From Pirellulales bacterium (GTDB taxonomy: Bacteria > Planctomycetota > Planctomycetia > Pirellulales > JADZDJ01): 64,000 bases of DNA. The translations under genes were made by a program, and so were the position numbers. The stretch is from the NCBI GenBank assembly GCA_035499655.1, contig DATJYL010000112.1, forward strand, positions 2,250-66,249. The letters run 5' to 3'. Below are positions 1 through 64,000 of this stretch, one piece after another. The notes under the pieces were generated by a model. That model made no database searches. It saw nothing but the letters and a program-made list of their open reading frames with translations, and was not told the origin of the DNA. Position 1 is the first letter of the stretch; the number at the start of each line of letters is the position of its first letter.

Positions 1-161
1 GGCGAAGTTCGTTTGTCACAATCTGTGCTGTGTTGTCCAGTCGATCCACGAATTTAATGTGAATCCGAATTTTAGTGCAGGCTCGTTACCTGCACCTTTA
101 TCATCCCTGAACTGAGAATAAAAATGCAAAGCCCAATATTATGTGAACGCAGGCCGCGGAA

Positions 162-1571
162 TTAACGCGTTTGGGGGAGTGATATGGTAAACGTAACGCC
201 TTGACCCGGAGGAGCTTGCACATCAAGCTGCCCGCTGTGCAGCTTGACGATCCGCCAACATTTCGAGAGGCCGAAACCCAGCCCCCTCCCGGCTTCCCGC
301 CCGGAGAAAAAAGGGTCAAAGATTTTGCCGCGAATTTCGGGGGGAATCCCGGGACCATCGTCGCTGACCACAATCTGAACGGCGCCGGCGGGTTGCTCGA
401 TGGTTCCCTCCGCTGCATCGCTGCGGCAGATTTCGATGGTCACATTTCCCCCTTGATTTAACGCTTCCAGCGAATTGGTGCATACGGCCCGCAGCGCAAT
501 CCGCAGTTGCGCGGGGTCCGCTTCAACGTGCAAGGGTTCGATTCGGGTTGGCGCATGCAGCGCCGTCTGCTGGGCGGCAGCCTGTTCGGCCAGTCCAGTG
601 AGTACTTCGTGAACCAAGGCCGTTAAATCGACTCGCTCCCACACCGGTTGCGGAGGATTGGCAAACAGCATCATGTCGGCCAGCATTTCGTGAGCGCGGA
701 AAGCTTGCGTGTTGATGGCCGCCAATCGCCGCCGCCGCTCCGGATGCGTTTCTTCTTTGAGCAGCGTTTGCGCACGGCTGGCGATGTTTGCCAAGGGATT
801 GTTCAATTCGTGCCCCGCTCCATAGGCAAACTCCCTGAGCGATTCCATTTTCGCCGTTTGCAAACGCTGTTCGAAGTTCTGTTCCAAGTCGGCCAGACGG
901 CGCAGCTGCGCGGCGAAGAAGGGGAGGAGTGCATGAACTGCGGGAATTTCTGTCAGCCAGCGACGCCACGCTTCGTCTGCCTTAGCGCGAGCTTCCGGTG
1001 CAGTGGTATTGCCGGCGGCTGGAGTTTCCAATGGCCACGTGGGCCACGCAACAAGCGGTGCCGCTTCGCCCCCTTGTGCAGCCGCCAGCCAGTCCTGCCA
1101 CCGCGCAGTTAGCGCTGCCAGATAGAGGGGATTCGAAAGCGGTTCTTCACTGCCTGTAGAACGCAGAGCGTTTTGGGCTGCGGCGACTGATTCCGCCACC
1201 AGCGCTGCAAACTGCCCATGCTGGGCAGCGGAAACATCGATCGTGCTTGCGGCATCGTGCCAGTCCAGCAACAAGGGTAACCGCGGCGCCAACCAGGCGG
1301 CCAGCCCGGAAATAGATCGCGGGAAATCGGCCGGTAAAGGTTGTGCCGCTGGCCCCGCCCCGTCCCCCTGTTTTGCCGCACACCACACGCTCCAAATTGC
1401 AAACGCCGGATCGACCGCCAGTACGGCACACAAACGGCTCGCGCGGCACTCGTCGCTGATTTCCGTGAAGGCTTCCAGCATTGCCAAAGCGGATGCGTCG
1501 CACAACGCCAGCCGCCATGGTCGGCTGTCGTAAACGATCGCCGGTAGACTCAACAAAGTGCGAGAAGTCAT
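162..1571 (-). CDS. Cytoplasmic sensor histidine kinase (degenerate HDOD-like N-terminus, HisKA, HATPase_c)
   Basis: H-box FAYGAGHELNNPL, N-box AVCTNSLEA, G1 DDGPGIP, F-box FDPFFS, G2 GLGFGL; no obvious TM segment; N-terminal LAVDPAFAIW resembles the HDOD DP motif. Confidence 0.9.
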   Translation of the reverse strand: MTSRTLLSLPAIVYDSRPWRLALCDASALAMLEAFTEISDECRASRLCAVLAVDPAFAIWSVWCAAKQGDGAGPAAQPLPADFPRSISGLAAWLAPRLPLLLDWHDAASTIDVSAAQHGQFAALVAESVAAAQNALRSTGSEEPLSNPLYLAALTARWQDWLAAAQGGEAAPLVAWPTWPLETPAAGNTTAPEARAKADEAWRRWLTEIPAVHALLPFFAAQLRRLADLEQNFEQRLQTAKMESLREFAYGAGHELNNPLANIASRAQTLLKEETHPERRRRLAAINTQAFRAHEMLADMMLFANPPQPVWERVDLTALVHEVLTGLAEQAAAQQTALHAPTRIEPLHVEADPAQLRIALRAVCTNSLEALNQGGNVTIEICRSDAAEGTIEQPAGAVQIVVSDDGPGIPPEIRGKIFDPFFSGREAGRGLGFGLSKCWRIVKLHSGQLDVQAPPGQGVTFTISLPQTR

Positions 1572-1619
1572 GGCGATATTTCTTCAAGCGGGGAAAAATG
1601 TCACGCTCCAAAATAATAA

Positions 1620-1647
1620 AAGCCCACGGGTTGCAACCCGTGGGCTT
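1620..1647. repeat. Perfect 28-bp palindrome (REP-like / possible terminator) between the response regulator and the kinase
   Basis: aagcccacgggttg|caacccgtgggctt is self-complementary. Confidence 0.85.
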
Positions 1648-1690
1648 GGAGTTCGAAATGATATTCATCCGACAGGCGGCACGTGCAACT

Positions 1691-2272
1691 TCAACCCGTG
1701 GTCACCGATTCCACATCAAGCAGCGCGCCGATGCGGTCGACCAGCGTTTCCACCTCGAAGGGCTTATGCATAAAATCATTGGCGCCGGCGGCTTTCAAAT
1801 CTTCGATTTTGTCGTTTTCGATCATGCCCGAGATGCAGATGATTTTTACGTCGTCCATGGTTTTGTCGCTCCGCACGCGCTGGCAGACCTCGCGGCCGTT
1901 GATGTCGGGCAACATCACGTCCAGCACCAGCAAGTCGGGGCGATACTCCTTGACCATCATGCCGGCGTCGAACCCGTTATTCACGGAGCGCACTTCGAAG
2001 CGGCCGTCTTTTTCCAAAACGTCGACAATCAGGTCGACCAGTTCTTGATCGTCATCGACAACCAGGATTTTCCGCTTCCCGCTTTCCAAGGCATCGGTCG
2101 GAATGCCGTTGTCGCGCATAAAAGCGTACAACTCGGCCCTGGGAATACGACGAAAACGGCTGCCGGGAACTCGAAATCCCTTGAGTTGTCCGGAATCAAA
2201 ACAGCGAATAATCGTTTGTTGGCTGACCTTGCAAATTTTCGCAGCCTCGCCGGTCGTAAATACGGTTTTCAT
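1691..2272 (-). CDS. Response regulator with N-terminal excisionase-like (HTH_17) DNA-binding domain and C-terminal receiver domain
   Basis: MKTVFTTGEAAKICKVSQQTIIR (HTH_17-like); REC motifs ILVVDDD, LLVLDVML, FMHKPF; start trimmed to ATG at 2272. Confidence 0.9.
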   Translation of the reverse strand: MKTVFTTGEAAKICKVSQQTIIRCFDSGQLKGFRVPGSRFRRIPRAELYAFMRDNGIPTDALESGKRKILVVDDDQELVDLIVDVLEKDGRFEVRSVNNGFDAGMMVKEYRPDLLVLDVMLPDINGREVCQRVRSDKTMDDVKIICISGMIENDKIEDLKAAGANDFMHKPFEVETLVDRIGALLDVESVTTG

Positions 2273-2698
2273 CTGGCAAACTACCCTCTCGCTAGCCGCG
2301 GCGCAGCTAGTCTCAGCGGGACCCACGATTAGCATCTATTCCGCAAGAAGCCTCGGGGTACCTAGTCCTCCATGTTTCGCAAAGACGAGCGCCGCCACGT
2401 CAACGGCGTGCGGCCTCACCAGCAAAATTTCATCTCGTCCAACCCTGACGTTAGAATCCTATACTACCATGCCAGCACCAATTCACAGAGCAAGTAGAAT
2501 TTGCCCTGAGACAGCTCACTGGAAACCACACCGCCTGGCTTACCAATTTTGCCATCCATGCGAATTATAGCCATCTTGCGAATTGCGTCAAGATTGATCC
2601 AATCGCCGCAACCGCCGGACAACAAATAGCTTGCGCAAAGCATCGATTTGACCGCTGTCCCCTCTTTTTCAAGGCAGGCCAAAATGCTACGCGGCGCC

Positions 2699-4585
2699 TC
2701 ACCCTTCCAGATGCACCAGCAGAACTGCCACGTCTGCCGGGGTGATGCCACTAATCCGGCTCGCTTGCGCTAAACTCATGGGACGCACTCGGGCGAATTT
2801 CTCTCGGGCTTCGGTGCGCAGTTGAACCAGGCACGAGTAATCGAAGCTTGCGGGAATTCGCTTTTCTTGCAACCGCCGTAAACGCGATACTTCCAAATCC
2901 TGGCGCTCCACATAGCCGGCGTACTTTAGATCGTATTCGATGCTCCGCGCTACTTCATCTGGCACTTGGGCAAGCTCCGGGAGTTGGGCGACCAAATCCG
3001 CCCAACCGATTTCCGGACGTCGCAGCAGCTTGGCCAGCTGCGTTTCGCCCGACTTGGTGATTTGCAGTAATGCCAGCACGCGCGCCATTGCCGTTTGCTT
3101 ACGCTCGAACTGTTGCCAACGCACATCATTCACCAGACCAATCTGCCGTCCCAGCGGTGTCAGGCGGCGGTCGGCGTTGTCTTGCCGCAGCGATAGACGA
3201 AATTCCGCGCGACTGGTGAACATGCGGTAAGGCTCGTCCACGCCGCGCGTCACCAGGTCGTCGATCAGCACACCGATATAACCTTGTTCGCGGGCCAGCA
3301 CCAGCGGTTCTGCCGCGCGCAGCTTCAACACCGCGTTGATGCCGGCCATTAAACCTTGGGCCGCCGCTTCCTCGTAACCGGTGGTGCCGTTAATCTGCCC
3401 GGCGAAGTACAGCCCGCCGACAAGTTTGGTTTCCAGGCTGGGCCACAGTTGCACCGGCGGAGCATAATCGTACTCCACGGCATAGCCATAGCGCATGATT
3501 TCGGCCCGTTCCAATCCGGGAATGAGCGGCAGCATGGCGTCTTGCACGTCGCGGGGCAGGCTGGTGGAAACGCCGTTCACGTACACTTCCAACGTGGTGC
3601 GCCCCTCGGGTTCCAAGAACAATTGATGCCGCTCTTTGTCGGCGAAGCGCACGACTTTATCTTCGATCGATGGGCAATACCGCGGACCGCGCGATTGTAT
3701 TTGGCCCGAGTACATGGGCGCCCGGTGCAAGTTGGCGCGAATCAGATCATGCACCGCCTGGTTGGTGTACGTAATCCAGCACGGCATTTGCGGCTGCGAA
3801 ATTTTGTCAGTGAGAAAACTGAACGGTTGCGGATCGTCGTCGCCGGGTTGCAGCTCGCAACAGCTGTAATCGATGGTGCGGCCGTTCAGGCGGCAAGGCG
3901 TGCCGGTTTTGAAACGGGCCAGCTCGAAGCCCAACCGCACCAGCGCGCCGCTGATGCCAGACGTCGTTCCCTCGCCGGCGCGGCCGCCGGGAGTTTTCGT
4001 TTCGCCGGTGTGCATGATGGCTTGCAGAAACGTGCCTGTGGTAAGAACCACGGCGCGAGCGCGGTATTTGGCCCCGCCGCGCACACCTACGCCGCTGATG
4101 CGGCGAGGCCGGAATTCGGAATTCGGAAGCCGGCAGATTTCAGACTGCTTGTTTTCCATTCCACATTCCACATTCCGCATTTCCCACTCTTCCGTTAGCA
4201 GATCTTCCACCACTTCCTGCCGCAGCACCAGATTCGGCTGCGACTCGACAATCCGCTTCATCTCCTGCTGATAAGCTTTTTTGTCGGCTTGCGCCCGGGG
4301 GCTGTGCATGGCCGGGCCTTTGCGGCGGTTGAGCAAGCGGAACTGAATTCCCGTGGCGTCGATGGCCTGTCCCATTGCCCCGCCCAGCGCGTCGATTTCG
4401 CGCACAATTTGCCCCTTGGCTACGCCGCCGATGGCCGGGTTGCAGCTCATTTGCGCCACGGTGTCGCAGTTGGTGGTCAGCAGCGCTGTGCGGGCCCCCA
4501 TGCGCGCCGCCGCCAACGCCGCTTCGCACCCGGCATGGCCGGCGCCGATGACAAGCACGTCGAAATCGTATGGCGAGGAGGACAT
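2699..4585 (-). CDS. mnmG: tRNA uridine-5-carboxymethylaminomethyl(34) synthesis enzyme MnmG (GidA), carrying an in-frame repeat-derived insertion
   Basis: [62 protein letters not shown]; start taken at ATG 4585 (alternative GTG 4612). Confidence 0.97.
4110..4188. repeat. Inverted heptamer-array pair inside the mnmG coding sequence
   Basis: ggaattc-ggaattc-ggaa (4111-4128) ... ttccaca-ttccaca-ttccgca-tttccc; encodes part of [26 protein letters not shown]. Confidence 0.8.
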
Positions 4586-4608
4586 AGAGAAATCGTTTAC
4601 ATTAAACG

Positions 4609-5139
4609 TCACTTCGCCAAATCGTCGACGCGGGGGTCGTCGGCGTCGTCGATGGCGGCGTGCAGGCGCACTTCGACGGCGCTCGTGGCATAAAGAGTTT
4701 TTTCGGCCTTAGCCAGCGCCAGCGGATCGTTGCCGTGGGCAATGACCAGGACGTGGCCTGATTTAATTTTTTTCTCGTACATTGGTATGTGATCTTTATG
4801 CACGCTCCATCCGCGAATGGCGCCGATCAATCCACCCACCACCACGCCGGTAAGCGCGCCCAGTGGGCCGGCGATAATAGCGCCCGTGCCGGCCAACGAG
4901 ATCACGGTAGCGCCGCCCAGTAAACCGATGACGCCGCCAATGCCGCCGCCAATCAGGGCGTCCTTATGGGCCTCGTCCCCCAGTTCCAAGGCGCGTTTGA
5001 CCGCGGCCGGTTCTTGGCTGAGCGTGGCGGTGACCAGCGAAATGTTGGTTTTGGGAAAACCGGAGGCGATGAGCTTCTCGATCGCCGTTTTCGCTTGATC
5101 GGCCTTTTCGTAAACGGCGACGACGCATTCTTCGGGCAT
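4609..5139 (-). CDS. General stress protein-like membrane protein (YflT/DUF1269-like, glycine zipper)
   Basis: [23 protein letters not shown]...ISLV, then [13 protein letters not shown]...GVVVGGLIG glycine zipper, [12 protein letters not shown]. Confidence 0.7.
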
Positions 5140-5148
5140 GGGAAACCT

Positions 5149-5190
5149 CAGTGGACAGTGATCGGTGGTCAGTGGTCAGTGCTGAGTGGC
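5149..5190. repeat. Six-unit degenerate heptamer array (CAGTGGT type), single arm
   Basis: cagtgga cagtgat cggtggt cagtggt cagtgct gagtggc; 9 bp upstream of the ATG at 5139 (minus strand). Confidence 0.85.
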
Positions 5191-5262
5191 TTGAACCAAA
5201 CCAATAGAAGCAGCAAACCTTATGTCGTGCGGCGAGTCACATCATAACGTCCGAAGCGGCAT

Positions 5263-6138
5263 TTATACCAGCCGCAGGCCGTGCGCGGTGATTTCGAACG
5301 GCACGGTTTGATCGCTGGCGGCGCTGCCCCGGTGTTTGGCAATATGCAACGCCCGGCGGATTTTGTCTCCGTCCCGCACTTTGCCCAGGTGAATGACGGT
5401 ATTGGCGTTGGCCAGAACATCCCCTTCATCCAGCGGCCGGCGAATGAGTTCGTCCAACATCGTTTCCGCCGAAGTGTACAACAGCAGGCAACCAATTTGC
5501 TCGTGATTGTAATGTGCCGCGGCTACCGCCGCTGCGAATTCACGGAACCGTTCCCGAAATAAATCGCGGGCCACCCAGTCGGCTTCTTTCCTCAGAATTT
5601 GGTGGTAAACGTAATCGAACAGATCGAGCTGGATGGAATCGCTGGGCCGCCCGACCGGTTCCACGCCGTCGATTACCGCCCGACGGACTCCGTGGATAAA
5701 GTTGCCGTAGAAAAAAGCAATAGCGGCGTTCAGCCGCGCGTTTAGTTCGGCCCGCCAGTCGTGCCAGGCTTCGAAGTCCAAATCGGCTCGTGTGACCCGC
5801 TTGCCCCGGCGATCGAAGACATGCAAATAATCGCCGAAATGACGAGCGGGATTGAAAAAATCGTCGAGCGCCGGCGGTGCGGCGGCGCTGGCCGGCTGCA
5901 GTTTCCAATCGAACATTCGCTGGGCGTATTCACCCTGGCTTTGCGAATCGCCCCGGGCGGTCAGGTCCAAAATAATACCCGCTCGGCCTTCCTGATTTCG
6001 TCCGGCATGGGCGAATTGCAACCCCAACTGCGTTTTGCCGATGCCGGTGGCCCCCACGACCACGGTGAGACGCCCGGGCAGCAACCCGCCGCCAAGCAAA
6101 TCGTCGAGGCCGGCAACTCCAGTAGAAAGACGGGACAT
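5263..6138 (-). CDS. Single-domain KaiC/RAD55-like RecA-superfamily ATPase
   Basis: RLSTGVAGLDDLLGGG, Walker A GATGIGKT, Walker B AVIDG, C-terminal RALHIAKHRGS. Confidence 0.88.
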   Translation of the reverse strand: MSRLSTGVAGLDDLLGGGLLPGRLTVVVGATGIGKTQLGLQFAHAGRNQEGRAGIILDLTARGDSQSQGEYAQRMFDWKLQPASAAAPPALDDFFNPARHFGDYLHVFDRRGKRVTRADLDFEAWHDWRAELNARLNAAIAFFYGNFIHGVRRAVIDGVEPVGRPSDSIQLDLFDYVYHQILRKEADWVARDLFRERFREFAAAVAAAHYNHEQIGCLLLYTSAETMLDELIRRPLDEGDVLANANTVIHLGKVRDGDKIRRALHIAKHRGSAASDQTVPFEITAHGLRLV

Positions 6139-6147
6139 AGGAGGGGA

Positions 6148-6217
6148 AATGACGAATGCCTAATGACGAATGACGAATGACGAATGACGAATGCGGAATG
6201 GGGAGTGTGGAATGTGA
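6148..6217. repeat. Ten-unit heptamer array grading from AATGACG to AATGCGG/AATGTGG types
   Basis: aatgacg aatgcct aatgacg aatgacg aatgacg aatgacg aatgcgg aatgggg agtgtgg aatgtga. Confidence 0.92.
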
Positions 6218-6239
6218 CAGAATATGCGTATCGGAATCG

Positions 6240-6254
6240 CGCTTGCGGTTTAGC
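6240..6254. repeat. REP-like motif CGCTTGCGGTTTAGC
   Basis: Exact reverse complement at 33919-33933; 14/15 match at 54822-54836; partial copy near 2762-2775. Confidence 0.65.
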
Positions 6255-6260
6255 ACGCTG

Positions 6261-8090
6261 TCAGGACGCATTACGCCGTCCCGGCGCGCCGGGATTCGCC
6301 GACAAATCTATCGTACCCGTTGGGCAGCGGAGATTGAACAGGCCGAAGATTTCCTGCTGCGTCAGGCCCAGGGCGTGGGGCCGGGCGGCATCGGAGAAAA
6401 TGGTGTCGAACAGTTCGCGCTTTTCGGCCAGCACTTGATCGATTCGTTCTTCGATGGTGTCGCGCGCTAAAAAGCGTGTGACGGTGACCGGCCCGGCCGA
6501 GCCGATGCGATGGGCGCGGTTGACGGCCTGATCTTCCACGGCCGGGTTCCACCAGCGATCGAACAGAAACACGTAACCGCAAAATTGTAAATTCAAACCT
6601 ACGCCGCCGGCGCCGTAGGTCATCAGCAGCACATGGTGGCGGCGATCGGCGCGAAACTGTTCCAAAATGGCATCTCGCTGCCGGGGCGAAATTTGCCCGT
6701 GATATTCCAACGGGTGCAAATGGGCCAGTTGGCCGCGAAGCCGCTGGGCGGCGCCGACCCATTGGCTGAAGACGATGGCTTTTTGCCCGCTGGCGGCGAC
6801 TTCGTCCAAATCGGCGGCCAGGCGTTCCAGCTTGGCGCTGACGCCGGTCGCCGGATCGAAATTGCAAATTTGCTTGAGCCGCAAAATCAACTCGAAGACG
6901 TGCTGGATGGTGACCGCGTCCCCCAGCTCGGTCAGCCGCAGCACGCCTTCGTCCTCGGCCAGCGTGTAGGTTTCGCGCTGCTCGGGCGAAAGATCGACAT
7001 CGGCGTCGCGGAACAATTTGGGGGGCAAATCGGCCAGAACTTGCGATTTGGTGCGTCGGATGATGTAATCGCCGGCGGCCCGGCCAAGGCTGCGCGGCTT
7101 CATATTCCCCGATAAATTGCCCGGCGCGACAAACTCAAAAATGCCCAGCAAATCGTCGGGCGAGTTTTCCACCGGCGTGCCGGTCAGGGCCCAACTGCGG
7201 CGGCGCGAAATCGAGCAGACGGCTTCGCTCGTGACGCCGCTGCGGTTTTTGATGCGCTGTGCTTCGTCCAGAATGACCAAATCGAACGGCTGCGAATGCC
7301 GGGCAACAATTTCCGCGTCGCGGCACAGCAATTCGTAATTAGCGATTTTCACGGGCGGCTCGGCCTGTTGCCATTGCCAAGCGCGGCGGGATTGATCGCC
7401 CTCGATCACCGCCACGGGAAGCTCCGGCGCCCATTGCGCCAGCTCGCGCTGCCAGTTCGTCACCAGCGGTTTGGGGCACACAATCAGCACGCTGCAAATT
7501 TCTCCGGCATGCAGCAGCATGCGCAGCGCCGTGATGGCCTGCATGGTTTTGCCCAGTCCCATTTCATCGGCCAGCACCGCGGACACACGGGGATATAAAA
7601 ACGCCACGCCCTGCATTTGATAGGGGAACGGATGATGCGGAAAATCGAGCCCCGCAGCGCCGGGACGCGCCAGCAATGTTTCCAGCGAAGGCTGCAGCAC
7701 GTACCGCAAGCGGTCGGAAAGTTTGATGACGTCGGCCGGCGGCAGGAGCCGAGTGGAAGTTGTGGCGCGTCTTGCCGAAGCGCTGGTCCAAGCGGCACGC
7801 CGGCTGATTACCCGAGGACTGAAAAGTTTCTTGTTTGATGCCCCGGTCGGCGGCGCCGGCAGACAAAAACTAAAACTCCGCACCGCCGGGCCGGTCGAAA
7901 CGATGGACGGTGATAACACACCCGGACGCGGCAGCGCCAACGGCGGTGAAAGCAGTTCCACTGCCCCCTTGGTAACCAGCGGCACGCCATGCACCGCGGG
8001 CGGTGTCACGCTCAAAGCGGAAAAACTGGTGACACGTAGAGCGCGACTTGCCTGGTGAACCGCAGGGCTGTTGGCAGCGGGATGATTCAT
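6261..8090 (-). CDS. SNF2-family (DEXD/H) helicase/ATPase
   Basis: LADEMGLGKT, VILDEAQRIKN, ALTGTPVEN, KAIVFSQW, GGVGLNL, DRWWNPAVEDQAVNRAHRIG; ATG 8090 overlaps the upstream stop (ATGA). Confidence 0.93.
   Translation of the reverse strand: MNHPAANSPAVHQASRALRVTSFSALSVTPPAVHGVPLVTKGAVELLSPPLALPRPGVLSPSIVSTGPAVRSFSFCLPAPPTGASNKKLFSPRVISRRAAWTSASARRATTSTRLLPPADVIKLSDRLRYVLQPSLETLLARPGAAGLDFPHHPFPYQMQGVAFLYPRVSAVLADEMGLGKTMQAITALRMLLHAGEICSVLIVCPKPLVTNWQRELAQWAPELPVAVIEGDQSRRAWQWQQAEPPVKIANYELLCRDAEIVARHSQPFDLVILDEAQRIKNRSGVTSEAVCSISRRRSWALTGTPVENSPDDLLGIFEFVAPGNLSGNMKPRSLGRAAGDYIIRRTKSQVLADLPPKLFRDADVDLSPEQRETYTLAEDEGVLRLTELGDAVTIQHVFELILRLKQICNFDPATGVSAKLERLAADLDEVAASGQKAIVFSQWVGAAQRLRGQLAHLHPLEYHGQISPRQRDAILEQFRADRRHHVLLMTYGAGGVGLNLQFCGYVFLFDRWWNPAVEDQAVNRAHRIGSAGPVTVTRFLARDTIEERIDQVLAEKRELFDTIFSDAARPHALGLTQQEIFGLFNLRCPTGTIDLSANPGAPGRRNAS
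6279..6300. repeat. Palindromic core TCCCGGCGCGCCGGGA(TTCG) inside the 3' end of the SNF2 gene
   Basis: 16-bp perfect palindrome 6279-6294; same core at 14397-14433 and 16013-16044. Confidence 0.8.
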
Positions 8091-8644
8091 GCGGCTTTGG
8101 CGCTGGCACGCTGGGCTTCGTCGATGGCCGCCCGAATGCGCTCGAACGGCTCGCACAGATCGAACAAATCTGCGAGCGTGGTTAACCGCTGCACAATGAG
8201 CGCCTGGTCGGCGGCAAATCGGGCGGCCACACGCAGGTGGTTTTGCCTTATAACGAATTCCGGGGTCTCGCCGGGAACCTCGATCGGGGCCTCGCCAGCG
8301 GCGGCCGAATTGGCAAGCGAAATGGTTGCGCAGACCAGCGCCGTGGGCACATCAATGTGCTGCCGGACCGCCAATGCGGCAACTTGCTCCACGAACAAAA
8401 CCGACGGCCGGCGCTGCGTGGCATTCAATAGGGTCGCGCCGATTTGCTCGCCGTATAGATACGGCTCCAGCGTAGGACCGTACAAAATTTGCTGGGCCCG
8501 ATTGGGCTTCACCGGGGCCGTGCAATGGAATTCCAGCGGCTGGCCGACGGCGTTGAGCAACAAATAACCGCCGAATAGGCCGTGTACTTCATGTTCCACA
8601 ATGCTCAAAAAGCCGAGGCAGCCTCTGGTGCGATCGTCGGGCAT
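8087..8644 (-). CDS. Conserved hypothetical protein, translationally coupled to the SNF2 helicase
   Basis: 185-aa ORF with protein-like motif GGYLLLNAVGQPLEFHCTAPVKPNRAQQILYG; stop overlaps the helicase start. Confidence 0.75.
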   Translation of the reverse strand: MPDDRTRGCLGFLSIVEHEVHGLFGGYLLLNAVGQPLEFHCTAPVKPNRAQQILYGPTLEPYLYGEQIGATLLNATQRRPSVLFVEQVAALAVRQHIDVPTALVCATISLANSAAAGEAPIEVPGETPEFVIRQNHLRVAARFAADQALIVQRLTTLADLFDLCEPFERIRAAIDEAQRASAKAA

Positions 8645-9055
8645 GGGCAGATATATTCCCCAATTTCTAAGATGTCGACGGTATTATGATGCTAGCACGG
8701 TTGTTCGGAGCTGCTGCTCTTGCTGGGATTCCGTGTGATCGATCCGAGGCCTCTCAACACCTTATTTATCGGCTCGCCCGAGTGGTCTTTGGGCAGCTAG
8801 ATTTCGCAGTCTCAGGCAAATAGCCGGGTCAAATGCGAAAAACGCTTTCAGAACAGCCTTGGCATCGCCGACACAAAGTTGATTAACCGGACGGTAAAGC
8901 GGGGCTGGCAGGATGGCCCCGGTGGGCCGCTTTCCCGACCGATGCAGCCGACACTTTCAGATTTCTCCGCCTCGCTTCGCCAAAGTAGTGGCATGCGCCG
9001 AGGTTTGTTGTTAAATTAAGGGTTTAACACTTTTCTGACACAGGGCTCCATTTCG

Positions 9056-9523
9056 ATGACGCAATCGACCCGCACCGCTGCACAGCTCTATACACAGCTC
9101 GATATCACCACGGCCTCCACTCCATCGCCAGCGCCGGTTACAGGCAACTCGCTGGAACAGAGCCAACTGTTGCACGATATTTTGTTGGCCTTGGATCGGC
9201 AAAACGAGTTGATGGAAGAATTGATTTCCCAGGTGGGCGCCGCGCAAAAACAGCGGGCCAGCGAACTTTCGCAATGGAAAGAGGCCAATCCGCGCTTAGC
9301 GCACAAATGCCGCATTGCGTCGGAAGCGCTAACCAAAGTGCAAACGGAGTTCCTGGCCACCTTAGCCGCTGAAGTGAACGAAAATCCCGAGGCCTTAATC
9401 GACGGCGAGTTTTTCTTGAACGAATTCATCGATCGTTACGGTCCTCGACTAGCACATCTAAACGGCGTGCTTCAGGTATTGGCGCAACTGGGCAGCGCAC
9501 CCAATCCGACCAACGCCCAATAA
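9056..9523 (+). CDS. Hypothetical alpha-helical protein
   Basis: 155-aa ORF, amphipathic Q/E/L-rich helices, first gene of a + strand run after a ~400-bp divergent intergenic region. Confidence 0.7.
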   Translation: MTQSTRTAAQLYTQLDITTASTPSPAPVTGNSLEQSQLLHDILLALDRQNELMEELISQVGAAQKQRASELSQWKEANPRLAHKCRIASEALTKVQTEFLATLAAEVNENPEALIDGEFFLNEFIDRYGPRLAHLNGVLQVLAQLGSAPNPTNAQ

Positions 9524-9592
9524 CGCGCCTAAACCATCATCCATACCGAGCCTCATCCGCGAGGAAGCGGAGGCGGCCACGGTCCCCTCGAT

Positions 9593-10510
9593 TTGGCGGA
9601 AGCAACTCAGGATATTTTACGTGTGTCTCACGTGGAACTGGTTCAAGTGCGCACGGCCGATGGTTTGCGACTGGATGGCGCCCTGGCTATACCCAAGCAT
9701 GCCGATCACGCCGTAGTTTCGCGAGGCTCCAACGTGCAGCATCGACCGCCGGTCGATGCCGCGCTGTGCGTGCACGGTACGGGAAGCAATTTTTACGGCG
9801 CGACTTTATTCGAGGGCCTTACGCCCAAACTGCTGGCCGATGGTCTGGCCGTGTTGCGGGTGAACACTCGCGGTCACGATGTGGTGAGTGTGGCCAGCAC
9901 GCTGCATGGTCCACGGCGATTAGGCTCGGCGCTGGAGCAGGTGGAAGATTGTCGGCACGATTTGATTGCCTGGCTGGAGTTTTTGGCGTCGCGCGGGTTC
10001 AAATCGGTGGCGCTCATTGGGCACAGCCTGGGAGCGATTAAGGCGCTGCATACCGCCGCTCGAATTCAACATCCGGCGCTGGCGCGACTGGTGGCAATTT
10101 CGCCGCCGCGGTTGTCGCATTCACATTATTTGGCCTCCGAGAAGCGGGAAGAATTCCTGACACAGTATCGGCTTGCTCAAGAACATGTCGCAGCTGGACG
10201 CGGTGATGCCTTGATCGAAAGGCCATTGTGGTTTTTGGCGTCGGCCGCCAGTTTCATCGACAAATATGGCCCCGACGAAAAATACAATTTCCTGCGCGAG
10301 TTGAACCGCCTGCATCTGTCCACGTTGTTTGCTTTTGGCGGCCTTGAATTGCAGGAAGCGAATTTTTGCGGCCTGCCGGAAGATATTTCCGCCGCCGTCT
10401 CACCAGCGCAAAATATCCAAGTGGTGACCATCGCCGGGGCCAACCACATTTACACGGGGCAAATCGACGAGCTGGCCCACAAAATTCGGGCGTGGCTGGC
10501 GACAAACTAA
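9593..10510 (+). CDS. Alpha/beta-fold hydrolase (DUF1749-like)
   Basis: HGTGSNFY, nucleophile elbow GHSLG, C-terminal GANHIY (catalytic His); start uncertain (TTG 9593 or a downstream GTG). Confidence 0.85.
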   Translation: MAEATQDILRVSHVELVQVRTADGLRLDGALAIPKHADHAVVSRGSNVQHRPPVDAALCVHGTGSNFYGATLFEGLTPKLLADGLAVLRVNTRGHDVVSVASTLHGPRRLGSALEQVEDCRHDLIAWLEFLASRGFKSVALIGHSLGAIKALHTAARIQHPALARLVAISPPRLSHSHYLASEKREEFLTQYRLAQEHVAAGRGDALIERPLWFLASAASFIDKYGPDEKYNFLRELNRLHLSTLFAFGGLELQEANFCGLPEDISAAVSPAQNIQVVTIAGANHIYTGQIDELAHKIRAWLATN

Positions 10511-10570
10511 GTTCGGCCGATAAAATCAGTTGTTTGCTGTTTCTGATACTGAATCGCCTAGGACCGCCGC

Positions 10571-11704
10571 ATGACGCCAAATCCAGTGACCTCGCCTGCC
10601 GATCTTAGTGCTTTCGTCGCCGCTGCCCGAGACCGGCTGAATGCCCACGTGTACGAAACCGTGCAGTGGCATTTTCATCCGTCAACGGGCTGCCCATTTT
10701 GGCTGGCGAAGGCGAGCGAGTTGAAATTCAATCCGCTGACGGAAGTGCGCTCCTTCGACGATTTGAAAAAGTTTCCGGAGTTCCAAGACGAATGGCTCCG
10801 CGGCGGTCCCGTGCGGCGGTGGGTGCCCAAAGCGCTGGCCGATAAGCCGATTTATGTGTTCGAAACCGGCGGGACAACCGGCATTCCTAAAAGCCGCATT
10901 GCCAGTGAAGATTTTCGCATCGATTACGAACTGTTCAGCCAAACGCTCCCCGAAAAATACTTTCCTCACGGCTCCAATTGGCTGATGTTGGGGCCATCCG
11001 GGCCGCGGCGGCTGCGGCTGGCCGTAGAGCATTTGGCGCAGCACCGCGGCGGCATTTGCTTTTGCATCGATTTGGATCCACGCTGGGTCATCAAGCTCAT
11101 CAAGCGCGGGTGGATGGAACACTTGGAAGCGTACAAGCAGCACTGCATCGAACAGGCGATTACCATTTTGCGGGCCGGTCACGACATCAAGTGCATGTTC
11201 ACCACGCCAAAATTGTTGGAGGCATTAGCGCTGGAATTGGAAAAGAGGGGCTCCAGTATTCCCCAGGAGGGCATCACCGGCATTTTCAGCGGCGGCACGG
11301 AGTTTACCCCGCAATGGACGCGGTTTGCCGTCGAAGAATTTCTGGGCGGGCCGCCGGAGCAAAGCGGCGTGTACATGACGCCCACCTACGGGAACACGCT
11401 GATGGGCCTGGCCGCCAGCAAGCCGGTCACCGCCGCCGACGGTTACAAAATTAGTTACTACGCGCCGCAACCCCGGGCCGTAGTGGAAGTGGTGGATTTC
11501 AAAAATTACAACAACGTGGTGGGCTACGGCCAAACCGGCCGGGCAAAATTGACCACGCTGACGAAAGAGTTTTTTGTGCCCGGCTTCATGGAGCGCGACG
11601 AAGGAGAACGTGAACCGCCGTACGAAAAATATCCCTGGGACGGCGTCAGCGGCGTGCGCCCGTTTCATGAACTGGCCGAAGCCACCACGGTGGGCGTGTA
11701 TTAG
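10571..11704 (+). CDS. LuxE/PaaK-like acyl-adenylate-forming enzyme (acyl-protein synthetase-like)
   Basis: AMP-binding loop FETGGTTGIPK, SGGTEF, TYGNTLMG; short 377-aa ANL-like fold lacking a typical C-terminal domain. Confidence 0.75.
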   Translation: MTPNPVTSPADLSAFVAAARDRLNAHVYETVQWHFHPSTGCPFWLAKASELKFNPLTEVRSFDDLKKFPEFQDEWLRGGPVRRWVPKALADKPIYVFETGGTTGIPKSRIASEDFRIDYELFSQTLPEKYFPHGSNWLMLGPSGPRRLRLAVEHLAQHRGGICFCIDLDPRWVIKLIKRGWMEHLEAYKQHCIEQAITILRAGHDIKCMFTTPKLLEALALELEKRGSSIPQEGITGIFSGGTEFTPQWTRFAVEEFLGGPPEQSGVYMTPTYGNTLMGLAASKPVTAADGYKISYYAPQPRAVVEVVDFKNYNNVVGYGQTGRAKLTTLTKEFFVPGFMERDEGEREPPYEKYPWDGVSGVRPFHELAEATTVGVY

Positions 11705-11735
11705 AGTGCGGAGTGGGTAGTGCGGAGTGCGGAGT
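11704..11735. repeat. Left heptamer arm (GAGTGCG type) of the four-helix-bundle cassette
   Basis: gagtgcg gagtggg tagtgcg gagtgcg gagt; begins at the last base of the upstream TAG. Confidence 0.9.
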
Positions 11736-11771
11736 TTTCAATCGGGATTAATTTCGAACAGGGCAAGGAAA

Positions 11772-12146
11772 ATGAGTTCCAACGATAAAGCATCGAAAGA
11801 GCAGTTGCGACCGCGGACTTATCAATTTGCTTTGCGAGTTATCCGCTTAGTCGATAGTTTACCGCGGTCACGCTCGGCAGATCACATCGGTGGGCAATTA
11901 CTACGTTGTGGCACTTCGGTGGGAGCAAATTACAGAGCTGCTTGCCGGGCCAGAAGTCCAGCTGAATTTCGAGCCAAATTAGGGATCGTTGAGGAAGAAT
12001 CCGACGAGGCGGCATTTTGGCTACATATTTTGGGAGATTCAAAGCTGATGAAGAAAGAACAGTTGATCGAGTTGTTGAAAGAATCCAATGAAATTACTGC
12101 AATGGTGGTTGCATCGATAAAAAGTTCTCGTCGATCCGATTCTTAA
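11772..12146 (+). CDS. Four-helix-bundle protein (23S rRNA IVS protein family PF05635/TIGR02436-like; Avd-like fold)
   Basis: RTYQFALRVIRLVDSLP...QLLRCGTSVGANYRAACRARSPAEFRAKLGIVEEESDEAAFWL...ESNEITAMV; AAGGA RBS before ATG 11772. Confidence 0.92.
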   Translation: MSSNDKASKEQLRPRTYQFALRVIRLVDSLPRSRSADHIGGQLLRCGTSVGANYRAACRARSPAEFRAKLGIVEEESDEAAFWLHILGDSKLMKKEQLIELLKESNEITAMVVASIKSSRRSDS

Positions 12147-12219
12147 ACTCCGCACTCCGCACTCTGCACTCCGCACTCCCCACTCCCCACTCCGCACTCC
12201 CCACTCCCCACTCCGCACT
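12147..12219. repeat. Right heptamer arm (ACTCCGC/ACTCCCC), 10.5 units, inverted relative to 11704-11735
   Basis: actccgc actccgc actctgc actccgc actcccc actcccc actccgc actcccc actcccc actccgc act; starts right after TAA 12146 and ends 1 bp before ATG 12221. Confidence 0.95.
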
Positions 12220-12220
12220 T

Positions 12221-13666
12221 ATGCTCAACCTTCCCGTTCTCCGTTGGGGCAAGCCGTACGATTCGCTGGAGAAGGACCAGGTGGTTCATTTCATCAGCGG
12301 CGAGCCGATTGCGGCGGTTAGCCAAGCGAACGGAGCCTTGCTGCAGCGCGATATGCGCAATGCTAAGAACGCCCGCAAGGCGCTGCTCGATTTCAAGCCC
12401 GAGGACTTGATCGAGCGGATTAAACAGGCGGCGGATTTGTATTTGAGCGCCACGCTGCCAATGGGCGATGGCACGCAATCGCCCGAGCAGTTTGCCCGGC
12501 AGCAGTCGGCCAGCACGGGTTTGCCCGAACACATGGCCCAGGCCAACATGGCCAAAAATCACTTCGTGTTGACGCACATGGAGCAAATGCTCGATGCGCT
12601 CACCCGCGGGCTACCGTTGGCAATACTGTCGCGCGGCTACGGTGTAGAAAGCCGTGGCGTAGTGGTGAGTTATCAGTGCCAAGCGCCGGCGCTGGGGGTG
12701 GTGTTGCCGTCCAATTCGCCGGGCGTGCATACGCTGTGGCTGCCGGTGATTCCCATGCAAGTGGGCTTGGTGCTCAAGCCTGGGCCGCAAGAACCGTGGA
12801 CGCCCTACCGCATGACGGCGGCGTTTGTGCAGGCGGGCATTCCGGCGGAAGCGATTAGCATTTATCCCGGCGGGGCCGATGCCGGCGCGGCCGTGCTGGC
12901 CAGTTGCCAGCGGAGCATGATCTTCGGCGGTACAGCCACGGTGGAGCGGTACAAGGGCAATCCGAAAGTCAGCGTGCATGGGCCGGGGTTCAGCAAAATT
13001 CTGCTGGGCGACGATGTGGTTGACGAGTGGGAGAAATATCTCGACGTGATGGTCGAGAGCGTGTTCGTCAACAGCGGACGGGGGTGCATCAACTGCTCCA
13101 GCATTTGGGCCTCGCGTCACACACAGGAAATTGCCCAAGCGATTGCCAAGCGAATTGGCCCGGTGGAACCCAAGTCGCCGGAAGACCCGACGGCGGCGCT
13201 GGCGGCGTTCACGGTGCCCGGACAAGCGGCAGGCGTGTGGAAAAGCATTGAGGCAGACTTGCGCGAAGCCGGCGTGGAACATATCACCGCGATGTATGGT
13301 CCGCGGCTGGTGGAACTGGAGCGGTGCGCGTATCTGCGGCCGACGGTGCTGCACTGCGAATCGCCCACGCTGGCGGCGTCCAAAAAAGAATTCATGTTCC
13401 CGTTTGTGAGTGTGGTGAATTGCCCCCAGGAAAAAATGATCGAGTCGATCGGTTACACGCTCGTCGGCACGGCCATCACCAACAATCCGCAGTGGCAACG
13501 CGAACTGACCGATGCCACGAATATCGATCGGTTGAACATCGGGCCAATTCCCACCACCAAGCTCGATTGGCTCCAGCCGCACGAAGGGAGCATCGTGGAG
13601 TTTTTGTTCCGCGCCAGGGCCTATCAACTCCCACCTGACCGGGTGGCGACCCTGGCGAATAAATGA
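12221..13666 (+). CDS. Aldehyde dehydrogenase-superfamily protein / LuxC-like acyl-CoA (acyl-protein) reductase
   Basis: VVLPSNSP, LVLKPG, MIFGG, HGPGFSK, catalytic Cys in NSGRGCINCSS, KEFMFPFVSVV. Confidence 0.85.
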   Translation: MLNLPVLRWGKPYDSLEKDQVVHFISGEPIAAVSQANGALLQRDMRNAKNARKALLDFKPEDLIERIKQAADLYLSATLPMGDGTQSPEQFARQQSASTGLPEHMAQANMAKNHFVLTHMEQMLDALTRGLPLAILSRGYGVESRGVVVSYQCQAPALGVVLPSNSPGVHTLWLPVIPMQVGLVLKPGPQEPWTPYRMTAAFVQAGIPAEAISIYPGGADAGAAVLASCQRSMIFGGTATVERYKGNPKVSVHGPGFSKILLGDDVVDEWEKYLDVMVESVFVNSGRGCINCSSIWASRHTQEIAQAIAKRIGPVEPKSPEDPTAALAAFTVPGQAAGVWKSIEADLREAGVEHITAMYGPRLVELERCAYLRPTVLHCESPTLAASKKEFMFPFVSVVNCPQEKMIESIGYTLVGTAITNNPQWQRELTDATNIDRLNIGPIPTTKLDWLQPHEGSIVEFLFRARAYQLPPDRVATLANK

Positions 13667-13668
13667 TC

Positions 13669-13729
13669 AACGCAAAGGTATGCAGAGAAATGTCGTCTGT
13701 GCTCTGCGTGCCTCCGCGTCTTTGCGGTT
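13669..13729. repeat. Imperfect inverted repeat with 8-9-bp internal period (CGCAAAG / CGCGGAG / CGCAGAG) between convergent genes
   Basis: aacgcaaaggtatgcagag ... ctctgcgtgcctccgcgtctttgcggtt; related arms at 51492-51668. Confidence 0.65.
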
Positions 13730-13742
13730 CAATTTAATTTGG

Positions 13743-14384
13743 CTACGGCTTGCGGAATTCCGCCCGGTAGACCGCCTCGCCGTGCAGCCGCATGCGGCGC
13801 TCGAAATGGGTCCGGAAATCCAAATCGTGCGCCGCTGCCTGTTCGGCCACCGGCAGCGGGCCGACCAATGGTGTCACCCTGGCAATCAATTCCAACGTGG
13901 TCTGAAAATACTCTTCCACGTCGGTCCAAAAATGAAGTGTGCCGCCCGGCCGCAAAACCCGCTCTGCCTGACGCAGAAACTGCTCGCTCATCACCCGCCG
14001 CTTTTTGTGACGCTTTTTCCACCACGGATCGGGAAAATAAACGTGCACGGCCACAGCGCACTGGTCCGGCAAAAACTCCGCGAAAACCCGCCGCGCATCC
14101 CCATGAATCAGCCGCGCGTTTTCCACCCCGCGCTTCGCCAGCCGGGCTGCCGAAAACCGCGCATATTTGGCCGCGATTTCCATTCCCAAAAAATCGTGTT
14201 CCGGGCGCTGGCTGGCTGCGGCACTTAAAAACAGCCCCTTGCCGCTGCCGACTTCCACTTCCAACGGCGCGGCGCGGCCAAACACGGCCACGGAGTCCCA
14301 CGGATGCGGCAACCGCTCCGGCGCAAGCAAATGCTCCGACAAATTCAGCGCCGGATCGATTTTTCGCAGCGAACGGCGTGACAT
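13743..14384 (-). CDS. trmB: tRNA (guanine-N7)-methyltransferase TrmB
   Basis: LEVEVGSGKG, FLGMEI, HVYFPDPWWKKRHKKRR, GGTLHFWTDVEEY, THFERR. Confidence 0.95.
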   Translation of the reverse strand: MSRRSLRKIDPALNLSEHLLAPERLPHPWDSVAVFGRAAPLEVEVGSGKGLFLSAAASQRPEHDFLGMEIAAKYARFSAARLAKRGVENARLIHGDARRVFAEFLPDQCAVAVHVYFPDPWWKKRHKKRRVMSEQFLRQAERVLRPGGTLHFWTDVEEYFQTTLELIARVTPLVGPLPVAEQAAAHDLDFRTHFERRMRLHGEAVYRAEFRKP

Positions 14385-14396
14385 GCAGAATCATCC

Positions 14397-14433
14397 GAAT
14401 GGCGAATCCCGGCGCGTCGGGACTCGTCATTTC
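14397..14433. repeat. Degenerate copy of the AATGACGAATCCCGGCG|CGCCGGGATTCGTCATT palindrome
   Basis: gaatggcgaatcccggcgcgtcgggactcgtcatttc, filling the rhomboid-trmB gap. Confidence 0.8.
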
Positions 14434-14436
14434 TAA

Positions 14437-15321
14437 TTAGTCCCAGCCTTCCGGCCAGCGTGGATCGTACGAATCGGGCCGACGTCGTGAAACATCGGGG
14501 GACTCCAAACCGAAACCGTGCCGCCGGTTCCAATCTTCGTCGGCATCCAACACCTCAGGCGGCTCCTGCGGCGCAGCCAGGGAAAACAGCGGCATCATCA
14601 CCGCCCCAACAATAAAGCCCCCCACGTGCGCCCACCAGGCCACACCCCCTGCCATTTGTCCCCCCAGCGCTCCCAGGCCGCTGAATAACTGCATCCCAAA
14701 CCAAAAAATTAAAAATACATAGGCCGGCAATTCGATCACCGTGACAAACAAAAACAAAATCACCAGTGTTTTGATCCGCGCATGCGGATACGTCACCGCA
14801 TACCCGCCCAACACCGCCGCAATCGCCCCGCTGGCCCCGATGATCGGCGTCGCGCTGCTCGGGTCCATGGCCCAATGCGCGGCCGTGGCCGACAATCCCC
14901 CCACAAAATAAAACACCGCGTAGAGTGCATGCCCCAGCTTATCTTCGATGTTATCGCCGAACAAAAGCAGATAGATCATGTTGCCGATCAAATGCAGCCA
15001 GCCGCCGTGCAGGAACATGCACGTTACGGCCGACAACATAATCTGTTGCGGTTGGGCGCGCAATTGCACCACGCGGGGCACCCCCACAATTTGACCCCAC
15101 CACAAAAATTGCTGCTGGCCGATCTGTACATCGACAATTTTGTGCGGATCGGAAACCTGCGCGACGCGCGCCGGCACAAATCCCCATTGCGCGGTCACCA
15201 TTTCCTGTTGCTGCGGCGGCAGGCTCATAAACCACAACAACGAAACGACGTTAAGGGCCACGAGAATATAAGTGACCACGGCCCAGCGCTTCGTCGGAAT
15301 GGTATCGGCAAATGGAAACAT
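14437..15321 (-). CDS. Rhomboid family intramembrane serine protease
   Basis: MFLHGGWLHLIGNMIYL, IIGASGAIAAV (GxSG), VAWWAHVGGF (catalytic His). Confidence 0.93.
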   Translation of the reverse strand: MFPFADTIPTKRWAVVTYILVALNVVSLLWFMSLPPQQQEMVTAQWGFVPARVAQVSDPHKIVDVQIGQQQFLWWGQIVGVPRVVQLRAQPQQIMLSAVTCMFLHGGWLHLIGNMIYLLLFGDNIEDKLGHALYAVFYFVGGLSATAAHWAMDPSSATPIIGASGAIAAVLGGYAVTYPHARIKTLVILFLFVTVIELPAYVFLIFWFGMQLFSGLGALGGQMAGGVAWWAHVGGFIVGAVMMPLFSLAAPQEPPEVLDADEDWNRRHGFGLESPDVSRRRPDSYDPRWPEGWD

Positions 15322-15439
15322 GCCCAGGCGATGGAGTAGTTTTGGCCGTCACCAGGCTGGCCATGATGGACGACAGAGCGAAAAACCGGTCCCTGGAACG
15401 CCGCAACCCGGGGATGGGCCGGCACGGCTTCAATCATAT

Positions 15440-15985
15440 TCAGTTCTGTGCTGGCAGGGGCACCGGTGCCGCTACGCTTAGTCCCAGCGCTTCCAAATCC
15501 AGCGGCAAGGGAATGCCTTTCAGCCGACCCTCTACCACCATCGCCTCTTTCACAAAGCCTTGAAAACGGCAGATTATCATGGCCCCGCGGCGGACTTTTA
15601 ACAATTGGACGACCATCACCAGCCGATCGCCCGGCAGCACGCCGCCCCGAAACTTGACTTCCTCCAGCCCGCCAAAGCCCACTACTTTGGCTCCCAGCAA
15701 ATCGTATTTTTGCACAAAGTAACTGGCCAATTGGGCGGCCACTTCGCAAATGATGACCCCCGGCATCAACGGCGCCTTGGGCATGTGCCCCCGAACCCAA
15801 AACTCGTTGAGAGTGATTTCTTTGTAACCAATGCAAATCTGCCGCTGCGTATCGCAGTGGCAAATGGCCGTCAGTTGCTCCATTTCAAATCGCTGCAAAT
15901 TATAGCGCCGAATTTCCTCGATGTCCGCCACGACGTGGTTCACGTCGTATTCGGAAAAATCCAATATCAGCTCTTTGCCAGACAC
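15440..15985 (-). CDS. FabZ/FabA-like 3-hydroxyacyl-ACP dehydratase (hot-dog fold)
   Basis: QRFEMEQL, EFWVRGHMPKAPLMPGVIICEVAAQ, VKFRGGVLPGD; GTG start. Confidence 0.88.
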   Translation of the reverse strand: MSGKELILDFSEYDVNHVVADIEEIRRYNLQRFEMEQLTAICHCDTQRQICIGYKEITLNEFWVRGHMPKAPLMPGVIICEVAAQLASYFVQKYDLLGAKVVGFGGLEEVKFRGGVLPGDRLVMVVQLLKVRRGAMIICRFQGFVKEAMVVEGRLKGIPLPLDLEALGLSVAAPVPLPAQN

Positions 15986-16004
15986 GCAGGAACCCTCAGA
16001 GGGA

Positions 16005-16044
16005 AATGACGAATGACGAATCCCGGCGCGCCGGGATTCGTCAT
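16005..16044. repeat. Perfect 32-bp palindrome with AATGACG heptamer tails
   Basis: atgacgaatcccggcg|cgccgggattcgtcat (16013-16044) preceded by an extra aatgacg unit. Confidence 0.92.
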
Positions 16045-16392
16045 GTTCTTTCTACGTCCGTATGTGCTTCCGCTTCATCTTTCGGGCTTTGCTATTGGCA
16101 GGACGGGCCCCGTGATTGGCTTTTTTCAAATTGCGATGTGGCTTGGCCATGAACGGTTTACTCCTCGTGCGAACTTGGTGTGGCTTGGGCACAAAAGAAC
16201 TGTGCCGCACTCGTTCAAATTACCATCTTCCCAGGCCCATGTGAAGCGGACCCACGCCAAGCTCAAGATACCGTGTCACCCCAAAATTCCGACCCCACAA
16301 AAACGCGCACGGGCAAACTTGCTTGCTCCCAAAATCGTGTCCGGCAAAATCAACGCTCTTCCAATCGCCAACTGGCAAGCTCGCGGCGCAGC

Positions 16393-16420
16393 AAAAAACC
16401 CCCGACTCCTCTCGGGGGTT
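16393..16420 (-). terminator. Probable intrinsic terminator downstream of the S41 protease gene
   Basis: 9-bp stem aacccccga/tcgggggtt with 6-nt loop and an adjacent A6 tract (U tract on the minus strand), about 110 nt after stop 16532. Confidence 0.65.
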
Positions 16421-16531
16421 GTGAACATGTAACGATTATGACCAAAAACCGCTGCCCACCAATCGAACGTTCGCCGCTCGTCACTGCTCATCCACTCACG
16501 GTTTCCTGTTCTCAGTCCCAACGGCCCCTCG

Positions 16532-18724
16532 TCATTGTCCCAGCGAAACGCTCGGATGGTTGCTGCTGGTAACCTTGTCCGCGGCCGCCAACTTTTTGCC
16601 CAATTGCAGGTAATCCAGCGTGATGGCCAAAACTTCGTTGAAGTAAAAGTCGCGCTTCACGACCGGCCGGTTGGGATCGTCCATTTGTTCCAATTGCTTT
16701 TCCTCTTCTTCCTCCGTATTCAAAGCGGCCCGTTCTGCCAGAAATTTTTCCTCGTTCAGCGGAACGGTTTTGCGGTCTTTCTGCACCACGTAATTCTTAA
16801 TTTTTTTGTCGAGCTTTTGGAAATCTTCCGAGCCTTGGATGCGCTCGGCCGAACGCGCGCGCAACTGATCCAGCAATCCTGAATCGACCATGTTCACCTT
16901 CGTGTACTCGGCAGGAGATATTTTATCGAACGGCAACGCAAAATCCAAATCCGTCTCGCCCACGTCAAAATGCGTGGTCAGCGAAGGCAGTTCGATATCG
17001 GACACCACGCCCCGGTTCTGGGTGCTGTCGCCGTCGGGACGATAAAATTGCTGAATCGTTATTTTTAGCGCTCCCAACTGCGGCGGATTCGGCAAGTTGG
17101 CAAAAAACGGCCCGCTCACGTCCAGCAGGCTTTGCACCGTCCCTTTGCCGTGCGAGGTTTTATCCCCCACGATAATGCCCCGCCCATAATCCTGGATGGC
17201 GCCGGCAAAAATCTCGCTGGCGCTCGCGCTGAACTTGCTTTGCAGCACCACCAGCGGGCCGGCCCAGGCCACGCCCTTGTCGGTATCGTCGTAATGCTGC
17301 ACCCGGCCGTCGGAATCTTTCACCTGCACGACCGGCCCTTCGTCGATGAACAGCCCCGTCAGGCTTACCGCCTCGACCAGCGAGCCCCCGCCGTTGCGAC
17401 GCAAATCCAACACCACGGCATCCACTCCCTTGGCGTTAAAATCGTCCAGTATTTTTTGCGTATCGCGGGTCGTGCTACGGTAATCGTTCAACCCCAGTTT
17501 GGCCCCTTTCATATCCATATAAAAACTCGGCAGATCAATCACCCCGATTTTGTACGGTTGGCCATTGGGCTTGTGAACATCGGTTTCGATAATCAACGAT
17601 TTCGCCATTTCCTCGCTGCTGGGCTTCGGCTGGTTAGGATTGGGCGCCTCGGTGTGGAAAATTTCCGACCGGGCTTCCTCATCCTTCAATTCGATGCTGG
17701 CCCGGGTGATGTCGATAATGCGCGGAGTTCCGCCGGTGGCCGCTTGCACTTTCAATCGGACTACGGTGCCGGCCTTGCCGCGAATTAAATCGACCACGTC
17801 GTTCAAATCCAGGTCGGCCACGTCGACAATTTCCCCGTCCGTGCCTTGCCCCACGCCAATCACGCGGTCTTCCGGCTTCAGACGGCCGTCTTTTTCCGCA
17901 GGCCCGCCGGGAATCAATCGGCTCACTTTGGTGCAGCCTTCCTCCAATTCGAATTCCAATGCCGCGCCAATGCCCTCCAACTGCAGCCGCATGTTAATGT
18001 CGAAATTCTCGAGCGTCTTGGGAGACATGTAATCGGTATGCGGATCGAAGCTGGTCGTCAGCGCCGTCAGGTAACGTTCCAACAACTCGTCGGAGGTCGT
18101 TTGGTGCATCCGCTTGGCAAAGCTGTGATACCGCCGCTCCACTTTGTCGTGCGCTTCCTGGTCGGCCACTTTGTCCGCCTTCTTGGAAAGCAAATCGAAC
18201 TTCAATCGCTTTTGCCATTTGTCGCGTATTTCAGCGTCGTCTTTGGCGTACGTAAGCTGCTTGGGATCGGTCTTCATGTCTTCGTCGACGGTAAAATCCA
18301 TCGGCTTGGAAAGCAACTCGTCCACCAAAAGCAGCCGCTGGTCGACGCGCTGCAAAAACCGGTCGAACACCGTGTACGCGAAGCTCACGTCCCCCTTTTT
18401 AATCATGTCGCCCATCGTGTCTTCATATTTCGAAAACTCATCGACGTCGGCCTGCGTGAAATACACTTTCATCGGATCCAGCATCTTCAAATACGTGGCG
18501 AACGCCCGCTTCGACATCTCCTCGTTCAGCGGCTGCTTCGATAAGTGGTCGTCCACCAGCAGCCGTGCCACGGCCCGCGATATTTGCCGATCGTACGCTA
18601 GCGGAGTCGGTCCCTGCGTCGCCGCCCTGGCGATCCAACCGCCGGCCCACACCGTCATCCCCGCCAGCAATCCCGTAATCAGCAAACGCCGGTAATGGAC
18701 CAATCCGTATGTCGCGCGATTCAT
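16532..18724 (-). CDS. prc: Carboxy-terminal processing (tail-specific) protease, S41 family, with PDZ domain and signal peptide
   Basis: FDPHTDYMSP, GIGAAL, DLRRNGGGSL, SASASEIFAGAIQDYGRG, HGKGTVQ, STQNRGVVSDI. Confidence 0.9.
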   Translation of the reverse strand: MNRATYGLVHYRRLLITGLLAGMTVWAGGWIARAATQGPTPLAYDRQISRAVARLLVDDHLSKQPLNEEMSKRAFATYLKMLDPMKVYFTQADVDEFSKYEDTMGDMIKKGDVSFAYTVFDRFLQRVDQRLLLVDELLSKPMDFTVDEDMKTDPKQLTYAKDDAEIRDKWQKRLKFDLLSKKADKVADQEAHDKVERRYHSFAKRMHQTTSDELLERYLTALTTSFDPHTDYMSPKTLENFDINMRLQLEGIGAALEFELEEGCTKVSRLIPGGPAEKDGRLKPEDRVIGVGQGTDGEIVDVADLDLNDVVDLIRGKAGTVVRLKVQAATGGTPRIIDITRASIELKDEEARSEIFHTEAPNPNQPKPSSEEMAKSLIIETDVHKPNGQPYKIGVIDLPSFYMDMKGAKLGLNDYRSTTRDTQKILDDFNAKGVDAVVLDLRRNGGGSLVEAVSLTGLFIDEGPVVQVKDSDGRVQHYDDTDKGVAWAGPLVVLQSKFSASASEIFAGAIQDYGRGIIVGDKTSHGKGTVQSLLDVSGPFFANLPNPPQLGALKITIQQFYRPDGDSTQNRGVVSDIELPSLTTHFDVGETDLDFALPFDKISPAEYTKVNMVDSGLLDQLRARSAERIQGSEDFQKLDKKIKNYVVQKDRKTVPLNEEKFLAERAALNTEEEEEKQLEQMDDPNRPVVKRDFYFNEVLAITLDYLQLGKKLAAADKVTSSNHPSVSLGQ

Positions 18725-19178
18725 GCTCTTCTCCACGATGATATTTGGAAACTCTGGGGAAACCTTACCGCATTATAGGCAGTCCCAATCATATCGGGAC
18801 TGCGGAAGTACCGCGGGCCACACCATACTTTGGCCGGGCAAGAATCCCAGGGAAAAGCATTCTGCCGGATGGAAAAAGATGGCGGCCGGTCGCTCCCGCC
18901 AAAGCGGGAATATTCCTTTATGCTGAACCGGCCCGGAACCGCCGGCAAATTTACTAAGTGCTAAATAACTAACGACTTAAAACCGATATTACTGGCTCGT
19001 GTTCCGCGATGCAATATCGAATGCCGACTATTGTTACGCACCCTGCAACTGTTGAGATCGCTTGAAGTTTGGGCATTTTTTGGTGGGCCACTCCCAAAAT
19101 GTTCACAAGCGGGCAGCTTAGGCAGCCAGAGACTGCCTATACATAGACGCCGCCGGGATGGCCGCATCCCACTACATT

Positions 19179-20111
19179 TTATGCGGACCGCGCCATCTCT
19201 ACCACCGCCTGCGCCACCAACGGAGAAGGCCCCAAATGCGACGCGATAATCCACTCCTTTTCCATTCCCTCTTCTTCTGCCTTCTGCTTTCTGCCTTCTT
19301 CTTTCCAATCACCGACCACCGACCACTGACTCACTGCCTCTCCAATCTGTCTCAGCACTTCCCCCGTGAATAGCAAATGTGGCTGCACCACAATCCGCCG
19401 ATATTCGCTCAAGGCCGCCCGCTTCAGCGCTTCCTTCAGTGTTGGCGTGGCCACGGCCGCAAAGCAAACTTCCACGCGGTCCACGGCGGTCTCTTGCGCC
19501 CGCAACGCCGCAAACCGCTGCATAGCGGCAATGGCGTCGGCATGCGAACTGCCCCGGCCGACCAATAAATGCAGAGTTTCCGCCGCCGGAACGTGCGGCC
19601 GGTCGTGTAATGCCTCGGCAAATCGCTGGGCCGATAGTTGGACGATCCGCTCGTGGCATTCCAGCGCGCCGAGAAATTCGACCTGCAACTCTTCCCGCGA
19701 ACCATCTTCTGCCTTCTGCCCTCTGCCTTCTGCCTTCTGCTTCGCCACCTTTCCTTTCTGGCCACAGACCACGGCTCGACTGAGTTCGCCGAAGTCCGAC
19801 CACTGACCACAAAGCCCCTCTTGCACCGCCGCCGGAATATCGTGCTTGGCATGCCCGGCCGCGAACAACAACAGCGGGACTACCGTCAACCGTTCCACCC
19901 CCTGCCGCAACAATCGCTCCAAGGCCTCCGGAATGCTCGGCTCGGCCAATTCCAAAAAGCAGGATTCCACCAAAAACTCGCCGGCCAACTCCGCCACCTG
20001 CCGCGCCACGGCCCAGAACTCCGCCAAACCGTTGGAATTTTGCGTCCCGTGCCCCACTAAAAGGAGGCCTTTTTTCGCCGTTTGTATGCTCGCCGGGAAT
20101 CCCATCGACAC
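19179..20111 (-). CDS. cbiX: Sirohydrochlorin chelatase, two-domain CbiX/SirB family, with two in-frame repeat insertions
   Basis: LLLVGHG, SCFLELAEPSI, VPLLLFAAGHAKHDIP, LLVGRGSS, VQPHLLFTG, ASHLGP. Confidence 0.85.
   Translation of the reverse strand: MSMGFPASIQTAKKGLLLVGHGTQNSNGLAEFWAVARQVAELAGEFLVESCFLELAEPSIPEALERLLRQGVERLTVVPLLLFAAGHAKHDIPAAVQEGLCGQWSDFGELSRAVVCGQKGKVAKQKAEGRGQKAEDGSREELQVEFLGALECHERIVQLSAQRFAEALHDRPHVPAAETLHLLVGRGSSHADAIAAMQRFAALRAQETAVDRVEVCFAAVATPTLKEALKRAALSEYRRIVVQPHLLFTGEVLRQIGEAVSQWSVVGDWKEEGRKQKAEEEGMEKEWIIASHLGPSPLVAQAVVEMARSA
19275..19330. repeat. Eight in-register heptamers inside cbiX (CAGTGGT-type plus GCAGAAG-type on the coding strand)
   Basis: ttctgcc ttctgct ttctgcc ttcttct ttccaat caccgac caccgac cactgac; encodes SQWSVVGDWKEEGRKQKAE. 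Confidence 0.85.
19707..19810. repeat. Second heptamer-rich insertion inside cbiX
   Basis: ttctgcc ttctgcc ctctgcc ttctgcc ttctgct ... ccacagaccac ... gaccactgaccac; encodes CGQWSDFGELSRAVVCGQKGKVAKQKAEGRGQKAE. Confidence 0.85.
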
Positions 20112-20194
20112 GATAATCCTGCTATAGTAGTGGTTTGTGTGATCCCGTCAGAAATCTCGAACTGAGAATTCCCGATCTGAGAATCTTAGCCTTG

Positions 20195-20221
20195 GTCATT
20201 CGTCATTAGACATTCGTCATT
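20195..20221. repeat. Single heptamer arm (TCATTCG type) upstream of the sigma54 activator gene
   Basis: gtcattcgtcattagacattcgtcatt, 26/27 identical to the reverse complement of 6148-6174. Confidence 0.85.
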
Positions 20222-20233
20222 TTATACCCCGCC

Positions 20234-22108
20234 GTGCCTGTCGCCACCGCCCAAAAATTCGCTTACTTCACGATGACCGTCGGCGGACGCGCCGGCGAGC
20301 ATTTTTTACTCGATCGGGCTGCTACCACGCGCTTGGGGCGCGGTGAAGATTGCCAAATTGTGCTGGGCGATCCGCTCTGTTCCCGCGTGCATTCCGAGGT
20401 GCTGCTCGATGGCGAAGGCCGCTGGATCATCCGCGATGCCGGCAGCCGCAACGGCACTTTCGTCAACGGCCAAAAAACGGACGAAGCCGTCCTGGCCGAA
20501 GGGCACAACATTCGAGTCGGCTCCAACGAGTTCGAATTTCACCTGGCCGATCAACCCCCCGCCGTCGTCGCCGAGCCGCAGGAAACGTACACCAACACCA
20601 TCGTCCGCGACACTCCCGTGCGCGACGCCGGGCAATCGCTCACCGATACCGGCGTGCTGGGCTTGGCCGCCGTGCGCGATTTCGAACAAGCCAAACAACT
20701 GCTCGTCCTCTATCAACTCAGCATCAAGCTGCTCGGTTGCCCGCAACCGGACGAAGTGGTGCGCATCGCCATTGAATTGCTCCAAGCCCAAACCAGAGCC
20801 TCCATCGTGGGTTTTTTGTGGGTCGACGATGAAGGCCGCCTGAAGCCTAAGTTTGTCATCCCGGAAGGTTCGCGCGAACCCGCCGATCTCAGCGATTCGC
20901 TCACCGAATTGGTTTGCCGCAAAGGCCATGCTGTGTGGATTGCCAAGCAGCGCGGCAGCCCCCAGTCCGACAGCCTGGGCCATTACGCCGACGCGCTGTG
21001 TGTTCCACTGGTCAGCGAACATCACACCTTTGGCGCCGTCCACGCTTATTTGGCCCAAGGCCGATTTCGGCAAAGCGATTTCGATTTCGCCATTTCCCTG
21101 GCCCATATTTTGGAAATCGCGCTGGTTCGCGCCCGCCAACAAAGCGCGCTGGAAACCGATTATCAACGGCTCGTGGAAAAATCGTCGATCTTCGGCCAAC
21201 TGATCGGCGATTCGACCGGCATGCGCGAATTGAAATCGAAAATCGGCCGGCTCGCCAAGGCCAGCGGCGGCGTGTTGATCCGCGGCGAAAGCGGCTCCGG
21301 AAAAGAACTCGTCGCCCGCGCTATTCATAAAGCCAGTCCCCGGGCCGACCGCCCCATGCTGTGCGTCAACTGCGCGGCCATTCCGCACGAGCTGATGGAA
21401 AGCCAACTGTTCGGCCACAAGGCCGGCGCTTTCACCAGCGCCGACCGCGACCACATCGGCTTTTTCCAGCAGGCCGACAGCGGCACGCTGTTTCTGGACG
21501 AAGTGGGCGAAATGACGCTGGAAGGCCAGGCCAAGCTGCTGCGAATTTTAGAAGGGCATCCGTTTTTGCCCGTCGGCAGCTCGCAGGAAGTCACCGCCGA
21601 CGTGCGGATTATCGCGGCCACCAATCAGGATTTGCAAACATACGTCCGCCAGAAAAAATTCCGTGAAGATTTGTACTACCGCCTCAGCGTATTCGAGCTG
21701 GTCGTCCCGCCGCTGCGCGACCGGGGCAGCGACATCAACCTGCTGGCCAATTATTTCCTCGATCATTTCCGCCGCCAGCATGGCCGCCCGCATCTGGAAA
21801 TTTCCGCCGAGGCCCGCCAAAAGCTGCTCGCCTACAACTGGCCGGGCAACGTCCGCCAGTTGCGCAACGTGATCGATAGCGCGGTCGTCATGGCCGGCGA
21901 CAACCGGATTGAAGCCAGCGACCTGGGCCTGCACGACATCAGCGGCGCGCCGGAAATGGAAACCCTGGCCCTGGATTATTGGGAACGCCGCCTCATCGGC
22001 GAAGCCCTGAAGCGCACGGGTGGCAACGTGCCCGAAGCCGCCAAACTGCTCGGCATCGGCCGCGCCACCCTCTACCGCAAAATCGAAGAGTACGGCATTA
22101 ACCGCTGA
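20234..22108 (+). CDS. Sigma54-dependent transcriptional activator (FHA - GAF - AAA+ - Fis HTH)
   Basis: FHA LGRG..CSRVHS..DAGSRNGTFVNG; GESGSGKE; GAFTSA (GAFTGA variant); LFLDEVG; REDLYYRL; YNWPGNVRQL; AAKLLGIGRATLYRKI. Confidence 0.95.
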   Translation: MPVATAQKFAYFTMTVGGRAGEHFLLDRAATTRLGRGEDCQIVLGDPLCSRVHSEVLLDGEGRWIIRDAGSRNGTFVNGQKTDEAVLAEGHNIRVGSNEFEFHLADQPPAVVAEPQETYTNTIVRDTPVRDAGQSLTDTGVLGLAAVRDFEQAKQLLVLYQLSIKLLGCPQPDEVVRIAIELLQAQTRASIVGFLWVDDEGRLKPKFVIPEGSREPADLSDSLTELVCRKGHAVWIAKQRGSPQSDSLGHYADALCVPLVSEHHTFGAVHAYLAQGRFRQSDFDFAISLAHILEIALVRARQQSALETDYQRLVEKSSIFGQLIGDSTGMRELKSKIGRLAKASGGVLIRGESGSGKELVARAIHKASPRADRPMLCVNCAAIPHELMESQLFGHKAGAFTSADRDHIGFFQQADSGTLFLDEVGEMTLEGQAKLLRILEGHPFLPVGSSQEVTADVRIIAATNQDLQTYVRQKKFREDLYYRLSVFELVVPPLRDRGSDINLLANYFLDHFRRQHGRPHLEISAEARQKLLAYNWPGNVRQLRNVIDSAVVMAGDNRIEASDLGLHDISGAPEMETLALDYWERRLIGEALKRTGGNVPEAAKLLGIGRATLYRKIEEYGINR

Positions 22109-22249
22109 GTGCCGCGTGTTGCCATTTTCACCTATAAAGCCGCGACCGTTGGTCGCGCTGCCCGCTCGCGACATGCTTGCCATTTCTAACCGCCGTGTAG
22201 TTTCGGACGAAGATTAACCGAGTGTAGCAATTCATCGAGGGTATTCGCC

Positions 22250-22466
22250 ATGTCCAATAACGCAAAGTACGAAATCATTCTTTACTGGAGTTCTGACGAT
22301 CAGGCTTCATCGCCGAAGTACCCGAGCTACTCGGCTGTGCCGCCGACGGCACTACCATCAAGCGGCGGTTGCCAATGCCGAAACGGTAATCCAGCAGTGG
22401 ATCGAAACAGCCCGCGAACTCGGCCGTCCTATCACGGAACCGCGCGGCCGACTGATTTACGCCTAG
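22250..22466 (+). pseudogene. hicB: HicB-family antitoxin pseudogene with two single-base deletions
   Basis: Restoring one base near 22307 and one near 22357 gives MSNNAKYEIILYWSSDDQA(F)IAEVPELLGCAADGTT(Y)QAAVANAETVIQQWIETARELGRPITEPRGRLIYA*. Confidence 0.8.
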
Positions 22467-22583
22467 CCAAACTCTTTGAAAGATGTGGTTCGCCATATGC
22501 GGAAAGAAGGCGCATATCGCAGGTACAGATTATCAAGGAAGTTTTGTGCCAAGTCATAATCCATTACTCAGCCTTGAAACTTC

Positions 22584-23723
22584 CTAGTTGAATAAACTTT
22601 TTGGAAATTGAATCTTGATAACGGCCAATTTTTTGTCTGGGAACGTATTTGGTTTTCGATCAACCGATTCCGCTATTGTGACTCGTTTGCTACTCTCTAA
22701 CGACTTCAAGGCGGCTTTGAATAAATAGCACGGCGTTTCGGTCAATACGAATTCCTTGATCTGTGAGCCATCCATTGTCTGCCCGGCTAATCGGGCTGTT
22801 AGTTCTTCTGCCAACCAAGTCTGATCGAATCGTTTTTCAAGCAGCATCAACTGACTTGGATCATCACGGTCTGAAAAACGAAATTCGCCAGTTTCATCGA
22901 CTTTCCACATGGCTTTCTTCATTTCTTCGATACCGCGGAGACTTTTTGTACAAAAGAGAAGCCAGTAAAGCGGGATGTTATTGCGATCATACATGAGAAA
23001 TGACACAACGAATTTTGCGCCCCCACGATACTTCAATGCCGTTTTATAAAGTGCGAGCAGTTTTTCGCGGCGTTGTTTCTCTGGCAAACCAACGCAGTCT
23101 CGCCACTCTTCACCGCCAAAGGCTCGTGTAAATGCATCTGCTTTCGTATCGTCCGTGATCCATCGGTTCATATCCTTGTAGTCGAGATATGTGAACACTT
23201 CGCAGACCGGAAAGGCTAAAATCCGTGCGATCAGAGCCATAGATACTTCGCCGTAGCCGAATTGATCTAAGAAGGCGAGTGCAGGGCCGAATTTGATATG
23301 TTTCGCTTCACAATCGGACAACAGTGTATTAAGAATGGCATCGCAGTCGCCACACTTTGGTTCAACCGCTCTAACATTCTTAGATGTTGCAATCTGCCCT
23401 TTAAATGGCGCGAGCATTTGCTTCAAATGCTCGTAGCGATCTTCGCGACGCTCAATGAAAAGCATCCGAATTGGATTAGGAAACGATACCGTGTGGTTCA
23501 AGGCTGCATTCAACGCAATCAATGGACTCCCTGGTTCGCCGCGATTGTACTCGCCCGGTCCGGCAAAACCGTCCACAAATAGAATTTCTCGTGCTTGATC
23601 ACCAATTTTGGCAGACTGTCGAGTTAGGATTGCCATCCACCTATGAAGATATTCATGGAGAATTGCGTGTTTTACAAGAGTGTGCGGACTAGCATCCCAA
23701 ACGGTCGGTAGCGTGTCGGTCAC
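22584..23723 (-). CDS. tcmP: Three-Cys-motif partner protein TcmP-like (SAM-methyltransferase-like motifs)
   Basis: [30 protein letters not shown]; GTG 23723 overlaps the DUF5131 stop (GTGA); low GC. Confidence 0.8.
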
Positions 23724-24424
23724 GGCATTTGATCCCAAGTCTGCCCATCAAGCAGGCGGCCGGTTCGTTTCTTGTTAGTCCCGCCCCACTGCTTGAAGAA
23801 AAAAGGAACATCTTTTGAAACACATTGATCTCTAAGCTGTCGCACCCATTCAACTTTCATAGGACGCGACCCCGGACCCGATTCACCTCCGACGATTACC
23901 CAGTGTATGCCTTTTAGTGGCAACCGTTTAATTGGCCCCAACAATGGTTCCACTGATAAGAATCGAATCGCGGCAGGAATCTCGCGCAATGATCTCACGC
24001 GCCACAAATAATCCTCATTTTCAACACTTGTTCCCATCCAGACATTCTTAGGCCACGGCAAATCTGCGCTCAATTCGGCAGCGCGATCCGGCCTTTTCGT
24101 CAAGACTTGGAATGTGTGTTGGCTTGCTTCTTCCATCACACCAAAACATTGCTGGATGTATTCTAGCGGTACATCAACATGAAAGAGATCACTCATCGAA
24201 TTGACGAAAATTACACGAGGCAATTTCCATCGCAACGGCACTTCTAACGCATCGGGTTGAAGTGTTAACTTGAATGCATTTCGGTATCTGTCTTGTCCCA
24301 TCGCCTTTAGACGATGAGCCATGCGTTCTGCATAACAAAACTTGCATCCCGGACTGATTTTCGTACATCCGGTGACAGGATTCCAAGTCGCTTCGGTCCA
24401 TTCGATAGTTGATGCTTGTGCCAT
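23720..24424 (-). CDS. DUF5131 family protein (phage Gp37/Gp68-like, radical-SAM-like three-Cys motif)
   Basis: [74 protein letters not shown]; GGAGG RBS before ATG 24424. Confidence 0.92.
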
Positions 24425-25017
24425 TTCAGCCCCCTCCAAGTTGGGCGGATTCGGCATACTGTACGCCAGTATATGTACATCGGTCGAAAAACGCAAGAGC
24501 ATCCACGAGCCGGGTTTCGGCCGGAAGTCCCGCCCGCGTATCAGATTCTAATCCCAATTTTAGGCCAACCCCGAAATTATCATTTCTCACTCCTGGCCCA
24601 AAAAAGCTTTGCAAATTAACGCGCTTGTTTGCTAGGGTGGTCCTATATAAATCAGCCCCGAAAGAAGCCCGGCGAAAGTAGGCAACCCAGGGCCTGGTGG
24701 TGGCCGGTCTATGCAGGCGGTAACGGACCGCCAGGCTGCAGCAGGCAATGTCGGCTCATTCCTCGTTAGCATTGATTGCTCTTTGGCAACTCGAAACTTT
24801 GCAAGCAGCAGCGAACGGATTGCCGCGCATGTGCCTAATTAGCCTTCCGCCGTTTGCCACCGTTTTCACTACCGTTTTCAACCGGTTATTGACCGTTTTT
24901 CACCGTTTTTACCGTTTTCTCCCACGAGCGCGCCTACTCCCTATTTCAATCCATCCCTCGTACAATACACCGGTACACACGCCCGTCAGTTGACCCGCTG
25001 GAAGGAGACAGCGCCCC

Positions 25018-25962
25018 ATGGCCAGAAAGGTGATTATCGACACCGATCCAGGCATTGACGACGCCGTGGCTTTGACCATGGCGCTGTTCGATCCGGAGTT
25101 GGAAGTGCTGGCCCTGACGGCGACGGGCGGGAACGTGTTTCCCAGTCAGGCCACGCGGAACGTGCAAACGATCGTGGAGCAGCTAGATCCGCCCCGCTGG
25201 CCGCGAGTCGGCGCCGCGCCGGAAGACAACCCGCTGCCCACCGACGGCCGCGTGCTCCACGGCCAAAACGGGCTGGGCAACATCGAGTTCCCCTTCGCCG
25301 GTCTGGCCAACATTCACCCGGCCGAAAAAGTCCTGTGCGACGAAGTACGGGCGGCTCCCGAGGAAATCACCATCATCTGTCTGGGGCCCCATACGAACAT
25401 CGCCCGAGCCATGCAGCGCGATCCGGAATTTTCCTCGCTTGTGGGACGGCTGGTCATCAGCGGCGGAACGATCAACACGCCGGGGCGGGTGAGCCCGGTG
25501 GCCGATTTCAACATTTATTGCGATCCGCTTTCAGCGCGCCACGTGCTGAAATCGCCCGCCACCAAAACGCTGGTGCCGCTGGACGTGAGCGGCGAGCTTG
25601 CGTTCACGTTCGATTTGCTCGATCAACTTCCCGCCGAAACGACCCGGGCCGGAAAATTTCTGCGGCAGATTTTGCCCTTTGCGTACCGTGCCCAGCGTCA
25701 AGTGTTGGGACAGGAACACGTTAACTTGCACGATGTGGCCGCCATTGTGGCCGTGACCAATCCGGAACTTTTCGAAACCGAGGCCCTGGCCGGCGACGTG
25801 GAAACGGAAGGCGAGCTGACCGGCGGCATGGTGGTGTTCGATCGCCGCCGGGCGAGCATCCGCGAGTGGCGCCAGAATATGGACGTCGCCATCAAGGCCG
25901 ATGTTGCCGCCATGCGTGATTGCGTGCTGCGCAGCCTGGAACGCGCCGGAAAAGCAAGCTGA
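25018..25962 (+). CDS. Inosine/uridine-preferring nucleoside hydrolase family protein
   Basis: IIDTDPGIDDAVAL, LGPHTNIA, ADFNIYCDP, LHDVAA. Confidence 0.92.
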   Translation: MARKVIIDTDPGIDDAVALTMALFDPELEVLALTATGGNVFPSQATRNVQTIVEQLDPPRWPRVGAAPEDNPLPTDGRVLHGQNGLGNIEFPFAGLANIHPAEKVLCDEVRAAPEEITIICLGPHTNIARAMQRDPEFSSLVGRLVISGGTINTPGRVSPVADFNIYCDPLSARHVLKSPATKTLVPLDVSGELAFTFDLLDQLPAETTRAGKFLRQILPFAYRAQRQVLGQEHVNLHDVAAIVAVTNPELFETEALAGDVETEGELTGGMVVFDRRRASIREWRQNMDVAIKADVAAMRDCVLRSLERAGKAS

Positions 25963-25963
25963 G

Positions 25964-27139
25964 CTATTCGGGATAATCGGCCCGATCGCCGACTTTGACC
26001 GTCAGGTTTACGGTTTGCCCGCCGCGGAAAACGGTAATCGGCACTTCTTTGCCGACTTCGATCAGACTGACCAGGAACATCAGATGGCTGTCGTCTTCGA
26101 CCGGCACGCCGTTGAACTCGACGATTACGTCGTCGCGCTGTAGCTTCGCCGCCTCGGCAGGCGATTTGGCCACCACGCCCGAAAGCCGGGCGCCCTCCGG
26201 CCGCGGCAGGCCAATTTTGATGAACTCGGCGGCCGCGAATTTGTCTTTGTCTTTATCTTTGTCGTAAAACCGCACGCCCAAGTAGGCCCGCGTCACCGTG
26301 CCGTGTTCGATTAACTGTTTGGCCACAATCATGGCCATGTCGATGGGAATGGTAAAACCCACGCCGGCGCTGCTGTTGGTGCTGGAGGCGATGGCCGTGT
26401 TCATGCCGATCACTTCCCCCTTCATATTCACCAGCGGGCCGCCGCTGTTGCCGGGATTGATCGGAGCATCGGTCTGAAAGAAATCTTGGAACTTGAGCAC
26501 GTTGTTGGAGCCTTCGTCCAAATCTAAATCGCGCCGGCCTTTGGCGCTGATGATGCCGAACGTGACGGAGTGACTTAACCCAAACGGACTGCCCACGGCC
26601 AGCACAAAATCGCCCACGTCCATGTCGTCGCTGTTGCCGATGCGTGCCGGCACCAGCCCTGTGCCTTGAATGGTCATCACCGCGATGTCGGTGGGCTGGT
26701 CGGCCCAAATGCGGGTGGGATGCAACTCGCGTCCGTCGGCCAAGCGAATGGTGATGCTGTCACTGCTGGAATCGCGAATAACGTGCCGGTTGGTGAGCAC
26801 GTACAATTTTTCGCCAAATTGCACGATGGTGCCGGAGCCGGCGTCTTCCTCGCGGCGGGCGTAATGATCTTTGTGGACCGAATCGATGTGCACCACCGAC
26901 GGCTTAACCAGGTGCGAAACTTTGCGCAGCACGTTGCCGGCCTGCTGCAAGCGCTCCGATTCGACCGCCAATTCGTCGAATTGTTTAGCCCGCTCTTCGG
27001 CCGTGGGTTGCTTCTCGTCCCATTGCTGCGCAACCACCGGCCGGTTCATCGCCAGCCACGTCAACAAGGCGCCCAAGTAAAAGGCGCCCAGCAAAGCACT
27101 CCGCACACCGCCAGCTAGATACCAGTTCGTTCGGGCCAT
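25964..27139 (-). CDS. DegP/HtrA-like trypsin serine protease with one PDZ domain and an N-terminal membrane anchor
   Basis: GSGTIV, LTNRHV, TDIAV, QTDAPINPGNSGGPL; start trimmed to ATG 27139 because the longer ORF overlaps the dksA-like gene. Confidence 0.92.
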   Translation of the reverse strand: MARTNWYLAGGVRSALLGAFYLGALLTWLAMNRPVVAQQWDEKQPTAEERAKQFDELAVESERLQQAGNVLRKVSHLVKPSVVHIDSVHKDHYARREEDAGSGTIVQFGEKLYVLTNRHVIRDSSSDSITIRLADGRELHPTRIWADQPTDIAVMTIQGTGLVPARIGNSDDMDVGDFVLAVGSPFGLSHSVTFGIISAKGRRDLDLDEGSNNVLKFQDFFQTDAPINPGNSGGPLVNMKGEVIGMNTAIASSTNSSAGVGFTIPIDMAMIVAKQLIEHGTVTRAYLGVRFYDKDKDKDKFAAAEFIKIGLPRPEGARLSGVVAKSPAEAAKLQRDDVIVEFNGVPVEDDSHLMFLVSLIEVGKEVPITVFRGGQTVNLTVKVGDRADYPE

Positions 27140-27452
27140 ACAAAAACTCCGAAGCAAAGTTCCCCTCACATATTCAGTATGACAAATGCCAAGCCGCAGG
27201 TAAAACGACGCCGCCCGAAAAAAACGGCGCCTATCGGAATACTTGCGTAAGACATGCACGTTGCGCAGCAAAATGGGAGGGCGGGGCATCGGCCAAACCG
27301 AAGATAGGCTTCGGTCGGCTGTCGCTCCGCCCTCCCTTTTGAATTTCGGAAATACTGATTTCGAAATCGCGGCATTTCCGGCCGGATGGACCGTTTGCCA
27401 TAGGAAAACGCCGCAAGTCAACCGGGCATCGCCCCGACGGACCAGATGCCGT

Positions 27453-27902
27453 TTACGAAACGTCCAGCTCGATATCGTCCAGCGTCGCTTCCGATTCGCC
27501 GCCGCCGGAATCGGAAAGCCGGCCCCAATCTTGATCATGGCCGCCTGCGGAGCCGTACTTCTCGACTTCTCGCGCGCATTGGATGCAGTAGGTGGCATAC
27601 GGCAATGCGTTCAGCCGGGCCATGGGAATTTTGCAGCCGCAGCCCTCGCACACGCCGTAGTGACCGGTGCGCATCCGTTCCAGAGCATTTTCGACATTTG
27701 CCAGTTCGCGGCTTTCCACTTCCGCCAACTGGGAGCTGATTTCGTCTTGGGCGGAATCCAGCGCCGCATCGACCAAATCGCCGGCCGTTTGGGCCCGTAG
27801 CTCTTTGAGTAAACTCAAGTCGCCGGCCAGCGCTTTGCGCAGGGCGTCCCGCCGCTTGATAAGAATCTGACGCATACTCACCAGTGCATCTTTGCGTGCC
27901 AT
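27453..27902 (-). CDS. DksA/TraR family C4 zinc-finger protein
   Basis: Coiled coil with DLVDAA (DxxDxA), YGVCEGCGCKIPMARLNALPYATYCIQC. Confidence 0.92.
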   Translation of the reverse strand: MARKDALVSMRQILIKRRDALRKALAGDLSLLKELRAQTAGDLVDAALDSAQDEISSQLAEVESRELANVENALERMRTGHYGVCEGCGCKIPMARLNALPYATYCIQCAREVEKYGSAGGHDQDWGRLSDSGGGESEATLDDIELDVS

Positions 27903-28750
27903 GTGGGCAATCCTCATCCCGACAGCCCAGCTGAAGCAGAAAGTTGTTTAGACGGCCACAGTGGGACAACTGGGTTGTGCCGTCGCTAAAAGAGTGACGA
28001 CAACCTGTTATGCATCCCGAACCTTAAAACTGCGAGCGTCCAACCCCCTTCGACAACTTGCTAAACCATCAGATTTCTGAGACCTCGTTTCTCTGTTTTT
28101 GTTCCACGATGCCGTCTAACCCCGGCCGCGGGAGCCTACGGTTAGCAAACCAAATATAGTACGTGAAACCGGCGAAAAGGATCGCCGGACACATCCATTT
28201 TTCTAAAAAACCTGTTTTGCAACCTCATACAACCGGCTGGGATATGGTGTGCGGCTAAATAATAGGCGGCCAGTTTATTCCGCCAAGTGTTGTTCTGGAG
28301 CGATTTCCAGATGCCGAGCACCCATCATATTTCCTCGTCTTGGACACTTAAGTGACGAAATTCACAATCTAATTGTTTCAAAACACAAGCTGAACCGGCC
28401 CGTATGCCGCGATGCTCAAACTTGCCCTGGGCGAACATTGATTTCGGCCATCGTAGTCTGATGAAGTTTTCCGCTCGTAACGATTACGATGACCGATGGC
28501 AGTCGCTATGGGATAATCGGCAAAATCGGCCTGGAGGTGCAGCGATTTCCGTCGAAAAAACGCCCAGCCCTCTGATTCCCGCCCTGTTGCTAGCGGCAAT
28601 AGGCCTGTGAAACCGTAATGGGTTTGGGATTTCATTGCCTGCCAGCGCTTTGACCTCGCCTGCCGAATAACCTACATCTCCAATGAGATTCGTGAGTTAC
28701 GGCTTGCGAATCGTAAGTCATCCCTGGCTGGCCGATTTGCACTTCCTTTT

Positions 28751-31700
28751 TTGGTCTCCACGTCCATGCCCGCTACTGCTTCCGCCGCACCGGTCAGCGC
28801 ATTACTGGGTACTCCTCCGGCGGCGCTGGCGCTGCGCGTTTGCGGGACTGAGCGCGATGGCGAAGTCGTCCGCCTGCTTTCGTCCAAAGTGACTATCGGC
28901 TCATCGCGGCAATGCACGCTGCGTGTGAAAGCACCCGGCATCGCGCCGCTGCACTGCGTCATTTTGCGGGGGGCTAAGCAAACCATTGTTCGCCGTTGGA
29001 CGCTCGATACTCGCTTGAACGAAGGCGCGTTCGACGAATCGCCGCTCCGGCTGCACGATCGTTTAACCGTGGGGCCGATTCAATTTGAAGTTGTCGACGA
29101 CGAAGGTGAGCGTTCCCAAGAGGCGAAGCGCTCCGCGGAAAACGAACAGCTTTTGGGATTGTTGTCGGAATTGCAAACTGATCTGCAATCGCTCAAAGAT
29201 CAACGACAACAGTGGCAGGCCGCTCATGAACAAGAGCAACAACTGCTGGCCCGGCAACAACAACAGGTCGACGAGCAGCGACAACAGGTCGATGAACAAA
29301 GTCGGCAGTCCGTTGCGGAGCAGCAATCGTGGGCGCTGGAACGCGAACGTCTGAACGAGGAGCGAACGAGGCTTGCCCAGCAAGCGGCCGAGTTCGAAAG
29401 CGAACGCGCGGCGATAGAAACCCAGCAGCAGGCTGTGCAGGAACAACGCCTGCAAGAAGAAGCAGCCTGCCGGCAACTGCAAATCACGCTTCACGAGCGC
29501 GAAGCGGCAACCTGCCAAAGCGAAGCGCTGCTAGCTGCGCAACATGCCAAAATACTGGAACATGAAACGCTGCTGAAGGAACGAGAATCGCACCTTCAAC
29601 AAAGGGCGTGTGAGCTGGATGCCCAGGCCGCTGCGTCAGAACTTCGGGCCGCAACTTTGGAAACCCAGGCCAGAGCGTTGGAGGCTCGTACCGCGGAGCT
29701 GGATGCTCAAGCGATTGCCTTTCAAGCTCAATCTTCGGCGCTGGAAGCTCAGGCCGGCGCGCTGGCAGCGCAAACGGACGATCTAACCCGTCGAGAAGCT
29801 GAGCTCCAACAAGCGGCGGCGTTGGCGCAGTCTCCTCTATCGGCCACTTCAGATGTCGATTTGGAGGCTCAGCAAGCCGCTCTGACAGCACTTCGGGAAC
29901 AATTGAATGCCGCGCAGGCCCAGTTCGATGCCGATCGCCAGGCATGGCTTTCGCAACAACAGGGTTGGCAAGCGGAGCGCTCCACTTGGGAAGCACAACA
30001 GCATGCCCGCGAAGCCGAAAAAGCCACTTGGGATGAAGAAAAAGAATCACGGAAAAACCGAAGCGCTGAGTGGGACAGCCAGCATGCCCGCCATGTCAAC
30101 GAGTTGCAAAGTCAGCAGGCAGAGCTGAAACAATTGCAATTGACGGTGGCGCAGGAGCAGACATCTCTTCATCAACAACAGCAGGAATTTAAACTCCTGC
30201 AGAAGCGCTGCGCCGAGCACGAACAGTCGCTTGATCAGCAACAGCAAACGTTGACGCAAAAACTACGCACGCTGGAAGAACAAAGCCAAGCGCTGGACGA
30301 GGAAAGAACTTCGCTGGAACAGCAGCGTCAGGCATTGTGTCAGCGGCAGCAAATCCTCGACCAGCGGCAACAGACTATGGATCAACGTCAACGGGCGTTG
30401 GACGAACAGAAACAAACGGTGGACCAGCGTCAGGTGGCGCTCGATGAGCACCAACTGATGCTCGACGAACGGCGCGACGCGCTGGATCAACGGCAACAAA
30501 CTTTGGAACAAAGGCAGCAGGCCGGCGAGCAACGCCAACGTACACTCGTCGAGCAACAACAAACGTTGGAACAACGTCAAAAGCTGCTGGACGACGAGCA
30601 AAAGGCACTGGACGAGCTTAATGCAACGCTGGAGGAACAACGAAAAGCGTTCGACCAGCAACAGCAGGCCTTCGCGGTCGAGCGCACCGACCTGGAACAG
30701 CAACGGCAATCGCTGGCTGAACAAGCTGCCGAACTGCAGCAACAGCGCAATGCCTTTGACAAGCGGCGGCAATCGCTCGAGTCCGATCGTCGCGCGGGAA
30801 ATGCACAACGGGAAGAAATCGCGTCGGAATTACGAGAACGGGAAGAGCAAGTGCGGCAACTCTCCGCCGAATTGAAACAACTTCAGCAGGATTCTGCTGC
30901 TCGCGCCAACCAACGCGAACCGGATCACACCCAGCAAGAAACGGCATTGACTGAGCGTGCTGCGGCCCTGGAAAGCCAGGTCGCCAATTTGGAAGCCGAG
31001 AACGACCAACTGCGGCAGGAGTGCCGGCAATCACAACAAGCGCTTCACAAGTTGGAAGACGACATGGCGGCCCTGCGCGATCAAAAACCAGTTTCAGCGA
31101 TGGAACGAGAAGAGGAAGCCCCGTCCAGCGAGACCGTTACCCACGACACGAAACCTGCGGAACCGACCGCGTCGCAAGACGATGGCCAGCCAACCTCTGC
31201 TTCCGATGAAGATGCCTTGTTTGCCCGGCTGCGGGCGATGTCGCTTTTGAAGGAAGACCACGTCGAAGAAGACCACGTCGAAGAGGAACAGAACATGCCG
31301 CCGGCTACGCCAGAACCTGAACTTCAACCAGAGGCAACGGAGGCAACTCCTAGCGCTCCGGCCATCCACGAACCCGAGCACGAGCATGACGAATCGGTCG
31401 ACGATTACATGGTCAAGCTGCTGCAACGAATGCGTGGCCTGACGGACGATGCATCCACGCCTGCGGCTCGCCGTCCTGCGACGGACGAAAGCACCAAGCC
31501 TGCATCGTCATCGTCGTTATCGTCAACGGTCTTTCCCTCCGTCACGTCTCGACCGGAAACCACCACACCGCCCACAAAAGCAGGCAAATTCGAGCCGCGC
31601 TCGGCGGCGCCGGAAAAAAGTCGCGATTTGGCGGCGATGCGCGAAATCGCGAATCTTAGTGCCCGCGCCGCCATCGCCACGCACCATCATCGTCGCGGCA

Positions 31701-32020
31701 CGGACCGGGCCTGGACGATTTTGTGGGCGGGAACGTTCAGCTTGGTCGTCGGAATCATCTTGCTGATCGAAGTGCCTGATTTCCGTTCACCCCTGTTTTA
31801 TCTGGGATTAACCGGAGTGGGGGCGGCGATTTGTTGCTTCACGAGATCACATCTGCTCGTGCGAAAACTGCTTTCGACGCAACGGCACAAAGAGCATCAA
31901 TTCGCGGCCATTGCGCACGAGAAAGACCTCGCGGAATCGCACGAGAAATCTGCGCCCGCATTGACTCCGGCCGAGCCGTCGGAAGAATCGACTTCTGTGA
32001 CGCCTGAAAGCACGTCGTAA
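28751..32020 (+). CDS. FHA-like domain / very long Q-E-rich coiled coil / C-terminal two-TM protein
   Basis: N-terminal VTIGSSRQCTL..GIAPLHCVI..LNEGAF; about 650 aa of heptad-rich sequence; low-complexity linker; MAAMREIANLSARAAI then two hydrophobic helices; start uncertain. Confidence 0.8.
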   Translation: MVSTSMPATASAAPVSALLGTPPAALALRVCGTERDGEVVRLLSSKVTIGSSRQCTLRVKAPGIAPLHCVILRGAKQTIVRRWTLDTRLNEGAFDESPLRLHDRLTVGPIQFEVVDDEGERSQEAKRSAENEQLLGLLSELQTDLQSLKDQRQQWQAAHEQEQQLLARQQQQVDEQRQQVDEQSRQSVAEQQSWALERERLNEERTRLAQQAAEFESERAAIETQQQAVQEQRLQEEAACRQLQITLHEREAATCQSEALLAAQHAKILEHETLLKERESHLQQRACELDAQAAASELRAATLETQARALEARTAELDAQAIAFQAQSSALEAQAGALAAQTDDLTRREAELQQAAALAQSPLSATSDVDLEAQQAALTALREQLNAAQAQFDADRQAWLSQQQGWQAERSTWEAQQHAREAEKATWDEEKESRKNRSAEWDSQHARHVNELQSQQAELKQLQLTVAQEQTSLHQQQQEFKLLQKRCAEHEQSLDQQQQTLTQKLRTLEEQSQALDEERTSLEQQRQALCQRQQILDQRQQTMDQRQRALDEQKQTVDQRQVALDEHQLMLDERRDALDQRQQTLEQRQQAGEQRQRTLVEQQQTLEQRQKLLDDEQKALDELNATLEEQRKAFDQQQQAFAVERTDLEQQRQSLAEQAAELQQQRNAFDKRRQSLESDRRAGNAQREEIASELREREEQVRQLSAELKQLQQDSAARANQREPDHTQQETALTERAAALESQVANLEAENDQLRQECRQSQQALHKLEDDMAALRDQKPVSAMEREEEAPSSETVTHDTKPAEPTASQDDGQPTSASDEDALFARLRAMSLLKEDHVEEDHVEEEQNMPPATPEPELQPEATEATPSAPAIHEPEHEHDESVDDYMVKLLQRMRGLTDDASTPAARRPATDESTKPASSSSLSSTVFPSVTSRPETTTPPTKAGKFEPRSAAPEKSRDLAAMREIANLSARAAIATHHHRRGTDRAWTILWAGTFSLVVGIILLIEVPDFRSPLFYLGLTGVGAAICCFTRSHLLVRKLLSTQRHKEHQFAAIAHEKDLAESHEKSAPALTPAEPSEESTSVTPESTS

Positions 32021-32043
32021 CCGCCAACGGCTGAAAAGTACGG

Positions 32044-33063
32044 CTAGCATTTCCCGCGGGCCGCCAGCACGTCGTCGAAATCGCGCAAATGGTAGCCAAT
32101 GCCCGCCACGTCCAGCACGCGGCACAGACTGCGCGTGGCCACGCCCAAGCCGTCGGGCCCGCTAAAGCCGCCAAATTGTCCGCCCCCTTTCAAATGGGGC
32201 TCTAAATCCATAAACACGCCGGGAATGCCCCGCCGCTTCAGCTTTTTTTCCAAGGCCGGAATTTCTTTGCGAAAATCGCGGAGAATGACGCCGTAAGAAC
32301 CGTCGCCCAGTTCGGCGGGCACAAAGTGCTTGAGGCCGTCTTCATCGACGTGCCGCTTGCGCTTAGCGGGCCGGGGCGAACGATAATCTTTGACGTGCAT
32401 CCAGCCGATGCCCGGCTTCATCGCCAAATACTGCTGGAAAACCTCGGCGGGCGTATAACCCTGCGAGACAATGTTGCCGGCGTCAAAAATCAACAGCAGG
32501 GCCGGATGATTCACCTGGCGATAAATTTCCGCCATCAGTTGTCCGCTTTGGCCCACCAAATTCGCTTCGATTTCCAAGCCGTAAGTCAAGTCGGAACGAT
32601 GGCATGCTTCGGCAATTTGCCCCAGTTGTTCCACCGTTTGCGGCAGGAACTTGGCCGGATCGGCCCCGCACGGCGGATAAAACGAAAATCCGCGGATCAG
32701 CTTCGTCTCGAACGCATGGGCCAATTCGCAGGCCCGTTTCACGTCGCCGGCCAGATATTTTTTGAACGGCACGTACTTGTTCTTGGTGCCGTCTTCCTCG
32801 TCGACCAATTTCACTTTGCCCAACGGCGAGCCGATGGAAGTGACATTCAGTCCGTATTCATCCTCCAGGTGGCGCAGCTTGGTGATTTCCGCCCGCGAAA
32901 GCTGCATTACGTTCTTAATGCCATTACCGACGTCGATAAATCGAATGCTGTAGTATTGCAACCCCAAGGCCCCCAGCGCCGCAAACTGTTGAACCGCCGT
33001 CTTTTGGTTCGCTGATTCATCGGCAAAGGCGCTAAGAATGACCTCCGGCGGTTCGTGGGGCAT
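32044..33063 (-). CDS. Sugar phosphate isomerase/epimerase family (xylose isomerase-like TIM barrel)
   Basis: LSAFADE, SIGSPLGK, IRGFSFY, GLEIEANL, IFDAGN, MHVKD, MDLEPHL. Confidence 0.85.
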   Translation of the reverse strand: MPHEPPEVILSAFADESANQKTAVQQFAALGALGLQYYSIRFIDVGNGIKNVMQLSRAEITKLRHLEDEYGLNVTSIGSPLGKVKLVDEEDGTKNKYVPFKKYLAGDVKRACELAHAFETKLIRGFSFYPPCGADPAKFLPQTVEQLGQIAEACHRSDLTYGLEIEANLVGQSGQLMAEIYRQVNHPALLLIFDAGNIVSQGYTPAEVFQQYLAMKPGIGWMHVKDYRSPRPAKRKRHVDEDGLKHFVPAELGDGSYGVILRDFRKEIPALEKKLKRRGIPGVFMDLEPHLKGGGQFGGFSGPDGLGVATRSLCRVLDVAGIGYHLRDFDDVLAARGKC

Positions 33064-33222
33064 GGCGATTGACTTTGCTGTGGTGATGAAATAGTTTCGC
33101 TTGGTGCAGATACAACATCCGCAGGCCAACGAGTGTTGCCATTGTGTGGCCCAGCATAACCTCCCGCAAGTCCCAAGGCAAATTACGCGGTAACTTGCAG
33201 ACCGTACTTTTCCTGCAGCGCC

Positions 33223-33900
33223 ATGCCCGATCTGATCGTCGATAACATTACCAAGCAGTTTCCGACGCGAGCCGAATCGTTATCGGTATTGCGTGGTGTA
33301 TCGCTCCAGTTGTCACGCGGCGAAAACTTGGCGATTTTGGGGCCCAGCGGCTCGGGCAAAAGCACACTGCTCTACATTGTCGGCACGCTCGATCGGCCCA
33401 CTTCCGGCCGCATCGAACTCGTCAGCGCCGATCCGTTCACTCTCGACGAGCCCCAGCTGGCCGATTTCCGCAACCAGCAAATCGGTTTTGTGTTCCAAGA
33501 TCATTACCTGCTGCCGCAGTGCTCGGTGCTGGAAAACGTGTTGTTGCCCACCATCGCGCACCCGGGACACAACGGCGCGCCGCTGGAACGCGCTCGGCTG
33601 CTGATCGAGCGGGTGGGGCTTTCCGAGCGAATCGATCATCGGCCGGCCGAACTCTCCGGCGGCGAACGCCAGCGCGTGGCCGTGGCCCGGGCGCTAATTC
33701 GTAAACCCATTTTGTTGTTGGCCGACGAGCCGACAGGAAATCTCGATCGCACCACCGCCGCCTCGGTCGGCAAGCTGCTGTTGGAACTGCAGCGCGACGA
33801 ACAAACTATGATGATTGTGGTCACGCACAGTCTGGAGTTGGCCGCGCTGTTCGATAAGCGACTGGAATTGAACGAAGGAAACCTAGCCGCAATTGCCTGA
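33223..33900 (+). CDS. ABC transporter ATP-binding protein (LolD/MacB type)
   Basis: GPSGSGKST, GFVFQDHYLL, LSGGERQRVAVARAL, LLADEPTGNLD, VVTH. Confidence 0.95.
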   Translation: MPDLIVDNITKQFPTRAESLSVLRGVSLQLSRGENLAILGPSGSGKSTLLYIVGTLDRPTSGRIELVSADPFTLDEPQLADFRNQQIGFVFQDHYLLPQCSVLENVLLPTIAHPGHNGAPLERARLLIERVGLSERIDHRPAELSGGERQRVAVARALIRKPILLLADEPTGNLDRTTAASVGKLLLELQRDEQTMMIVVTHSLELAALFDKRLELNEGNLAAIA

Positions 33901-33918
33901 ATTATTTCGGCTCATATT

Positions 33919-33951
33919 GCTAAACCGCAAGCGCTACGCCAGCCCGGCGGC
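33919..33951. repeat. REP-like GCTAAACCGCAAGCG...AGCCCGGCGGC between the ABC ATPase and permease genes
   Basis: Matches 6240-6254 (reverse complement) and the agcccggcggc of 44501-44511. Confidence 0.6.
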
Positions 33952-33995
33952 AAAACTATAAAACCCTCCTCCCCACTCGACCACTCACTGCCCTC

Positions 33996-36900
33996 ATGTC
34001 CCCCCTCCGCCTTGCCCTTCGCAGTTTGGCATATCACTGGCGCAGCAATTTCGCCGTGGCGCTGGGAGTGATGGCTGCCACGGCGGTGTTGACGGGTGCG
34101 CTGGTGGTGGGCGATTCGGTGACATTCAGCCTGCGGCAATTGGCGATCGATCGGCTGGGCCGCATCGACGCGGCACTGGTTACGCCCCATTTCTTTCGAG
34201 AAAAACTGGCTGAAGATGTTGCCGCTGATCCGACGTTCCAGCACGATTTCACCGCCGCGCTGCCGGCCATCATGCTGCAAGGCACGCTGGAAAATCCAAC
34301 GGGCGATCATCATCGCCGCGCGGGCAACGTGGCCATTTTGGGCGTGGGGGAACCATTCTGGCAACTGGGAAGCGGCGCCCCGACCAAGCCCCCAGTAAAA
34401 GACGAAATTGTTCTGAATCAGCCGCTGGCCGATCAACTGCGCGTGAAAGCCGGCGACGAAGTTGTTCTGCGATTACAACAAGCGGCCAATGTTCCGGCGG
34501 ACAGTCCGCTGGGCAGGAAGACCGAAACGATTCGCAGCCGCCGCTTCAGTGTCAGCGACGTGATTCCCGCCGAAGGATTGGGCCGCTTCGGCCTGCGCCC
34601 CTCGCAACAATTGCCGCTTGATGCTTACACAGTCATCCAGCCGCTCCAAGAAATGATCGGCGTCGAGGGGCGCGTAAATGCCATCCTTGTCGCCGGCAAT
34701 GATGAGAATGCCGTGCCCGACGCAGCCGCCGAACAAGCGCTGCAAAACTCCTTGCAACCGACGCTGGCCGATTACGGCGTTTCCATTCGCAAAACCGCGC
34801 GTGGGTATTTCAACATCACCACCGATCGCATGTTGCTGGAGCCGGCGATTGAATCGGCCGCGATGCGAACCTTTGGCGCTCTTGGGGCGCAGCCAGCATT
34901 CACGTATCTGGCGAATTACATATTAGCGGACGAGGGTCGCGGCAAAATTCCGTATTCGACCGTGGCGGCGGTCGATTTCAGCAATCAGCCGCCGCTGGGT
35001 CCGCTGGTAAATCGCCAAGGCCAGCCCATTGGCCCGCTGGCCGAAGATGAAATTGTGCTCAACTCCTGGGCTGCCGACGATCTGGCCGCCCAAGGCGCGC
35101 CGGTTAAGCCGGGCGACACGATCGTCATCACGTACTTTGAGCCGGAAAGCACGCACGGCAAAGTGGTCGAATCGCGGCACACCTTTCGCTTGAAAGATAT
35201 TACCCCGCTGGCGGGCGTGGCTGACGACCGTGATTTCACGCCCGAGGTGAAAGGAATCACCGACGAAGCTTCCATCGCCGATTGGAACCCGCCATTTCCG
35301 TACGATCCGCAGCGTGTTCGCAGCACGCCGCCAAACAATCAGGACGATTTGTATTGGCGCGAGCATCGGGCCACACCCAAGGCCTTCATCAGTCTGGAGG
35401 AAGGCCGCCAATTGTGGAGCAGTCGCTTTGGCAACACCACTTCCATTCGCATTCCGTCGGGAGACGGCTTGACCGAGCAAGCCATCGCCGAAAAATTACA
35501 ATCGGCCATTAAACCCGCCGATTTAGGCTTCGATTTCCTGCCGGTCAAGCGGCTAAGTTTGACTGCCGCTGCAGGCACAACTCCATTTGCATTGCTGTTT
35601 TTAGGATTCAGCCTGTTTATCATCGCCGCCGCGCTAATGCTGGTGATGCTGTTGTTCAAGCTTGGAGTCGATGAACGGGCCGCGGAACTGGGCATTGTGT
35701 TGGCCGTCGGACTGAGGCGCCGCTTGGCCCGACGAATGTTGCTGCTGGAAGGCGGATTTGTAGCATTGATCGGGGCTACATTCGGCGCTATGGCCGGCGT
35801 CGGATACGCCTGGCTGATGCTGGTGGGATTGAAAACATGGTGGCTGGGAGCGATTTCCACGCCGTTTTTGCATCTGCATGTTGACGAGCACAGCGTGGTT
35901 CACGGCGGATTTTTCGGCGTGGCGATTTCGCTGGCCACCATCGTTTGGGCGGTGCGGCAAACCCGGCGAGTCAGTGTGCGGAGCTTGCTGGCCGGCCGCG
36001 CCGAAGAAAGCCGTTTATTTGGTCACCGCCCAGCGCGCCGCGCACCGTGGATTGCCGCCGCGCTTTTGGTCGTGGCCATTGCCGCGGGTTTTTCCGCCGC
36101 TTCGCTCACCGGCGAAGAACAGGCCGGCACATTTATAACCGCCGGCGCTTTGGTGCTGGCCGCAATATTAACGTGGCTTTGGGACCGTCTTCGGGCCGTC
36201 CGCACTTCATCGCCCCTGGTGGGCCGCGGAGCTCTGGCGTGGTTGGCCTGGCGCAACGCTTCTCGCAATCCGCTGCGCAGCACGCTGACCATCGGTTTGA
36301 CGGCTGCCGCCTGCTTTCTGATCGTCGCTCTCAGCGCGTTTCAGCTCGAGGCGCCCGTGCATGGACCTGCGTTCGACAGCGGCGACGGGGGTTATGCCTT
36401 CGTGGCCCACAGCGATCAGCCGATTTATCAAAATCTAAACTCGCCCGCAGCTTGGCAAGATTTAGGCTTTAGCTCGCAGGCGGAGAAAACGCTAACCGCC
36501 GCGGAAGCTGCCGGCGTGCGGATTTATTCGCTGCGAGTCGAGGCCGGCGACGACGCCAGTTGCTTGAATCTTTACCGGCCGCGGCAGCCGCGTATATTGG
36601 GCGTGCCGCCGGAATTTATCGGACAAGGGGGTTTCGCTTGGGCGGCGACGGCGGCGAAAACGGATCGAGAGAAAAGCAATTCTTGGCTGTTGTTAATGCG
36701 TCGGCCTAATCCTGAGGCGGGCGATGGAAAAAAATCTGACCCCGCGCCCGGCGACGCCATTCCCGTCGTGCTGGATCAAAATACCGCGCTGTACAGCCTG
36801 CATCTTTACGGCGGCGTGGGAGAGATGTTTGAAATCGATAATCCACGCGGCGGAAAAATTCGCCTGCAAGTGGTGGGGCTGCTGGACGGCAGCATTTTTC

Positions 36901-37520
36901 AGGGTGATTTGCTCATCAGCGAGGGAAACTTCCAGCGGTTGTTTCCGGATGCGAGCGGTTACCGATTCTTTCTAGCGAGTGTGCCGTCGGCAGGTGCTGA
37001 GTCCAGCGCTGCAACTGCCGCTGCGCCGCCACCGGGCGCCGCTCAAGTGGCTGATGCGTTGGAAAACGGCTTGAGCGATTACGGATTTGTCACGCAAAGC
37101 ACAACGGCGCGGCTGGCGATGTTTTTCGCCGTGCAAAACACCTATTTGGCGACCTTTCGCAGCCTGGGGGCGCTGGGGTTGTTGCTGGGCACGTTCGGGC
37201 TGGCCGCCGTGCAATTACGGAGCGTCTTCGAACGTCGGGGCGAATTGGCGCTGATGCAGGCCACGGGCTTCCGCCGACGCCGCTTGGCGCAAATGGTGCT
37301 GCTTGAAAATGCTGCGTTGTTGATTGCCGGCCTGGCTGCCGGAACGGTGGCTGCAGGAGTTGCGTTATTGCCCCATTTGCTGACCGGCGGAGCAGGCATT
37401 CCGTGGCTTTCGCTGATTGCCATGTTGCTGATCGTTCTGATTGTCGGCGTCTCGGCCGGAATGCTGGCCGTGCGAGCCGTACTGCGTGCCCCATTGTTGG
37501 CTGCCTTGCACGGAAATTGA
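33996..37520 (+). CDS. Large ABC transporter permease (duplicated MacB/FtsX-type)
   Basis: LALRSLAYHWRSNFAVALGV; two FtsX-like TM blocks (ERAAELGIVLAVG; ERRGELALMQATGF); WRNASRNPLRSTLTIG. Confidence 0.9.
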   Translation: MSPLRLALRSLAYHWRSNFAVALGVMAATAVLTGALVVGDSVTFSLRQLAIDRLGRIDAALVTPHFFREKLAEDVAADPTFQHDFTAALPAIMLQGTLENPTGDHHRRAGNVAILGVGEPFWQLGSGAPTKPPVKDEIVLNQPLADQLRVKAGDEVVLRLQQAANVPADSPLGRKTETIRSRRFSVSDVIPAEGLGRFGLRPSQQLPLDAYTVIQPLQEMIGVEGRVNAILVAGNDENAVPDAAAEQALQNSLQPTLADYGVSIRKTARGYFNITTDRMLLEPAIESAAMRTFGALGAQPAFTYLANYILADEGRGKIPYSTVAAVDFSNQPPLGPLVNRQGQPIGPLAEDEIVLNSWAADDLAAQGAPVKPGDTIVITYFEPESTHGKVVESRHTFRLKDITPLAGVADDRDFTPEVKGITDEASIADWNPPFPYDPQRVRSTPPNNQDDLYWREHRATPKAFISLEEGRQLWSSRFGNTTSIRIPSGDGLTEQAIAEKLQSAIKPADLGFDFLPVKRLSLTAAAGTTPFALLFLGFSLFIIAAALMLVMLLFKLGVDERAAELGIVLAVGLRRRLARRMLLLEGGFVALIGATFGAMAGVGYAWLMLVGLKTWWLGAISTPFLHLHVDEHSVVHGGFFGVAISLATIVWAVRQTRRVSVRSLLAGRAEESRLFGHRPARRAPWIAAALLVVAIAAGFSAASLTGEEQAGTFITAGALVLAAILTWLWDRLRAVRTSSPLVGRGALAWLAWRNASRNPLRSTLTIGLTAAACFLIVALSAFQLEAPVHGPAFDSGDGGYAFVAHSDQPIYQNLNSPAAWQDLGFSSQAEKTLTAAEAAGVRIYSLRVEAGDDASCLNLYRPRQPRILGVPPEFIGQGGFAWAATAAKTDREKSNSWLLLMRRPNPEAGDGKKSDPAPGDAIPVVLDQNTALYSLHLYGGVGEMFEIDNPRGGKIRLQVVGLLDGSIFQGDLLISEGNFQRLFPDASGYRFFLASVPSAGAESSAATAAAPPPGAAQVADALENGLSDYGFVTQSTTARLAMFFAVQNTYLATFRSLGALGLLLGTFGLAAVQLRSVFERRGELALMQATGFRRRRLAQMVLLENAALLIAGLAAGTVAAGVALLPHLLTGGAGIPWLSLIAMLLIVLIVGVSAGMLAVRAVLRAPLLAALHGN

Positions 37521-37612
37521 TCGGCTGGAATTCAGCAAAATCTCTCTCGTTTCGCTGCCCTTACAGATGTTACACTACAGAACTCTCCAATTTCTCTCCT
37601 GTAGGCAACTTC

Positions 37613-38719
37613 ATGAAAAACCTAGTTTACGTTTTGCTGTTCACCGCAATGACCGCCATTTCTTGGGGAATTTACGGGCCATTATTGAGCATTGGCGGAA
37701 AACAAATGGGCGGCAGCCATTGGTTGCCGTTTGTATTTGTTGGCGTGGCATACTTCCTGATCGCGGTTTTAGCAACAACCGCTTTGCTGGTATGGCGAGG
37801 CGAACCTGGTAATTGGAATTCCCGCGGCATCATTTGGAGTTTTTTTGCAGGCGTGGTTACAGCCGTGGGCGCGCTCAGCTTGATTCTGGCGCTCACCAAC
37901 AAAGGCAATCCGATTTATGTGATGCCGCTCGTGTTTGGCGGAGCGCCGGTCGTTAACACGTTGCTGGCGATGTGGATTTCGAAAACCTATCGCGAGACGG
38001 GACCATTCTTTTACGCCGGATTAATTTTGGTAATTGCGGGCGCCGTGGCAGTCTTAGTCTTCAAACCTCACGAGATGGCGCCGGCCGCGCCTCTTCCAAC
38101 GGCTACTGCTGGGCAAGCAGTTCCCGCCTCAGAACCCAATGCTGCCACAGCGCAAGCAGCTGTCGCAAACACGGGTTCTGGATTTACGACTCTGCTGATT
38201 ATTTCCGCATTCATTGCGTTAACGGCAATTTGTTGGGGGTGTTATGGCCCGTTATTGCACAAGGGACAAACCTTTATGCACGGCAGCCGCATGCGACCCT
38301 TCATTTGCGTAGGAATGGCGTATGTTGTCGTGGGGATCGTTGCTCCTTTAGTTTTTTGGACCGCTCTGGGAGACCACGGCCAAATTTCTGCTCGCGGAGT
38401 GATCTGGAGTCTGGCAGGAGGAACCGCAGGCGCCGTCGGGTCGTTAGGCGTAATTCTAGCATTTACCTTCGGTGGCAAACCCATTTACGTTATGCCGCTG
38501 GTCTTTGGCGGCGCGCCAGTCGTGAATACATTCTTTAGCATCATCACGGCCCAGCAATTAAGCAGCATTTCGCCGTTTTTCTACGCCGGGCTGATTGTCG
38601 TGGTCGCCGGCGCGGTTAGCGTGCTGGTGTTTGCTCCGCACGGCGCCCCGCACCCGGCACCCGCCACCGAGACAAAACCGCCCGCCGCTCCCGCCACTCC
38701 CGAGCCGGCGAAACCGTAA
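37613..38719 (+). CDS. Integral membrane protein with an internally duplicated DMT/EamA-like unit
   Basis: Two repeats of WGxYGPLL...GxPIYVMPLVFGGAPVVNT...PFFYAGLI separated by an Ala/Pro/Thr linker. Confidence 0.8.
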   Translation: MKNLVYVLLFTAMTAISWGIYGPLLSIGGKQMGGSHWLPFVFVGVAYFLIAVLATTALLVWRGEPGNWNSRGIIWSFFAGVVTAVGALSLILALTNKGNPIYVMPLVFGGAPVVNTLLAMWISKTYRETGPFFYAGLILVIAGAVAVLVFKPHEMAPAAPLPTATAGQAVPASEPNAATAQAAVANTGSGFTTLLIISAFIALTAICWGCYGPLLHKGQTFMHGSRMRPFICVGMAYVVVGIVAPLVFWTALGDHGQISARGVIWSLAGGTAGAVGSLGVILAFTFGGKPIYVMPLVFGGAPVVNTFFSIITAQQLSSISPFFYAGLIVVVAGAVSVLVFAPHGAPHPAPATETKPPAAPATPEPAKP

Positions 38720-38823
38720 TGACCAAGATGAATTTCCAATGACCACACGAAGTGGCGGAGCTAAATCCCAATGACCAATGATTTGCTCCAACATTGGTCA
38801 TTGGTGCTTGGGCATTGGTTATT
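38718..38823. repeat. Inverted AATGACC-type heptamer arms between convergent genes
   Basis: aatgacc...aaatccc aatgacc aatga [tttgctccaa] cattgg tcattgg tgcttgg gcattgg ttatt. Confidence 0.9.
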
Positions 38824-38829
38824 TTTTCT

Positions 38830-39564
38830 TCACGTGCCGCGCACGTTGCCGAACCACTCGATGTGCTTTCGGGGGCAGAAATTCAACTGCTGCCGGCGGC
38901 AGTACGGTTCTAACCAGGTTGCGGTGTGCATGAGCGTTTCGACGTTTATTCCCTGCGGCATCAATAGCACGCGGGAGCGTTTGACTTGTGGAAATTCTTC
39001 CAGCCATGCTTCGGCGGCCAGGCAATCGTCGGGTGAATCGACCACGAATTTAATCTGATAGGGATACTCTGTCACCAATCGCCGTATGACGTCGGGCAAG
39101 TGCCGTGATTCTTCATGCCGCACATTCCAACGCGGTTCTTGAGATGCCGGCGGCGCGGAGCCGGCCAGCTTGGGACTGATCGACATCAAATCGCACTCCA
39201 GCGGCAAATACAGTGTGCCGGCCGTTTCCACCGTGATGTGCAGACCGCGCTGGCGCAAAGCCGCGGCCAGTGGCACCAGTTCGGCAAACAACATCGGCTC
39301 GCCGCCAGTCAGAACGACATGACCGCATTTATAATCTCCCTCTCCCTTTGGGAGAGGGTCGGGGTGAGGGTGTCCCAGCAATTCATCGACCTGTCGCAGA
39401 ATTTCCTCGACCGATAAATCTTCTCCTTCCGGCTCCCAGGAAGTGTATGGCGTATCGCAAAACCAGCACCGCAGGTTGCAACCGCTGGCGCGGACAAACA
39501 CGCTGGGCGTTCCGGTCAGAAAGCCCTCGCCTTGCAGCGATCGAAATATCTCGGCAATACGCAT
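38830..39564 (-). CDS. queE: 7-carboxy-7-deazaguanine synthase QueE (radical SAM) with an in-frame palindrome insertion
   Basis: MRIAEIFRSLQGEG, FVRASGCNLRCWFCDTPY, VVLTGGEP, VETAGT, SISPKL. Confidence 0.93.
   Translation of the reverse strand: MRIAEIFRSLQGEGFLTGTPSVFVRASGCNLRCWFCDTPYTSWEPEGEDLSVEEILRQVDELLGHPHPDPLPKGEGDYKCGHVVLTGGEPMLFAELVPLAAALRQRGLHITVETAGTLYLPLECDLMSISPKLAGSAPPASQEPRWNVRHEESRHLPDVIRRLVTEYPYQIKFVVDSPDDCLAAEAWLEEFPQVKRSRVLLMPQGINVETLMHTATWLEPYCRRQQLNFCPRKHIEWFGNVRGT
39338..39370. repeat. CCCTCTCCC-NNN-GGGAGAGGG REP-like hairpin in frame within queE
   Basis: ccctctccc ttt gggagaggg tcggggtgaggg; encodes PHPDPLPKGEG between DELLG and HVVLTGGEP. Confidence 0.8.
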
Positions 39565-39572
39565 GATGAAAG

Positions 39573-39656
39573 CAATTAGCGGCTGGCAATTAGCGATTAG
39601 CAACGGACGGTATCATTCATTTTCTGCGATTGGCTAGTTGCTAATTGCTAATTGCT
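39573..39656. repeat. Inverted CAATTAG-type heptamer arms between queC and queE
   Basis: caattag cggctgg caattag cgattag caa ... cgattgg ctagttg ctaattg ctaattg ct; supplies the queC stop (TAG 39648-39650). Confidence 0.85.
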
Positions 39657-40385
39657 GTATTCTAGTGGATCGGTCATTCCCGCTTCGGCAAAGCCTTTGC
39701 GGCGGAGCAAGCAAGCGTCGCAGCGGCCGCACGGCTTGCCACTTGCGTCGGGATCGTAACAACTGTATGTCAGACCGTAATCTACGCCTAATTGCGTGCC
39801 GCGGCGGATTATTTCCGCTTTGGTCATCGTAATCAGCGGCGTGTGAATTTTGAATTGCAGTGTCCCTTCCACGCCCGCCTTGGTAGCCAAATTCGCCAGC
39901 CGTTCGAACGCAGCAATATATTCCGGCCGGCAGTCGGGATAGCCGCTGTAATCGATGGCATTGACGCCCAGAAAAATGTCGGCCGCTTCCACCGTTTCGG
40001 CATACGCTAGCGCTAGCGACAACAGCACCGTGTTCCGCGCTGGCACATACGTCACTGGAATGCCGTGTCCCATTTCATCGGCGCTGCGTCCCTTGGGCAC
40101 GGCAATGTCCGCGGTTAGAGCGCTGTGGCCGAAACGAGCTAAATCGATTCGCACTGTTTCGTGCCGTTTTACTCCCAAGTGTTTTGCCACCCGAGCAGCC
40201 GCTTCCAGTTCGAACCGGTGCCGCTGGCCGTAATCGACCGACAGAGCAAACAGTTCGTATCCCTCTGACTTGGCCACGGCGGCTGTGGTCGTCGAATCTA
40301 GCCCGCCGGAGAGCAAAATGACGGCTGATTTTCCCCTTGATGGCGCATTCGGTGTGTTCGTTGTCGCGGAGGCTCTGGTTTCCAT
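39648..40385 (-). CDS. queC: 7-cyano-7-deazaguanine synthase QueC
   Basis: [50 protein letters not shown]. Confidence 0.97.
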
Positions 40386-40430
40386 CCTTCCATGTTGGCA
40401 CAATTAAAGTTTGAAGAAAAGGAGCTGCAC

Positions 40431-40790
40431 GTGCCCGACAATTTTCGCAACACGCTGGAAACCTTCGCCAACCAATATCCTGGGCGAGATTACAGCATTG
40501 AAATCATCTGCCCAGAGTTCACTTCCGTTTGCCCGAAAACCAGCCAGCCCGATTTCGGCACGCTAACTATCACGTACACGCCGGAAGCCAAATGCGTGGA
40601 ACTGAAAAGCCTGAAACTGTATTTGCAGCAGTTCCGCAACGAGGGAATTTTTTACGAAACGGTGACGAACCGCATTTTGGATGATTTGGTGGCGGTGCTT
40701 GCGCCGCGCCGCATGAAACTGGTGGCGGCTTTTACGCCGCGGGGTGGGATCAGCACGAATGTGATCGTGGAATTAAAATCTGATACATGA
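40431..40790 (+). CDS. queF: NADPH-dependent preQ0 reductase QueF (unimodular type)
   Basis: [42 protein letters not shown]; GTG with AAGGAG RBS. Confidence 0.95.
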
Positions 40791-40817
40791 ATCTGTAAAC
40801 GGCAATCCCTCGAGTCT

Positions 40818-41288
40818 TCAATATGTTCTGGCCGTCGGCAGCATTTTCCAATCGTGAAATAGTTGCTTGCACTCTGCGGACAGCACGCCGCCGATGAGTT
40901 TTACTTTGCTGCGGCCCAGCGATAGAATTTGCTGGGCGTCGATGTACAACTCGTTGAAGCCCGCATCGGCTGCGTCTTGGACGGTCGCGCCGAAGTAAAC
41001 CGTCTCTACTCGGGCCCAGTGCAAGGCTGACATGCACATCGGGCACGGCTCGCAGGTAGTGGCGACAATGCCCCCTTCCAGAAAAATTTTGCCCGTGTGT
41101 TTGCAGCCAGCCCGAATGGCGTTCACTTCGGCGTGGGCCGTGCTGTCGATGGTCGTCAGCACCGTGTTGTGCGCGGAGGCGATGACTTTTCCCCCCTGCT
41201 CAATCGCACAGCCAAACGGACTATTGCCCGTCTTAAAACCCTCGCGGGTTTTGTCGATCGCTAGCCGCATTAGGTCTTCTGGTGACAT
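40818..41288 (-). CDS. Nucleoside/guanine deaminase (zinc-dependent cytidine deaminase fold)
   Basis: SPFGCAI, TAHAEVNAIR, TCEPCPMCMSALHWAR, DAADAGF. Confidence 0.9.
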   Translation of the reverse strand: MSPEDLMRLAIDKTREGFKTGNSPFGCAIEQGGKVIASAHNTVLTTIDSTAHAEVNAIRAGCKHTGKIFLEGGIVATTCEPCPMCMSALHWARVETVYFGATVQDAADAGFNELYIDAQQILSLGRSKVKLIGGVLSAECKQLFHDWKMLPTARTY

Positions 41289-41387
41289 GCCGAAAGCTTA
41301 GCACATCGCCATTCGTTGTAGGAGGGGAAACCTTTCCCCGACTGCGAAGCGGTTGATTCCGTCGGCGAAGGGATTCGCCTCCTACAG

Positions 41388-41807
41388 CTACACGCAATAC
41401 GGCCGGAGTTTGCCGGCCACATTTTCCGGAATGGGAATTGATTGCAGCACGTTACCGGTCGCGGGCAACCGGCAACAAACGGCGGTCATGCTGCCGGTGG
41501 CCACAGGTCGCTCGTCATGCGACACTTCGAATTTGTACGTCACGCTTTTGTTTCCCAGTCGGGAAATGCTGAGCGTGATGGTGAGCACATCTTCAAAGCG
41601 CACCGCGCTTTGAAAATCGCACTGGGCATTGACGCGCGGCCAACTGAACGGGCCCGTATCATCTTTCGCCAGCACACTCAGCCCCAAGTGCCGCAAGAAT
41701 TCGTGCTCCACTGATTCCATCAGCGGAAAGAACGAGGCGAAGTGCATGATGCCCGCCGCATCGGTATCGCGAAATTCCACTCGGCGCGTGGCGGTGAAAG
41801 AAGGCAT
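41388..41807 (-). CDS. Acyl-CoA thioesterase (4-HBT / hot-dog family)
   Basis: RRVEFRDTDAAGIMHFASFF, CDFQSAVRFED, KSVTYKF. Confidence 0.88.
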   Translation of the reverse strand: MPSFTATRRVEFRDTDAAGIMHFASFFPLMESVEHEFLRHLGLSVLAKDDTGPFSWPRVNAQCDFQSAVRFEDVLTITLSISRLGNKSVTYKFEVSHDERPVATGSMTAVCCRLPATGNVLQSIPIPENVAGKLRPYCV

Positions 41808-41811
41808 AAAT

Positions 41812-41888
41812 GCAGAAGGCAGAAGGCAGAAGGCAGAAAACACCAAATCGTGCGTGCGATTCTGCTTTCTGCAGTCTGCCTTCTGCCT
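41812..41888. repeat. Inverted GCAGAAG-type heptamer arms between rpsR and the thioesterase gene
   Basis: gcagaag x3 gcagaaa ... ttctgct ttctgca gtctgcc ttctgcc. Confidence 0.9.
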
Positions 41889-41894
41889 TAAAAA

Positions 41895-42182
41895 CTACTC
41901 GCCCACGTACGGCAATAGCGCCATGAAGCGGGCCCGCTTCACCGCCAGGGTAATGGCATGTTGGCTGGCGGCGGTGCAACCGCTTTTGCGACGGCTGACA
42001 ATTTTTCCCTGGCGATTGGTGAGCTTGTTCAGCAGGTCCAAATCTTTGTAATCGACAAACAAGGGGCGCGGCCGCTTGCCATCGATGAAGATGGGGTCTT
42101 TTTTCTTAGTGCGGATTTTAGGCTTGGCCCGCTTCCGCAGGGGCATTTTCTTTTTGTCGCGAAAGGAACCAAATCGAGGCAT
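41895..42182 (-). CDS. rpsR: 30S ribosomal protein bS18 (no N-terminal CxxC)
   Basis: VDYKDLDLL..GKIVSRRKSGC..QHAITLAVKRARFMALLPY. Confidence 0.95.
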   Translation of the reverse strand: MPRFGSFRDKKKMPLRKRAKPKIRTKKKDPIFIDGKRPRPLFVDYKDLDLLNKLTNRQGKIVSRRKSGCTAASQHAITLAVKRARFMALLPYVGE

Positions 42183-42265
42183 AGGGACGAAGGAGTTGGG
42201 GTGTGAAATGAAACGACTTATGATACCGGTTTCCGCATTCAGAATCTAGCGGGGTCTTGTGGTTT

Positions 42266-42343
42266 CTAAAAGTCGAAAAGTCAAACGGGCGGATCGCCCC
42301 GCACCTCCGTCTTTTCGACTTTCAGACTTTTCGACTCTTGGAC
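42266..42343. repeat. Inverted octamer-array arms (GAAAAGTC type)
   Basis: ctaaaagt cgaaaagt caaa ... tcttttcg actttcag acttttcg actcttgg ac. Confidence 0.8.
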
Positions 42344-42364
42344 CTCTACAACGCCGCCCCACTC

Positions 42365-42407
42365 AAAACAATTCGCCCCCGGCGGGCAGTTTGCCAGCCG
42401 GGGGCGA
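42365..42407 (-). terminator. Probable intrinsic terminator after the RRM gene
   Basis: 11-bp stem tcgcccccggc/gccgggggcga with an adjacent A-rich tract (U-rich on the minus strand). Confidence 0.6.
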
Positions 42408-42477
42408 GGTGATGGTCAAGTTAACTCTCCGTCAACTGCCCTCACAAACAATTTGGCGATCAAGGCGCCAGACAAGC

Positions 42478-42792
42478 TTAGCGCCGGCCGTAACCGCCGC
42501 CGCCATAACCGCCACGGCCACCACCGCCACCGGCGGGGCGCGGGGTGCGTTCCCGCGCTTCGTTGACCGTTAGCGCACGGCCGCCCATGTCTTTGCCGTT
42601 CATGGCGGCAATGGCGGCATTCATCGCTTCATCGGATTCCATTTCGACAAACCCGAAACCGCGGGAGCGGCCGGTTTCGCGATCGGAAATCACTTCGGCA
42701 TTTTTCACGCCGCCGTGTTCTGCAAACATGTTTTGCAATTCCGAGGAAGTGGTTGACCAGGGAAGATTCCCAACATAAATCCGTCGACCCAT
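42478..42792 (-). CDS. RRM-domain RNA-binding protein with glycine-rich tail
   Basis: RNP2 IYVGNL, RNP1 RGFGFVEM, GRALTVNEA, GGGGGRGGYGGGGYGRR. Confidence 0.95.
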   Translation of the reverse strand: MGRRIYVGNLPWSTTSSELQNMFAEHGGVKNAEVISDRETGRSRGFGFVEMESDEAMNAAIAAMNGKDMGGRALTVNEARERTPRPAGGGGGRGGYGGGGYGRR

Positions 42793-43097
42793 CGAACACC
42801 TTCTACAAGGGAGCACACGAACTAAAACAGCACTTCTTCAAAACGAGACGTGAACTGAACCGAGGACGCCGTGGCTTGGCTCCCCGAGGGCCACAACGCC
42901 GCTTGACCGGCTATTGGAAGTGTAGCGTGCCCCTGGCGCAGGCCGCAATGTCTGTGAGGCAAAAAACAATCAAGAAGTCCGAAATTGCCGCCGGTGGTCT
43001 GGAGCGTTGACCGGGATGATTCGGCATAGCCCCTCCCTTTGGTAAGCCGCAAAGCATTGCCGGTTTTTGAGTTCGGCCACAACGCCGAATTTGGCGG

Positions 43098-44483
43098 CTA
43101 CCCCGCCGCGACAGCAACACGCTTTACCTCGCGGTACAATTCGCGGTGTTCTTGGGCCATTTGCAGGGCCGTGTATTGGGCGTGAATCACTTGCCGGCCG
43201 CGGCGTCCGTGTTCGGCAGCCAGCGCGGGATTCAAGATGTATTCGCGCAACTTGCGGGCCAGATCGCCGGCGTTTTCCGGCTCGCACAGCAGGCCGCCGC
43301 CGGTATGCTCGATGATTTCCGGGAACGAGCCATGCCGCGGCACGACGACCGGCACGCCGTTGGCCAGCGCTTCCAATACGGAAAGCCCCTTGCTTTCGCG
43401 ATATACCGTGGGCACGCTCATCACGTCGAGCGATTGCAAAAAGGCAATTTTTCCGGCGCGATCCAATTCGCCCGCATATTCAAAATGGTCGGCCAAATTT
43501 AACTCTTGCACGCGCTGCAGGATGGATTGAAAATACGGTTCGTCGCCGGACGATTTGTAACCGGCGGCCTTCAAACGCAGCCGGGGCACAGCCCCGTCAG
43601 CACCATCAGCCCGCAGCAATGCAAACGCTTCGACCAGCAGATGCAACCCCTTTTCCGGAGCGATGCGAGAAAAGAAGCCGATGGTAAACGGCTCGTCTGC
43701 TTGGCTGCCACGGCGTTGACCGTGCCCGGCCAAATGCAGCCCGTGGCGGATGACTTCGATGCGATTATGTGGAACGCTTAAATAATCGGCCATGAAGTCG
43801 GCGAAGTAGCGGTTGTACGCCACGAACACATCGACATCGCGCGCCCGCTGGCGCAACAGCTCGCGCGCCTGGCTGTAGTGCGGTTCGGACAATTGCTCCA
43901 GGAACAAATCCTCGCCCGCCAATCCGCAGATGATGGGCACGTTCAGCCGCTCGCGGAGCCGGCGCGCCATGCCCAGCAAGAGCGCGTTGGAAAGATGAAT
44001 CACCTGTGGCCGGCCTTCCTGTTCCAGCCACGAAGCCAGCTTTTCGAGTTCTTTTCGTTGCCGGCCTTGTTCGCCCTGCAGCGTGGAAATAGTGAGGGCG
44101 CCCAATTTAGCCACCGGCATGCCGGCGCTGCGCGCGGCCAGCCAGTTGAGCAGCTTGGGGGAATCGAGCCAGCGATCTAAGAACCAGGGTGTGTGTCGAA
44201 ACAGTGACGAGTTTTGCTGCAAGTAAACATTCACGCCGCCAAAAAAAACGCGGTTCAGGCTGACATTTTCTTCATCGGTGCGCAGCGGCGTATAGGTAGG
44301 CACCAGCAAAACATCCTCGCCCAAATCCGCCAGTGCTTTAGCCAAGGCGTTGTCGTGCAAGCAGGAACCGCAATAGCGCGTGGCGGCCCCCGCGGTGAGA
44401 TACACAATCCGCAACGGTGAACCATCGCTGTATCGAGCTGACGCTTCGGGAATTTTGGCCATAGAACTGGTCTGTAGCGCCAT
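43098..44483 (-). CDS. Glycosyltransferase family 4 (GT-B)
   Basis: YCGSCLHDNAL, GFFSRIAPEKGLH, ESKGLSVLEALANGVPVV; start uncertain (possibly TTG 44414). Confidence 0.9.
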   Translation of the reverse strand: MALQTSSMAKIPEASARYSDGSPLRIVYLTAGAATRYCGSCLHDNALAKALADLGEDVLLVPTYTPLRTDEENVSLNRVFFGGVNVYLQQNSSLFRHTPWFLDRWLDSPKLLNWLAARSAGMPVAKLGALTISTLQGEQGRQRKELEKLASWLEQEGRPQVIHLSNALLLGMARRLRERLNVPIICGLAGEDLFLEQLSEPHYSQARELLRQRARDVDVFVAYNRYFADFMADYLSVPHNRIEVIRHGLHLAGHGQRRGSQADEPFTIGFFSRIAPEKGLHLLVEAFALLRADGADGAVPRLRLKAAGYKSSGDEPYFQSILQRVQELNLADHFEYAGELDRAGKIAFLQSLDVMSVPTVYRESKGLSVLEALANGVPVVVPRHGSFPEIIEHTGGGLLCEPENAGDLARKLREYILNPALAAEHGRRGRQVIHAQYTALQMAQEHRELYREVKRVAVAAG

Positions 44484-44491
44484 AAGGCAAG

Positions 44492-44516
44492 CGCCGGGCT
44501 AGCCCGGCGGCTAAAC
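44492..44516. repeat. 18-bp palindrome plus GCTAAAC tail (REP-like)
   Basis: cgccgggct|agcccggcg followed by gctaaac. Confidence 0.65.
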
Positions 44517-45176
44517 ATCCACCGGCGCGGCAATCTCCAGCAATTCTACCGCGGGTTCACAGTTGCAGTGAATAATGGCGGTGCGGCCATACGTGGTTTG
44601 TTGCGGGGCGATGCCGAACATTTGGCATAAGTCGATCCCCGGCTGCACGCGCCACAGCCCTATGAGTTCGATTTTCCGCATCACGTTATGGCGAATCAGG
44701 ATGCGACCCAGCGGCGTTTGCTGGATTTCAATTTCTCGCCGCACTTCGTCGCTCAGGAAATCGAAATTCAACCGCACGATGCCAAATTGCACCACCCGCC
44801 GGTCGCTGTGGCGCATGAGCAAAATCCGCCTCGCATAATGGTTCCCGTCCAGCTTTTTTCCCAACACCCGCACATCCACCGGGCCTTCGTAAAATTCTTC
44901 CATGGCCACGGTCATGTGATGGCAATGATCCAGTAATTTGCGATAAGGTCCCGGCACTTCTTCTGGGAGCGATTTTTCAAAGTGCCCCAGGCCATCGGGC
45001 AAGCCGTAAAACAGCCCGACAAGACTCGATAACTCAGCGTTGACGGGGCGAGATGGCACAGGCGGTTGGCACAGGGCAGGAGGCAGCGGGCGGGACTGCA
45101 AGCGCAAGGCAAGTCCAAAGGGATCCAGGTAGCAATACAATGTCGCTGGGACCAATCTTAGGGCGGCGGTGGTCAA
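44511..45176 (-). CDS. Chorismate-lyase (UbiC)/UTRA-fold-like protein
   Basis: LLDHCHHMTVAMEEF, YARRILL, VQFGIVR, PLGRILIRHNV; start uncertain (GTG 45059 possible). Confidence 0.6.
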   Translation of the reverse strand: MTTAALRLVPATLYCYLDPFGLALRLQSRPLPPALCQPPVPSRPVNAELSSLVGLFYGLPDGLGHFEKSLPEEVPGPYRKLLDHCHHMTVAMEEFYEGPVDVRVLGKKLDGNHYARRILLMRHSDRRVVQFGIVRLNFDFLSDEVRREIEIQQTPLGRILIRHNVMRKIELIGLWRVQPGIDLCQMFGIAPQQTTYGRTAIIHCNCEPAVELLEIAAPVDV

Positions 45177-45198
45177 GAGTCCAATCCGGAATTCCGGC

Positions 45199-46416
45199 CT
45201 ACACTTGCCGACGCTCCAACACCATGTCGATCAAGTGGAAAAACAATCGCCGTAGCGGTTCGGGCTGAATGTCCGCGGCCAAAGCTTCGGCCCGTTGCTG
45301 GTGCTTGTACACCCATCGATCAGCCGTTTGGAAAGCGCCCGCTTCATCGTACAGGCGCCGGATTTCACGCAGCTTTTCGTCCGACAAGGGTAGTTCGTTG
45401 GCCAACGATTCCAACTTGCCGCGCTTGTCCACCGGCAAACCATCCAGCGCCAAGGCCCACAGCAGCGTCGGGCGTCCGCCGCTAATATCTCCGGCGGCCA
45501 GCAGTTTATTGTGATTGTCGCCCAACCAATCGTTCATATCGTTGATAATTTGGAAGGCGATGCCCAGGTCGCGGGCGAACTGAGCAATGGGCTGCAAGTA
45601 ATGTTCCGTCGGGCCGGCCAAACGCAAACCGGTGTGCAAAGCCGCCTCGAAGGCCGGAGCTGTTTTGAGCGCATAAATTCTGAGCGTATCTTGCGGCGTA
45701 AGTTGTTTGTTGTGCGAATCGCGCCAGATCAGTTCCGCGCCTTGTCCTTCGCTCAATTTCATGTGGGCATCGGCAATATGATCGAGAATGTCACTGACCA
45801 CGTCGGGGCCCAGGGCTTTCGCTTCGCGGCTGACTAGGCGGTAGCCCAGACCGATTAAATAATCGCCCACGTTGATTGCCGTCGGTGTGCCGTATTTGCG
45901 ATGCAGCGTGGCCGTGCCGTAGCGGAACTCGTCGTCATCTTCAATGTCGTCATGCACCAGCGAGGCCTTGTGAAACGTTTCGATCGACAAGGCGCAGCGC
46001 TTCACCGCATCGGGCAATTCCAGTTCCGTATGCGCTTCACCGTTTCGCGCGGAATTGGCGCGGACGGGTTCCTCCGTCCGCAACGCCTGATAAGCCGCCA
46101 GCGTAATGAATGGGCGTGAATGCTTGCCCCCCTTGGCTAAAAAATCGTAGGCCAGGGCTTCGGTGGCTGCCAGCGGAGTAAGACCTTGCAACCCTTGTCC
46201 GTTCAGCCGTTCGCCATGATCGCGATTTGCCGCAGACAATGGGCCATGCAACCGCGGCGCCAATCGCTCCAACTCTTGCGGTTGAAACATGACGGCCGCG
46301 GCCTGCATCAGGCGGGCGTAACCGTCGTCAATTTGTACACTGTGACGGCGATTGGAAGCGGACCCCGCCGACGAATTTCCATCACCTCGGACAGATTGGG
46401 GGAGTGCAGTTGCCAA
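45199..46416 (-). CDS. Polyprenyl diphosphate synthase family protein
   Basis: GGKHSRP, ETFHKASLVHDDIEDDDEFRYG (first Asp-rich motif), GQGAEL, KTAP, GIAFQIINDMND (second motif, DD replaced by ND). Confidence 0.9.
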   Translation of the reverse strand: MATALPQSVRGDGNSSAGSASNRRHSVQIDDGYARLMQAAAVMFQPQELERLAPRLHGPLSAANRDHGERLNGQGLQGLTPLAATEALAYDFLAKGGKHSRPFITLAAYQALRTEEPVRANSARNGEAHTELELPDAVKRCALSIETFHKASLVHDDIEDDDEFRYGTATLHRKYGTPTAINVGDYLIGLGYRLVSREAKALGPDVVSDILDHIADAHMKLSEGQGAELIWRDSHNKQLTPQDTLRIYALKTAPAFEAALHTGLRLAGPTEHYLQPIAQFARDLGIAFQIINDMNDWLGDNHNKLLAAGDISGGRPTLLWALALDGLPVDKRGKLESLANELPLSDEKLREIRRLYDEAGAFQTADRWVYKHQQRAEALAADIQPEPLRRLFFHLIDMVLERRQV

Positions 46417-46571
46417 AGTAGTGCCTTCCTAGAAAACCGCGACCGATCAATTGGCGTTCCGTCTAATGCTACACGTTTGAAGCCGCAAGAAAAGATGGTA
46501 TTCGACAAGAACCGCATACTTTCCAGGATACGCTGCGAGAATATCCCCCTGGAAAAACTGTTTGCTGGCAC

Positions 46572-47879
46572 TTAGGTGTAGCGCACTCCACGATGTTCGG
46601 GCTCGAAAAACGCCGGCAACAGTGCGTCGGCCTGCAACAAACCGGCGCGGCTAAGTTGAATATGGTCCCCCTCGATGGCCAGCAATTCATCGGCGGCGTA
46701 TTCCTGCCAAACGTCGCGCCAGTGATCGAGAATTTCGACGCCGAATTTGCGGCGGAAATATCCGGCGTCGAGTTCGCCTGTTTTAAGTTGCAAAATCATT
46801 TCCCGCACCAGACGTTGATGCGCTGTCGGCTGCATGCCGCGCCACAGGGGTAATTCGCCGCGGTCCAAAGCACCCACATATTGCGGCCACTCCGCCAAAT
46901 TTTGGTAATGCACTCCGGAAATATGGCCGAAGCTGGCCACGCCCGTGGCCAGCAAATCGCTGCCGCGCCACAGGTTGTCGCGGTAGCTAAAATTGACTTT
47001 GCGCTTGTCTTTCACCAACGTGTAAGCGCTGGAAACGCTGTAACCGGCGGCGCACAACTCGTCGAAAGCGTAATCGACCCAGGCCCGCTTCGTCGGCCAA
47101 TCGGCCACCGGCGTTTCGAGGTGATTGCCCAAAATATCTTTCGAATACACCGTGTTGAACGGCAATTCCATTTGATAAATGGTCACGCTGTCGGGTGAAC
47201 AATCGATGGTCTTGCGCACCGTATCGCGCCAGTTGTCCCACGATTCGCCGACCATGCCGGAGATCAAATCGATGTTCGTGTTAGGAAAGCCGGCGTCGAC
47301 AATCCACTGCCAGGCCTTGGCGATTTCTGCCGACAAATGGGCCCGGCCGTTTTCTTCCAACACCGCATCGCTAAAGTTTTCCACGCCCAGGCTGATGCGC
47401 GTCACGCCCAATTCGCGGAGCGTTTGCACCTTCGGTTCAGAAAGCGTGCCCGGCTCGCATTCGAACGTGACTTCCTCAGCCTGGTCCCAACGGATGTTGG
47501 CTCGCAACCGATCGACCAGCGACGTGAGTTGCTTGGCGCTTAAAAACGAGGGGGTGCCGCCTCCGAAATAAACAAATCGAAAGGGCCGCCCACCCATCAC
47601 CGGCAGCTTACTGACGAGTTCGATTTCCCGCGCCAAGGCCGCAACGTATTGCTCCACTTCCGCGGCGTTTTTGTCGGTGTAGACCCGAAAATAGCAAAAC
47701 TTGCACCGCTTGCGGCAAAACGGAATGTGCAAATACAGTCCCAGCGGCACATCGGCCGGCGGGGCGTGCAGCGCCGCTTGCACTACGGGCAACGCTTCCG
47801 CCGTCCACTGCGAAAACGGCGGGTAATTGGCGATGAAGTAGCTGCCAACTTCGGTTTTTTTGGTCGTTCCGGTCGCCAC
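46572..47879 (-). CDS. HemN-like radical SAM protein (class C family)
   Basis: LYLHIPFCRKRCKFCYF, YFGGGTPS, RISLGVENF, NIDLISG. Confidence 0.9.
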   Translation of the reverse strand: MATGTTKKTEVGSYFIANYPPFSQWTAEALPVVQAALHAPPADVPLGLYLHIPFCRKRCKFCYFRVYTDKNAAEVEQYVAALAREIELVSKLPVMGGRPFRFVYFGGGTPSFLSAKQLTSLVDRLRANIRWDQAEEVTFECEPGTLSEPKVQTLRELGVTRISLGVENFSDAVLEENGRAHLSAEIAKAWQWIVDAGFPNTNIDLISGMVGESWDNWRDTVRKTIDCSPDSVTIYQMELPFNTVYSKDILGNHLETPVADWPTKRAWVDYAFDELCAAGYSVSSAYTLVKDKRKVNFSYRDNLWRGSDLLATGVASFGHISGVHYQNLAEWPQYVGALDRGELPLWRGMQPTAHQRLVREMILQLKTGELDAGYFRRKFGVEILDHWRDVWQEYAADELLAIEGDHIQLSRAGLLQADALLPAFFEPEHRGVRYT

Positions 47880-47955
47880 GCTGTGTCAGCTCCTCTCGCT
47901 CTCCCGGCGCGTCGGGATTGCGGCTAAACATCACAACTTCACACAGCCAACATGG

Positions 47956-49047
47956 TCAGGCATCCACTTTTCGCAGCTTGATGACCCGGCCGTCGGTCAG
48001 CCACTCGGTAATGTAAATGTTGCCGGCCCGGTCCCACAGGCAGCCATGCGGCGAAACAAACACGCCCGGCTTGCGGTCGGCGGCCGGAATATTGTTTTTA
48101 CCACGCTGCTGGGGATTGTCATTATCGCCCAAAATGACAATTTGCTGGTTGTCTTTGTCCAGAATACTTACGCGGCCATCCAGCCCCGGCAAGAGCAATT
48201 CGCTGCCGCGCTGGTCAAAGTGGCAGGGCCGGCGATAGGCTTTGTCCTCCGGCGGCCGTAACGTTTCCAGGTGCGAACCGTCCAGGTCGAACCATTGCAA
48301 CCGCTCGTTCTTACGGTCGGCCACTAAAATCATAGGATTCGGCCCCCGTGTGTCGCACCAAATGCCGTGCGGTTCTTGCAGCACGCCGTCGTCCGTGCCC
48401 GGGCCGCCAAACGTGGAAATATACTTTCCGTCTTTGCCATAGCGATGGATGAAATACGAGCCGTAACCGTCGGCCACGTAAAAATCGCCGCCCGGCGCAA
48501 ACGCGATGTTCGTGGGCAAATACTTTTGCTCGTTCTTATAGCAGCGGTCGCCGGCCGCGCCATCCGCATCCTTGGGATAATCGAGCACAAACAGTTGCTC
48601 GCCGTCGAGTGTGGTTTTTACCACCTGATGCTGCTTCGTCGTGGCCAGGTACAAAAACTCGTCGTTGCCTTCCCGACGCAGTTGCATGCCGTGAGCGCCT
48701 ACGCGCCACTGGGCTCCCCACGATTTGATGAACTTGCCGTCAGGATCGAAAATGAAGACCGAGTCGGGCGCACCGTTTTGATGATGGATGAAAATCCGCC
48801 CCTGCGAATCTTCTTGCACCATGTGCGTGTTGCCGAATCGCATGCCATCGGGAATCTGCGCCCAGCCGTGAAGGGCCTCGTACGTGTGGGGTCCGTTACC
48901 CAAAACTGGCGCTTTTCCGCCGGCTTTGTCGTCGGCGTGCAAAAACAGCGGGGCTCGGGCAAGGACGGCGCTTGCTCCCAATGCGCCGCCGGCGCATTTG
49001 ACAAACTCTCGCCGGGAAATCCTCGGCGATAAATTACGTTTCTTCAT
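47956..49047 (-). CDS. Tat-exported NHL-repeat beta-propeller protein (PAL/peptidylglycine monooxygenase-like)
   Basis: ISRREFVK twin-arginine signal; PTNIAFAPGGDFYVADGYG, EPHGIW, VADRKNERLQWF, SPHGCLWD. Confidence 0.85.
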   Translation of the reverse strand: MKKRNLSPRISRREFVKCAGGALGASAVLARAPLFLHADDKAGGKAPVLGNGPHTYEALHGWAQIPDGMRFGNTHMVQEDSQGRIFIHHQNGAPDSVFIFDPDGKFIKSWGAQWRVGAHGMQLRREGNDEFLYLATTKQHQVVKTTLDGEQLFVLDYPKDADGAAGDRCYKNEQKYLPTNIAFAPGGDFYVADGYGSYFIHRYGKDGKYISTFGGPGTDDGVLQEPHGIWCDTRGPNPMILVADRKNERLQWFDLDGSHLETLRPPEDKAYRRPCHFDQRGSELLLPGLDGRVSILDKDNQQIVILGDNDNPQQRGKNNIPAADRKPGVFVSPHGCLWDRAGNIYITEWLTDGRVIKLRKVDA

Positions 49048-49126
49048 CGTTCACCTGTGCGTCGCGATTCCCAACGGATGCAATATCGCCCCAGACGACC
49101 AGACACCAGACTACCATGCCCCTCTG

Positions 49127-50308
49127 CTACTTCTCTCCAAAGCAGTATACCACTCCGGCATCGCTGGCAATAACAAGATGCCGCTGGACCGCAGCCAAAC
49201 TGCCGACCAGCGCGCCACCGCATTCGTACTCCCAAACATTTTCGCCGGAAGCCACGTCGAGGCCATAAATGCGCCCGTCAGCAGAACCGACAAACACGCG
49301 CCGCCCGACCACCACCGGCGAGCTATCGACCCGGCCCTTGGTGGGAAAATCCCATAATTTCTCGCCCGTTTTCGGATCGAGCGCATGCACGATTTTGTCG
49401 CGCCCGCCGAAAACAACCGCCTGCGGCGTCAGTGCGGCGCTGGAGCGAATCGGCAGGCCACGGAGTTTATCTTGCCAACTCCAAATTTCCTTGAGCTGCT
49501 TCCAATTGAGGCAAAAAAACGTGGCCCCTTCCGTGCCGAAATAAATCAACTCGCCCGTCGCGGCCGGCGTGCTGCCGGTGGGGGCCGCAATTTCCACCGC
49601 GCCGGTTTCTTTGCCGTCGTGCAAATCGATGACGTGCAGCTTGCCGTCGCACCCGGCCAAAAAACAACAATCGTCCACGACCGTGGGCGAGCAGCGAATT
49701 TGATCGCCAATTTGATGCGTCCACTGCTTCTGGCCGGTTTTCGCGTCGAAGCAATACAGCGTGGCATCTTGCGAACCGAACAGCACCTTGTCGTGATAGA
49801 AATTGGCCGCGGAATCAATTTCGGCCCCCGCGGTGGCAGTCCATTTTTTCTCGCCTGTCCGGGCATCCAGGCAGAAAAAATTTCCATCCATGTCGCCGAT
49901 GTAAACCAAACCGTCGCGCACCGCGGCGGCGGCGGTAAAGCCGGCCTTGTCTTTGCCGATGTCGAATTTCCACCGCTCCTTGCCGGTTTGCAAATCGAGC
50001 GCGTAAAACGTGCCGTCCATGTCGCCGATGTAAACCACGCCGTCGACCACCACCGGCGTGGCCTCGAACGATCCCTTCTGGACCGCGTATTTCCACGCCA
50101 ACTGCAACTGCGGTGGCAAATGGCTTTCCGCCACCCCCGTCGCCTGTGCATTGCCGCGAAACACCGGCCACTGGCCGCTGGTGGAACCATCGTCGTCACT
50201 GGCAGCCTTAAGCCCTGAATTATCGTTGGCTGTAGGAATAGTGTTCTGCGTTCCGCAGCCACACAAGAAAACAAGCAAAAGCACAATCGATATTGATCTG
50301 GTGCGCAT
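49127..50308 (-). CDS. PQQ-like (BamB-type) beta-propeller lipoprotein
   Basis: Lipobox FLCGC; WPVFRGNAQATG; repeated tryptophan-docking motifs (GKERWKF, GEKKWT, GQKQWT, GEKLWDF, GENVWEY). Confidence 0.88.
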   Translation of the reverse strand: MRTRSISIVLLLVFLCGCGTQNTIPTANDNSGLKAASDDDGSTSGQWPVFRGNAQATGVAESHLPPQLQLAWKYAVQKGSFEATPVVVDGVVYIGDMDGTFYALDLQTGKERWKFDIGKDKAGFTAAAAVRDGLVYIGDMDGNFFCLDARTGEKKWTATAGAEIDSAANFYHDKVLFGSQDATLYCFDAKTGQKQWTHQIGDQIRCSPTVVDDCCFLAGCDGKLHVIDLHDGKETGAVEIAAPTGSTPAATGELIYFGTEGATFFCLNWKQLKEIWSWQDKLRGLPIRSSAALTPQAVVFGGRDKIVHALDPKTGEKLWDFPTKGRVDSSPVVVGRRVFVGSADGRIYGLDVASGENVWEYECGGALVGSLAAVQRHLVIASDAGVVYCFGEK

Positions 50309-50329
50309 CAATGGCTGAGCTCTGGTCAA

Positions 50330-51481
50330 TTAATAAGCGGCTTGATACAGCGACAGCAATTGTTCCGCCTGCACTTTACGTGGATTGAAATCGGCCGTCC
50401 ACTGCTTGGCGGCATCGGTGGCCAACGTTTCCAGCTTGTGGGCTGGAATCTCGAACTCACGCAAGCGGCTGATCAAGCCCGCCTGCTGGACCAAAGCGGC
50501 CACAAAATCGGCCAGACCCCGGTAACCCGCCGTGGGCTCGGGAAAGCCATTTCCGCCGGCAGTGCATTCCAACAGCTCGAAATATAAATGGCCGAACTCT
50601 TCGCCATTGAAGCGAATCACGTGCGGCAACATCATGCCGACTGCCTGGCCGTGCGCAATACCGAAGTGTGCCGTCAGTGGATTAGCCAATGCGTGGGCCG
50701 CGCCTAGCATGCTGTTTTCAATCGCCAGGCCTGAAAAGCAGGCGCCCAACTGCATGCCGCTGCGGGCTTCCAAATTCGTGGGAGCGGCCAGCACGTGTGC
50801 AAAGTTGGCGCCCAACAGCAACCACGCCTCGCGGCTGAAGGCCATCGAAGCCGGATTGCGCGTGCGGCACACATAACTTTCCAATGCATGAGCCACGGCG
50901 TCGATGCCCGTCAATGCCGTCACTCGCGACGGTTGGGTCACCGTCAATTCCGGATCAAGCAGCGCCACGCGGAAGCTAGCTTTTTTATCGCCGCAGGCCA
51001 TTTTCATGTGCGTTTTGGCGTCGCTGATGAGCGCGAACGATTGCGTTTCGCTCCCGGTGCCGGCGGTGGTGGGCACGGCAATCATCGGCAGCATGGGCTG
51101 GGTGGCTTTGCCGATGCCCCAGTAATCTTGCATCGTGCCGCCGCCTGTGTACAGAAAGTTGATTCCCTTGGCGCAATCCATGCTGCTGCCGCCGCCGAGC
51201 CCGACAATCAACTGCGGCTGAAAGCGTTTTGCAACTTTCAATCCGGCATCGACATGTTCTGTGGTCGGATTTTCGCCCACGTTGTCGAACAACTGCGCTT
51301 CAATGCCGGCCTGCTGGAGCATTTCCATGCCCCGCGCCGTGTGGCCGGCTTTCACGATGCCCGGATCGCTCACCACCAGCACTCGCCGCGCGCCCAATTC
51401 CCCGGCCAACTCCCCCAGCGCAGCCAATTTGCCCGGGCCGAAGACGATGCGTGTTCGCGGATAAAAATCAAACGGCGTCAT
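50330..51481 (-). CDS. Iron-containing alcohol dehydrogenase
   Basis: GLGGGSSMDCAKG, PTTAGTGSE, GIDAVAHALES, LGAAHALANPL..IAHG. Confidence 0.95.
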   Translation of the reverse strand: MTPFDFYPRTRIVFGPGKLAALGELAGELGARRVLVVSDPGIVKAGHTARGMEMLQQAGIEAQLFDNVGENPTTEHVDAGLKVAKRFQPQLIVGLGGGSSMDCAKGINFLYTGGGTMQDYWGIGKATQPMLPMIAVPTTAGTGSETQSFALISDAKTHMKMACGDKKASFRVALLDPELTVTQPSRVTALTGIDAVAHALESYVCRTRNPASMAFSREAWLLLGANFAHVLAAPTNLEARSGMQLGACFSGLAIENSMLGAAHALANPLTAHFGIAHGQAVGMMLPHVIRFNGEEFGHLYFELLECTAGGNGFPEPTAGYRGLADFVAALVQQAGLISRLREFEIPAHKLETLATDAAKQWTADFNPRKVQAEQLLSLYQAAY

Positions 51482-51491
51482 AATTCGATTG

Positions 51492-51668
51492 TAACCAAGG
51501 GGCGCGGAGACGGCAGGGAGCGGATGCCCAGGCCGTATGCTAGCATGAAATGCCCTTTGCGGGGTTCCACGGTTTTGAGATACTCCGCGGCCGGTTTTAC
51601 TCGATTTTTCACGGGCATGCGAATTTCCCGCGGTTCGTTATCTCTGTGCCTTTGCGTCACTGCGGTTA
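51492..51668. repeat. Imperfect inverted arms (TAACC..CGCGGAG / CTTTGCG..GCGGTTA) bracketing a divergent promoter region
   Basis: taaccaaggggcgcggagacggcaggg (51492-51518) ... ctctgtgcctttgcgtcactgcggtta (51642-51668); resembles 13669-13729. Confidence 0.45.
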
Positions 51669-51704
51669 GAAACGCCGGGGGAATTCGGTCGCAAGGAAGC
51701 GACG

Positions 51705-52517
51705 ATGATTCGAAATTCTGTTATCATTCCGCAGCAGGATCGCGGGGACGAAGTCCGGCGGCAGTTGCCCGGACTGGCTGCGGTGCTCGATAAGCTGGGG
51801 GAGCCGTATGAAATTGTCGTCGTCGATGACGGCTCCAGCAGCGCCACGCAGCGGTTGCTGGAAAAGCTATTGATGGAATGCCGCGCATTGCGGGCGTTGC
51901 GGCTGGATCAGCCGGCCGGTGTAAGCGTGGCACTGGCGGCGGGAATTCGTGCTGCCCGGGGCGAAGTGCTGATTGCCCTTGAGCCAGGATTGACCTACCC
52001 GCCTGAGCAAATCCCCGCGCTGTTAAATTTGCTGCAGCGCGGCGATTTGGTGATGGGCCGCCGCCGCCACTTTGGCGCGGCCAAGCTGTGGCAGCGCATC
52101 GGCCGAGTTCCGAGGTGGTTGCTATTGGGACTCGATGGGCACGATCCTGATTGCTTGTTTTGGGCAGCGCGGCGCGAAGTGTTTAGCGACCTGAATCTTA
52201 CGGCAGGCATGGCGCGGTATTTGCCTGCCCTGGTTCGACCACGGGGCTTTCGCGTCTGCGAAGCGTACGTGCAGCGGCAGGGTCCAGCCCAGCCGCTGCA
52301 AGACTTACGGGCCAATCCCGGCGATTTGCTGGCTGCCTGGTGGCATTGCCGACGCTGGCGGAGTCAAACCGTTTGCGAATTGTTTGCCGGTGGTATGGCC
52401 GAACGGCCCGCGCTGCGGATTGTCGGTGGCGGGGAAAATTCAATGCGCCATGATCACGCCGCCAGCGAAGTTGCTTTTCCGTCCGGGCAACATCCGCCGC
52501 TGGTGAAACGCGCATGA
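51705..52517 (+). CDS. Glycosyltransferase family 2 (ArnC/DPM-synthase-like, degenerate)
   Basis: VIIP, YEIVVVDDGS, GVSVALAAG, DLVMGRR, GFRVCE; stop overlaps the lpxB start. Confidence 0.8.
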   Translation: MIRNSVIIPQQDRGDEVRRQLPGLAAVLDKLGEPYEIVVVDDGSSSATQRLLEKLLMECRALRALRLDQPAGVSVALAAGIRAARGEVLIALEPGLTYPPEQIPALLNLLQRGDLVMGRRRHFGAAKLWQRIGRVPRWLLLGLDGHDPDCLFWAARREVFSDLNLTAGMARYLPALVRPRGFRVCEAYVQRQGPAQPLQDLRANPGDLLAAWWHCRRWRSQTVCELFAGGMAERPALRIVGGGENSMRHDHAASEVAFPSGQHPPLVKRA

Positions 52518-53860
52518 AAATTTTCTTTTCGGCCGGAGAACCCAGTGGCGACGTACACGGGGCGAATTTGATTCGCCAGTTGCGTCGGTTGCGCCCGAAA
52601 GTGCAGTGCGTCGGTTACGGCGGGCCGGAAATGGCCGCCGCCGGTTGCACGCTGCATGCCGATTTGACCGCCCTGGCGGTGATGTGGTTTTTGCGGGCGC
52701 TGCTGAACCTGCACAAGTTTCTGGCGCTGGCCAGCCGGGCCGATCGCTACTTTCGCCACCAGCGGCCCGATGCCGTGGTGCTGATCGATTACCCGGGCTT
52801 CAATTGGTGGATAGCCCGGCGGGCGAAGGCGCATGGCATTCCGGTGTTGTATTACTGCCCGCCGCAGATTTGGTCGTGGGGCAGTTGGCGGATCAAAAAA
52901 ATGCGGCGGTTTGTCGATCACGTCTTGTGCGCGCTGCCGTTTGAAGAAACGTGGTTTCGCGAGCAAGGCTGCCGGGCGACGTTCGTGGGGCATCCGTTTT
53001 TCGACGAAGTGCGGGAGCACAAAGTTGACGAAGCGTTCATGGATGCCATGCGCCGCAAGCCAGGGCGCTTGATTACCATTCTGCCCGGATCGCGCACGCA
53101 GGAAGTGCAGCACAACTTGAAGTGGTTTTTGAAAGCGGCGGCGCTGGTGCAAGTGAGGTTTCCAAAAGTTCGCTTTGCCGTGGCGGCATTCAAGCCGCAT
53201 CAGGCGCAAATCGCCCGGCGATTAATCGAACAGGCCAAGCTGCCGGCGGAAGTGTACGTTCGCAAAACGCCAGAGCTGATGCAGTTGGCCGAATGTTGCA
53301 TGGCGTGCAGCGGCTCGGTTTCGCTGGAGCTGTTGTATCACAAAAAGCCCACCGTCGTGCTGTACTGGATCACACCGTTGGCCTATCGCGTGCAGCAAAT
53401 GTTTCGCCGGGTCAAATACATTACGCTGGTGAATTTACTGACGGCCAAGGAATTGTTTCCGTCCGATACCACGCCGTATAGTCCCACCGATCCGGATGCC
53501 GACCGGGTGTTGTTCCCCGAGTATTTAACCTACGAAGATAAGTCGCTGCAAATCGCCGCGCATGTAACTCAGTGGTTGGCCAGCGACGAGCGGCGCGATG
53601 GGTTGATTGCGCAGTTGGCGGAATTGAAGGCGAAAGTGGGGCATGGCGGCGCCTCGCAAATGGCCGCCGAATTGATTTTGGCCGAGGCCGAGCATCATGC
53701 CCGTCTGCATTCCCAGCCGCCCAGGCCGCATTTCACGCCGGGCATGATCGTGGCCAGCAGCGGCGGAGCGGAGAAGGCAATACTCAAGGCACAGGCACGC
53801 AGCAAATCGAAAACGGCGCCCAACAACGATGGTCCGCGACGCATGGATAAGGCGGCCTGA
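52514..53860 (+). CDS. lpxB: Lipid-A-disaccharide synthase LpxB
   Basis: IFFSAGEPSGD, VLIDYPGFN, YCPPQIWSW, LPFEE, FVGHP, LPGSRTQEV, SGSVSLE. Confidence 0.93.
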   Translation: MKIFFSAGEPSGDVHGANLIRQLRRLRPKVQCVGYGGPEMAAAGCTLHADLTALAVMWFLRALLNLHKFLALASRADRYFRHQRPDAVVLIDYPGFNWWIARRAKAHGIPVLYYCPPQIWSWGSWRIKKMRRFVDHVLCALPFEETWFREQGCRATFVGHPFFDEVREHKVDEAFMDAMRRKPGRLITILPGSRTQEVQHNLKWFLKAAALVQVRFPKVRFAVAAFKPHQAQIARRLIEQAKLPAEVYVRKTPELMQLAECCMACSGSVSLELLYHKKPTVVLYWITPLAYRVQQMFRRVKYITLVNLLTAKELFPSDTTPYSPTDPDADRVLFPEYLTYEDKSLQIAAHVTQWLASDERRDGLIAQLAELKAKVGHGGASQMAAELILAEAEHHARLHSQPPRPHFTPGMIVASSGGAEKAILKAQARSKSKTAPNNDGPRRMDKAA

Positions 53861-54001
53861 GACGCCGCTTCCGCCGTATTCGTTTTGCTTCACACTTCTG
53901 CAGCCGAGTCTCTTTCGGCGCGTGCTAAAGGCAAGTATCTTGTAAACCATGCGGGCTTGTGTTCCAGGCATTGCACCGTCCTATTTTCGATCATTGCTTG
54001 C

Positions 54002-54781
54002 ATGTCGTACCATTCATTGGCCAGCGATCTGCCCGAGGCAAATTTGCCGCCGTGCCATGTGGGCCTGGTGTTTGCCATGGGCTTGGAAGCCGGCGCGCTG
54101 GAGGACAAATTGGCTGGCAAAATTGCCGTCCGCGGCAGCCGGTACACCGCCTGGCAGGGTGGTTTGAAAGGGCGCGGCGTGGTGATTGTCCACTCCGGAG
54201 TGGGACAAAAAAATGCTGCCATGGCCACGGCCGCGCTCATCGTCGGGCACAAACCGCGCTGGGTGATCTCTGCGGGCTTGGCCGGGGGGCTTCAGGCCGA
54301 TGTGAATCGTGGCGACATCGTCATGCCCGATTGCATCTTGGGCGAAGATGGCCGGCGCTTGGCGATCGATTTTCACATTTCGCCGCAGCAACAAGCAGCG
54401 ACTCCCGGCCTGCACGTGGGGCCGCTGTTGACGATTGATCGGGTGGCTTTCAAAGCCGCGGAGAAGCTGCAATTGGGTCAGCGGCACGGCGCCTTGGCCG
54501 TCGATATGGAAACGCTGGCCGTGGCCGAGGAATGTCGCCGCGAAAAGCAGCGTTTTTTGGCCGTGCGGGTCGTGAGCGATCCGGTCGACGAGGAATTACC
54601 GGCCGACATCGAGCGGTTGGTTACTCGCCCCACATGGATGCGGCGGATTGGCGCCACGGCCGGCTCGATCATTCGCCGGCCGTCAACGGTGAAAGATTTG
54701 TGGCGCTTCCGCGAGGCTGCGCTGGTCTGCTCGAAAAAATTGGCCGCTTTCTTGGAAGGCATTATCGAGCAGTTGGGGTAG
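54002..54781 (+). CDS. Purine nucleoside phosphorylase/nucleosidase family protein, HpnG-like
   Basis: SGVGQKNA, ISAGLAGGL, AVDMETLAVA, AVRVVSD; converges on hpnCDE; start uncertain. Confidence 0.75.
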   Translation: MSYHSLASDLPEANLPPCHVGLVFAMGLEAGALEDKLAGKIAVRGSRYTAWQGGLKGRGVVIVHSGVGQKNAAMATAALIVGHKPRWVISAGLAGGLQADVNRGDIVMPDCILGEDGRRLAIDFHISPQQQAATPGLHVGPLLTIDRVAFKAAEKLQLGQRHGALAVDMETLAVAEECRREKQRFLAVRVVSDPVDEELPADIERLVTRPTWMRRIGATAGSIIRRPSTVKDLWRFREAALVCSKKLAAFLEGIIEQLG

Positions 54782-54831
54782 CGGACAAGCTGTTGTCGCG
54801 CAGGAAAGTGATGAATCCATCCGCTGGCGGT

Positions 54832-56301
54832 TTAGCTTGTCAGCCACCGCGCCAGCCACGGCCGGGGTAAATCGGGCGACAGGATTTTCGTGGGGCGATT
54901 GAGGCGCAAAAGAACCGCTTCTGCGGCCAGATATCCGCTGCGCACGGCTCCTTCCATCGTGGCTGGCCAGCCAGTGGCAGTCCAATCGCCCGCCAAAAAC
55001 AAATTCGGCACCGCGGTTTGTTGGCGTGGACGTAAGTGTTCGCTACCCGGCAGCGGCGAAAACACCGCATGCTGCTGCGTAATGAGCCGCGCTTGCAGCA
55101 GCTTCGCCTGTGCTGCTTCCGGCAACACCTCGACCAGCTCTTGCCGCACTTGTGCGATAATTGCTTCGCGTGACTGCGAGGCCAGACCGCGCGAAGCGCT
55201 GATGACGATTTGAATATAATGCGCGTCCGCCGGCGGATCGTCAGCACCCGTCGAATTCGATTGCACGCCATGATTGAACACCCATTGGCTGGTGCGGCCC
55301 GGCAAAACCGCGTGCGGCAAATCAGTAATCGGCCGGTCAAACCACAGATGCACGGCGCTGATGGGGGCCGATTCCAAACCATCGGTCTGCTTTAATTCCG
55401 GCAGCGCGGCCCGCAGCCGGTCGGGCAATAATTCGCCCGCGCGCCGCCAGGGAACAGCCAACACGATATAGTCCACGGGCAGGCGCTGACCGTCGGCCAA
55501 CTCAATTTCGTTCACGCCCTGGCTAGCGCCGATGATTTGTTTTGCCGCGCATTCCAGTCGCAGCGTTATGCCATGTTCGCGCAGCCATTGTTCCAAACGC
55601 CGGCCGTAGAATTCGCCCAATGGCACACGGGGAATCTGCAGCTGGCAGGCTTGCCGCGAGGCGAGGAAGGCATCGACAAACACTTTTCGCACCGGCGGCA
55701 CGGCGGCGCGGTCCACCGTCTCGCTCAAGGCGCTAACGATGACAGGCGTCCAAAACAGATCAATCGCCCGCTGGGTTTGGCCGTGAGTCAGGAGCCAATG
55801 GCCAATCGTCGGTGAAGCCGCATCGTCTTTGATCGGCGTGCGTGCCAACTTTCGCAGCCCGGAAATAATGCCCAGCCTTTCTCGCCGAGAGAGATATTTC
55901 AACCGCAACAGCGACGGCAGCAAATGCAGCGGTGCGGGCAACCAGCGGCTGGGGGCGACATCGCAGCGGCGACCGTCTGGGCCAAAAAAATGGAGCGTTT
56001 GGTCGAGGCGGAGCAAATCGCTTAAGCCGGTTCGGCGGCAGAAATCGGTGAGATTTGTGCAGCAGCCGAGACTGACATGCTGGCAATGATCGACCCAGGC
56101 GTCGCTGGCCAAATCGCGGAACGATCCAGCCCGGCCGCCCAGTTGGCGACGTGCTTCGAACAGTGTGATGTTGAACTGGCCATCGGCCAACGCCACCGAC
56201 GCGGCCAAGCCCGCCAATCCTCCGCCGACGATGGCTACTCGCGGGGCACCCGAGCGTTCTGACGACGTGCGGTCAACTGCTTCGTGTTCTGCCCCGTTCA
56301 T
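54832..56301 (-). CDS. hpnE: Hydroxysqualene dehydroxylase HpnE (FAD-dependent)
   Basis: VAIVGGGLAGLAA, EARRQLGGRA, VDHCQHV, LAGDWTATGWPATMEGAVRSG; ATGA overlap with hpnD. Confidence 0.92.
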   Translation of the reverse strand: MNGAEHEAVDRTSSERSGAPRVAIVGGGLAGLAASVALADGQFNITLFEARRQLGGRAGSFRDLASDAWVDHCQHVSLGCCTNLTDFCRRTGLSDLLRLDQTLHFFGPDGRRCDVAPSRWLPAPLHLLPSLLRLKYLSRRERLGIISGLRKLARTPIKDDAASPTIGHWLLTHGQTQRAIDLFWTPVIVSALSETVDRAAVPPVRKVFVDAFLASRQACQLQIPRVPLGEFYGRRLEQWLREHGITLRLECAAKQIIGASQGVNEIELADGQRLPVDYIVLAVPWRRAGELLPDRLRAALPELKQTDGLESAPISAVHLWFDRPITDLPHAVLPGRTSQWVFNHGVQSNSTGADDPPADAHYIQIVISASRGLASQSREAIIAQVRQELVEVLPEAAQAKLLQARLITQQHAVFSPLPGSEHLRPRQQTAVPNLFLAGDWTATGWPATMEGAVRSGYLAAEAVLLRLNRPTKILSPDLPRPWLARWLTS

Positions 56302-57191
56302 GACGATACGGTTTCCCACTTCGATGCGGCGGATGGCGGTGTCGGTCGCGCCAGCAGTGCGCCGGCAGCGATGCGTGCTTTTTCCCACGGGCTAAGCCGA
56401 ATGCGGCGGCGGAACACGTCGGCGGGGCGGCGCTTAATTTTCGCCAGCACGGCGCGGTAGGTGGCCGTCATCGCGCGGAACACGCGCTGGCCGTCGCGCT
56501 GGAGCAAGGGTTCGAGTTCAGCGGCCGCGGCATAAAATTGTTCAGCCCGAGTGATTTCGAATTGCATGAGATTAAAAAACGGGGAGTTATCGTTGGAGCC
56601 GCGGAGTTGTTGGGCAGTGTAACCGAAGCGGTGCAAATCTTCCTGCGGCAAATAGAGGCGGCCGCGCTGGGAGTCTTCGCGGAGGTCGCGCAGAATATTC
56701 GTGAGCTGGAATGCCACGCCGCAGCGGCGGGCCGGCTCCAGCGCCGCCGGACTGCGAAACCCCCAGATGTGAATGCACGCCAATCCGACGACTGACGCCA
56801 CACAATAGCAGTATTGCTCCAAATCGGCGAAAGTTTCGTAACGGCGGCCGGCGAGGTCCATTTCGACGCCGTCGATGGCGGCGGTGAGATACTCCAACGG
56901 AATGCGGTAGCGAGCGGCGGTATCGACAAGCGCGGGAAGGATAAGATTGGCCGTGCAGTTGGAAGACGGCCGTTGCAGGCTTGCTCGTAATTCGATCAGT
57001 GCGGCGTGCCGGGCGGCAACGTCGCGGCGATCGTCGTCGGCCAGATCATCCACGTGGCGCAAATAGGCGTACAGGGCGCACATGGCCCGACGCTTGGCCC
57101 GCGGCAGCAGCAAAAACGAGTAATAAAAGTTCGAGGCAGACTTTCGCGCCAGCCGTTGGCAGAAGGCGTAACTGGCGGCAAGTGAGTTCAC
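56298..57191 (-). CDS. hpnD: Presqualene diphosphate synthase HpnD
   Basis: ASNFYYSF, YAYLRHVDDLADD, YCYCVASVVG, FQLTNILRDLRED, GRLYLPQED; GTGA overlap with hpnC. Confidence 0.9.
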   Translation of the reverse strand: MNSLAASYAFCQRLARKSASNFYYSFLLLPRAKRRAMCALYAYLRHVDDLADDDRRDVAARHAALIELRASLQRPSSNCTANLILPALVDTAARYRIPLEYLTAAIDGVEMDLAGRRYETFADLEQYCYCVASVVGLACIHIWGFRSPAALEPARRCGVAFQLTNILRDLREDSQRGRLYLPQEDLHRFGYTAQQLRGSNDNSPFFNLMQFEITRAEQFYAAAAELEPLLQRDGQRVFRAMTATYRAVLAKIKRRPADVFRRRIRLSPWEKARIAAGALLARPTPPSAASKWETVSS

Positions 57192-58135
57192 GGCCGCGCC
57201 TCCGACGATGGCGGATTTGCAATCCGCCGCCTTACAAGGCATGCGCCCAACAGCAGATTGAGCTTTTTCCACTTGCCTACTACCGGCCGGGTGTGCCACA
57301 CGTTGTAATCAAGTTTTCGAATGGCCTGCAAAATCGCCCGCCCGCCATCGATGAACAATTGCACGCTGATTCGCAAACTGGGCGGAACCTGCGCCACCAG
57401 CGGCTGGCCGGCGTCGAAGAACGCTTCTGCCCGCGCAACCTCGCCGGCTAGCAACTCGCGAAATTGCGGATTGAACTCGCCGCGGGCGAACATAGCTTCT
57501 GGGTAACCCGCGCGGCGACAACTTTCTTGCGGCAGGTAAATGCGGCCGATGCGGTAATCGCGGGCCACGTCTTGCCAAAAATTCGCCAGTTGCAGGCCGG
57601 TGCAAATAGAATCGGCTAGCAGGCCGCGGGACTCGTCGTGGCAGCGGCCCAAATACAGCACCAGCCGGCCCACGGGATTGGCGGAATTGCGGCAGTAAGC
57701 CAGCAGATCGTCAAAAGTTTCGTATCGCGTGCAAGTTTGATCTTGCTTGAAGGCGATCAGCAAACTGCGAAACGGCTCAATGGGAATTTCAAACCCGCGA
57801 ATAGTTTCCGCCAAGGCCACGAACACGGGATGGCTGGCCACGCCGCGATAACAATCGTCGAGTTGCGATTGCCACCAATCCAGCAGCAGCAAACTTTGCT
57901 GGCCGCCAGCGGTTTCATCGGCCAGGTCGTCCGACCAGCGGCAATAGGCGTAGATATTGCAAAAATGTTGGCGCAGTTGCGCCGGCAACAACCAACTGGC
58001 GACCGTGAAGTTTTCGTAATGACATCGGGCCAAGCGGCGGCAATACGTTTGCGCTGCGGCCAACGTGGGACACGGCTGCGCAGCGGGGCCCGGTCCGTAA
58101 AGCGCAAGTTCGTCAGGGAACGAAATTTGAGACAT
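57188..58135 (-). CDS. hpnC: Squalene synthase HpnC
   Basis: HYENFTVASWLLP, YAYCRWSDDLADE, YCRNSANPVGRL, LQLANFWQD. Confidence 0.95.
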   Translation of the reverse strand: MSQISFPDELALYGPGPAAQPCPTLAAAQTYCRRLARCHYENFTVASWLLPAQLRQHFCNIYAYCRWSDDLADETAGGQQSLLLLDWWQSQLDDCYRGVASHPVFVALAETIRGFEIPIEPFRSLLIAFKQDQTCTRYETFDDLLAYCRNSANPVGRLVLYLGRCHDESRGLLADSICTGLQLANFWQDVARDYRIGRIYLPQESCRRAGYPEAMFARGEFNPQFRELLAGEVARAEAFFDAGQPLVAQVPPSLRISVQLFIDGGRAILQAIRKLDYNVWHTRPVVGKWKKLNLLLGACLVRRRIANPPSSEARP

Positions 58136-58248
58136 GCTGCGTGCTAGCGGTTTGCCGAAACTGCCTATCCGGGAAGTGGGCGGCACATTATGATAACGCA
58201 TAGCGGCGTGGGAAGCATCGTTGTTCCAGACGAAAGAATCGTCATCTG

Positions 58249-59190
58249 ATGAAAATTATTCTGGCCAGTCCGCGCGGGTTTTGTGCGGGCGTGAACATGG
58301 CGATCGACACGTTGGAAAAATCGCTGGGCATTTTTGGCGCGCCGGTGTACGTCTATCATGAAATTGTGCACAACAAGCACGTCGTGGAGCGGTTTCGCGC
58401 GGAAGGGGCCGTCTTCGTGGACGATTTGCACGAAGTGCCCGAGGGGGCGAATTTGCTGTTTTCGGCCCACGGTGTCTCGCCGGAAGTGCGGCGTGTGGCT
58501 CAGGAGCGGCGGCTGAATACCATCGACGCCACGTGCCCGCTAGTGACCAAAGTGCATTTGGAAGCGGTGCGGTATGCGAAGCAAGGTTACAAAATCATCT
58601 TGGTGGGCCATGCCGGGCATGACGAAGTGATCGGCACTATGGGGGAAGCGCCCGATGCGTTTTATTTGGTTGGGACGGCCGAGGAGGTCGACGGATTGGA
58701 ATTTCCATCCAAAACCAAGCTGGCGTATCTCACGCAAACAACGCTCTCGGTCGACGACGCCAACCGCATCATTAAGCGGCTGAAGGAAAAGTTCCCGCAC
58801 ATCATTGGGCCGCCCAAGGAAGATATTTGCTACGCCACACAGAACCGGCAGGAGGCAGTGCGGCAGTTATCGTCCGAGGCCAACGTAGTGCTGGTAATTG
58901 GCAGCCAGAACAGCTCCAACAGCTTGCGGCTGGCGGAGCTGGCGTCCGAAACCGGCACGCCCGCTTATTTGATCGACGGCCCGCCGGACATCGAATTATC
59001 CTGGTTCCAGCCGGACTCGACGGTGCTCATTACCGCCGGCGCCAGCGCGCCGGAAACGGTGGTGCAGCAGTGCATCGAATTACTGAAACGGCACTTCGGC
59101 GCCACGGTGGAAGAACGCACGCTGCGCGAGGAGCAAGTGTTCTTTGCGCTACCGAAAGAATTGCGCGTACTGACGGGCGTAGAAAGATAA
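58249..59190 (+). CDS. ispH: 4-hydroxy-3-methylbut-2-enyl diphosphate reductase IspH
   Basis: PRGFCAGV, EIVHN, FSAHGV, DATCPLV, QTTLS, ICYATQNRQ, NSSNS, TAGASAPE. Confidence 0.98.
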   Translation: MKIILASPRGFCAGVNMAIDTLEKSLGIFGAPVYVYHEIVHNKHVVERFRAEGAVFVDDLHEVPEGANLLFSAHGVSPEVRRVAQERRLNTIDATCPLVTKVHLEAVRYAKQGYKIILVGHAGHDEVIGTMGEAPDAFYLVGTAEEVDGLEFPSKTKLAYLTQTTLSVDDANRIIKRLKEKFPHIIGPPKEDICYATQNRQEAVRQLSSEANVVLVIGSQNSSNSLRLAELASETGTPAYLIDGPPDIELSWFQPDSTVLITAGASAPETVVQQCIELLKRHFGATVEERTLREEQVFFALPKELRVLTGVER

Positions 59191-59242
59191 TGACCAATGA
59201 CCAAGTCGCAATGACCAGAAAATCATTGGTCATTGGTGCTTG
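59189..59242. repeat. Inverted AATGACC-type heptamer arms after ispH
   Basis: aatgacc aatgacc aagtcgc aatgacc [agaaaa] tcattgg tcattgg tgcttg. Confidence 0.9.
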
Positions 59243-59258
59243 TTGATTCGGGCTTTTC

Positions 59259-59696
59259 TTACCCGTGGATGTAGCTTTTCAGGTAATGGTTTTCCATCGT
59301 CAGTTGGTCATGCTGGTGTTTGACCAAGTCGCCGATGGACACAATGCCTGCCAGTTTTCCTTCGTCGTCGATGACCGGCAAGTGACGAATGCGGCGGTCG
59401 GTCATCACGCCCATGGCGTCTTGCACGCTGTCGTTGGGCGAGCAAGTGGCTAAATCAGCCGTCATTACGTCTTCCACACGAAGTTGCTCCAGCGGAGCCC
59501 GATGGATGGCGCAGGCTTTAAGGATATCGCGCTCGGTGATAATGCCCAGCAAGTGGCTGCAATCGTTTTCCTCGCAGACCACGAGTGAACCGCAATTGTT
59601 TTTGACCAGCTTTTGCACGACGTCGGCCAGCGTAGCATGGGGCGAAATGCTTAACACGCGGGAGCCTTTGTGCTGCAGAATTTGCGCAAGCGACAT
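59259..59696 (-). CDS. CBS-domain-pair protein
   Basis: LLGIITERDIL, RIRHLPVID..GKLAGIVSIGDLVK; start trimmed to ATG 59696. Confidence 0.92.
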   Translation of the reverse strand: MSLAQILQHKGSRVLSISPHATLADVVQKLVKNNCGSLVVCEENDCSHLLGIITERDILKACAIHRAPLEQLRVEDVMTADLATCSPNDSVQDAMGVMTDRRIRHLPVIDDEGKLAGIVSIGDLVKHQHDQLTMENHYLKSYIHG

Positions 59697-59914
59697 AACA
59701 ATTCCTCGCTTTCCTGACCCAGATAAGAAATGCTGACCAGAAATGGCAGCCTCTTCTTTCAGCGCAGCCATGTTGAGTTGCCGCGCGCCGCTCCCATTAC
59801 AAGCATAGAAGGAAAAGGAGCGGGCAGTCAAAGCGATTTTTTTGAAAATGGAAGTTTGTAGATGCAGGAATTGGAATGCGCTGAGACTGTGAAAAAAATC
59901 ACGAACGGGAAGAG

Positions 59915-60013
59915 AATGACCAATGACCAAATCCCAATGACCAATATGCGGTTCAATCCAGCTAGGGCATTGCCGCTTAATCATTGGTCATTGGTGCTTG
60001 GGCATTGGTCATT
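59915..60013. repeat. Inverted AATGACC-type heptamer arms with a ~35-bp spacer
   Basis: aatgacc aatgacc aaatccc aatgacc aat ... tcattgg tcattgg tgcttgg gcattgg tcatt; the right arm shares 27 identical bp with 38792-38818. Confidence 0.92.
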
Positions 60014-60392
60014 GTGTTGTGCGGATCACCAATCGCACATCACCAATGGGGCTTCCCAGTGGTTCTTCAGGATCGATAATATAAACCGATGCAGATGGCG
60101 GCGGCTGCGCAACCGCAGAGTGCGGATCGACCGACACCATCAGCTCATTGGCGGGCTTTAGCAGCGGGGTAATGTCGGCCGAAAAGAATTGCCCCGGTTC
60201 AAGCCGGCCCAAATTCGTGCCGTTTAGCGAAATTTCGCCCAAAAAAATCCCCCGATCTACTTCCAGCGACACCCGCTCCCAGGTGTCCAAGCCCGTGGGG
60301 CATTTGAATCGCCGGCGATATGCCACTCGCCCCGGCGAGGCGTCAGGCAACTCTTCCCACGGCTGCCGCAGGCGAATCGGGTGGGGAATCAT
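60009..60392 (-). CDS. Small protein resembling the galactose-binding/sugar-binding module of GH2 enzymes
   Basis: IRLRQPW..VAYRRRFKCPTGL..EISLNGTNLG..DITPLLKPANELMV; stop TGA lies inside a repeat arm. Confidence 0.65.
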   Translation of the reverse strand: MIPHPIRLRQPWEELPDASPGRVAYRRRFKCPTGLDTWERVSLEVDRGIFLGEISLNGTNLGRLEPGQFFSADITPLLKPANELMVSVDPHSAVAQPPPSASVYIIDPEEPLGSPIGDVRLVIRTTQ

Positions 60393-60406
60393 GGGGAAGA
60401 CGGGAG

Positions 60407-60531
60407 GATGAAGGCAGAAGGCGGAAGGCGGAAGGGGGAACCCGGATAAGGCAGACGCAGGATTGAGGTGAAACACCTGGACGAAAACAGAACGCTATGC
60501 GTTTTACATTCTGCTTTCTGCCTTCTGCCTT
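60407..60531. repeat. Inverted GCAGAAG/GCGGAAG-type heptamer arms with a ~70-bp spacer
   Basis: gatgaag gcagaag gcggaag gcggaag ... ttctgct ttctgcc ttctgcc. Confidence 0.85.
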
Positions 60532-60533
60532 TT

Positions 60534-62201
60534 CTACTGCGGCACGAACGATTCGACCACACTAATTTCGTGTGTCTGGCGGCTGTCAGGCTCGTAGCAA
60601 CGGATGGTCACTTTGACGCCCCGCAGCGCAACAGGGTAGGGGGGCGAAGTTTCTGTGTTGTTGGCAAAATCTTGGAAGCCGGAGGCCGCCTGGTCGACGA
60701 CGCCATTGCCGTCTTGATCCAGGCCATCGTGTTCGTAATAAGTCGACCAGGTGTCGAATGTGGCGGGCGTGTAGCCATACAATCCATAATCAGGCAGATT
60801 GCTGGTTAAATGATCGTCGAAGAGCCAGTTCTTGGTAAAGTCGGTCGGCGCTGCCGGTCCAGCGGATGGACTCGCGGCCACTAATTGCGACTTGGGATAT
60901 CCGGTGGAGTAGAACGGGCTCATATTCTGCGTGCTGCAATCGGCCAGCGCCAAAAGCGGAATGGAGCCGTTGTTGACGCCCGCCACATTCTTCCCGCATG
61001 GTCCCACGGCATTCGCTGTCGTCGTTGTGGCGAGAGTAATGTACGAGCTATACAAATTGTTGGTTGCCGCCCAATTCAAATCGACAAAGGCGCCCGCGGC
61101 ATCTGCAGTCGGATAAATATACAAGGACACTGGCGATATGGGCGTCGTCTTCAACTGCCCTGGTATTTTGGTAAACCCAAAATCGCCTGGCGCCACCGTT
61201 ACCTGACTGGGCGATGTGCCCTGCAAATACACCGGCGCAGTGGGGTCCCACACTTGCACATCGAACGAAATGACATTTGTCAGCACGACATCTTGCCCAA
61301 AGCGGGCATTGCTTGTGTCAACGGTGTAAGTGCCGTTCGACAAACTGCCGCCTAGCGGAACCAAATAAGGCGGATAAACACGGTGCGGAAAACCGTTCGA
61401 CGAAGCCGCGTTATTAACAAACGCATGGCCGAAGCGGCATTCGCGGTTCGTCAAATCGCCCAGGGTGTTGGCCACGGCGACGGGCGTGCCTGTGGATTCG
61501 TCGATGTGGGCTGAAATATCGTTGTTTTGATAGAACGTGCTCACGGGCATTTGCAGGCCGGCGGTTGTCGTCGGCGCGGCGCCGGTCAGCACGGTTTGAT
61601 TGCCCTGATAGGTCGGCATCACCAAAAACACGCGGCGGTACAGCGTGAACATCGGCGGGTTGACTGGCGTGACGCCGTCGGACAGGAGCGTTGGCCGGAG
61701 GAACCAGACCACTTCGGCGACTTGCGATTGCACGGTTTGCGTTTTGCCGGTGGTGTCGGTATATAGTCCAGTAAATGGCACATCCTTGCTACGGACGGTG
61801 AACATTAGCACGTCGTCGGTGTCGCCCATCGGGTAGACGGTGTTCGGCGTGGCGGTGGTATCGGTCAGGTTGTAGGTGGCCGAGGCGGAATAGCCGGTGA
61901 GGCCCGGGTTCTGATCGCTGAGCGGGCCTTCGATAATTTCAAAATATCCGCCCCCGGCCGCCGGATCTTGCCAGGGAAGCATGTTGCACGTGTGGCCGGC
62001 TAAATCGGTCCGCAACCGCCCGGCCGCGCTTTGCATGCGGTTGGTCAGCTCGATCATCGAGCGGGCATCGCCGATGCGGCCGCCGACGTCGCTAAACAAC
62101 TGCGTGTAAGCGAACATCAGCAAAATGACGCACACCAGCGAAATCAGCATTTCGACCAGCGTAAGGCCCTGACGACAACGGTGGCTTCGTTGTACTGGCA
62201 T
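60534..62201 (-). CDS. Large prepilin-type (type IV pilin / pseudopilin) protein
   Basis: Class III signal RQG|LTLVEMLISLVCVILL with E5; long T/N/P-rich beta-type body; start uncertain (62201 or 62249). Confidence 0.85.
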   Translation of the reverse strand: MPVQRSHRCRQGLTLVEMLISLVCVILLMFAYTQLFSDVGGRIGDARSMIELTNRMQSAAGRLRTDLAGHTCNMLPWQDPAAGGGYFEIIEGPLSDQNPGLTGYSASATYNLTDTTATPNTVYPMGDTDDVLMFTVRSKDVPFTGLYTDTTGKTQTVQSQVAEVVWFLRPTLLSDGVTPVNPPMFTLYRRVFLVMPTYQGNQTVLTGAAPTTTAGLQMPVSTFYQNNDISAHIDESTGTPVAVANTLGDLTNRECRFGHAFVNNAASSNGFPHRVYPPYLVPLGGSLSNGTYTVDTSNARFGQDVVLTNVISFDVQVWDPTAPVYLQGTSPSQVTVAPGDFGFTKIPGQLKTTPISPVSLYIYPTADAAGAFVDLNWAATNNLYSSYITLATTTTANAVGPCGKNVAGVNNGSIPLLALADCSTQNMSPFYSTGYPKSQLVAASPSAGPAAPTDFTKNWLFDDHLTSNLPDYGLYGYTPATFDTWSTYYEHDGLDQDGNGVVDQAASGFQDFANNTETSPPYPVALRGVKVTIRCYEPDSRQTHEISVVESFVPQ

Positions 62202-62366
62202 GGCGCGCAGAAAGCGGGCAAGGAAATTTGCGGGGGGGCAAGTGTGCATCGCTTCTCCAATCCGGCGGACCATAAGCCCCTATTGAATGGCCGAAAGTTC
62301 CGATTCATGGCCGCGTGCTGCCCTAGATCAATTCCACACCGAATCACGGCAAAAGTCAAGCAGGAA

Positions 62367-62433
62367 AGGGTTCAGGGTGTAGGACACAGGGGGCAGGGAA
62401 ACCCCGCAACCATTCGCCGAACCCTGAACCCTA
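62367..62433. repeat. Inverted AGGGTTC-type heptamer arms
   Basis: agggttc agggtgt aggacac agggggc ... gaaccct gaaccct. Confidence 0.7.
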
Positions 62434-62435
62434 AT

Positions 62436-62597
62436 CTATTGCCCGGCGGCCGGCGCCGGCTGCGTGGGCCGATTGGCCGGGACATTCGGAATTGGCCCGC
62501 CTGGATCGCCTTTCAATTGGAACCAGACGAGGGCCGCAACCGCCAATACGACCAGTGCAAAAAACCAATGCCGATGTTTGTGCAGAAAATGATACAT
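62436..62597 (-). CDS. Putative 53-aa single-TM small protein
   Basis: MYHFLHKHRH-WFFALVVLAVAALVWF-QLKGDPGG + Pro-rich tail; co-directional with terC and the pilin gene. Confidence 0.45.
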   Translation of the reverse strand: MYHFLHKHRHWFFALVVLAVAALVWFQLKGDPGGPIPNVPANRPTQPAPAAGQ

Positions 62598-62643
62598 GGG
62601 GTCCAGTGTGGATTGATGAGGGTGGTGAGACGGATTACATCTG

Positions 62644-62722
62644 AATGACCAATGTCCAAGCACCAATGACCAATCTGAAAATGCATCGCGCATTGGTCAT
62701 TGTGGCTTTGTCATTGGTCATT
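62644..62722. repeat. Inverted AATGACC-type heptamer arms overlapping the terC stop
   Basis: aatgacc aatgtcc aagcacc aatgacc aat ... gcattgg tcattgt ggctttg tcattgg tcatt. Confidence 0.9.
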
Positions 62723-63724
62723 TACCGCTTTCGGCTTTCCGACCGCCAGCGAAGCCACGATGGCAATTCCCAGCAGGGCGGCGATGACGGCCAACGAAAT
62801 CCAAGGATAATCTTTGAACAAGTGTAGATCAAAAAAATACTCGGCCATCATCTTGCCGCCGACAAAAATCAACACCGCCGCCAGGCCGTAATGCAAATAG
62901 CGGAACAGGCCCATCACGCCGGCCAGCAAAAAGTATAACGCCCGCAGGCCCAAAATGGCGAAAATGTTCGAAGTGAACACAATGAACGGATCGCGCGTCA
63001 CGCCGAAAATGGCCGGTACGCTGTCGACGGCAAACAGCACGTCGGTGCTTTCCACCACCAGCAGCACCAAAAACAGCGGGGTGATGCAGCGGCGGCTGTT
63101 CTCGCGCACAAAAAAACGGTTGCCGTGCGAACCACCGGCCACGGGCAAAAATCGCCGGGCTAACCGCATTATCAGATTGTTTTCCGGATGCGTCTCTTCG
63201 TGCTTCAAGGCCAACCGCAGCCCGGTGATAATCAACAGGCCACCGAATACCAGCAGCATCCATTCGAAGTATTCCAGCAAGGCGGCGCCCACCAGGATGA
63301 ATGCCAGACGCATGAAAATCGCGCCCAAAATGCCCCAAAACAACACTCGATATTGATACTCCAGCGGTATCTGAAAAAACGTGAAGATGACGGCAAACAC
63401 AAACACGTTATCCATCGACAGCGACCATTCGACGAGATAACCGGTCAGGAATTGCACGGCCGCGGTTGAGCCGCCCCAGCGCCACACCAAACCGTTGAAG
63501 GCCAACGCCAATGCCGTCCACACGGCGGTCCAAAAAGCGCTTTCTTTCAGCGTCGGTTCCCGCGAGTGGCGATGAAACACCCCCAAATCCAGCGCCAGCA
63601 TCACCGCCACAAACACGCCAAACGCCACCCAATGCCACCACTGGGCCTGAATGCCGGAGGGGAGTGCGGCGGCGGTTTGCTCGGCCAACAGACGACCGAT
63701 CGAAATTTGAAACGCAGCGTGCAT
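62711..63724 (-). CDS. TerC/Alx family integral membrane protein
   Basis: FLTGYLVEWSLSMDNVFVF, QYRVLFWGILGAIFMR, VESTDVLFAVDSVPAIFG, SNIFAILGLRALYF. Confidence 0.95.
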   Translation of the reverse strand: MHAAFQISIGRLLAEQTAAALPSGIQAQWWHWVAFGVFVAVMLALDLGVFHRHSREPTLKESAFWTAVWTALALAFNGLVWRWGGSTAAVQFLTGYLVEWSLSMDNVFVFAVIFTFFQIPLEYQYRVLFWGILGAIFMRLAFILVGAALLEYFEWMLLVFGGLLIITGLRLALKHEETHPENNLIMRLARRFLPVAGGSHGNRFFVRENSRRCITPLFLVLLVVESTDVLFAVDSVPAIFGVTRDPFIVFTSNIFAILGLRALYFLLAGVMGLFRYLHYGLAAVLIFVGGKMMAEYFFDLHLFKDYPWISLAVIAALLGIAIVASLAVGKPKAVNDQ

Positions 63725-64000
63725 GGTGGGCAGTGTTTACGGCGACCGGCGGGATGTAATCTCGATACGACAGATACCAAAATCGTGCAACCTCCGGCGA
63801 ATCATAGGTTTAACCGACGGGGGCAACAAGGCGAAGCGAACCGCGGGAATCAGCCGATTGTCGCAGGTATTGGCGCATTGGCAGAGAGGCCAATCGCTTG
63901 ACCCGCTACGGTCGATCATCTAAAGTTGCGGTAGAGAGATGGTCGAAAAGCAGTAGGCGGTTTTTTGGAGTTGGGGCAGGTTTCGGGCAGTTGTTTTTAG

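Follow-up and report, generated by a model that had tools for sequence, protein, structure and literature searches.

The AATGACC hairpins scattered through the genome of an uncultured Pirellulales bacterium (a 4.5-Mb MAG with ~60 of them) are probably the gene-less miniature form of cassettes in which a PF05635 four-helix-bundle (4HB) gene lies between inverted heptamer arrays, and the family looks like a tie between the unexplained heptamer repeats of bacteria and one specific gene family. The stretch of DNA analysed here (the window; 64,000 nt) contains four such hairpins, together with the adjoining genes and arrays of related flavour:

6148..6189, + strand: six-unit AATGACG/AATGCCT array, a solo arm of related flavour
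11704..12219, + strand: PF05635 four-helix-bundle gene (C112:13953-14468), a gene-bearing relative of another flavour
16005..16044, no strand assigned: AATGACG-flavour mini-hairpin (C112:18272), AATGACG-AATGACG-AATCCCGGCGCGCCGGGATT-CGTCAT, with the palindrome TCCCGGCGCGCCGGGA at its apex
20194..20221, − strand: four-unit array GGTCATT-CGTCATT-AGACATT-CGTCATT, a solo arm of related flavour
38718..38823, no strand assigned: site 1 hairpin element, between convergent ORFs and followed by a T-run
38830..39603, − strand: radical-SAM gene, the convergent partner, ending 7 nt past the site 1 right arm
58249..59190, + strand: ispH (LytB) gene, its TAA stop formed by a flanking T and the first two bases of the site 2 arm
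59189..59248, no strand assigned: site 2 hairpin element, occupying the whole spacer between the convergent ispH and CBS genes
59915..60013, no strand assigned: site 3 hairpin element, canonical form with a 39-nt spacer
60009..60476, − strand: hypothetical gene, its TGA stop (60009-60011) within the outermost GGTCATT unit of site 3
62644..62722, no strand assigned: site 4 hairpin element, two G-type arms and a 19-nt spacer
62711..63724, − strand: TerC-family gene; the site 4 right arm encodes its final N-D-Q codons and TGA stop

Inspection of each site found the inverted AATGACC-heptamer arms at all four, just as the original prediction had described them. At site 1 the left arm (38718-38781) runs from AATGACC..AATGACC through an 18-nt insert (ACACGAAGTGGCGGAGCT) to AAATCCC-AATGACC-AATGA and, after a spacer at 38782-38791, the right arm (38792-38823) reads CATT-GGTCATT-GGTGCTT-GGGCATT-GGTTATT. 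Site 2 consists of AATGACC-AATGACC-AAGTCGC-AATGACC-AG, a 7-nt loop and TT-GGTCATT-GGTGCTT-GTTGATT. Site 3 has an A-type arm on the left (AATGACC-AATGACC-AAATCCC-AATGACC) and a G-type arm on the right (GGTCATT-GGTGCTT-GGGCATT-GGTCATT), and site 4 has AATGACC-AATGTCC-AAGCACC-AATGACC and GGTCATT-GTGGCTT-TGTCATT-GGTCATT on either side of its 19-nt spacer. The 27-bp identity predicted between sites 1 and 3 was recovered exactly, with two copies of the 27-mer CATTGGTCATTGGTGCTTGGGCATTGG in the window (38792 and 59982), and the left arm of site 4, said to be the site 3 arm in reverse complement, differs from the reverse complement of the site 3 right arm by one base over the first 30 nt. The spacers also vary in length and sequence as claimed, being 7–39 nt long and mutually unrelated, and none of the four elements contains an ORF. 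Matches to CCAATGACCAATG with at most one mismatch number eight in the window versus 0.12 expected from shuffles, and those to AATGACC 23 versus 8.4, with none of 100 shuffles equalling the observed count for either. All four sites are predicted to fold as RNA hairpins (−21 to −49 kcal/mol, z −3.1 to −6.7 versus shuffles; −37.6 kcal/mol, z −3.5 at site 1 and −49.4 kcal/mol, z −6.7 at site 3).

The genome-wide copy count that had been proposed as a check amply bore out a dispersed family, with ~100 arms in 62 clusters, and AATGACCAATGACC, with 47 copies, is within the ten commonest 14-mers of the genome. Period-7 tandem repeats are over-represented (890 arrays, falling into 336 canonical flavours), with AATGACC leading at 96 arrays. 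The canonical element comprises a left half AATGACC-AATGACC-AAATCCC-AATGACC-AATGA, a variable spacer of 7–60 nt and a right half TCATT-GGTCATT-GGTGCTT-GGTCATT-GGTCATT. Its arms are asymmetric, with AAATCCC in one and the complement of AAGCACC in the other, which confers polarity on the element and places a conserved mismatch block within the ~30-bp stem. An AAATCCC arm is paired with an AAGCACC-type arm in 25 of 28 clean pairs, the same A/G pairing holds in G004, G005, G007 and G009, and, of the 71 pairs that could be classified in other genomes, 48 conform to it. Over 95 copies and 30 columns, 83% of stem cells are paired; columns 17/48 and 19/46 are unpaired in 72 and 63 copies respectively, and pairing elsewhere in the inner 23 bp is ~78–100% per column. 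An intrinsic (Rho-independent) terminator, defined by a G+C-rich stem with a U-tract directly after it, was considered as an identity for the hairpins and rejected.

Gene-bearing elements of the same architecture occur alongside these hairpins. Every one of the eight PF05635 4HB (23S rRNA IVS-protein/Avd-like) genes in this genome (G000) has inverted heptamer arrays on its two sides, and gaps between inverted arrays are bimodal in length (74 at ≤120 bp, 2 at 121–300 bp and 14 at 301–700 bp). The window's own example, at 11704..12219, lies between GAGTGCG-type and ACTCCGC-type inverted arrays, the cassette being inserted with a stop codon of the preceding gene on one side and the ATG of the following gene on the other. 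The sole gene-bearing element with AATGACC arms, C127:7836-8414, has canonical arms (A-type versus GGAGCTT) enclosing a gene for a PF05635 4HB protein, with the start codon inside the innermost heptamer. At the orthologous TPR→yebC site, G005 and G009 carry this same cassette, G002 has a gene-less remnant (AATGACC...GGTCATT-GGGATTT) followed by homologous flank, and seven other genomes have an empty spacer of 20–25 nt. A cassette with the same arms and a deletion remnant at an orthologous site give the gene-less hairpins a concrete candidate origin, and the direction of the event at TPR→yebC, loss or gain, would be assigned by parsimony over this patchy distribution. The 4HB ORF is C-terminally truncated in C127 and contains an in-frame TAG in G009. 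With ~60 gene-less copies versus one or two cognate cassettes in the genome, gene loss in situ is by itself insufficient as an explanation. Moreover, no C127-type 4HB gene was detectable in G002 and G007, both rich in hairpins, so that any dependence of the hairpins on the 4HB protein is putative. The genome has an rnc (RNase III) gene, and no reverse transcriptase gene was found in it. To our knowledge, the large and widespread PF05635 4HB family has no known function outside the DGR Avd proteins and no known catalytic activity.

The outermost heptamers mark the exact limits of each copy. Similarity between the paralogues C26:17496 and C141:51323 starts at the outermost AATGACC and ends at the outermost GGTCATT, the sequences past these points being unrelated, and neither their flanks nor those of ~28 well-defined pairs contain a target-site duplication. 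All-against-all comparison of ~70 spacers yielded 13 pairs scoring at least 11 versus one in the shuffled set, around half of the 13 being arm sequence caught in spacer extraction, and about three real shared-spacer families were left after discounting it. These shared spacers point to copying of whole units between loci, as the original prediction had inferred, and their presence in few copies implies either that most copies are old or that the spacer is not carried by copying. Copies persist for long at orthologous sites, yet they are also gained, lost and flipped. Thirteen of 20 elements in the sister species G002 lie at orthologous sites in G000, where flanking genes are 70–85% identical and spacers unalignable, and the other seven are in G002 only, so that the presence/absence polymorphism that had been anticipated is found between species. 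The element at C62:17988 is inverted as a whole relative to its flanks when compared with L098, with a spacer ~80% conserved; site 1 has an ortholog of flipped polarity in the sister species (L108), and site 3 one of opposite polarity in L014 and an empty site in L015/G004. At site 2, three other genera with the ispH–CBS gene order intact (L014, L015, L022) lack an element. The documented dynamics of the hairpins thereby comprise prolonged retention in place, gain, loss and inversion, and local copying. Neither this positional persistence nor the link to heptamer-bracketed 4HB cassettes had figured in the original prediction.

We propose that cassettes would lose their gene through deletion between the arms and so leave gene-less hairpins, and that insertions would be tolerated with the arms paired into a ~30-bp stem and the insert looped out of the host transcript, much as in an rRNA intervening sequence whose stem is yet to be cut by RNase III. 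A transposase-independent, hairpin-based route, during which the 4HB protein may read the heptamers, may give rise to new copies, and polarity flips would come about when the two arms recombine. Any host benefit, for example in 3′-end RNA structure, would be secondary, and the arms may have been conserved by host selection instead of selfish maintenance. Binding of heptamers by 4HB, cutting of the stem by RNase III and movement of the element become experimentally testable.

The elements occupy a particular niche, with 57 of 62 clusters intergenic, versus 83% coding sequence across the genome, and only 4 of 55 elements in divergent spacers, though these make up 27% of intergenic bases. Their median distance from the upstream stop codon is ~16 nt and about one third overlap it; the arm met by the incoming gene reads AATGACC in either orientation and within three units places a TGA in each reading frame, and hairpins supply stop codons and C-terminal residues to adjoining genes. 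This adjacency to stop codons and scarcity in divergent promoter regions would suit host-selected 3′-end RNA elements (mRNA stabilisers, RNase III processing sites or terminators) whose likeness to cassette arms is secondary, as would the stable predicted stems, the encoded RNase III and the arms that stay recognizable at the 13 of 20 orthologous sites where spacers and flanks have diverged past alignment. Nonetheless, such an origin appears unlikely, since the hairpins have no U-tract after them (TTTT within 10 nt on only 10% of transcript-downstream sides, with a T fraction of 0.31 on these and 0.32 on the other sides), and they occur in both polarities relative to transcription (11 against 5, not significant). 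Their conserved mismatch block makes the stem weaker, not stronger, no Rfam family was matched by them, presence/absence differences at conserved gene pairs are clean and an identical 23-mer occurs in unrelated phyla.

The MITE and REP likenesses suggested in the original prediction did not withstand closer comparison. REPs are defined as 20–40 bp imperfect palindromes with a GTAG or CGTC tag at one end (PMC3733652), and REP/REPIN elements moved in trans by RAYT (Y1 HUH transposase) resemble the hairpins in being extragenic imperfect palindromes of high copy number that cause no target duplication. The conserved mismatch could mark one strand, some outer units read CGTCATT, CGTC included, and the genome has six Y1_Tnp-like genes (PF01797 matches). 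Next to these Y1 genes, however, lie other GC-rich hairpins (GGCCCAAAGGGCC, CCCAGGCC..GGCCTGGG and GCCCCAACGGGGC) and no AATGACC arms, the consensus arm AATGACC-AATGACC-AAATCCC-AATGACC has neither GTAG nor CGTC, the latter appearing only in some degenerate outer AATGACG units, polarity is interleaved along the complete G004 chromosome with no obvious strand bias, and the gene-bearing relative encodes 4HB and not RAYT, all of which makes a RAYT-driven origin very improbable. Classical MITEs, that is, internally deleted DDE-transposase ISs spreading by cut-and-paste or copy-and-paste, would account for terminal inverted repeats, small size, many copies and presence/absence polymorphism, yet we give this origin hardly any credence: target-site duplications were found at 0 of ~28 well-defined copies and not at the paralogous pair, no IS with AATGACC ends was found, the sole gene-bearing element (C127) encodes a 4HB protein, spacers are unrelated in most copies and copies persist for long at orthologous sites. 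Equally slight is the chance that independent local heptamer slippage and inverted duplication produced microsatellites with no common ancestry. The many over-represented flavours of period-7 arrays and their variable lengths, including a 7-fold AATGACCAAATCCC tandem array in G004, are in line with slippage, but it already conflicts with the unit order, which is conserved as a non-repetitive series of four units with A/G asymmetry at dozens of loci in several genera and phyla, as well as with the identical 27-mer at two window sites and the spacers common to paralogous loci. Ordered copying rather than slippage, as initially argued, is what the data support, the same unit order being present at ~60 loci here and in five other genomes of the family, with the 23-mer in other phyla.

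Beyond this genome, the combination of a gene with inverted heptamer arms is a design general across phyla. Around 20 of 30 PF05635 loci in Pirellulales have a heptamer bracket, and of 77 proteins related to the C127 type (Planctomycetota, Verrucomicrobiota and others), 31 have genes flanked on each side by two or more AATG[AT]C[CGT]-type units (antisense control, 0 of 77). In three Nostocales genomes all ten PF05635 genes lie between inverted heptamer arrays, GGGGACT/CCCCAGT included, and the gene-plus-arms design is also present in CPR bacteria. The exact 23-mer arm, now shown to be common to unrelated phyla, was recovered from at least 120 contigs (GC 0.38–0.70), whose many phyla include Chloroflexota, NC10, CPR and Omnitrophota.

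STRR of heterocystous cyanobacteria, which had been named as an analogue, are likewise dispersed and mostly intergenic tandem heptamers with several flavours per genome, whereas the host here belongs to Planctomycetota (ispH and the genes beside it assign the window to uncultured Pirellulales) and the arrays are inverted pairs of fixed unit order and polarity. The analogy is borne out by the STRR-type arrays of Nostocales, which bracket the same PF05635 gene family; the present elements connect heptamer repeats with this family in a new phylum. STRR and their kin have served in cyanobacterial strain typing since about 1990, and we know of no function, origin or partner for these heptamer repeats. 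CCCCAGT, which as a triple tandem has matches in many Nostocales genomes, is presumably the STRR1 unit, and a tandem GGTCATT array reads as a TTGGTCA unit, which we take to be STRR2 (Mazel et al. 1990). Our literature search found no earlier link of STRR-type heptamers to a gene cassette.

Among other known systems, the ORF-bearing 23S rRNA IVS (Coxiella burnetii S23p IVS, PMC4990558) is likewise a small selfish insert with inverted ends that form a stem, and IVS stems are RNase III substrates (PMC4990558). Both it and the elements described here have gene-bearing copies with a PF05635/S23p 4HB ORF prone to decay, and both combine horizontal acquisition with subsequent vertical retention. Unlike the IVS, the elements here reside in protein-gene operons and 3′ intergenic spacers, with copies all between protein-coding genes and none within a 23S rRNA helix; their arms are arrays of 7-base units, and the four window copies have no ORF. 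Leptospira provides a further case of an ORF-bearing 23S rRNA IVS. REP/BIME/REPIN with RAYT (PMC3116915, PMC3733652) share an extragenic location in transcribed 3′ regions, imperfect palindromes, high copy number, no target duplication and a position partly conserved between species, but the arms here are untagged ~30-nt heptamer arrays with no RAYT between them. MITEs (Correia elements; Nezha of cyanobacteria) are also short and non-coding, have terminal inverted repeats and far outnumber a gene-bearing relative, whereas our elements have no target-site duplication, transposase parent or, mostly, common internal sequence. The TAACTGA repeats of Beggiatoaceae, cyanobacteria and Bacteroidetes (PMC4679880) parallel AATGACC as one heptamer in distant phyla that is intergenic, docks on start or stop codons and is suspected of horizontal spread. 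TAACTGA forms direct arrays upstream of start codons, whereas AATGACC forms inverted pairs downstream of stop codons. We know of no mechanism for either.

A bolder and distinctly more tentative proposal is that the AATGACC and STRR-type hairpins might be non-autonomous miniatures of an undescribed pan-bacterial class of mobile elements composed only of a 4HB gene and inverted heptamer arrays. In such a class, the 4HB protein would read its own flavour, the A/G mismatch block would mark the strand or site of transposase-free hairpin copying, and 23S rRNA IVS would be copies that landed in rRNA.

Short-read assemblies break at these hairpins, at gene ends, and MAG pipelines should mask or annotate them.

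Reading all four window sites (sites 1–4, at 38718–38823, 59189–59248, 59915–60013 and 62644–62722) bore out the original prediction of inverted AATGACC arms, with AATGACC-type units on the left and complementary GGTCATT units on the right flanking a short unrelated spacer. The 27 bp said to be identical in sites 1 and 3 (CATTGGTCATTGGTGCTTGGGCATTGG) do occur in the window at 38792 and 59982 only, and, as claimed, the left arm of site 4 repeats the right arm of site 3 in reverse complement, one base off in the first 30 nt. The 13-mer CCAATGACCAATG (≤1 mismatch) was found eight times against 0.12 expected, and the AATGACC heptamer 23 times against 8.4 expected. RNA folding predicted a single long hairpin at each site, at −21 to −49 kcal/mol with z-scores of −3.1 to −6.7.

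The genome assembly (4.54 Mb in 244 contigs; window at C112:2250–66249, C-numbers being contigs) belongs to a host that flanking genes place among uncultured Pirellulales, and the only public run containing the window is a wetland metagenome. A genome-wide count yielded the many further copies foreseen for a dispersed family, with a total of ~100 arms in 62 clusters (each with at least two 9-mer hits), and the 14-mer AATGACCAATGACC, with 47 copies, is within the genome's ten commonest 14-mers. Alignment of 28 clean pairs gave the canonical left arm AATGAC(C/G)-AATGACC-AAATCCC-AATGACC-AATGA and, after a spacer of 7–60 nt, the canonical right arm TCATT-GGTCATT-GGTGCTT-GGTCATT-GGTCATT. Since one arm carries AAATCCC (A-type) and the other the complement of AAGCAC(C/G) (G-type) in 25 of the 28 pairs, the element has a polarity, and both polarities were present among them. 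This A/G asymmetry is preferred rather than obligatory, because, of the 71 pairs that could be classified in other genomes, 23 are perfectly complementary A/A pairs.

Base pairing extended to 83% of stem cells in a set of 95 non-identical pairs drawn from our genome and others. Columns 17/48 and 19/46 were unpaired in 72 and 63 copies, respectively, and column 18/47 was a U-G wobble in 64; as judged from the aligned arms, columns 17–19/46–48 are a conserved mismatch block within the ~30-bp stem. Compensatory change between arms was modest and mainly in the outer unit (42 cells changed on both sides versus 27.9 ± 4.3 in shuffles that ignore the relatedness of copies). In a complete relative (G004, OY970289.1; C1:680621–680713), the two-unit block AATGACCAAATCCC occurs in about seven tandem copies, and arm units can thus also expand by slippage with a 14-nt period.

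Gene calls came from a crude home-made caller, in which stops are exact and starts over-extended. In this 83% coding genome, 57 of the 62 clusters are intergenic, with 36 in tandem, 15 in convergent and 4 in divergent contexts, divergent spacers making up 27% of intergenic bases. Elements abut the upstream gene, at a median of ~16 nt from its stop codon, and about one in three overlaps that codon: site 2 contributes its first two bases to the ispH stop, the 60009–60476 gene stops within the outermost unit of site 3, and site 4 supplies the last three codons and stop of a TerC gene. Such overlap arises because AATGACC includes TGA and, 7 not being a multiple of 3, three units stop every frame. 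Whichever the orientation, the arm facing an incoming gene reads AATGACC; A/G polarity relative to the direction of transcription, at 11 to 5, was not significant. The site 3 hairpin is inserted ~10 nt past a motif, CTGTGAAAAAAATCAC(G/A)A, at window positions 59888–59905 upstream of a CBS-domain gene. This motif, which resembles a CRP/FNR-type TGTGA-N6-TCACA operator, is kept in three genera and duplicated in one (also at L014:4593–4610 and L015:4647–4690, loci from other genomes). Another G-type arm, CGTCATT-GGTCATT-GGTCATT-GGTGCTT-GGTCATT, lies at C115:27503–27545, 65–105 nt upstream of the start codon of rnc (RNase III); a search for its partner arm found none and, the arm being solo, we draw no inference of rnc autoregulation.

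Within the family-level group, 6 of 11 genomes are rich in the A-type 23-mer, which is all but missing from 30 other families in the order. When the flanks of 20 elements from a congeneric sister species (G002) were mapped onto our genome, 13 lay at orthologous sites, window site 1 included, where flanking coding DNA is only 70–85% identical and spacers and outer non-coding flanks are unalignable. The other seven are present in G002 only, and one such site has a heptamer of another sequence type (flavour) in our genome; at C95:4985, a copy of GCTAAACCGCAAGCG stands where G002 (L106) has an AATGACC hairpin. Site 2 is absent in three other genera that retain the ispH-CBS gene order; at site 3, one genus has an element of opposite polarity and another has none. 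The expected presence/absence variation, tested between species and genera, was therefore found. At the population level, the sole DNA run with the window, used as contigs, is interrupted at the repeats and offered no joints that were informative, and a scan of a single metagenome recovered only the same population, at 99.95% identity. Orthologous elements are often opposite in polarity, and a comparison of C62:17988 with L098 shows the entire element, its ~80% conserved spacer included, inverted relative to the flanking genes, which we read as a probable flip via recombination between arms. Spacers are mostly unique, with three real spacer families (C26 and C141 within our genome; L093, L098 and C62:18018; and two G002-only elements 1.8 kb apart), indicating that whole-unit copying occurs, at least locally, and supporting the view of the arms as copied elements.

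The family lacks the defining properties of DDE-type MITEs, REP/REPINs and intrinsic terminators, because there is no target duplication, the flanks of Y1 transposase genes differ and there is no U-tract. No target-site duplication, as would be expected for a MITE, was visible at any copy; the shared-spacer paralogues C26:17496 and C141:51323 are similar over precisely the stretch bounded by the outermost AATGACC and the outermost GGTCATT, with unrelated sequence on either side, and their boundaries show no duplication either. Mobilisation by RAYTs (Y1 transposases linked to REPs) was rejected on reading the flanks of all six Y1_Tnp genes, which bear other GC-rich hairpins. Hence, the MITE/REP assignment does not hold in the strict sense, while the two other parts of the first interpretation, copied elements and the analogy with STRRs (the heptanucleotide repeats of cyanobacteria), stand. 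Reverse transcriptase as mobiliser found no candidate, PF00078 having no match in the genome; an intrinsic terminator was rejected on U-tract statistics, which revealed no U-tract after the stem; and Rfam returned no family match, only chance miRNA-precursor hairpins far under gathering scores. Three RAYT-like Y1 genes of ~150 aa (C73:4631–5146, C179:11363–12094 and C141:23831–24295) and their flanking GC-rich REP-type hairpins (GGCCCAAAGGGCC, CCCAGGCC-N-GGCCTGGG, GCCCCAACGGGGC and CCGGAGGACCGG) are a classical REP system of this genome that is distinct from the AATGACC family.

A different association emerged with PF05635 (23S_rRNA_IVP) genes, which encode four-helix-bundle (4HB) proteins. 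All eight in this genome lie between inverted heptamer arrays, as cassettes with a different flavour in each, in a slot running from the stop of one gene to the ATG of the next. Gaps between inverted arrays are bimodal, with 74 hairpins at ≤120 bp, 2 at 121–300 bp and 14, the cassettes, at 301–700 bp. One cassette has canonical AATGACC arms:

C127:7836–8414, 4HB cassette with canonical AATGACC arms, A-type innermost on the left and GGAGCTT on the right

Its ORF begins in the innermost heptamer (ATG ACC AAT GAA, M-T-N-E), as in relatives, and the C127-type cassette is also present at the orthologous TPR→yebC site in two related genomes, G005 and G009. There, G002 has a short gene-less AATGACC...GGTCATT-GGGATTT hairpin followed by the homologous downstream flank, and seven other genomes have a bare 20–25 nt spacer. 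By parsimony, the G002 hairpin would be a deletion derivative of the cassette, and thus a direct precedent for the gene-less form. The AATGACC-flanked 4HB genes at C127:7946–8293 and G009:C20:547631–547978 seem to be decaying, the former without the last ~15 or more residues of its relatives and the latter with an in-frame TAG (the G005 orthologue is intact), which parallels the reductive evolution reported for the ORF of the Coxiella 23S rRNA intervening sequence (IVS).

Heptamer-bracketed 4HB genes extend well beyond this family. In other Pirellulales families, ~20 of 30 PF05635 loci have a heptamer bracket; 4HB subfamilies in one genome carry distinct flavours, and the pairing of subfamily and flavour is kept across families. 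The YRIS(V/I)CKRE subfamily has AATGAC(C/G)/AATGTC(G/T) arms, and four families share one orthologous site of this kind; (A/G)ATTGCA arms go with the ICLKELRE subfamily and AAGGCGG arms with a further one. One 4HB cassette with AATGACG/AATGTCG arms (L155, G018:C90:23700–24900, from another Pirellulales family) apparently lies inside a ribosomal-protein operon, between rplP and rpmC, its flanks having been read by eye. Relatives of the C127-type protein (48–65% identical) occur in Planctomycetota, Verrucomicrobiota, Lentisphaerae, many CPR lineages and others; counting AATG[AT]C[CGT]-type and AATGCC[TG] units, 31 of 77 have at least two upstream with complementary units downstream (0/77 in the antisense control), CPR relatives having AT-rich arms instead. 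Luteolibacter marinus NBU1238, a cultured strain, also carries a cassette (L353). In three Nostocales genomes, 10 of 10 PF05635 genes lie between inverted heptamer arrays, including GGGGACT/CCCCAGT, which we take to be STRR1, and it is here that the STRR analogy holds. The exact 23-mer AATGACCAAATCCCAATGACCAA, with ~0.02 occurrences expected by chance in a 596-Gb collection, was on at least 120 contigs, mostly as hairpins, from Chloroflexota, Methylomirabilota, several CPR groups, Omnitrophota, Phycisphaerae, KSB1 and others, with GC of 0.38–0.70. Our search of the literature on heptamer repeats and PF05635 found no description of a link between them. PF05635 is related to DGR Avd proteins and the IVS-encoded S23p (PMC10053308), and the Coxiella IVS is a selfish 428-nt element excised by RNase III (PMC4990558).

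We propose that the AATGACC hairpins belong to the 4HB-cassette class, as foldback elements whose gene has been lost, and rate them as combining the STRR and IVS families. Deletion between arms would produce the miniatures, and polarity would flip via arm-to-arm recombination. Pairing of the arms in the transcript, and possibly also in ssDNA, may loop out the insert and make it tolerated, much as the IVS stem pairs before the RNase III cut; an rnc gene is present in the genome. Selection would keep elements out of promoter regions, and new copies may arise by a hairpin-based route without transposase, possibly involving the 4HB protein. A weak point is the ratio of gene-less copies to cognate cassettes, about 60 to 1 or 2. 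Strict dependence of the hairpins on the cognate gene is unsupported, as no C127-type 4HB gene was detectable in G002 or in a relative, G007, though both have hairpins. Host-level selection for RNA structure at 3′ ends is a serious rival, though one that could act alongside a cassette origin. Through the cassette link, heptamer hairpins without a gene gain an origin, and a long-standing puzzle can be tested.

Smaller modules are nested in these and other repeats of the genome, whose other dispersed families include GCTAAACCGCAAGC (~60 copies), ATAAAGCCGCGACCGTTGGTCGCG (~40–50) and AATTTGAACATAGCCCGACTGTGTCAGTCGGGAAA (~40). A 16–18 nt palindrome, (A/G)TCCCGGCGCGCCGGGA(T/C), whose core CCGGCGCGCCGG has 70 copies genome-wide, occurs in the window at 16023–16034 and 6281–6292 and elsewhere, for example, at C26:17583, C62:18058, C141:24357 and C179:42888. 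Many unrelated palindromic repeats have it at their apex or close by: heptamer arms, where it takes the place of the variable unit, a GTAG-tagged ATGTAGCGGCC...CCACTACAT family, the CCCAGGCC hairpins adjoining RAYT genes and a ATAAAGCCG...CGGTCGCG family. Its presence varies between paralogues (C26 versus C141) and orthologues (our genome versus G002), and it behaves like a very small nested hairpin-seeking insert. The second module nested in arms, (C)ACACGAAGTGGCGGAGCT(A), of ~18–20 nt, separates AATGACC from AAATCCC as an insert in several left arms, at site 1 (window 38745–38762) and at C141:32640, C152:4955, C26:28670 and C66:15490. At C26:5679–5850, a truncated second tRNA-Asn-like copy lies beside an intact tRNA-Asn(GTT), and the TCCCGGCGCGCCGGGA palindrome sits in the anticodon stem of the truncated copy.
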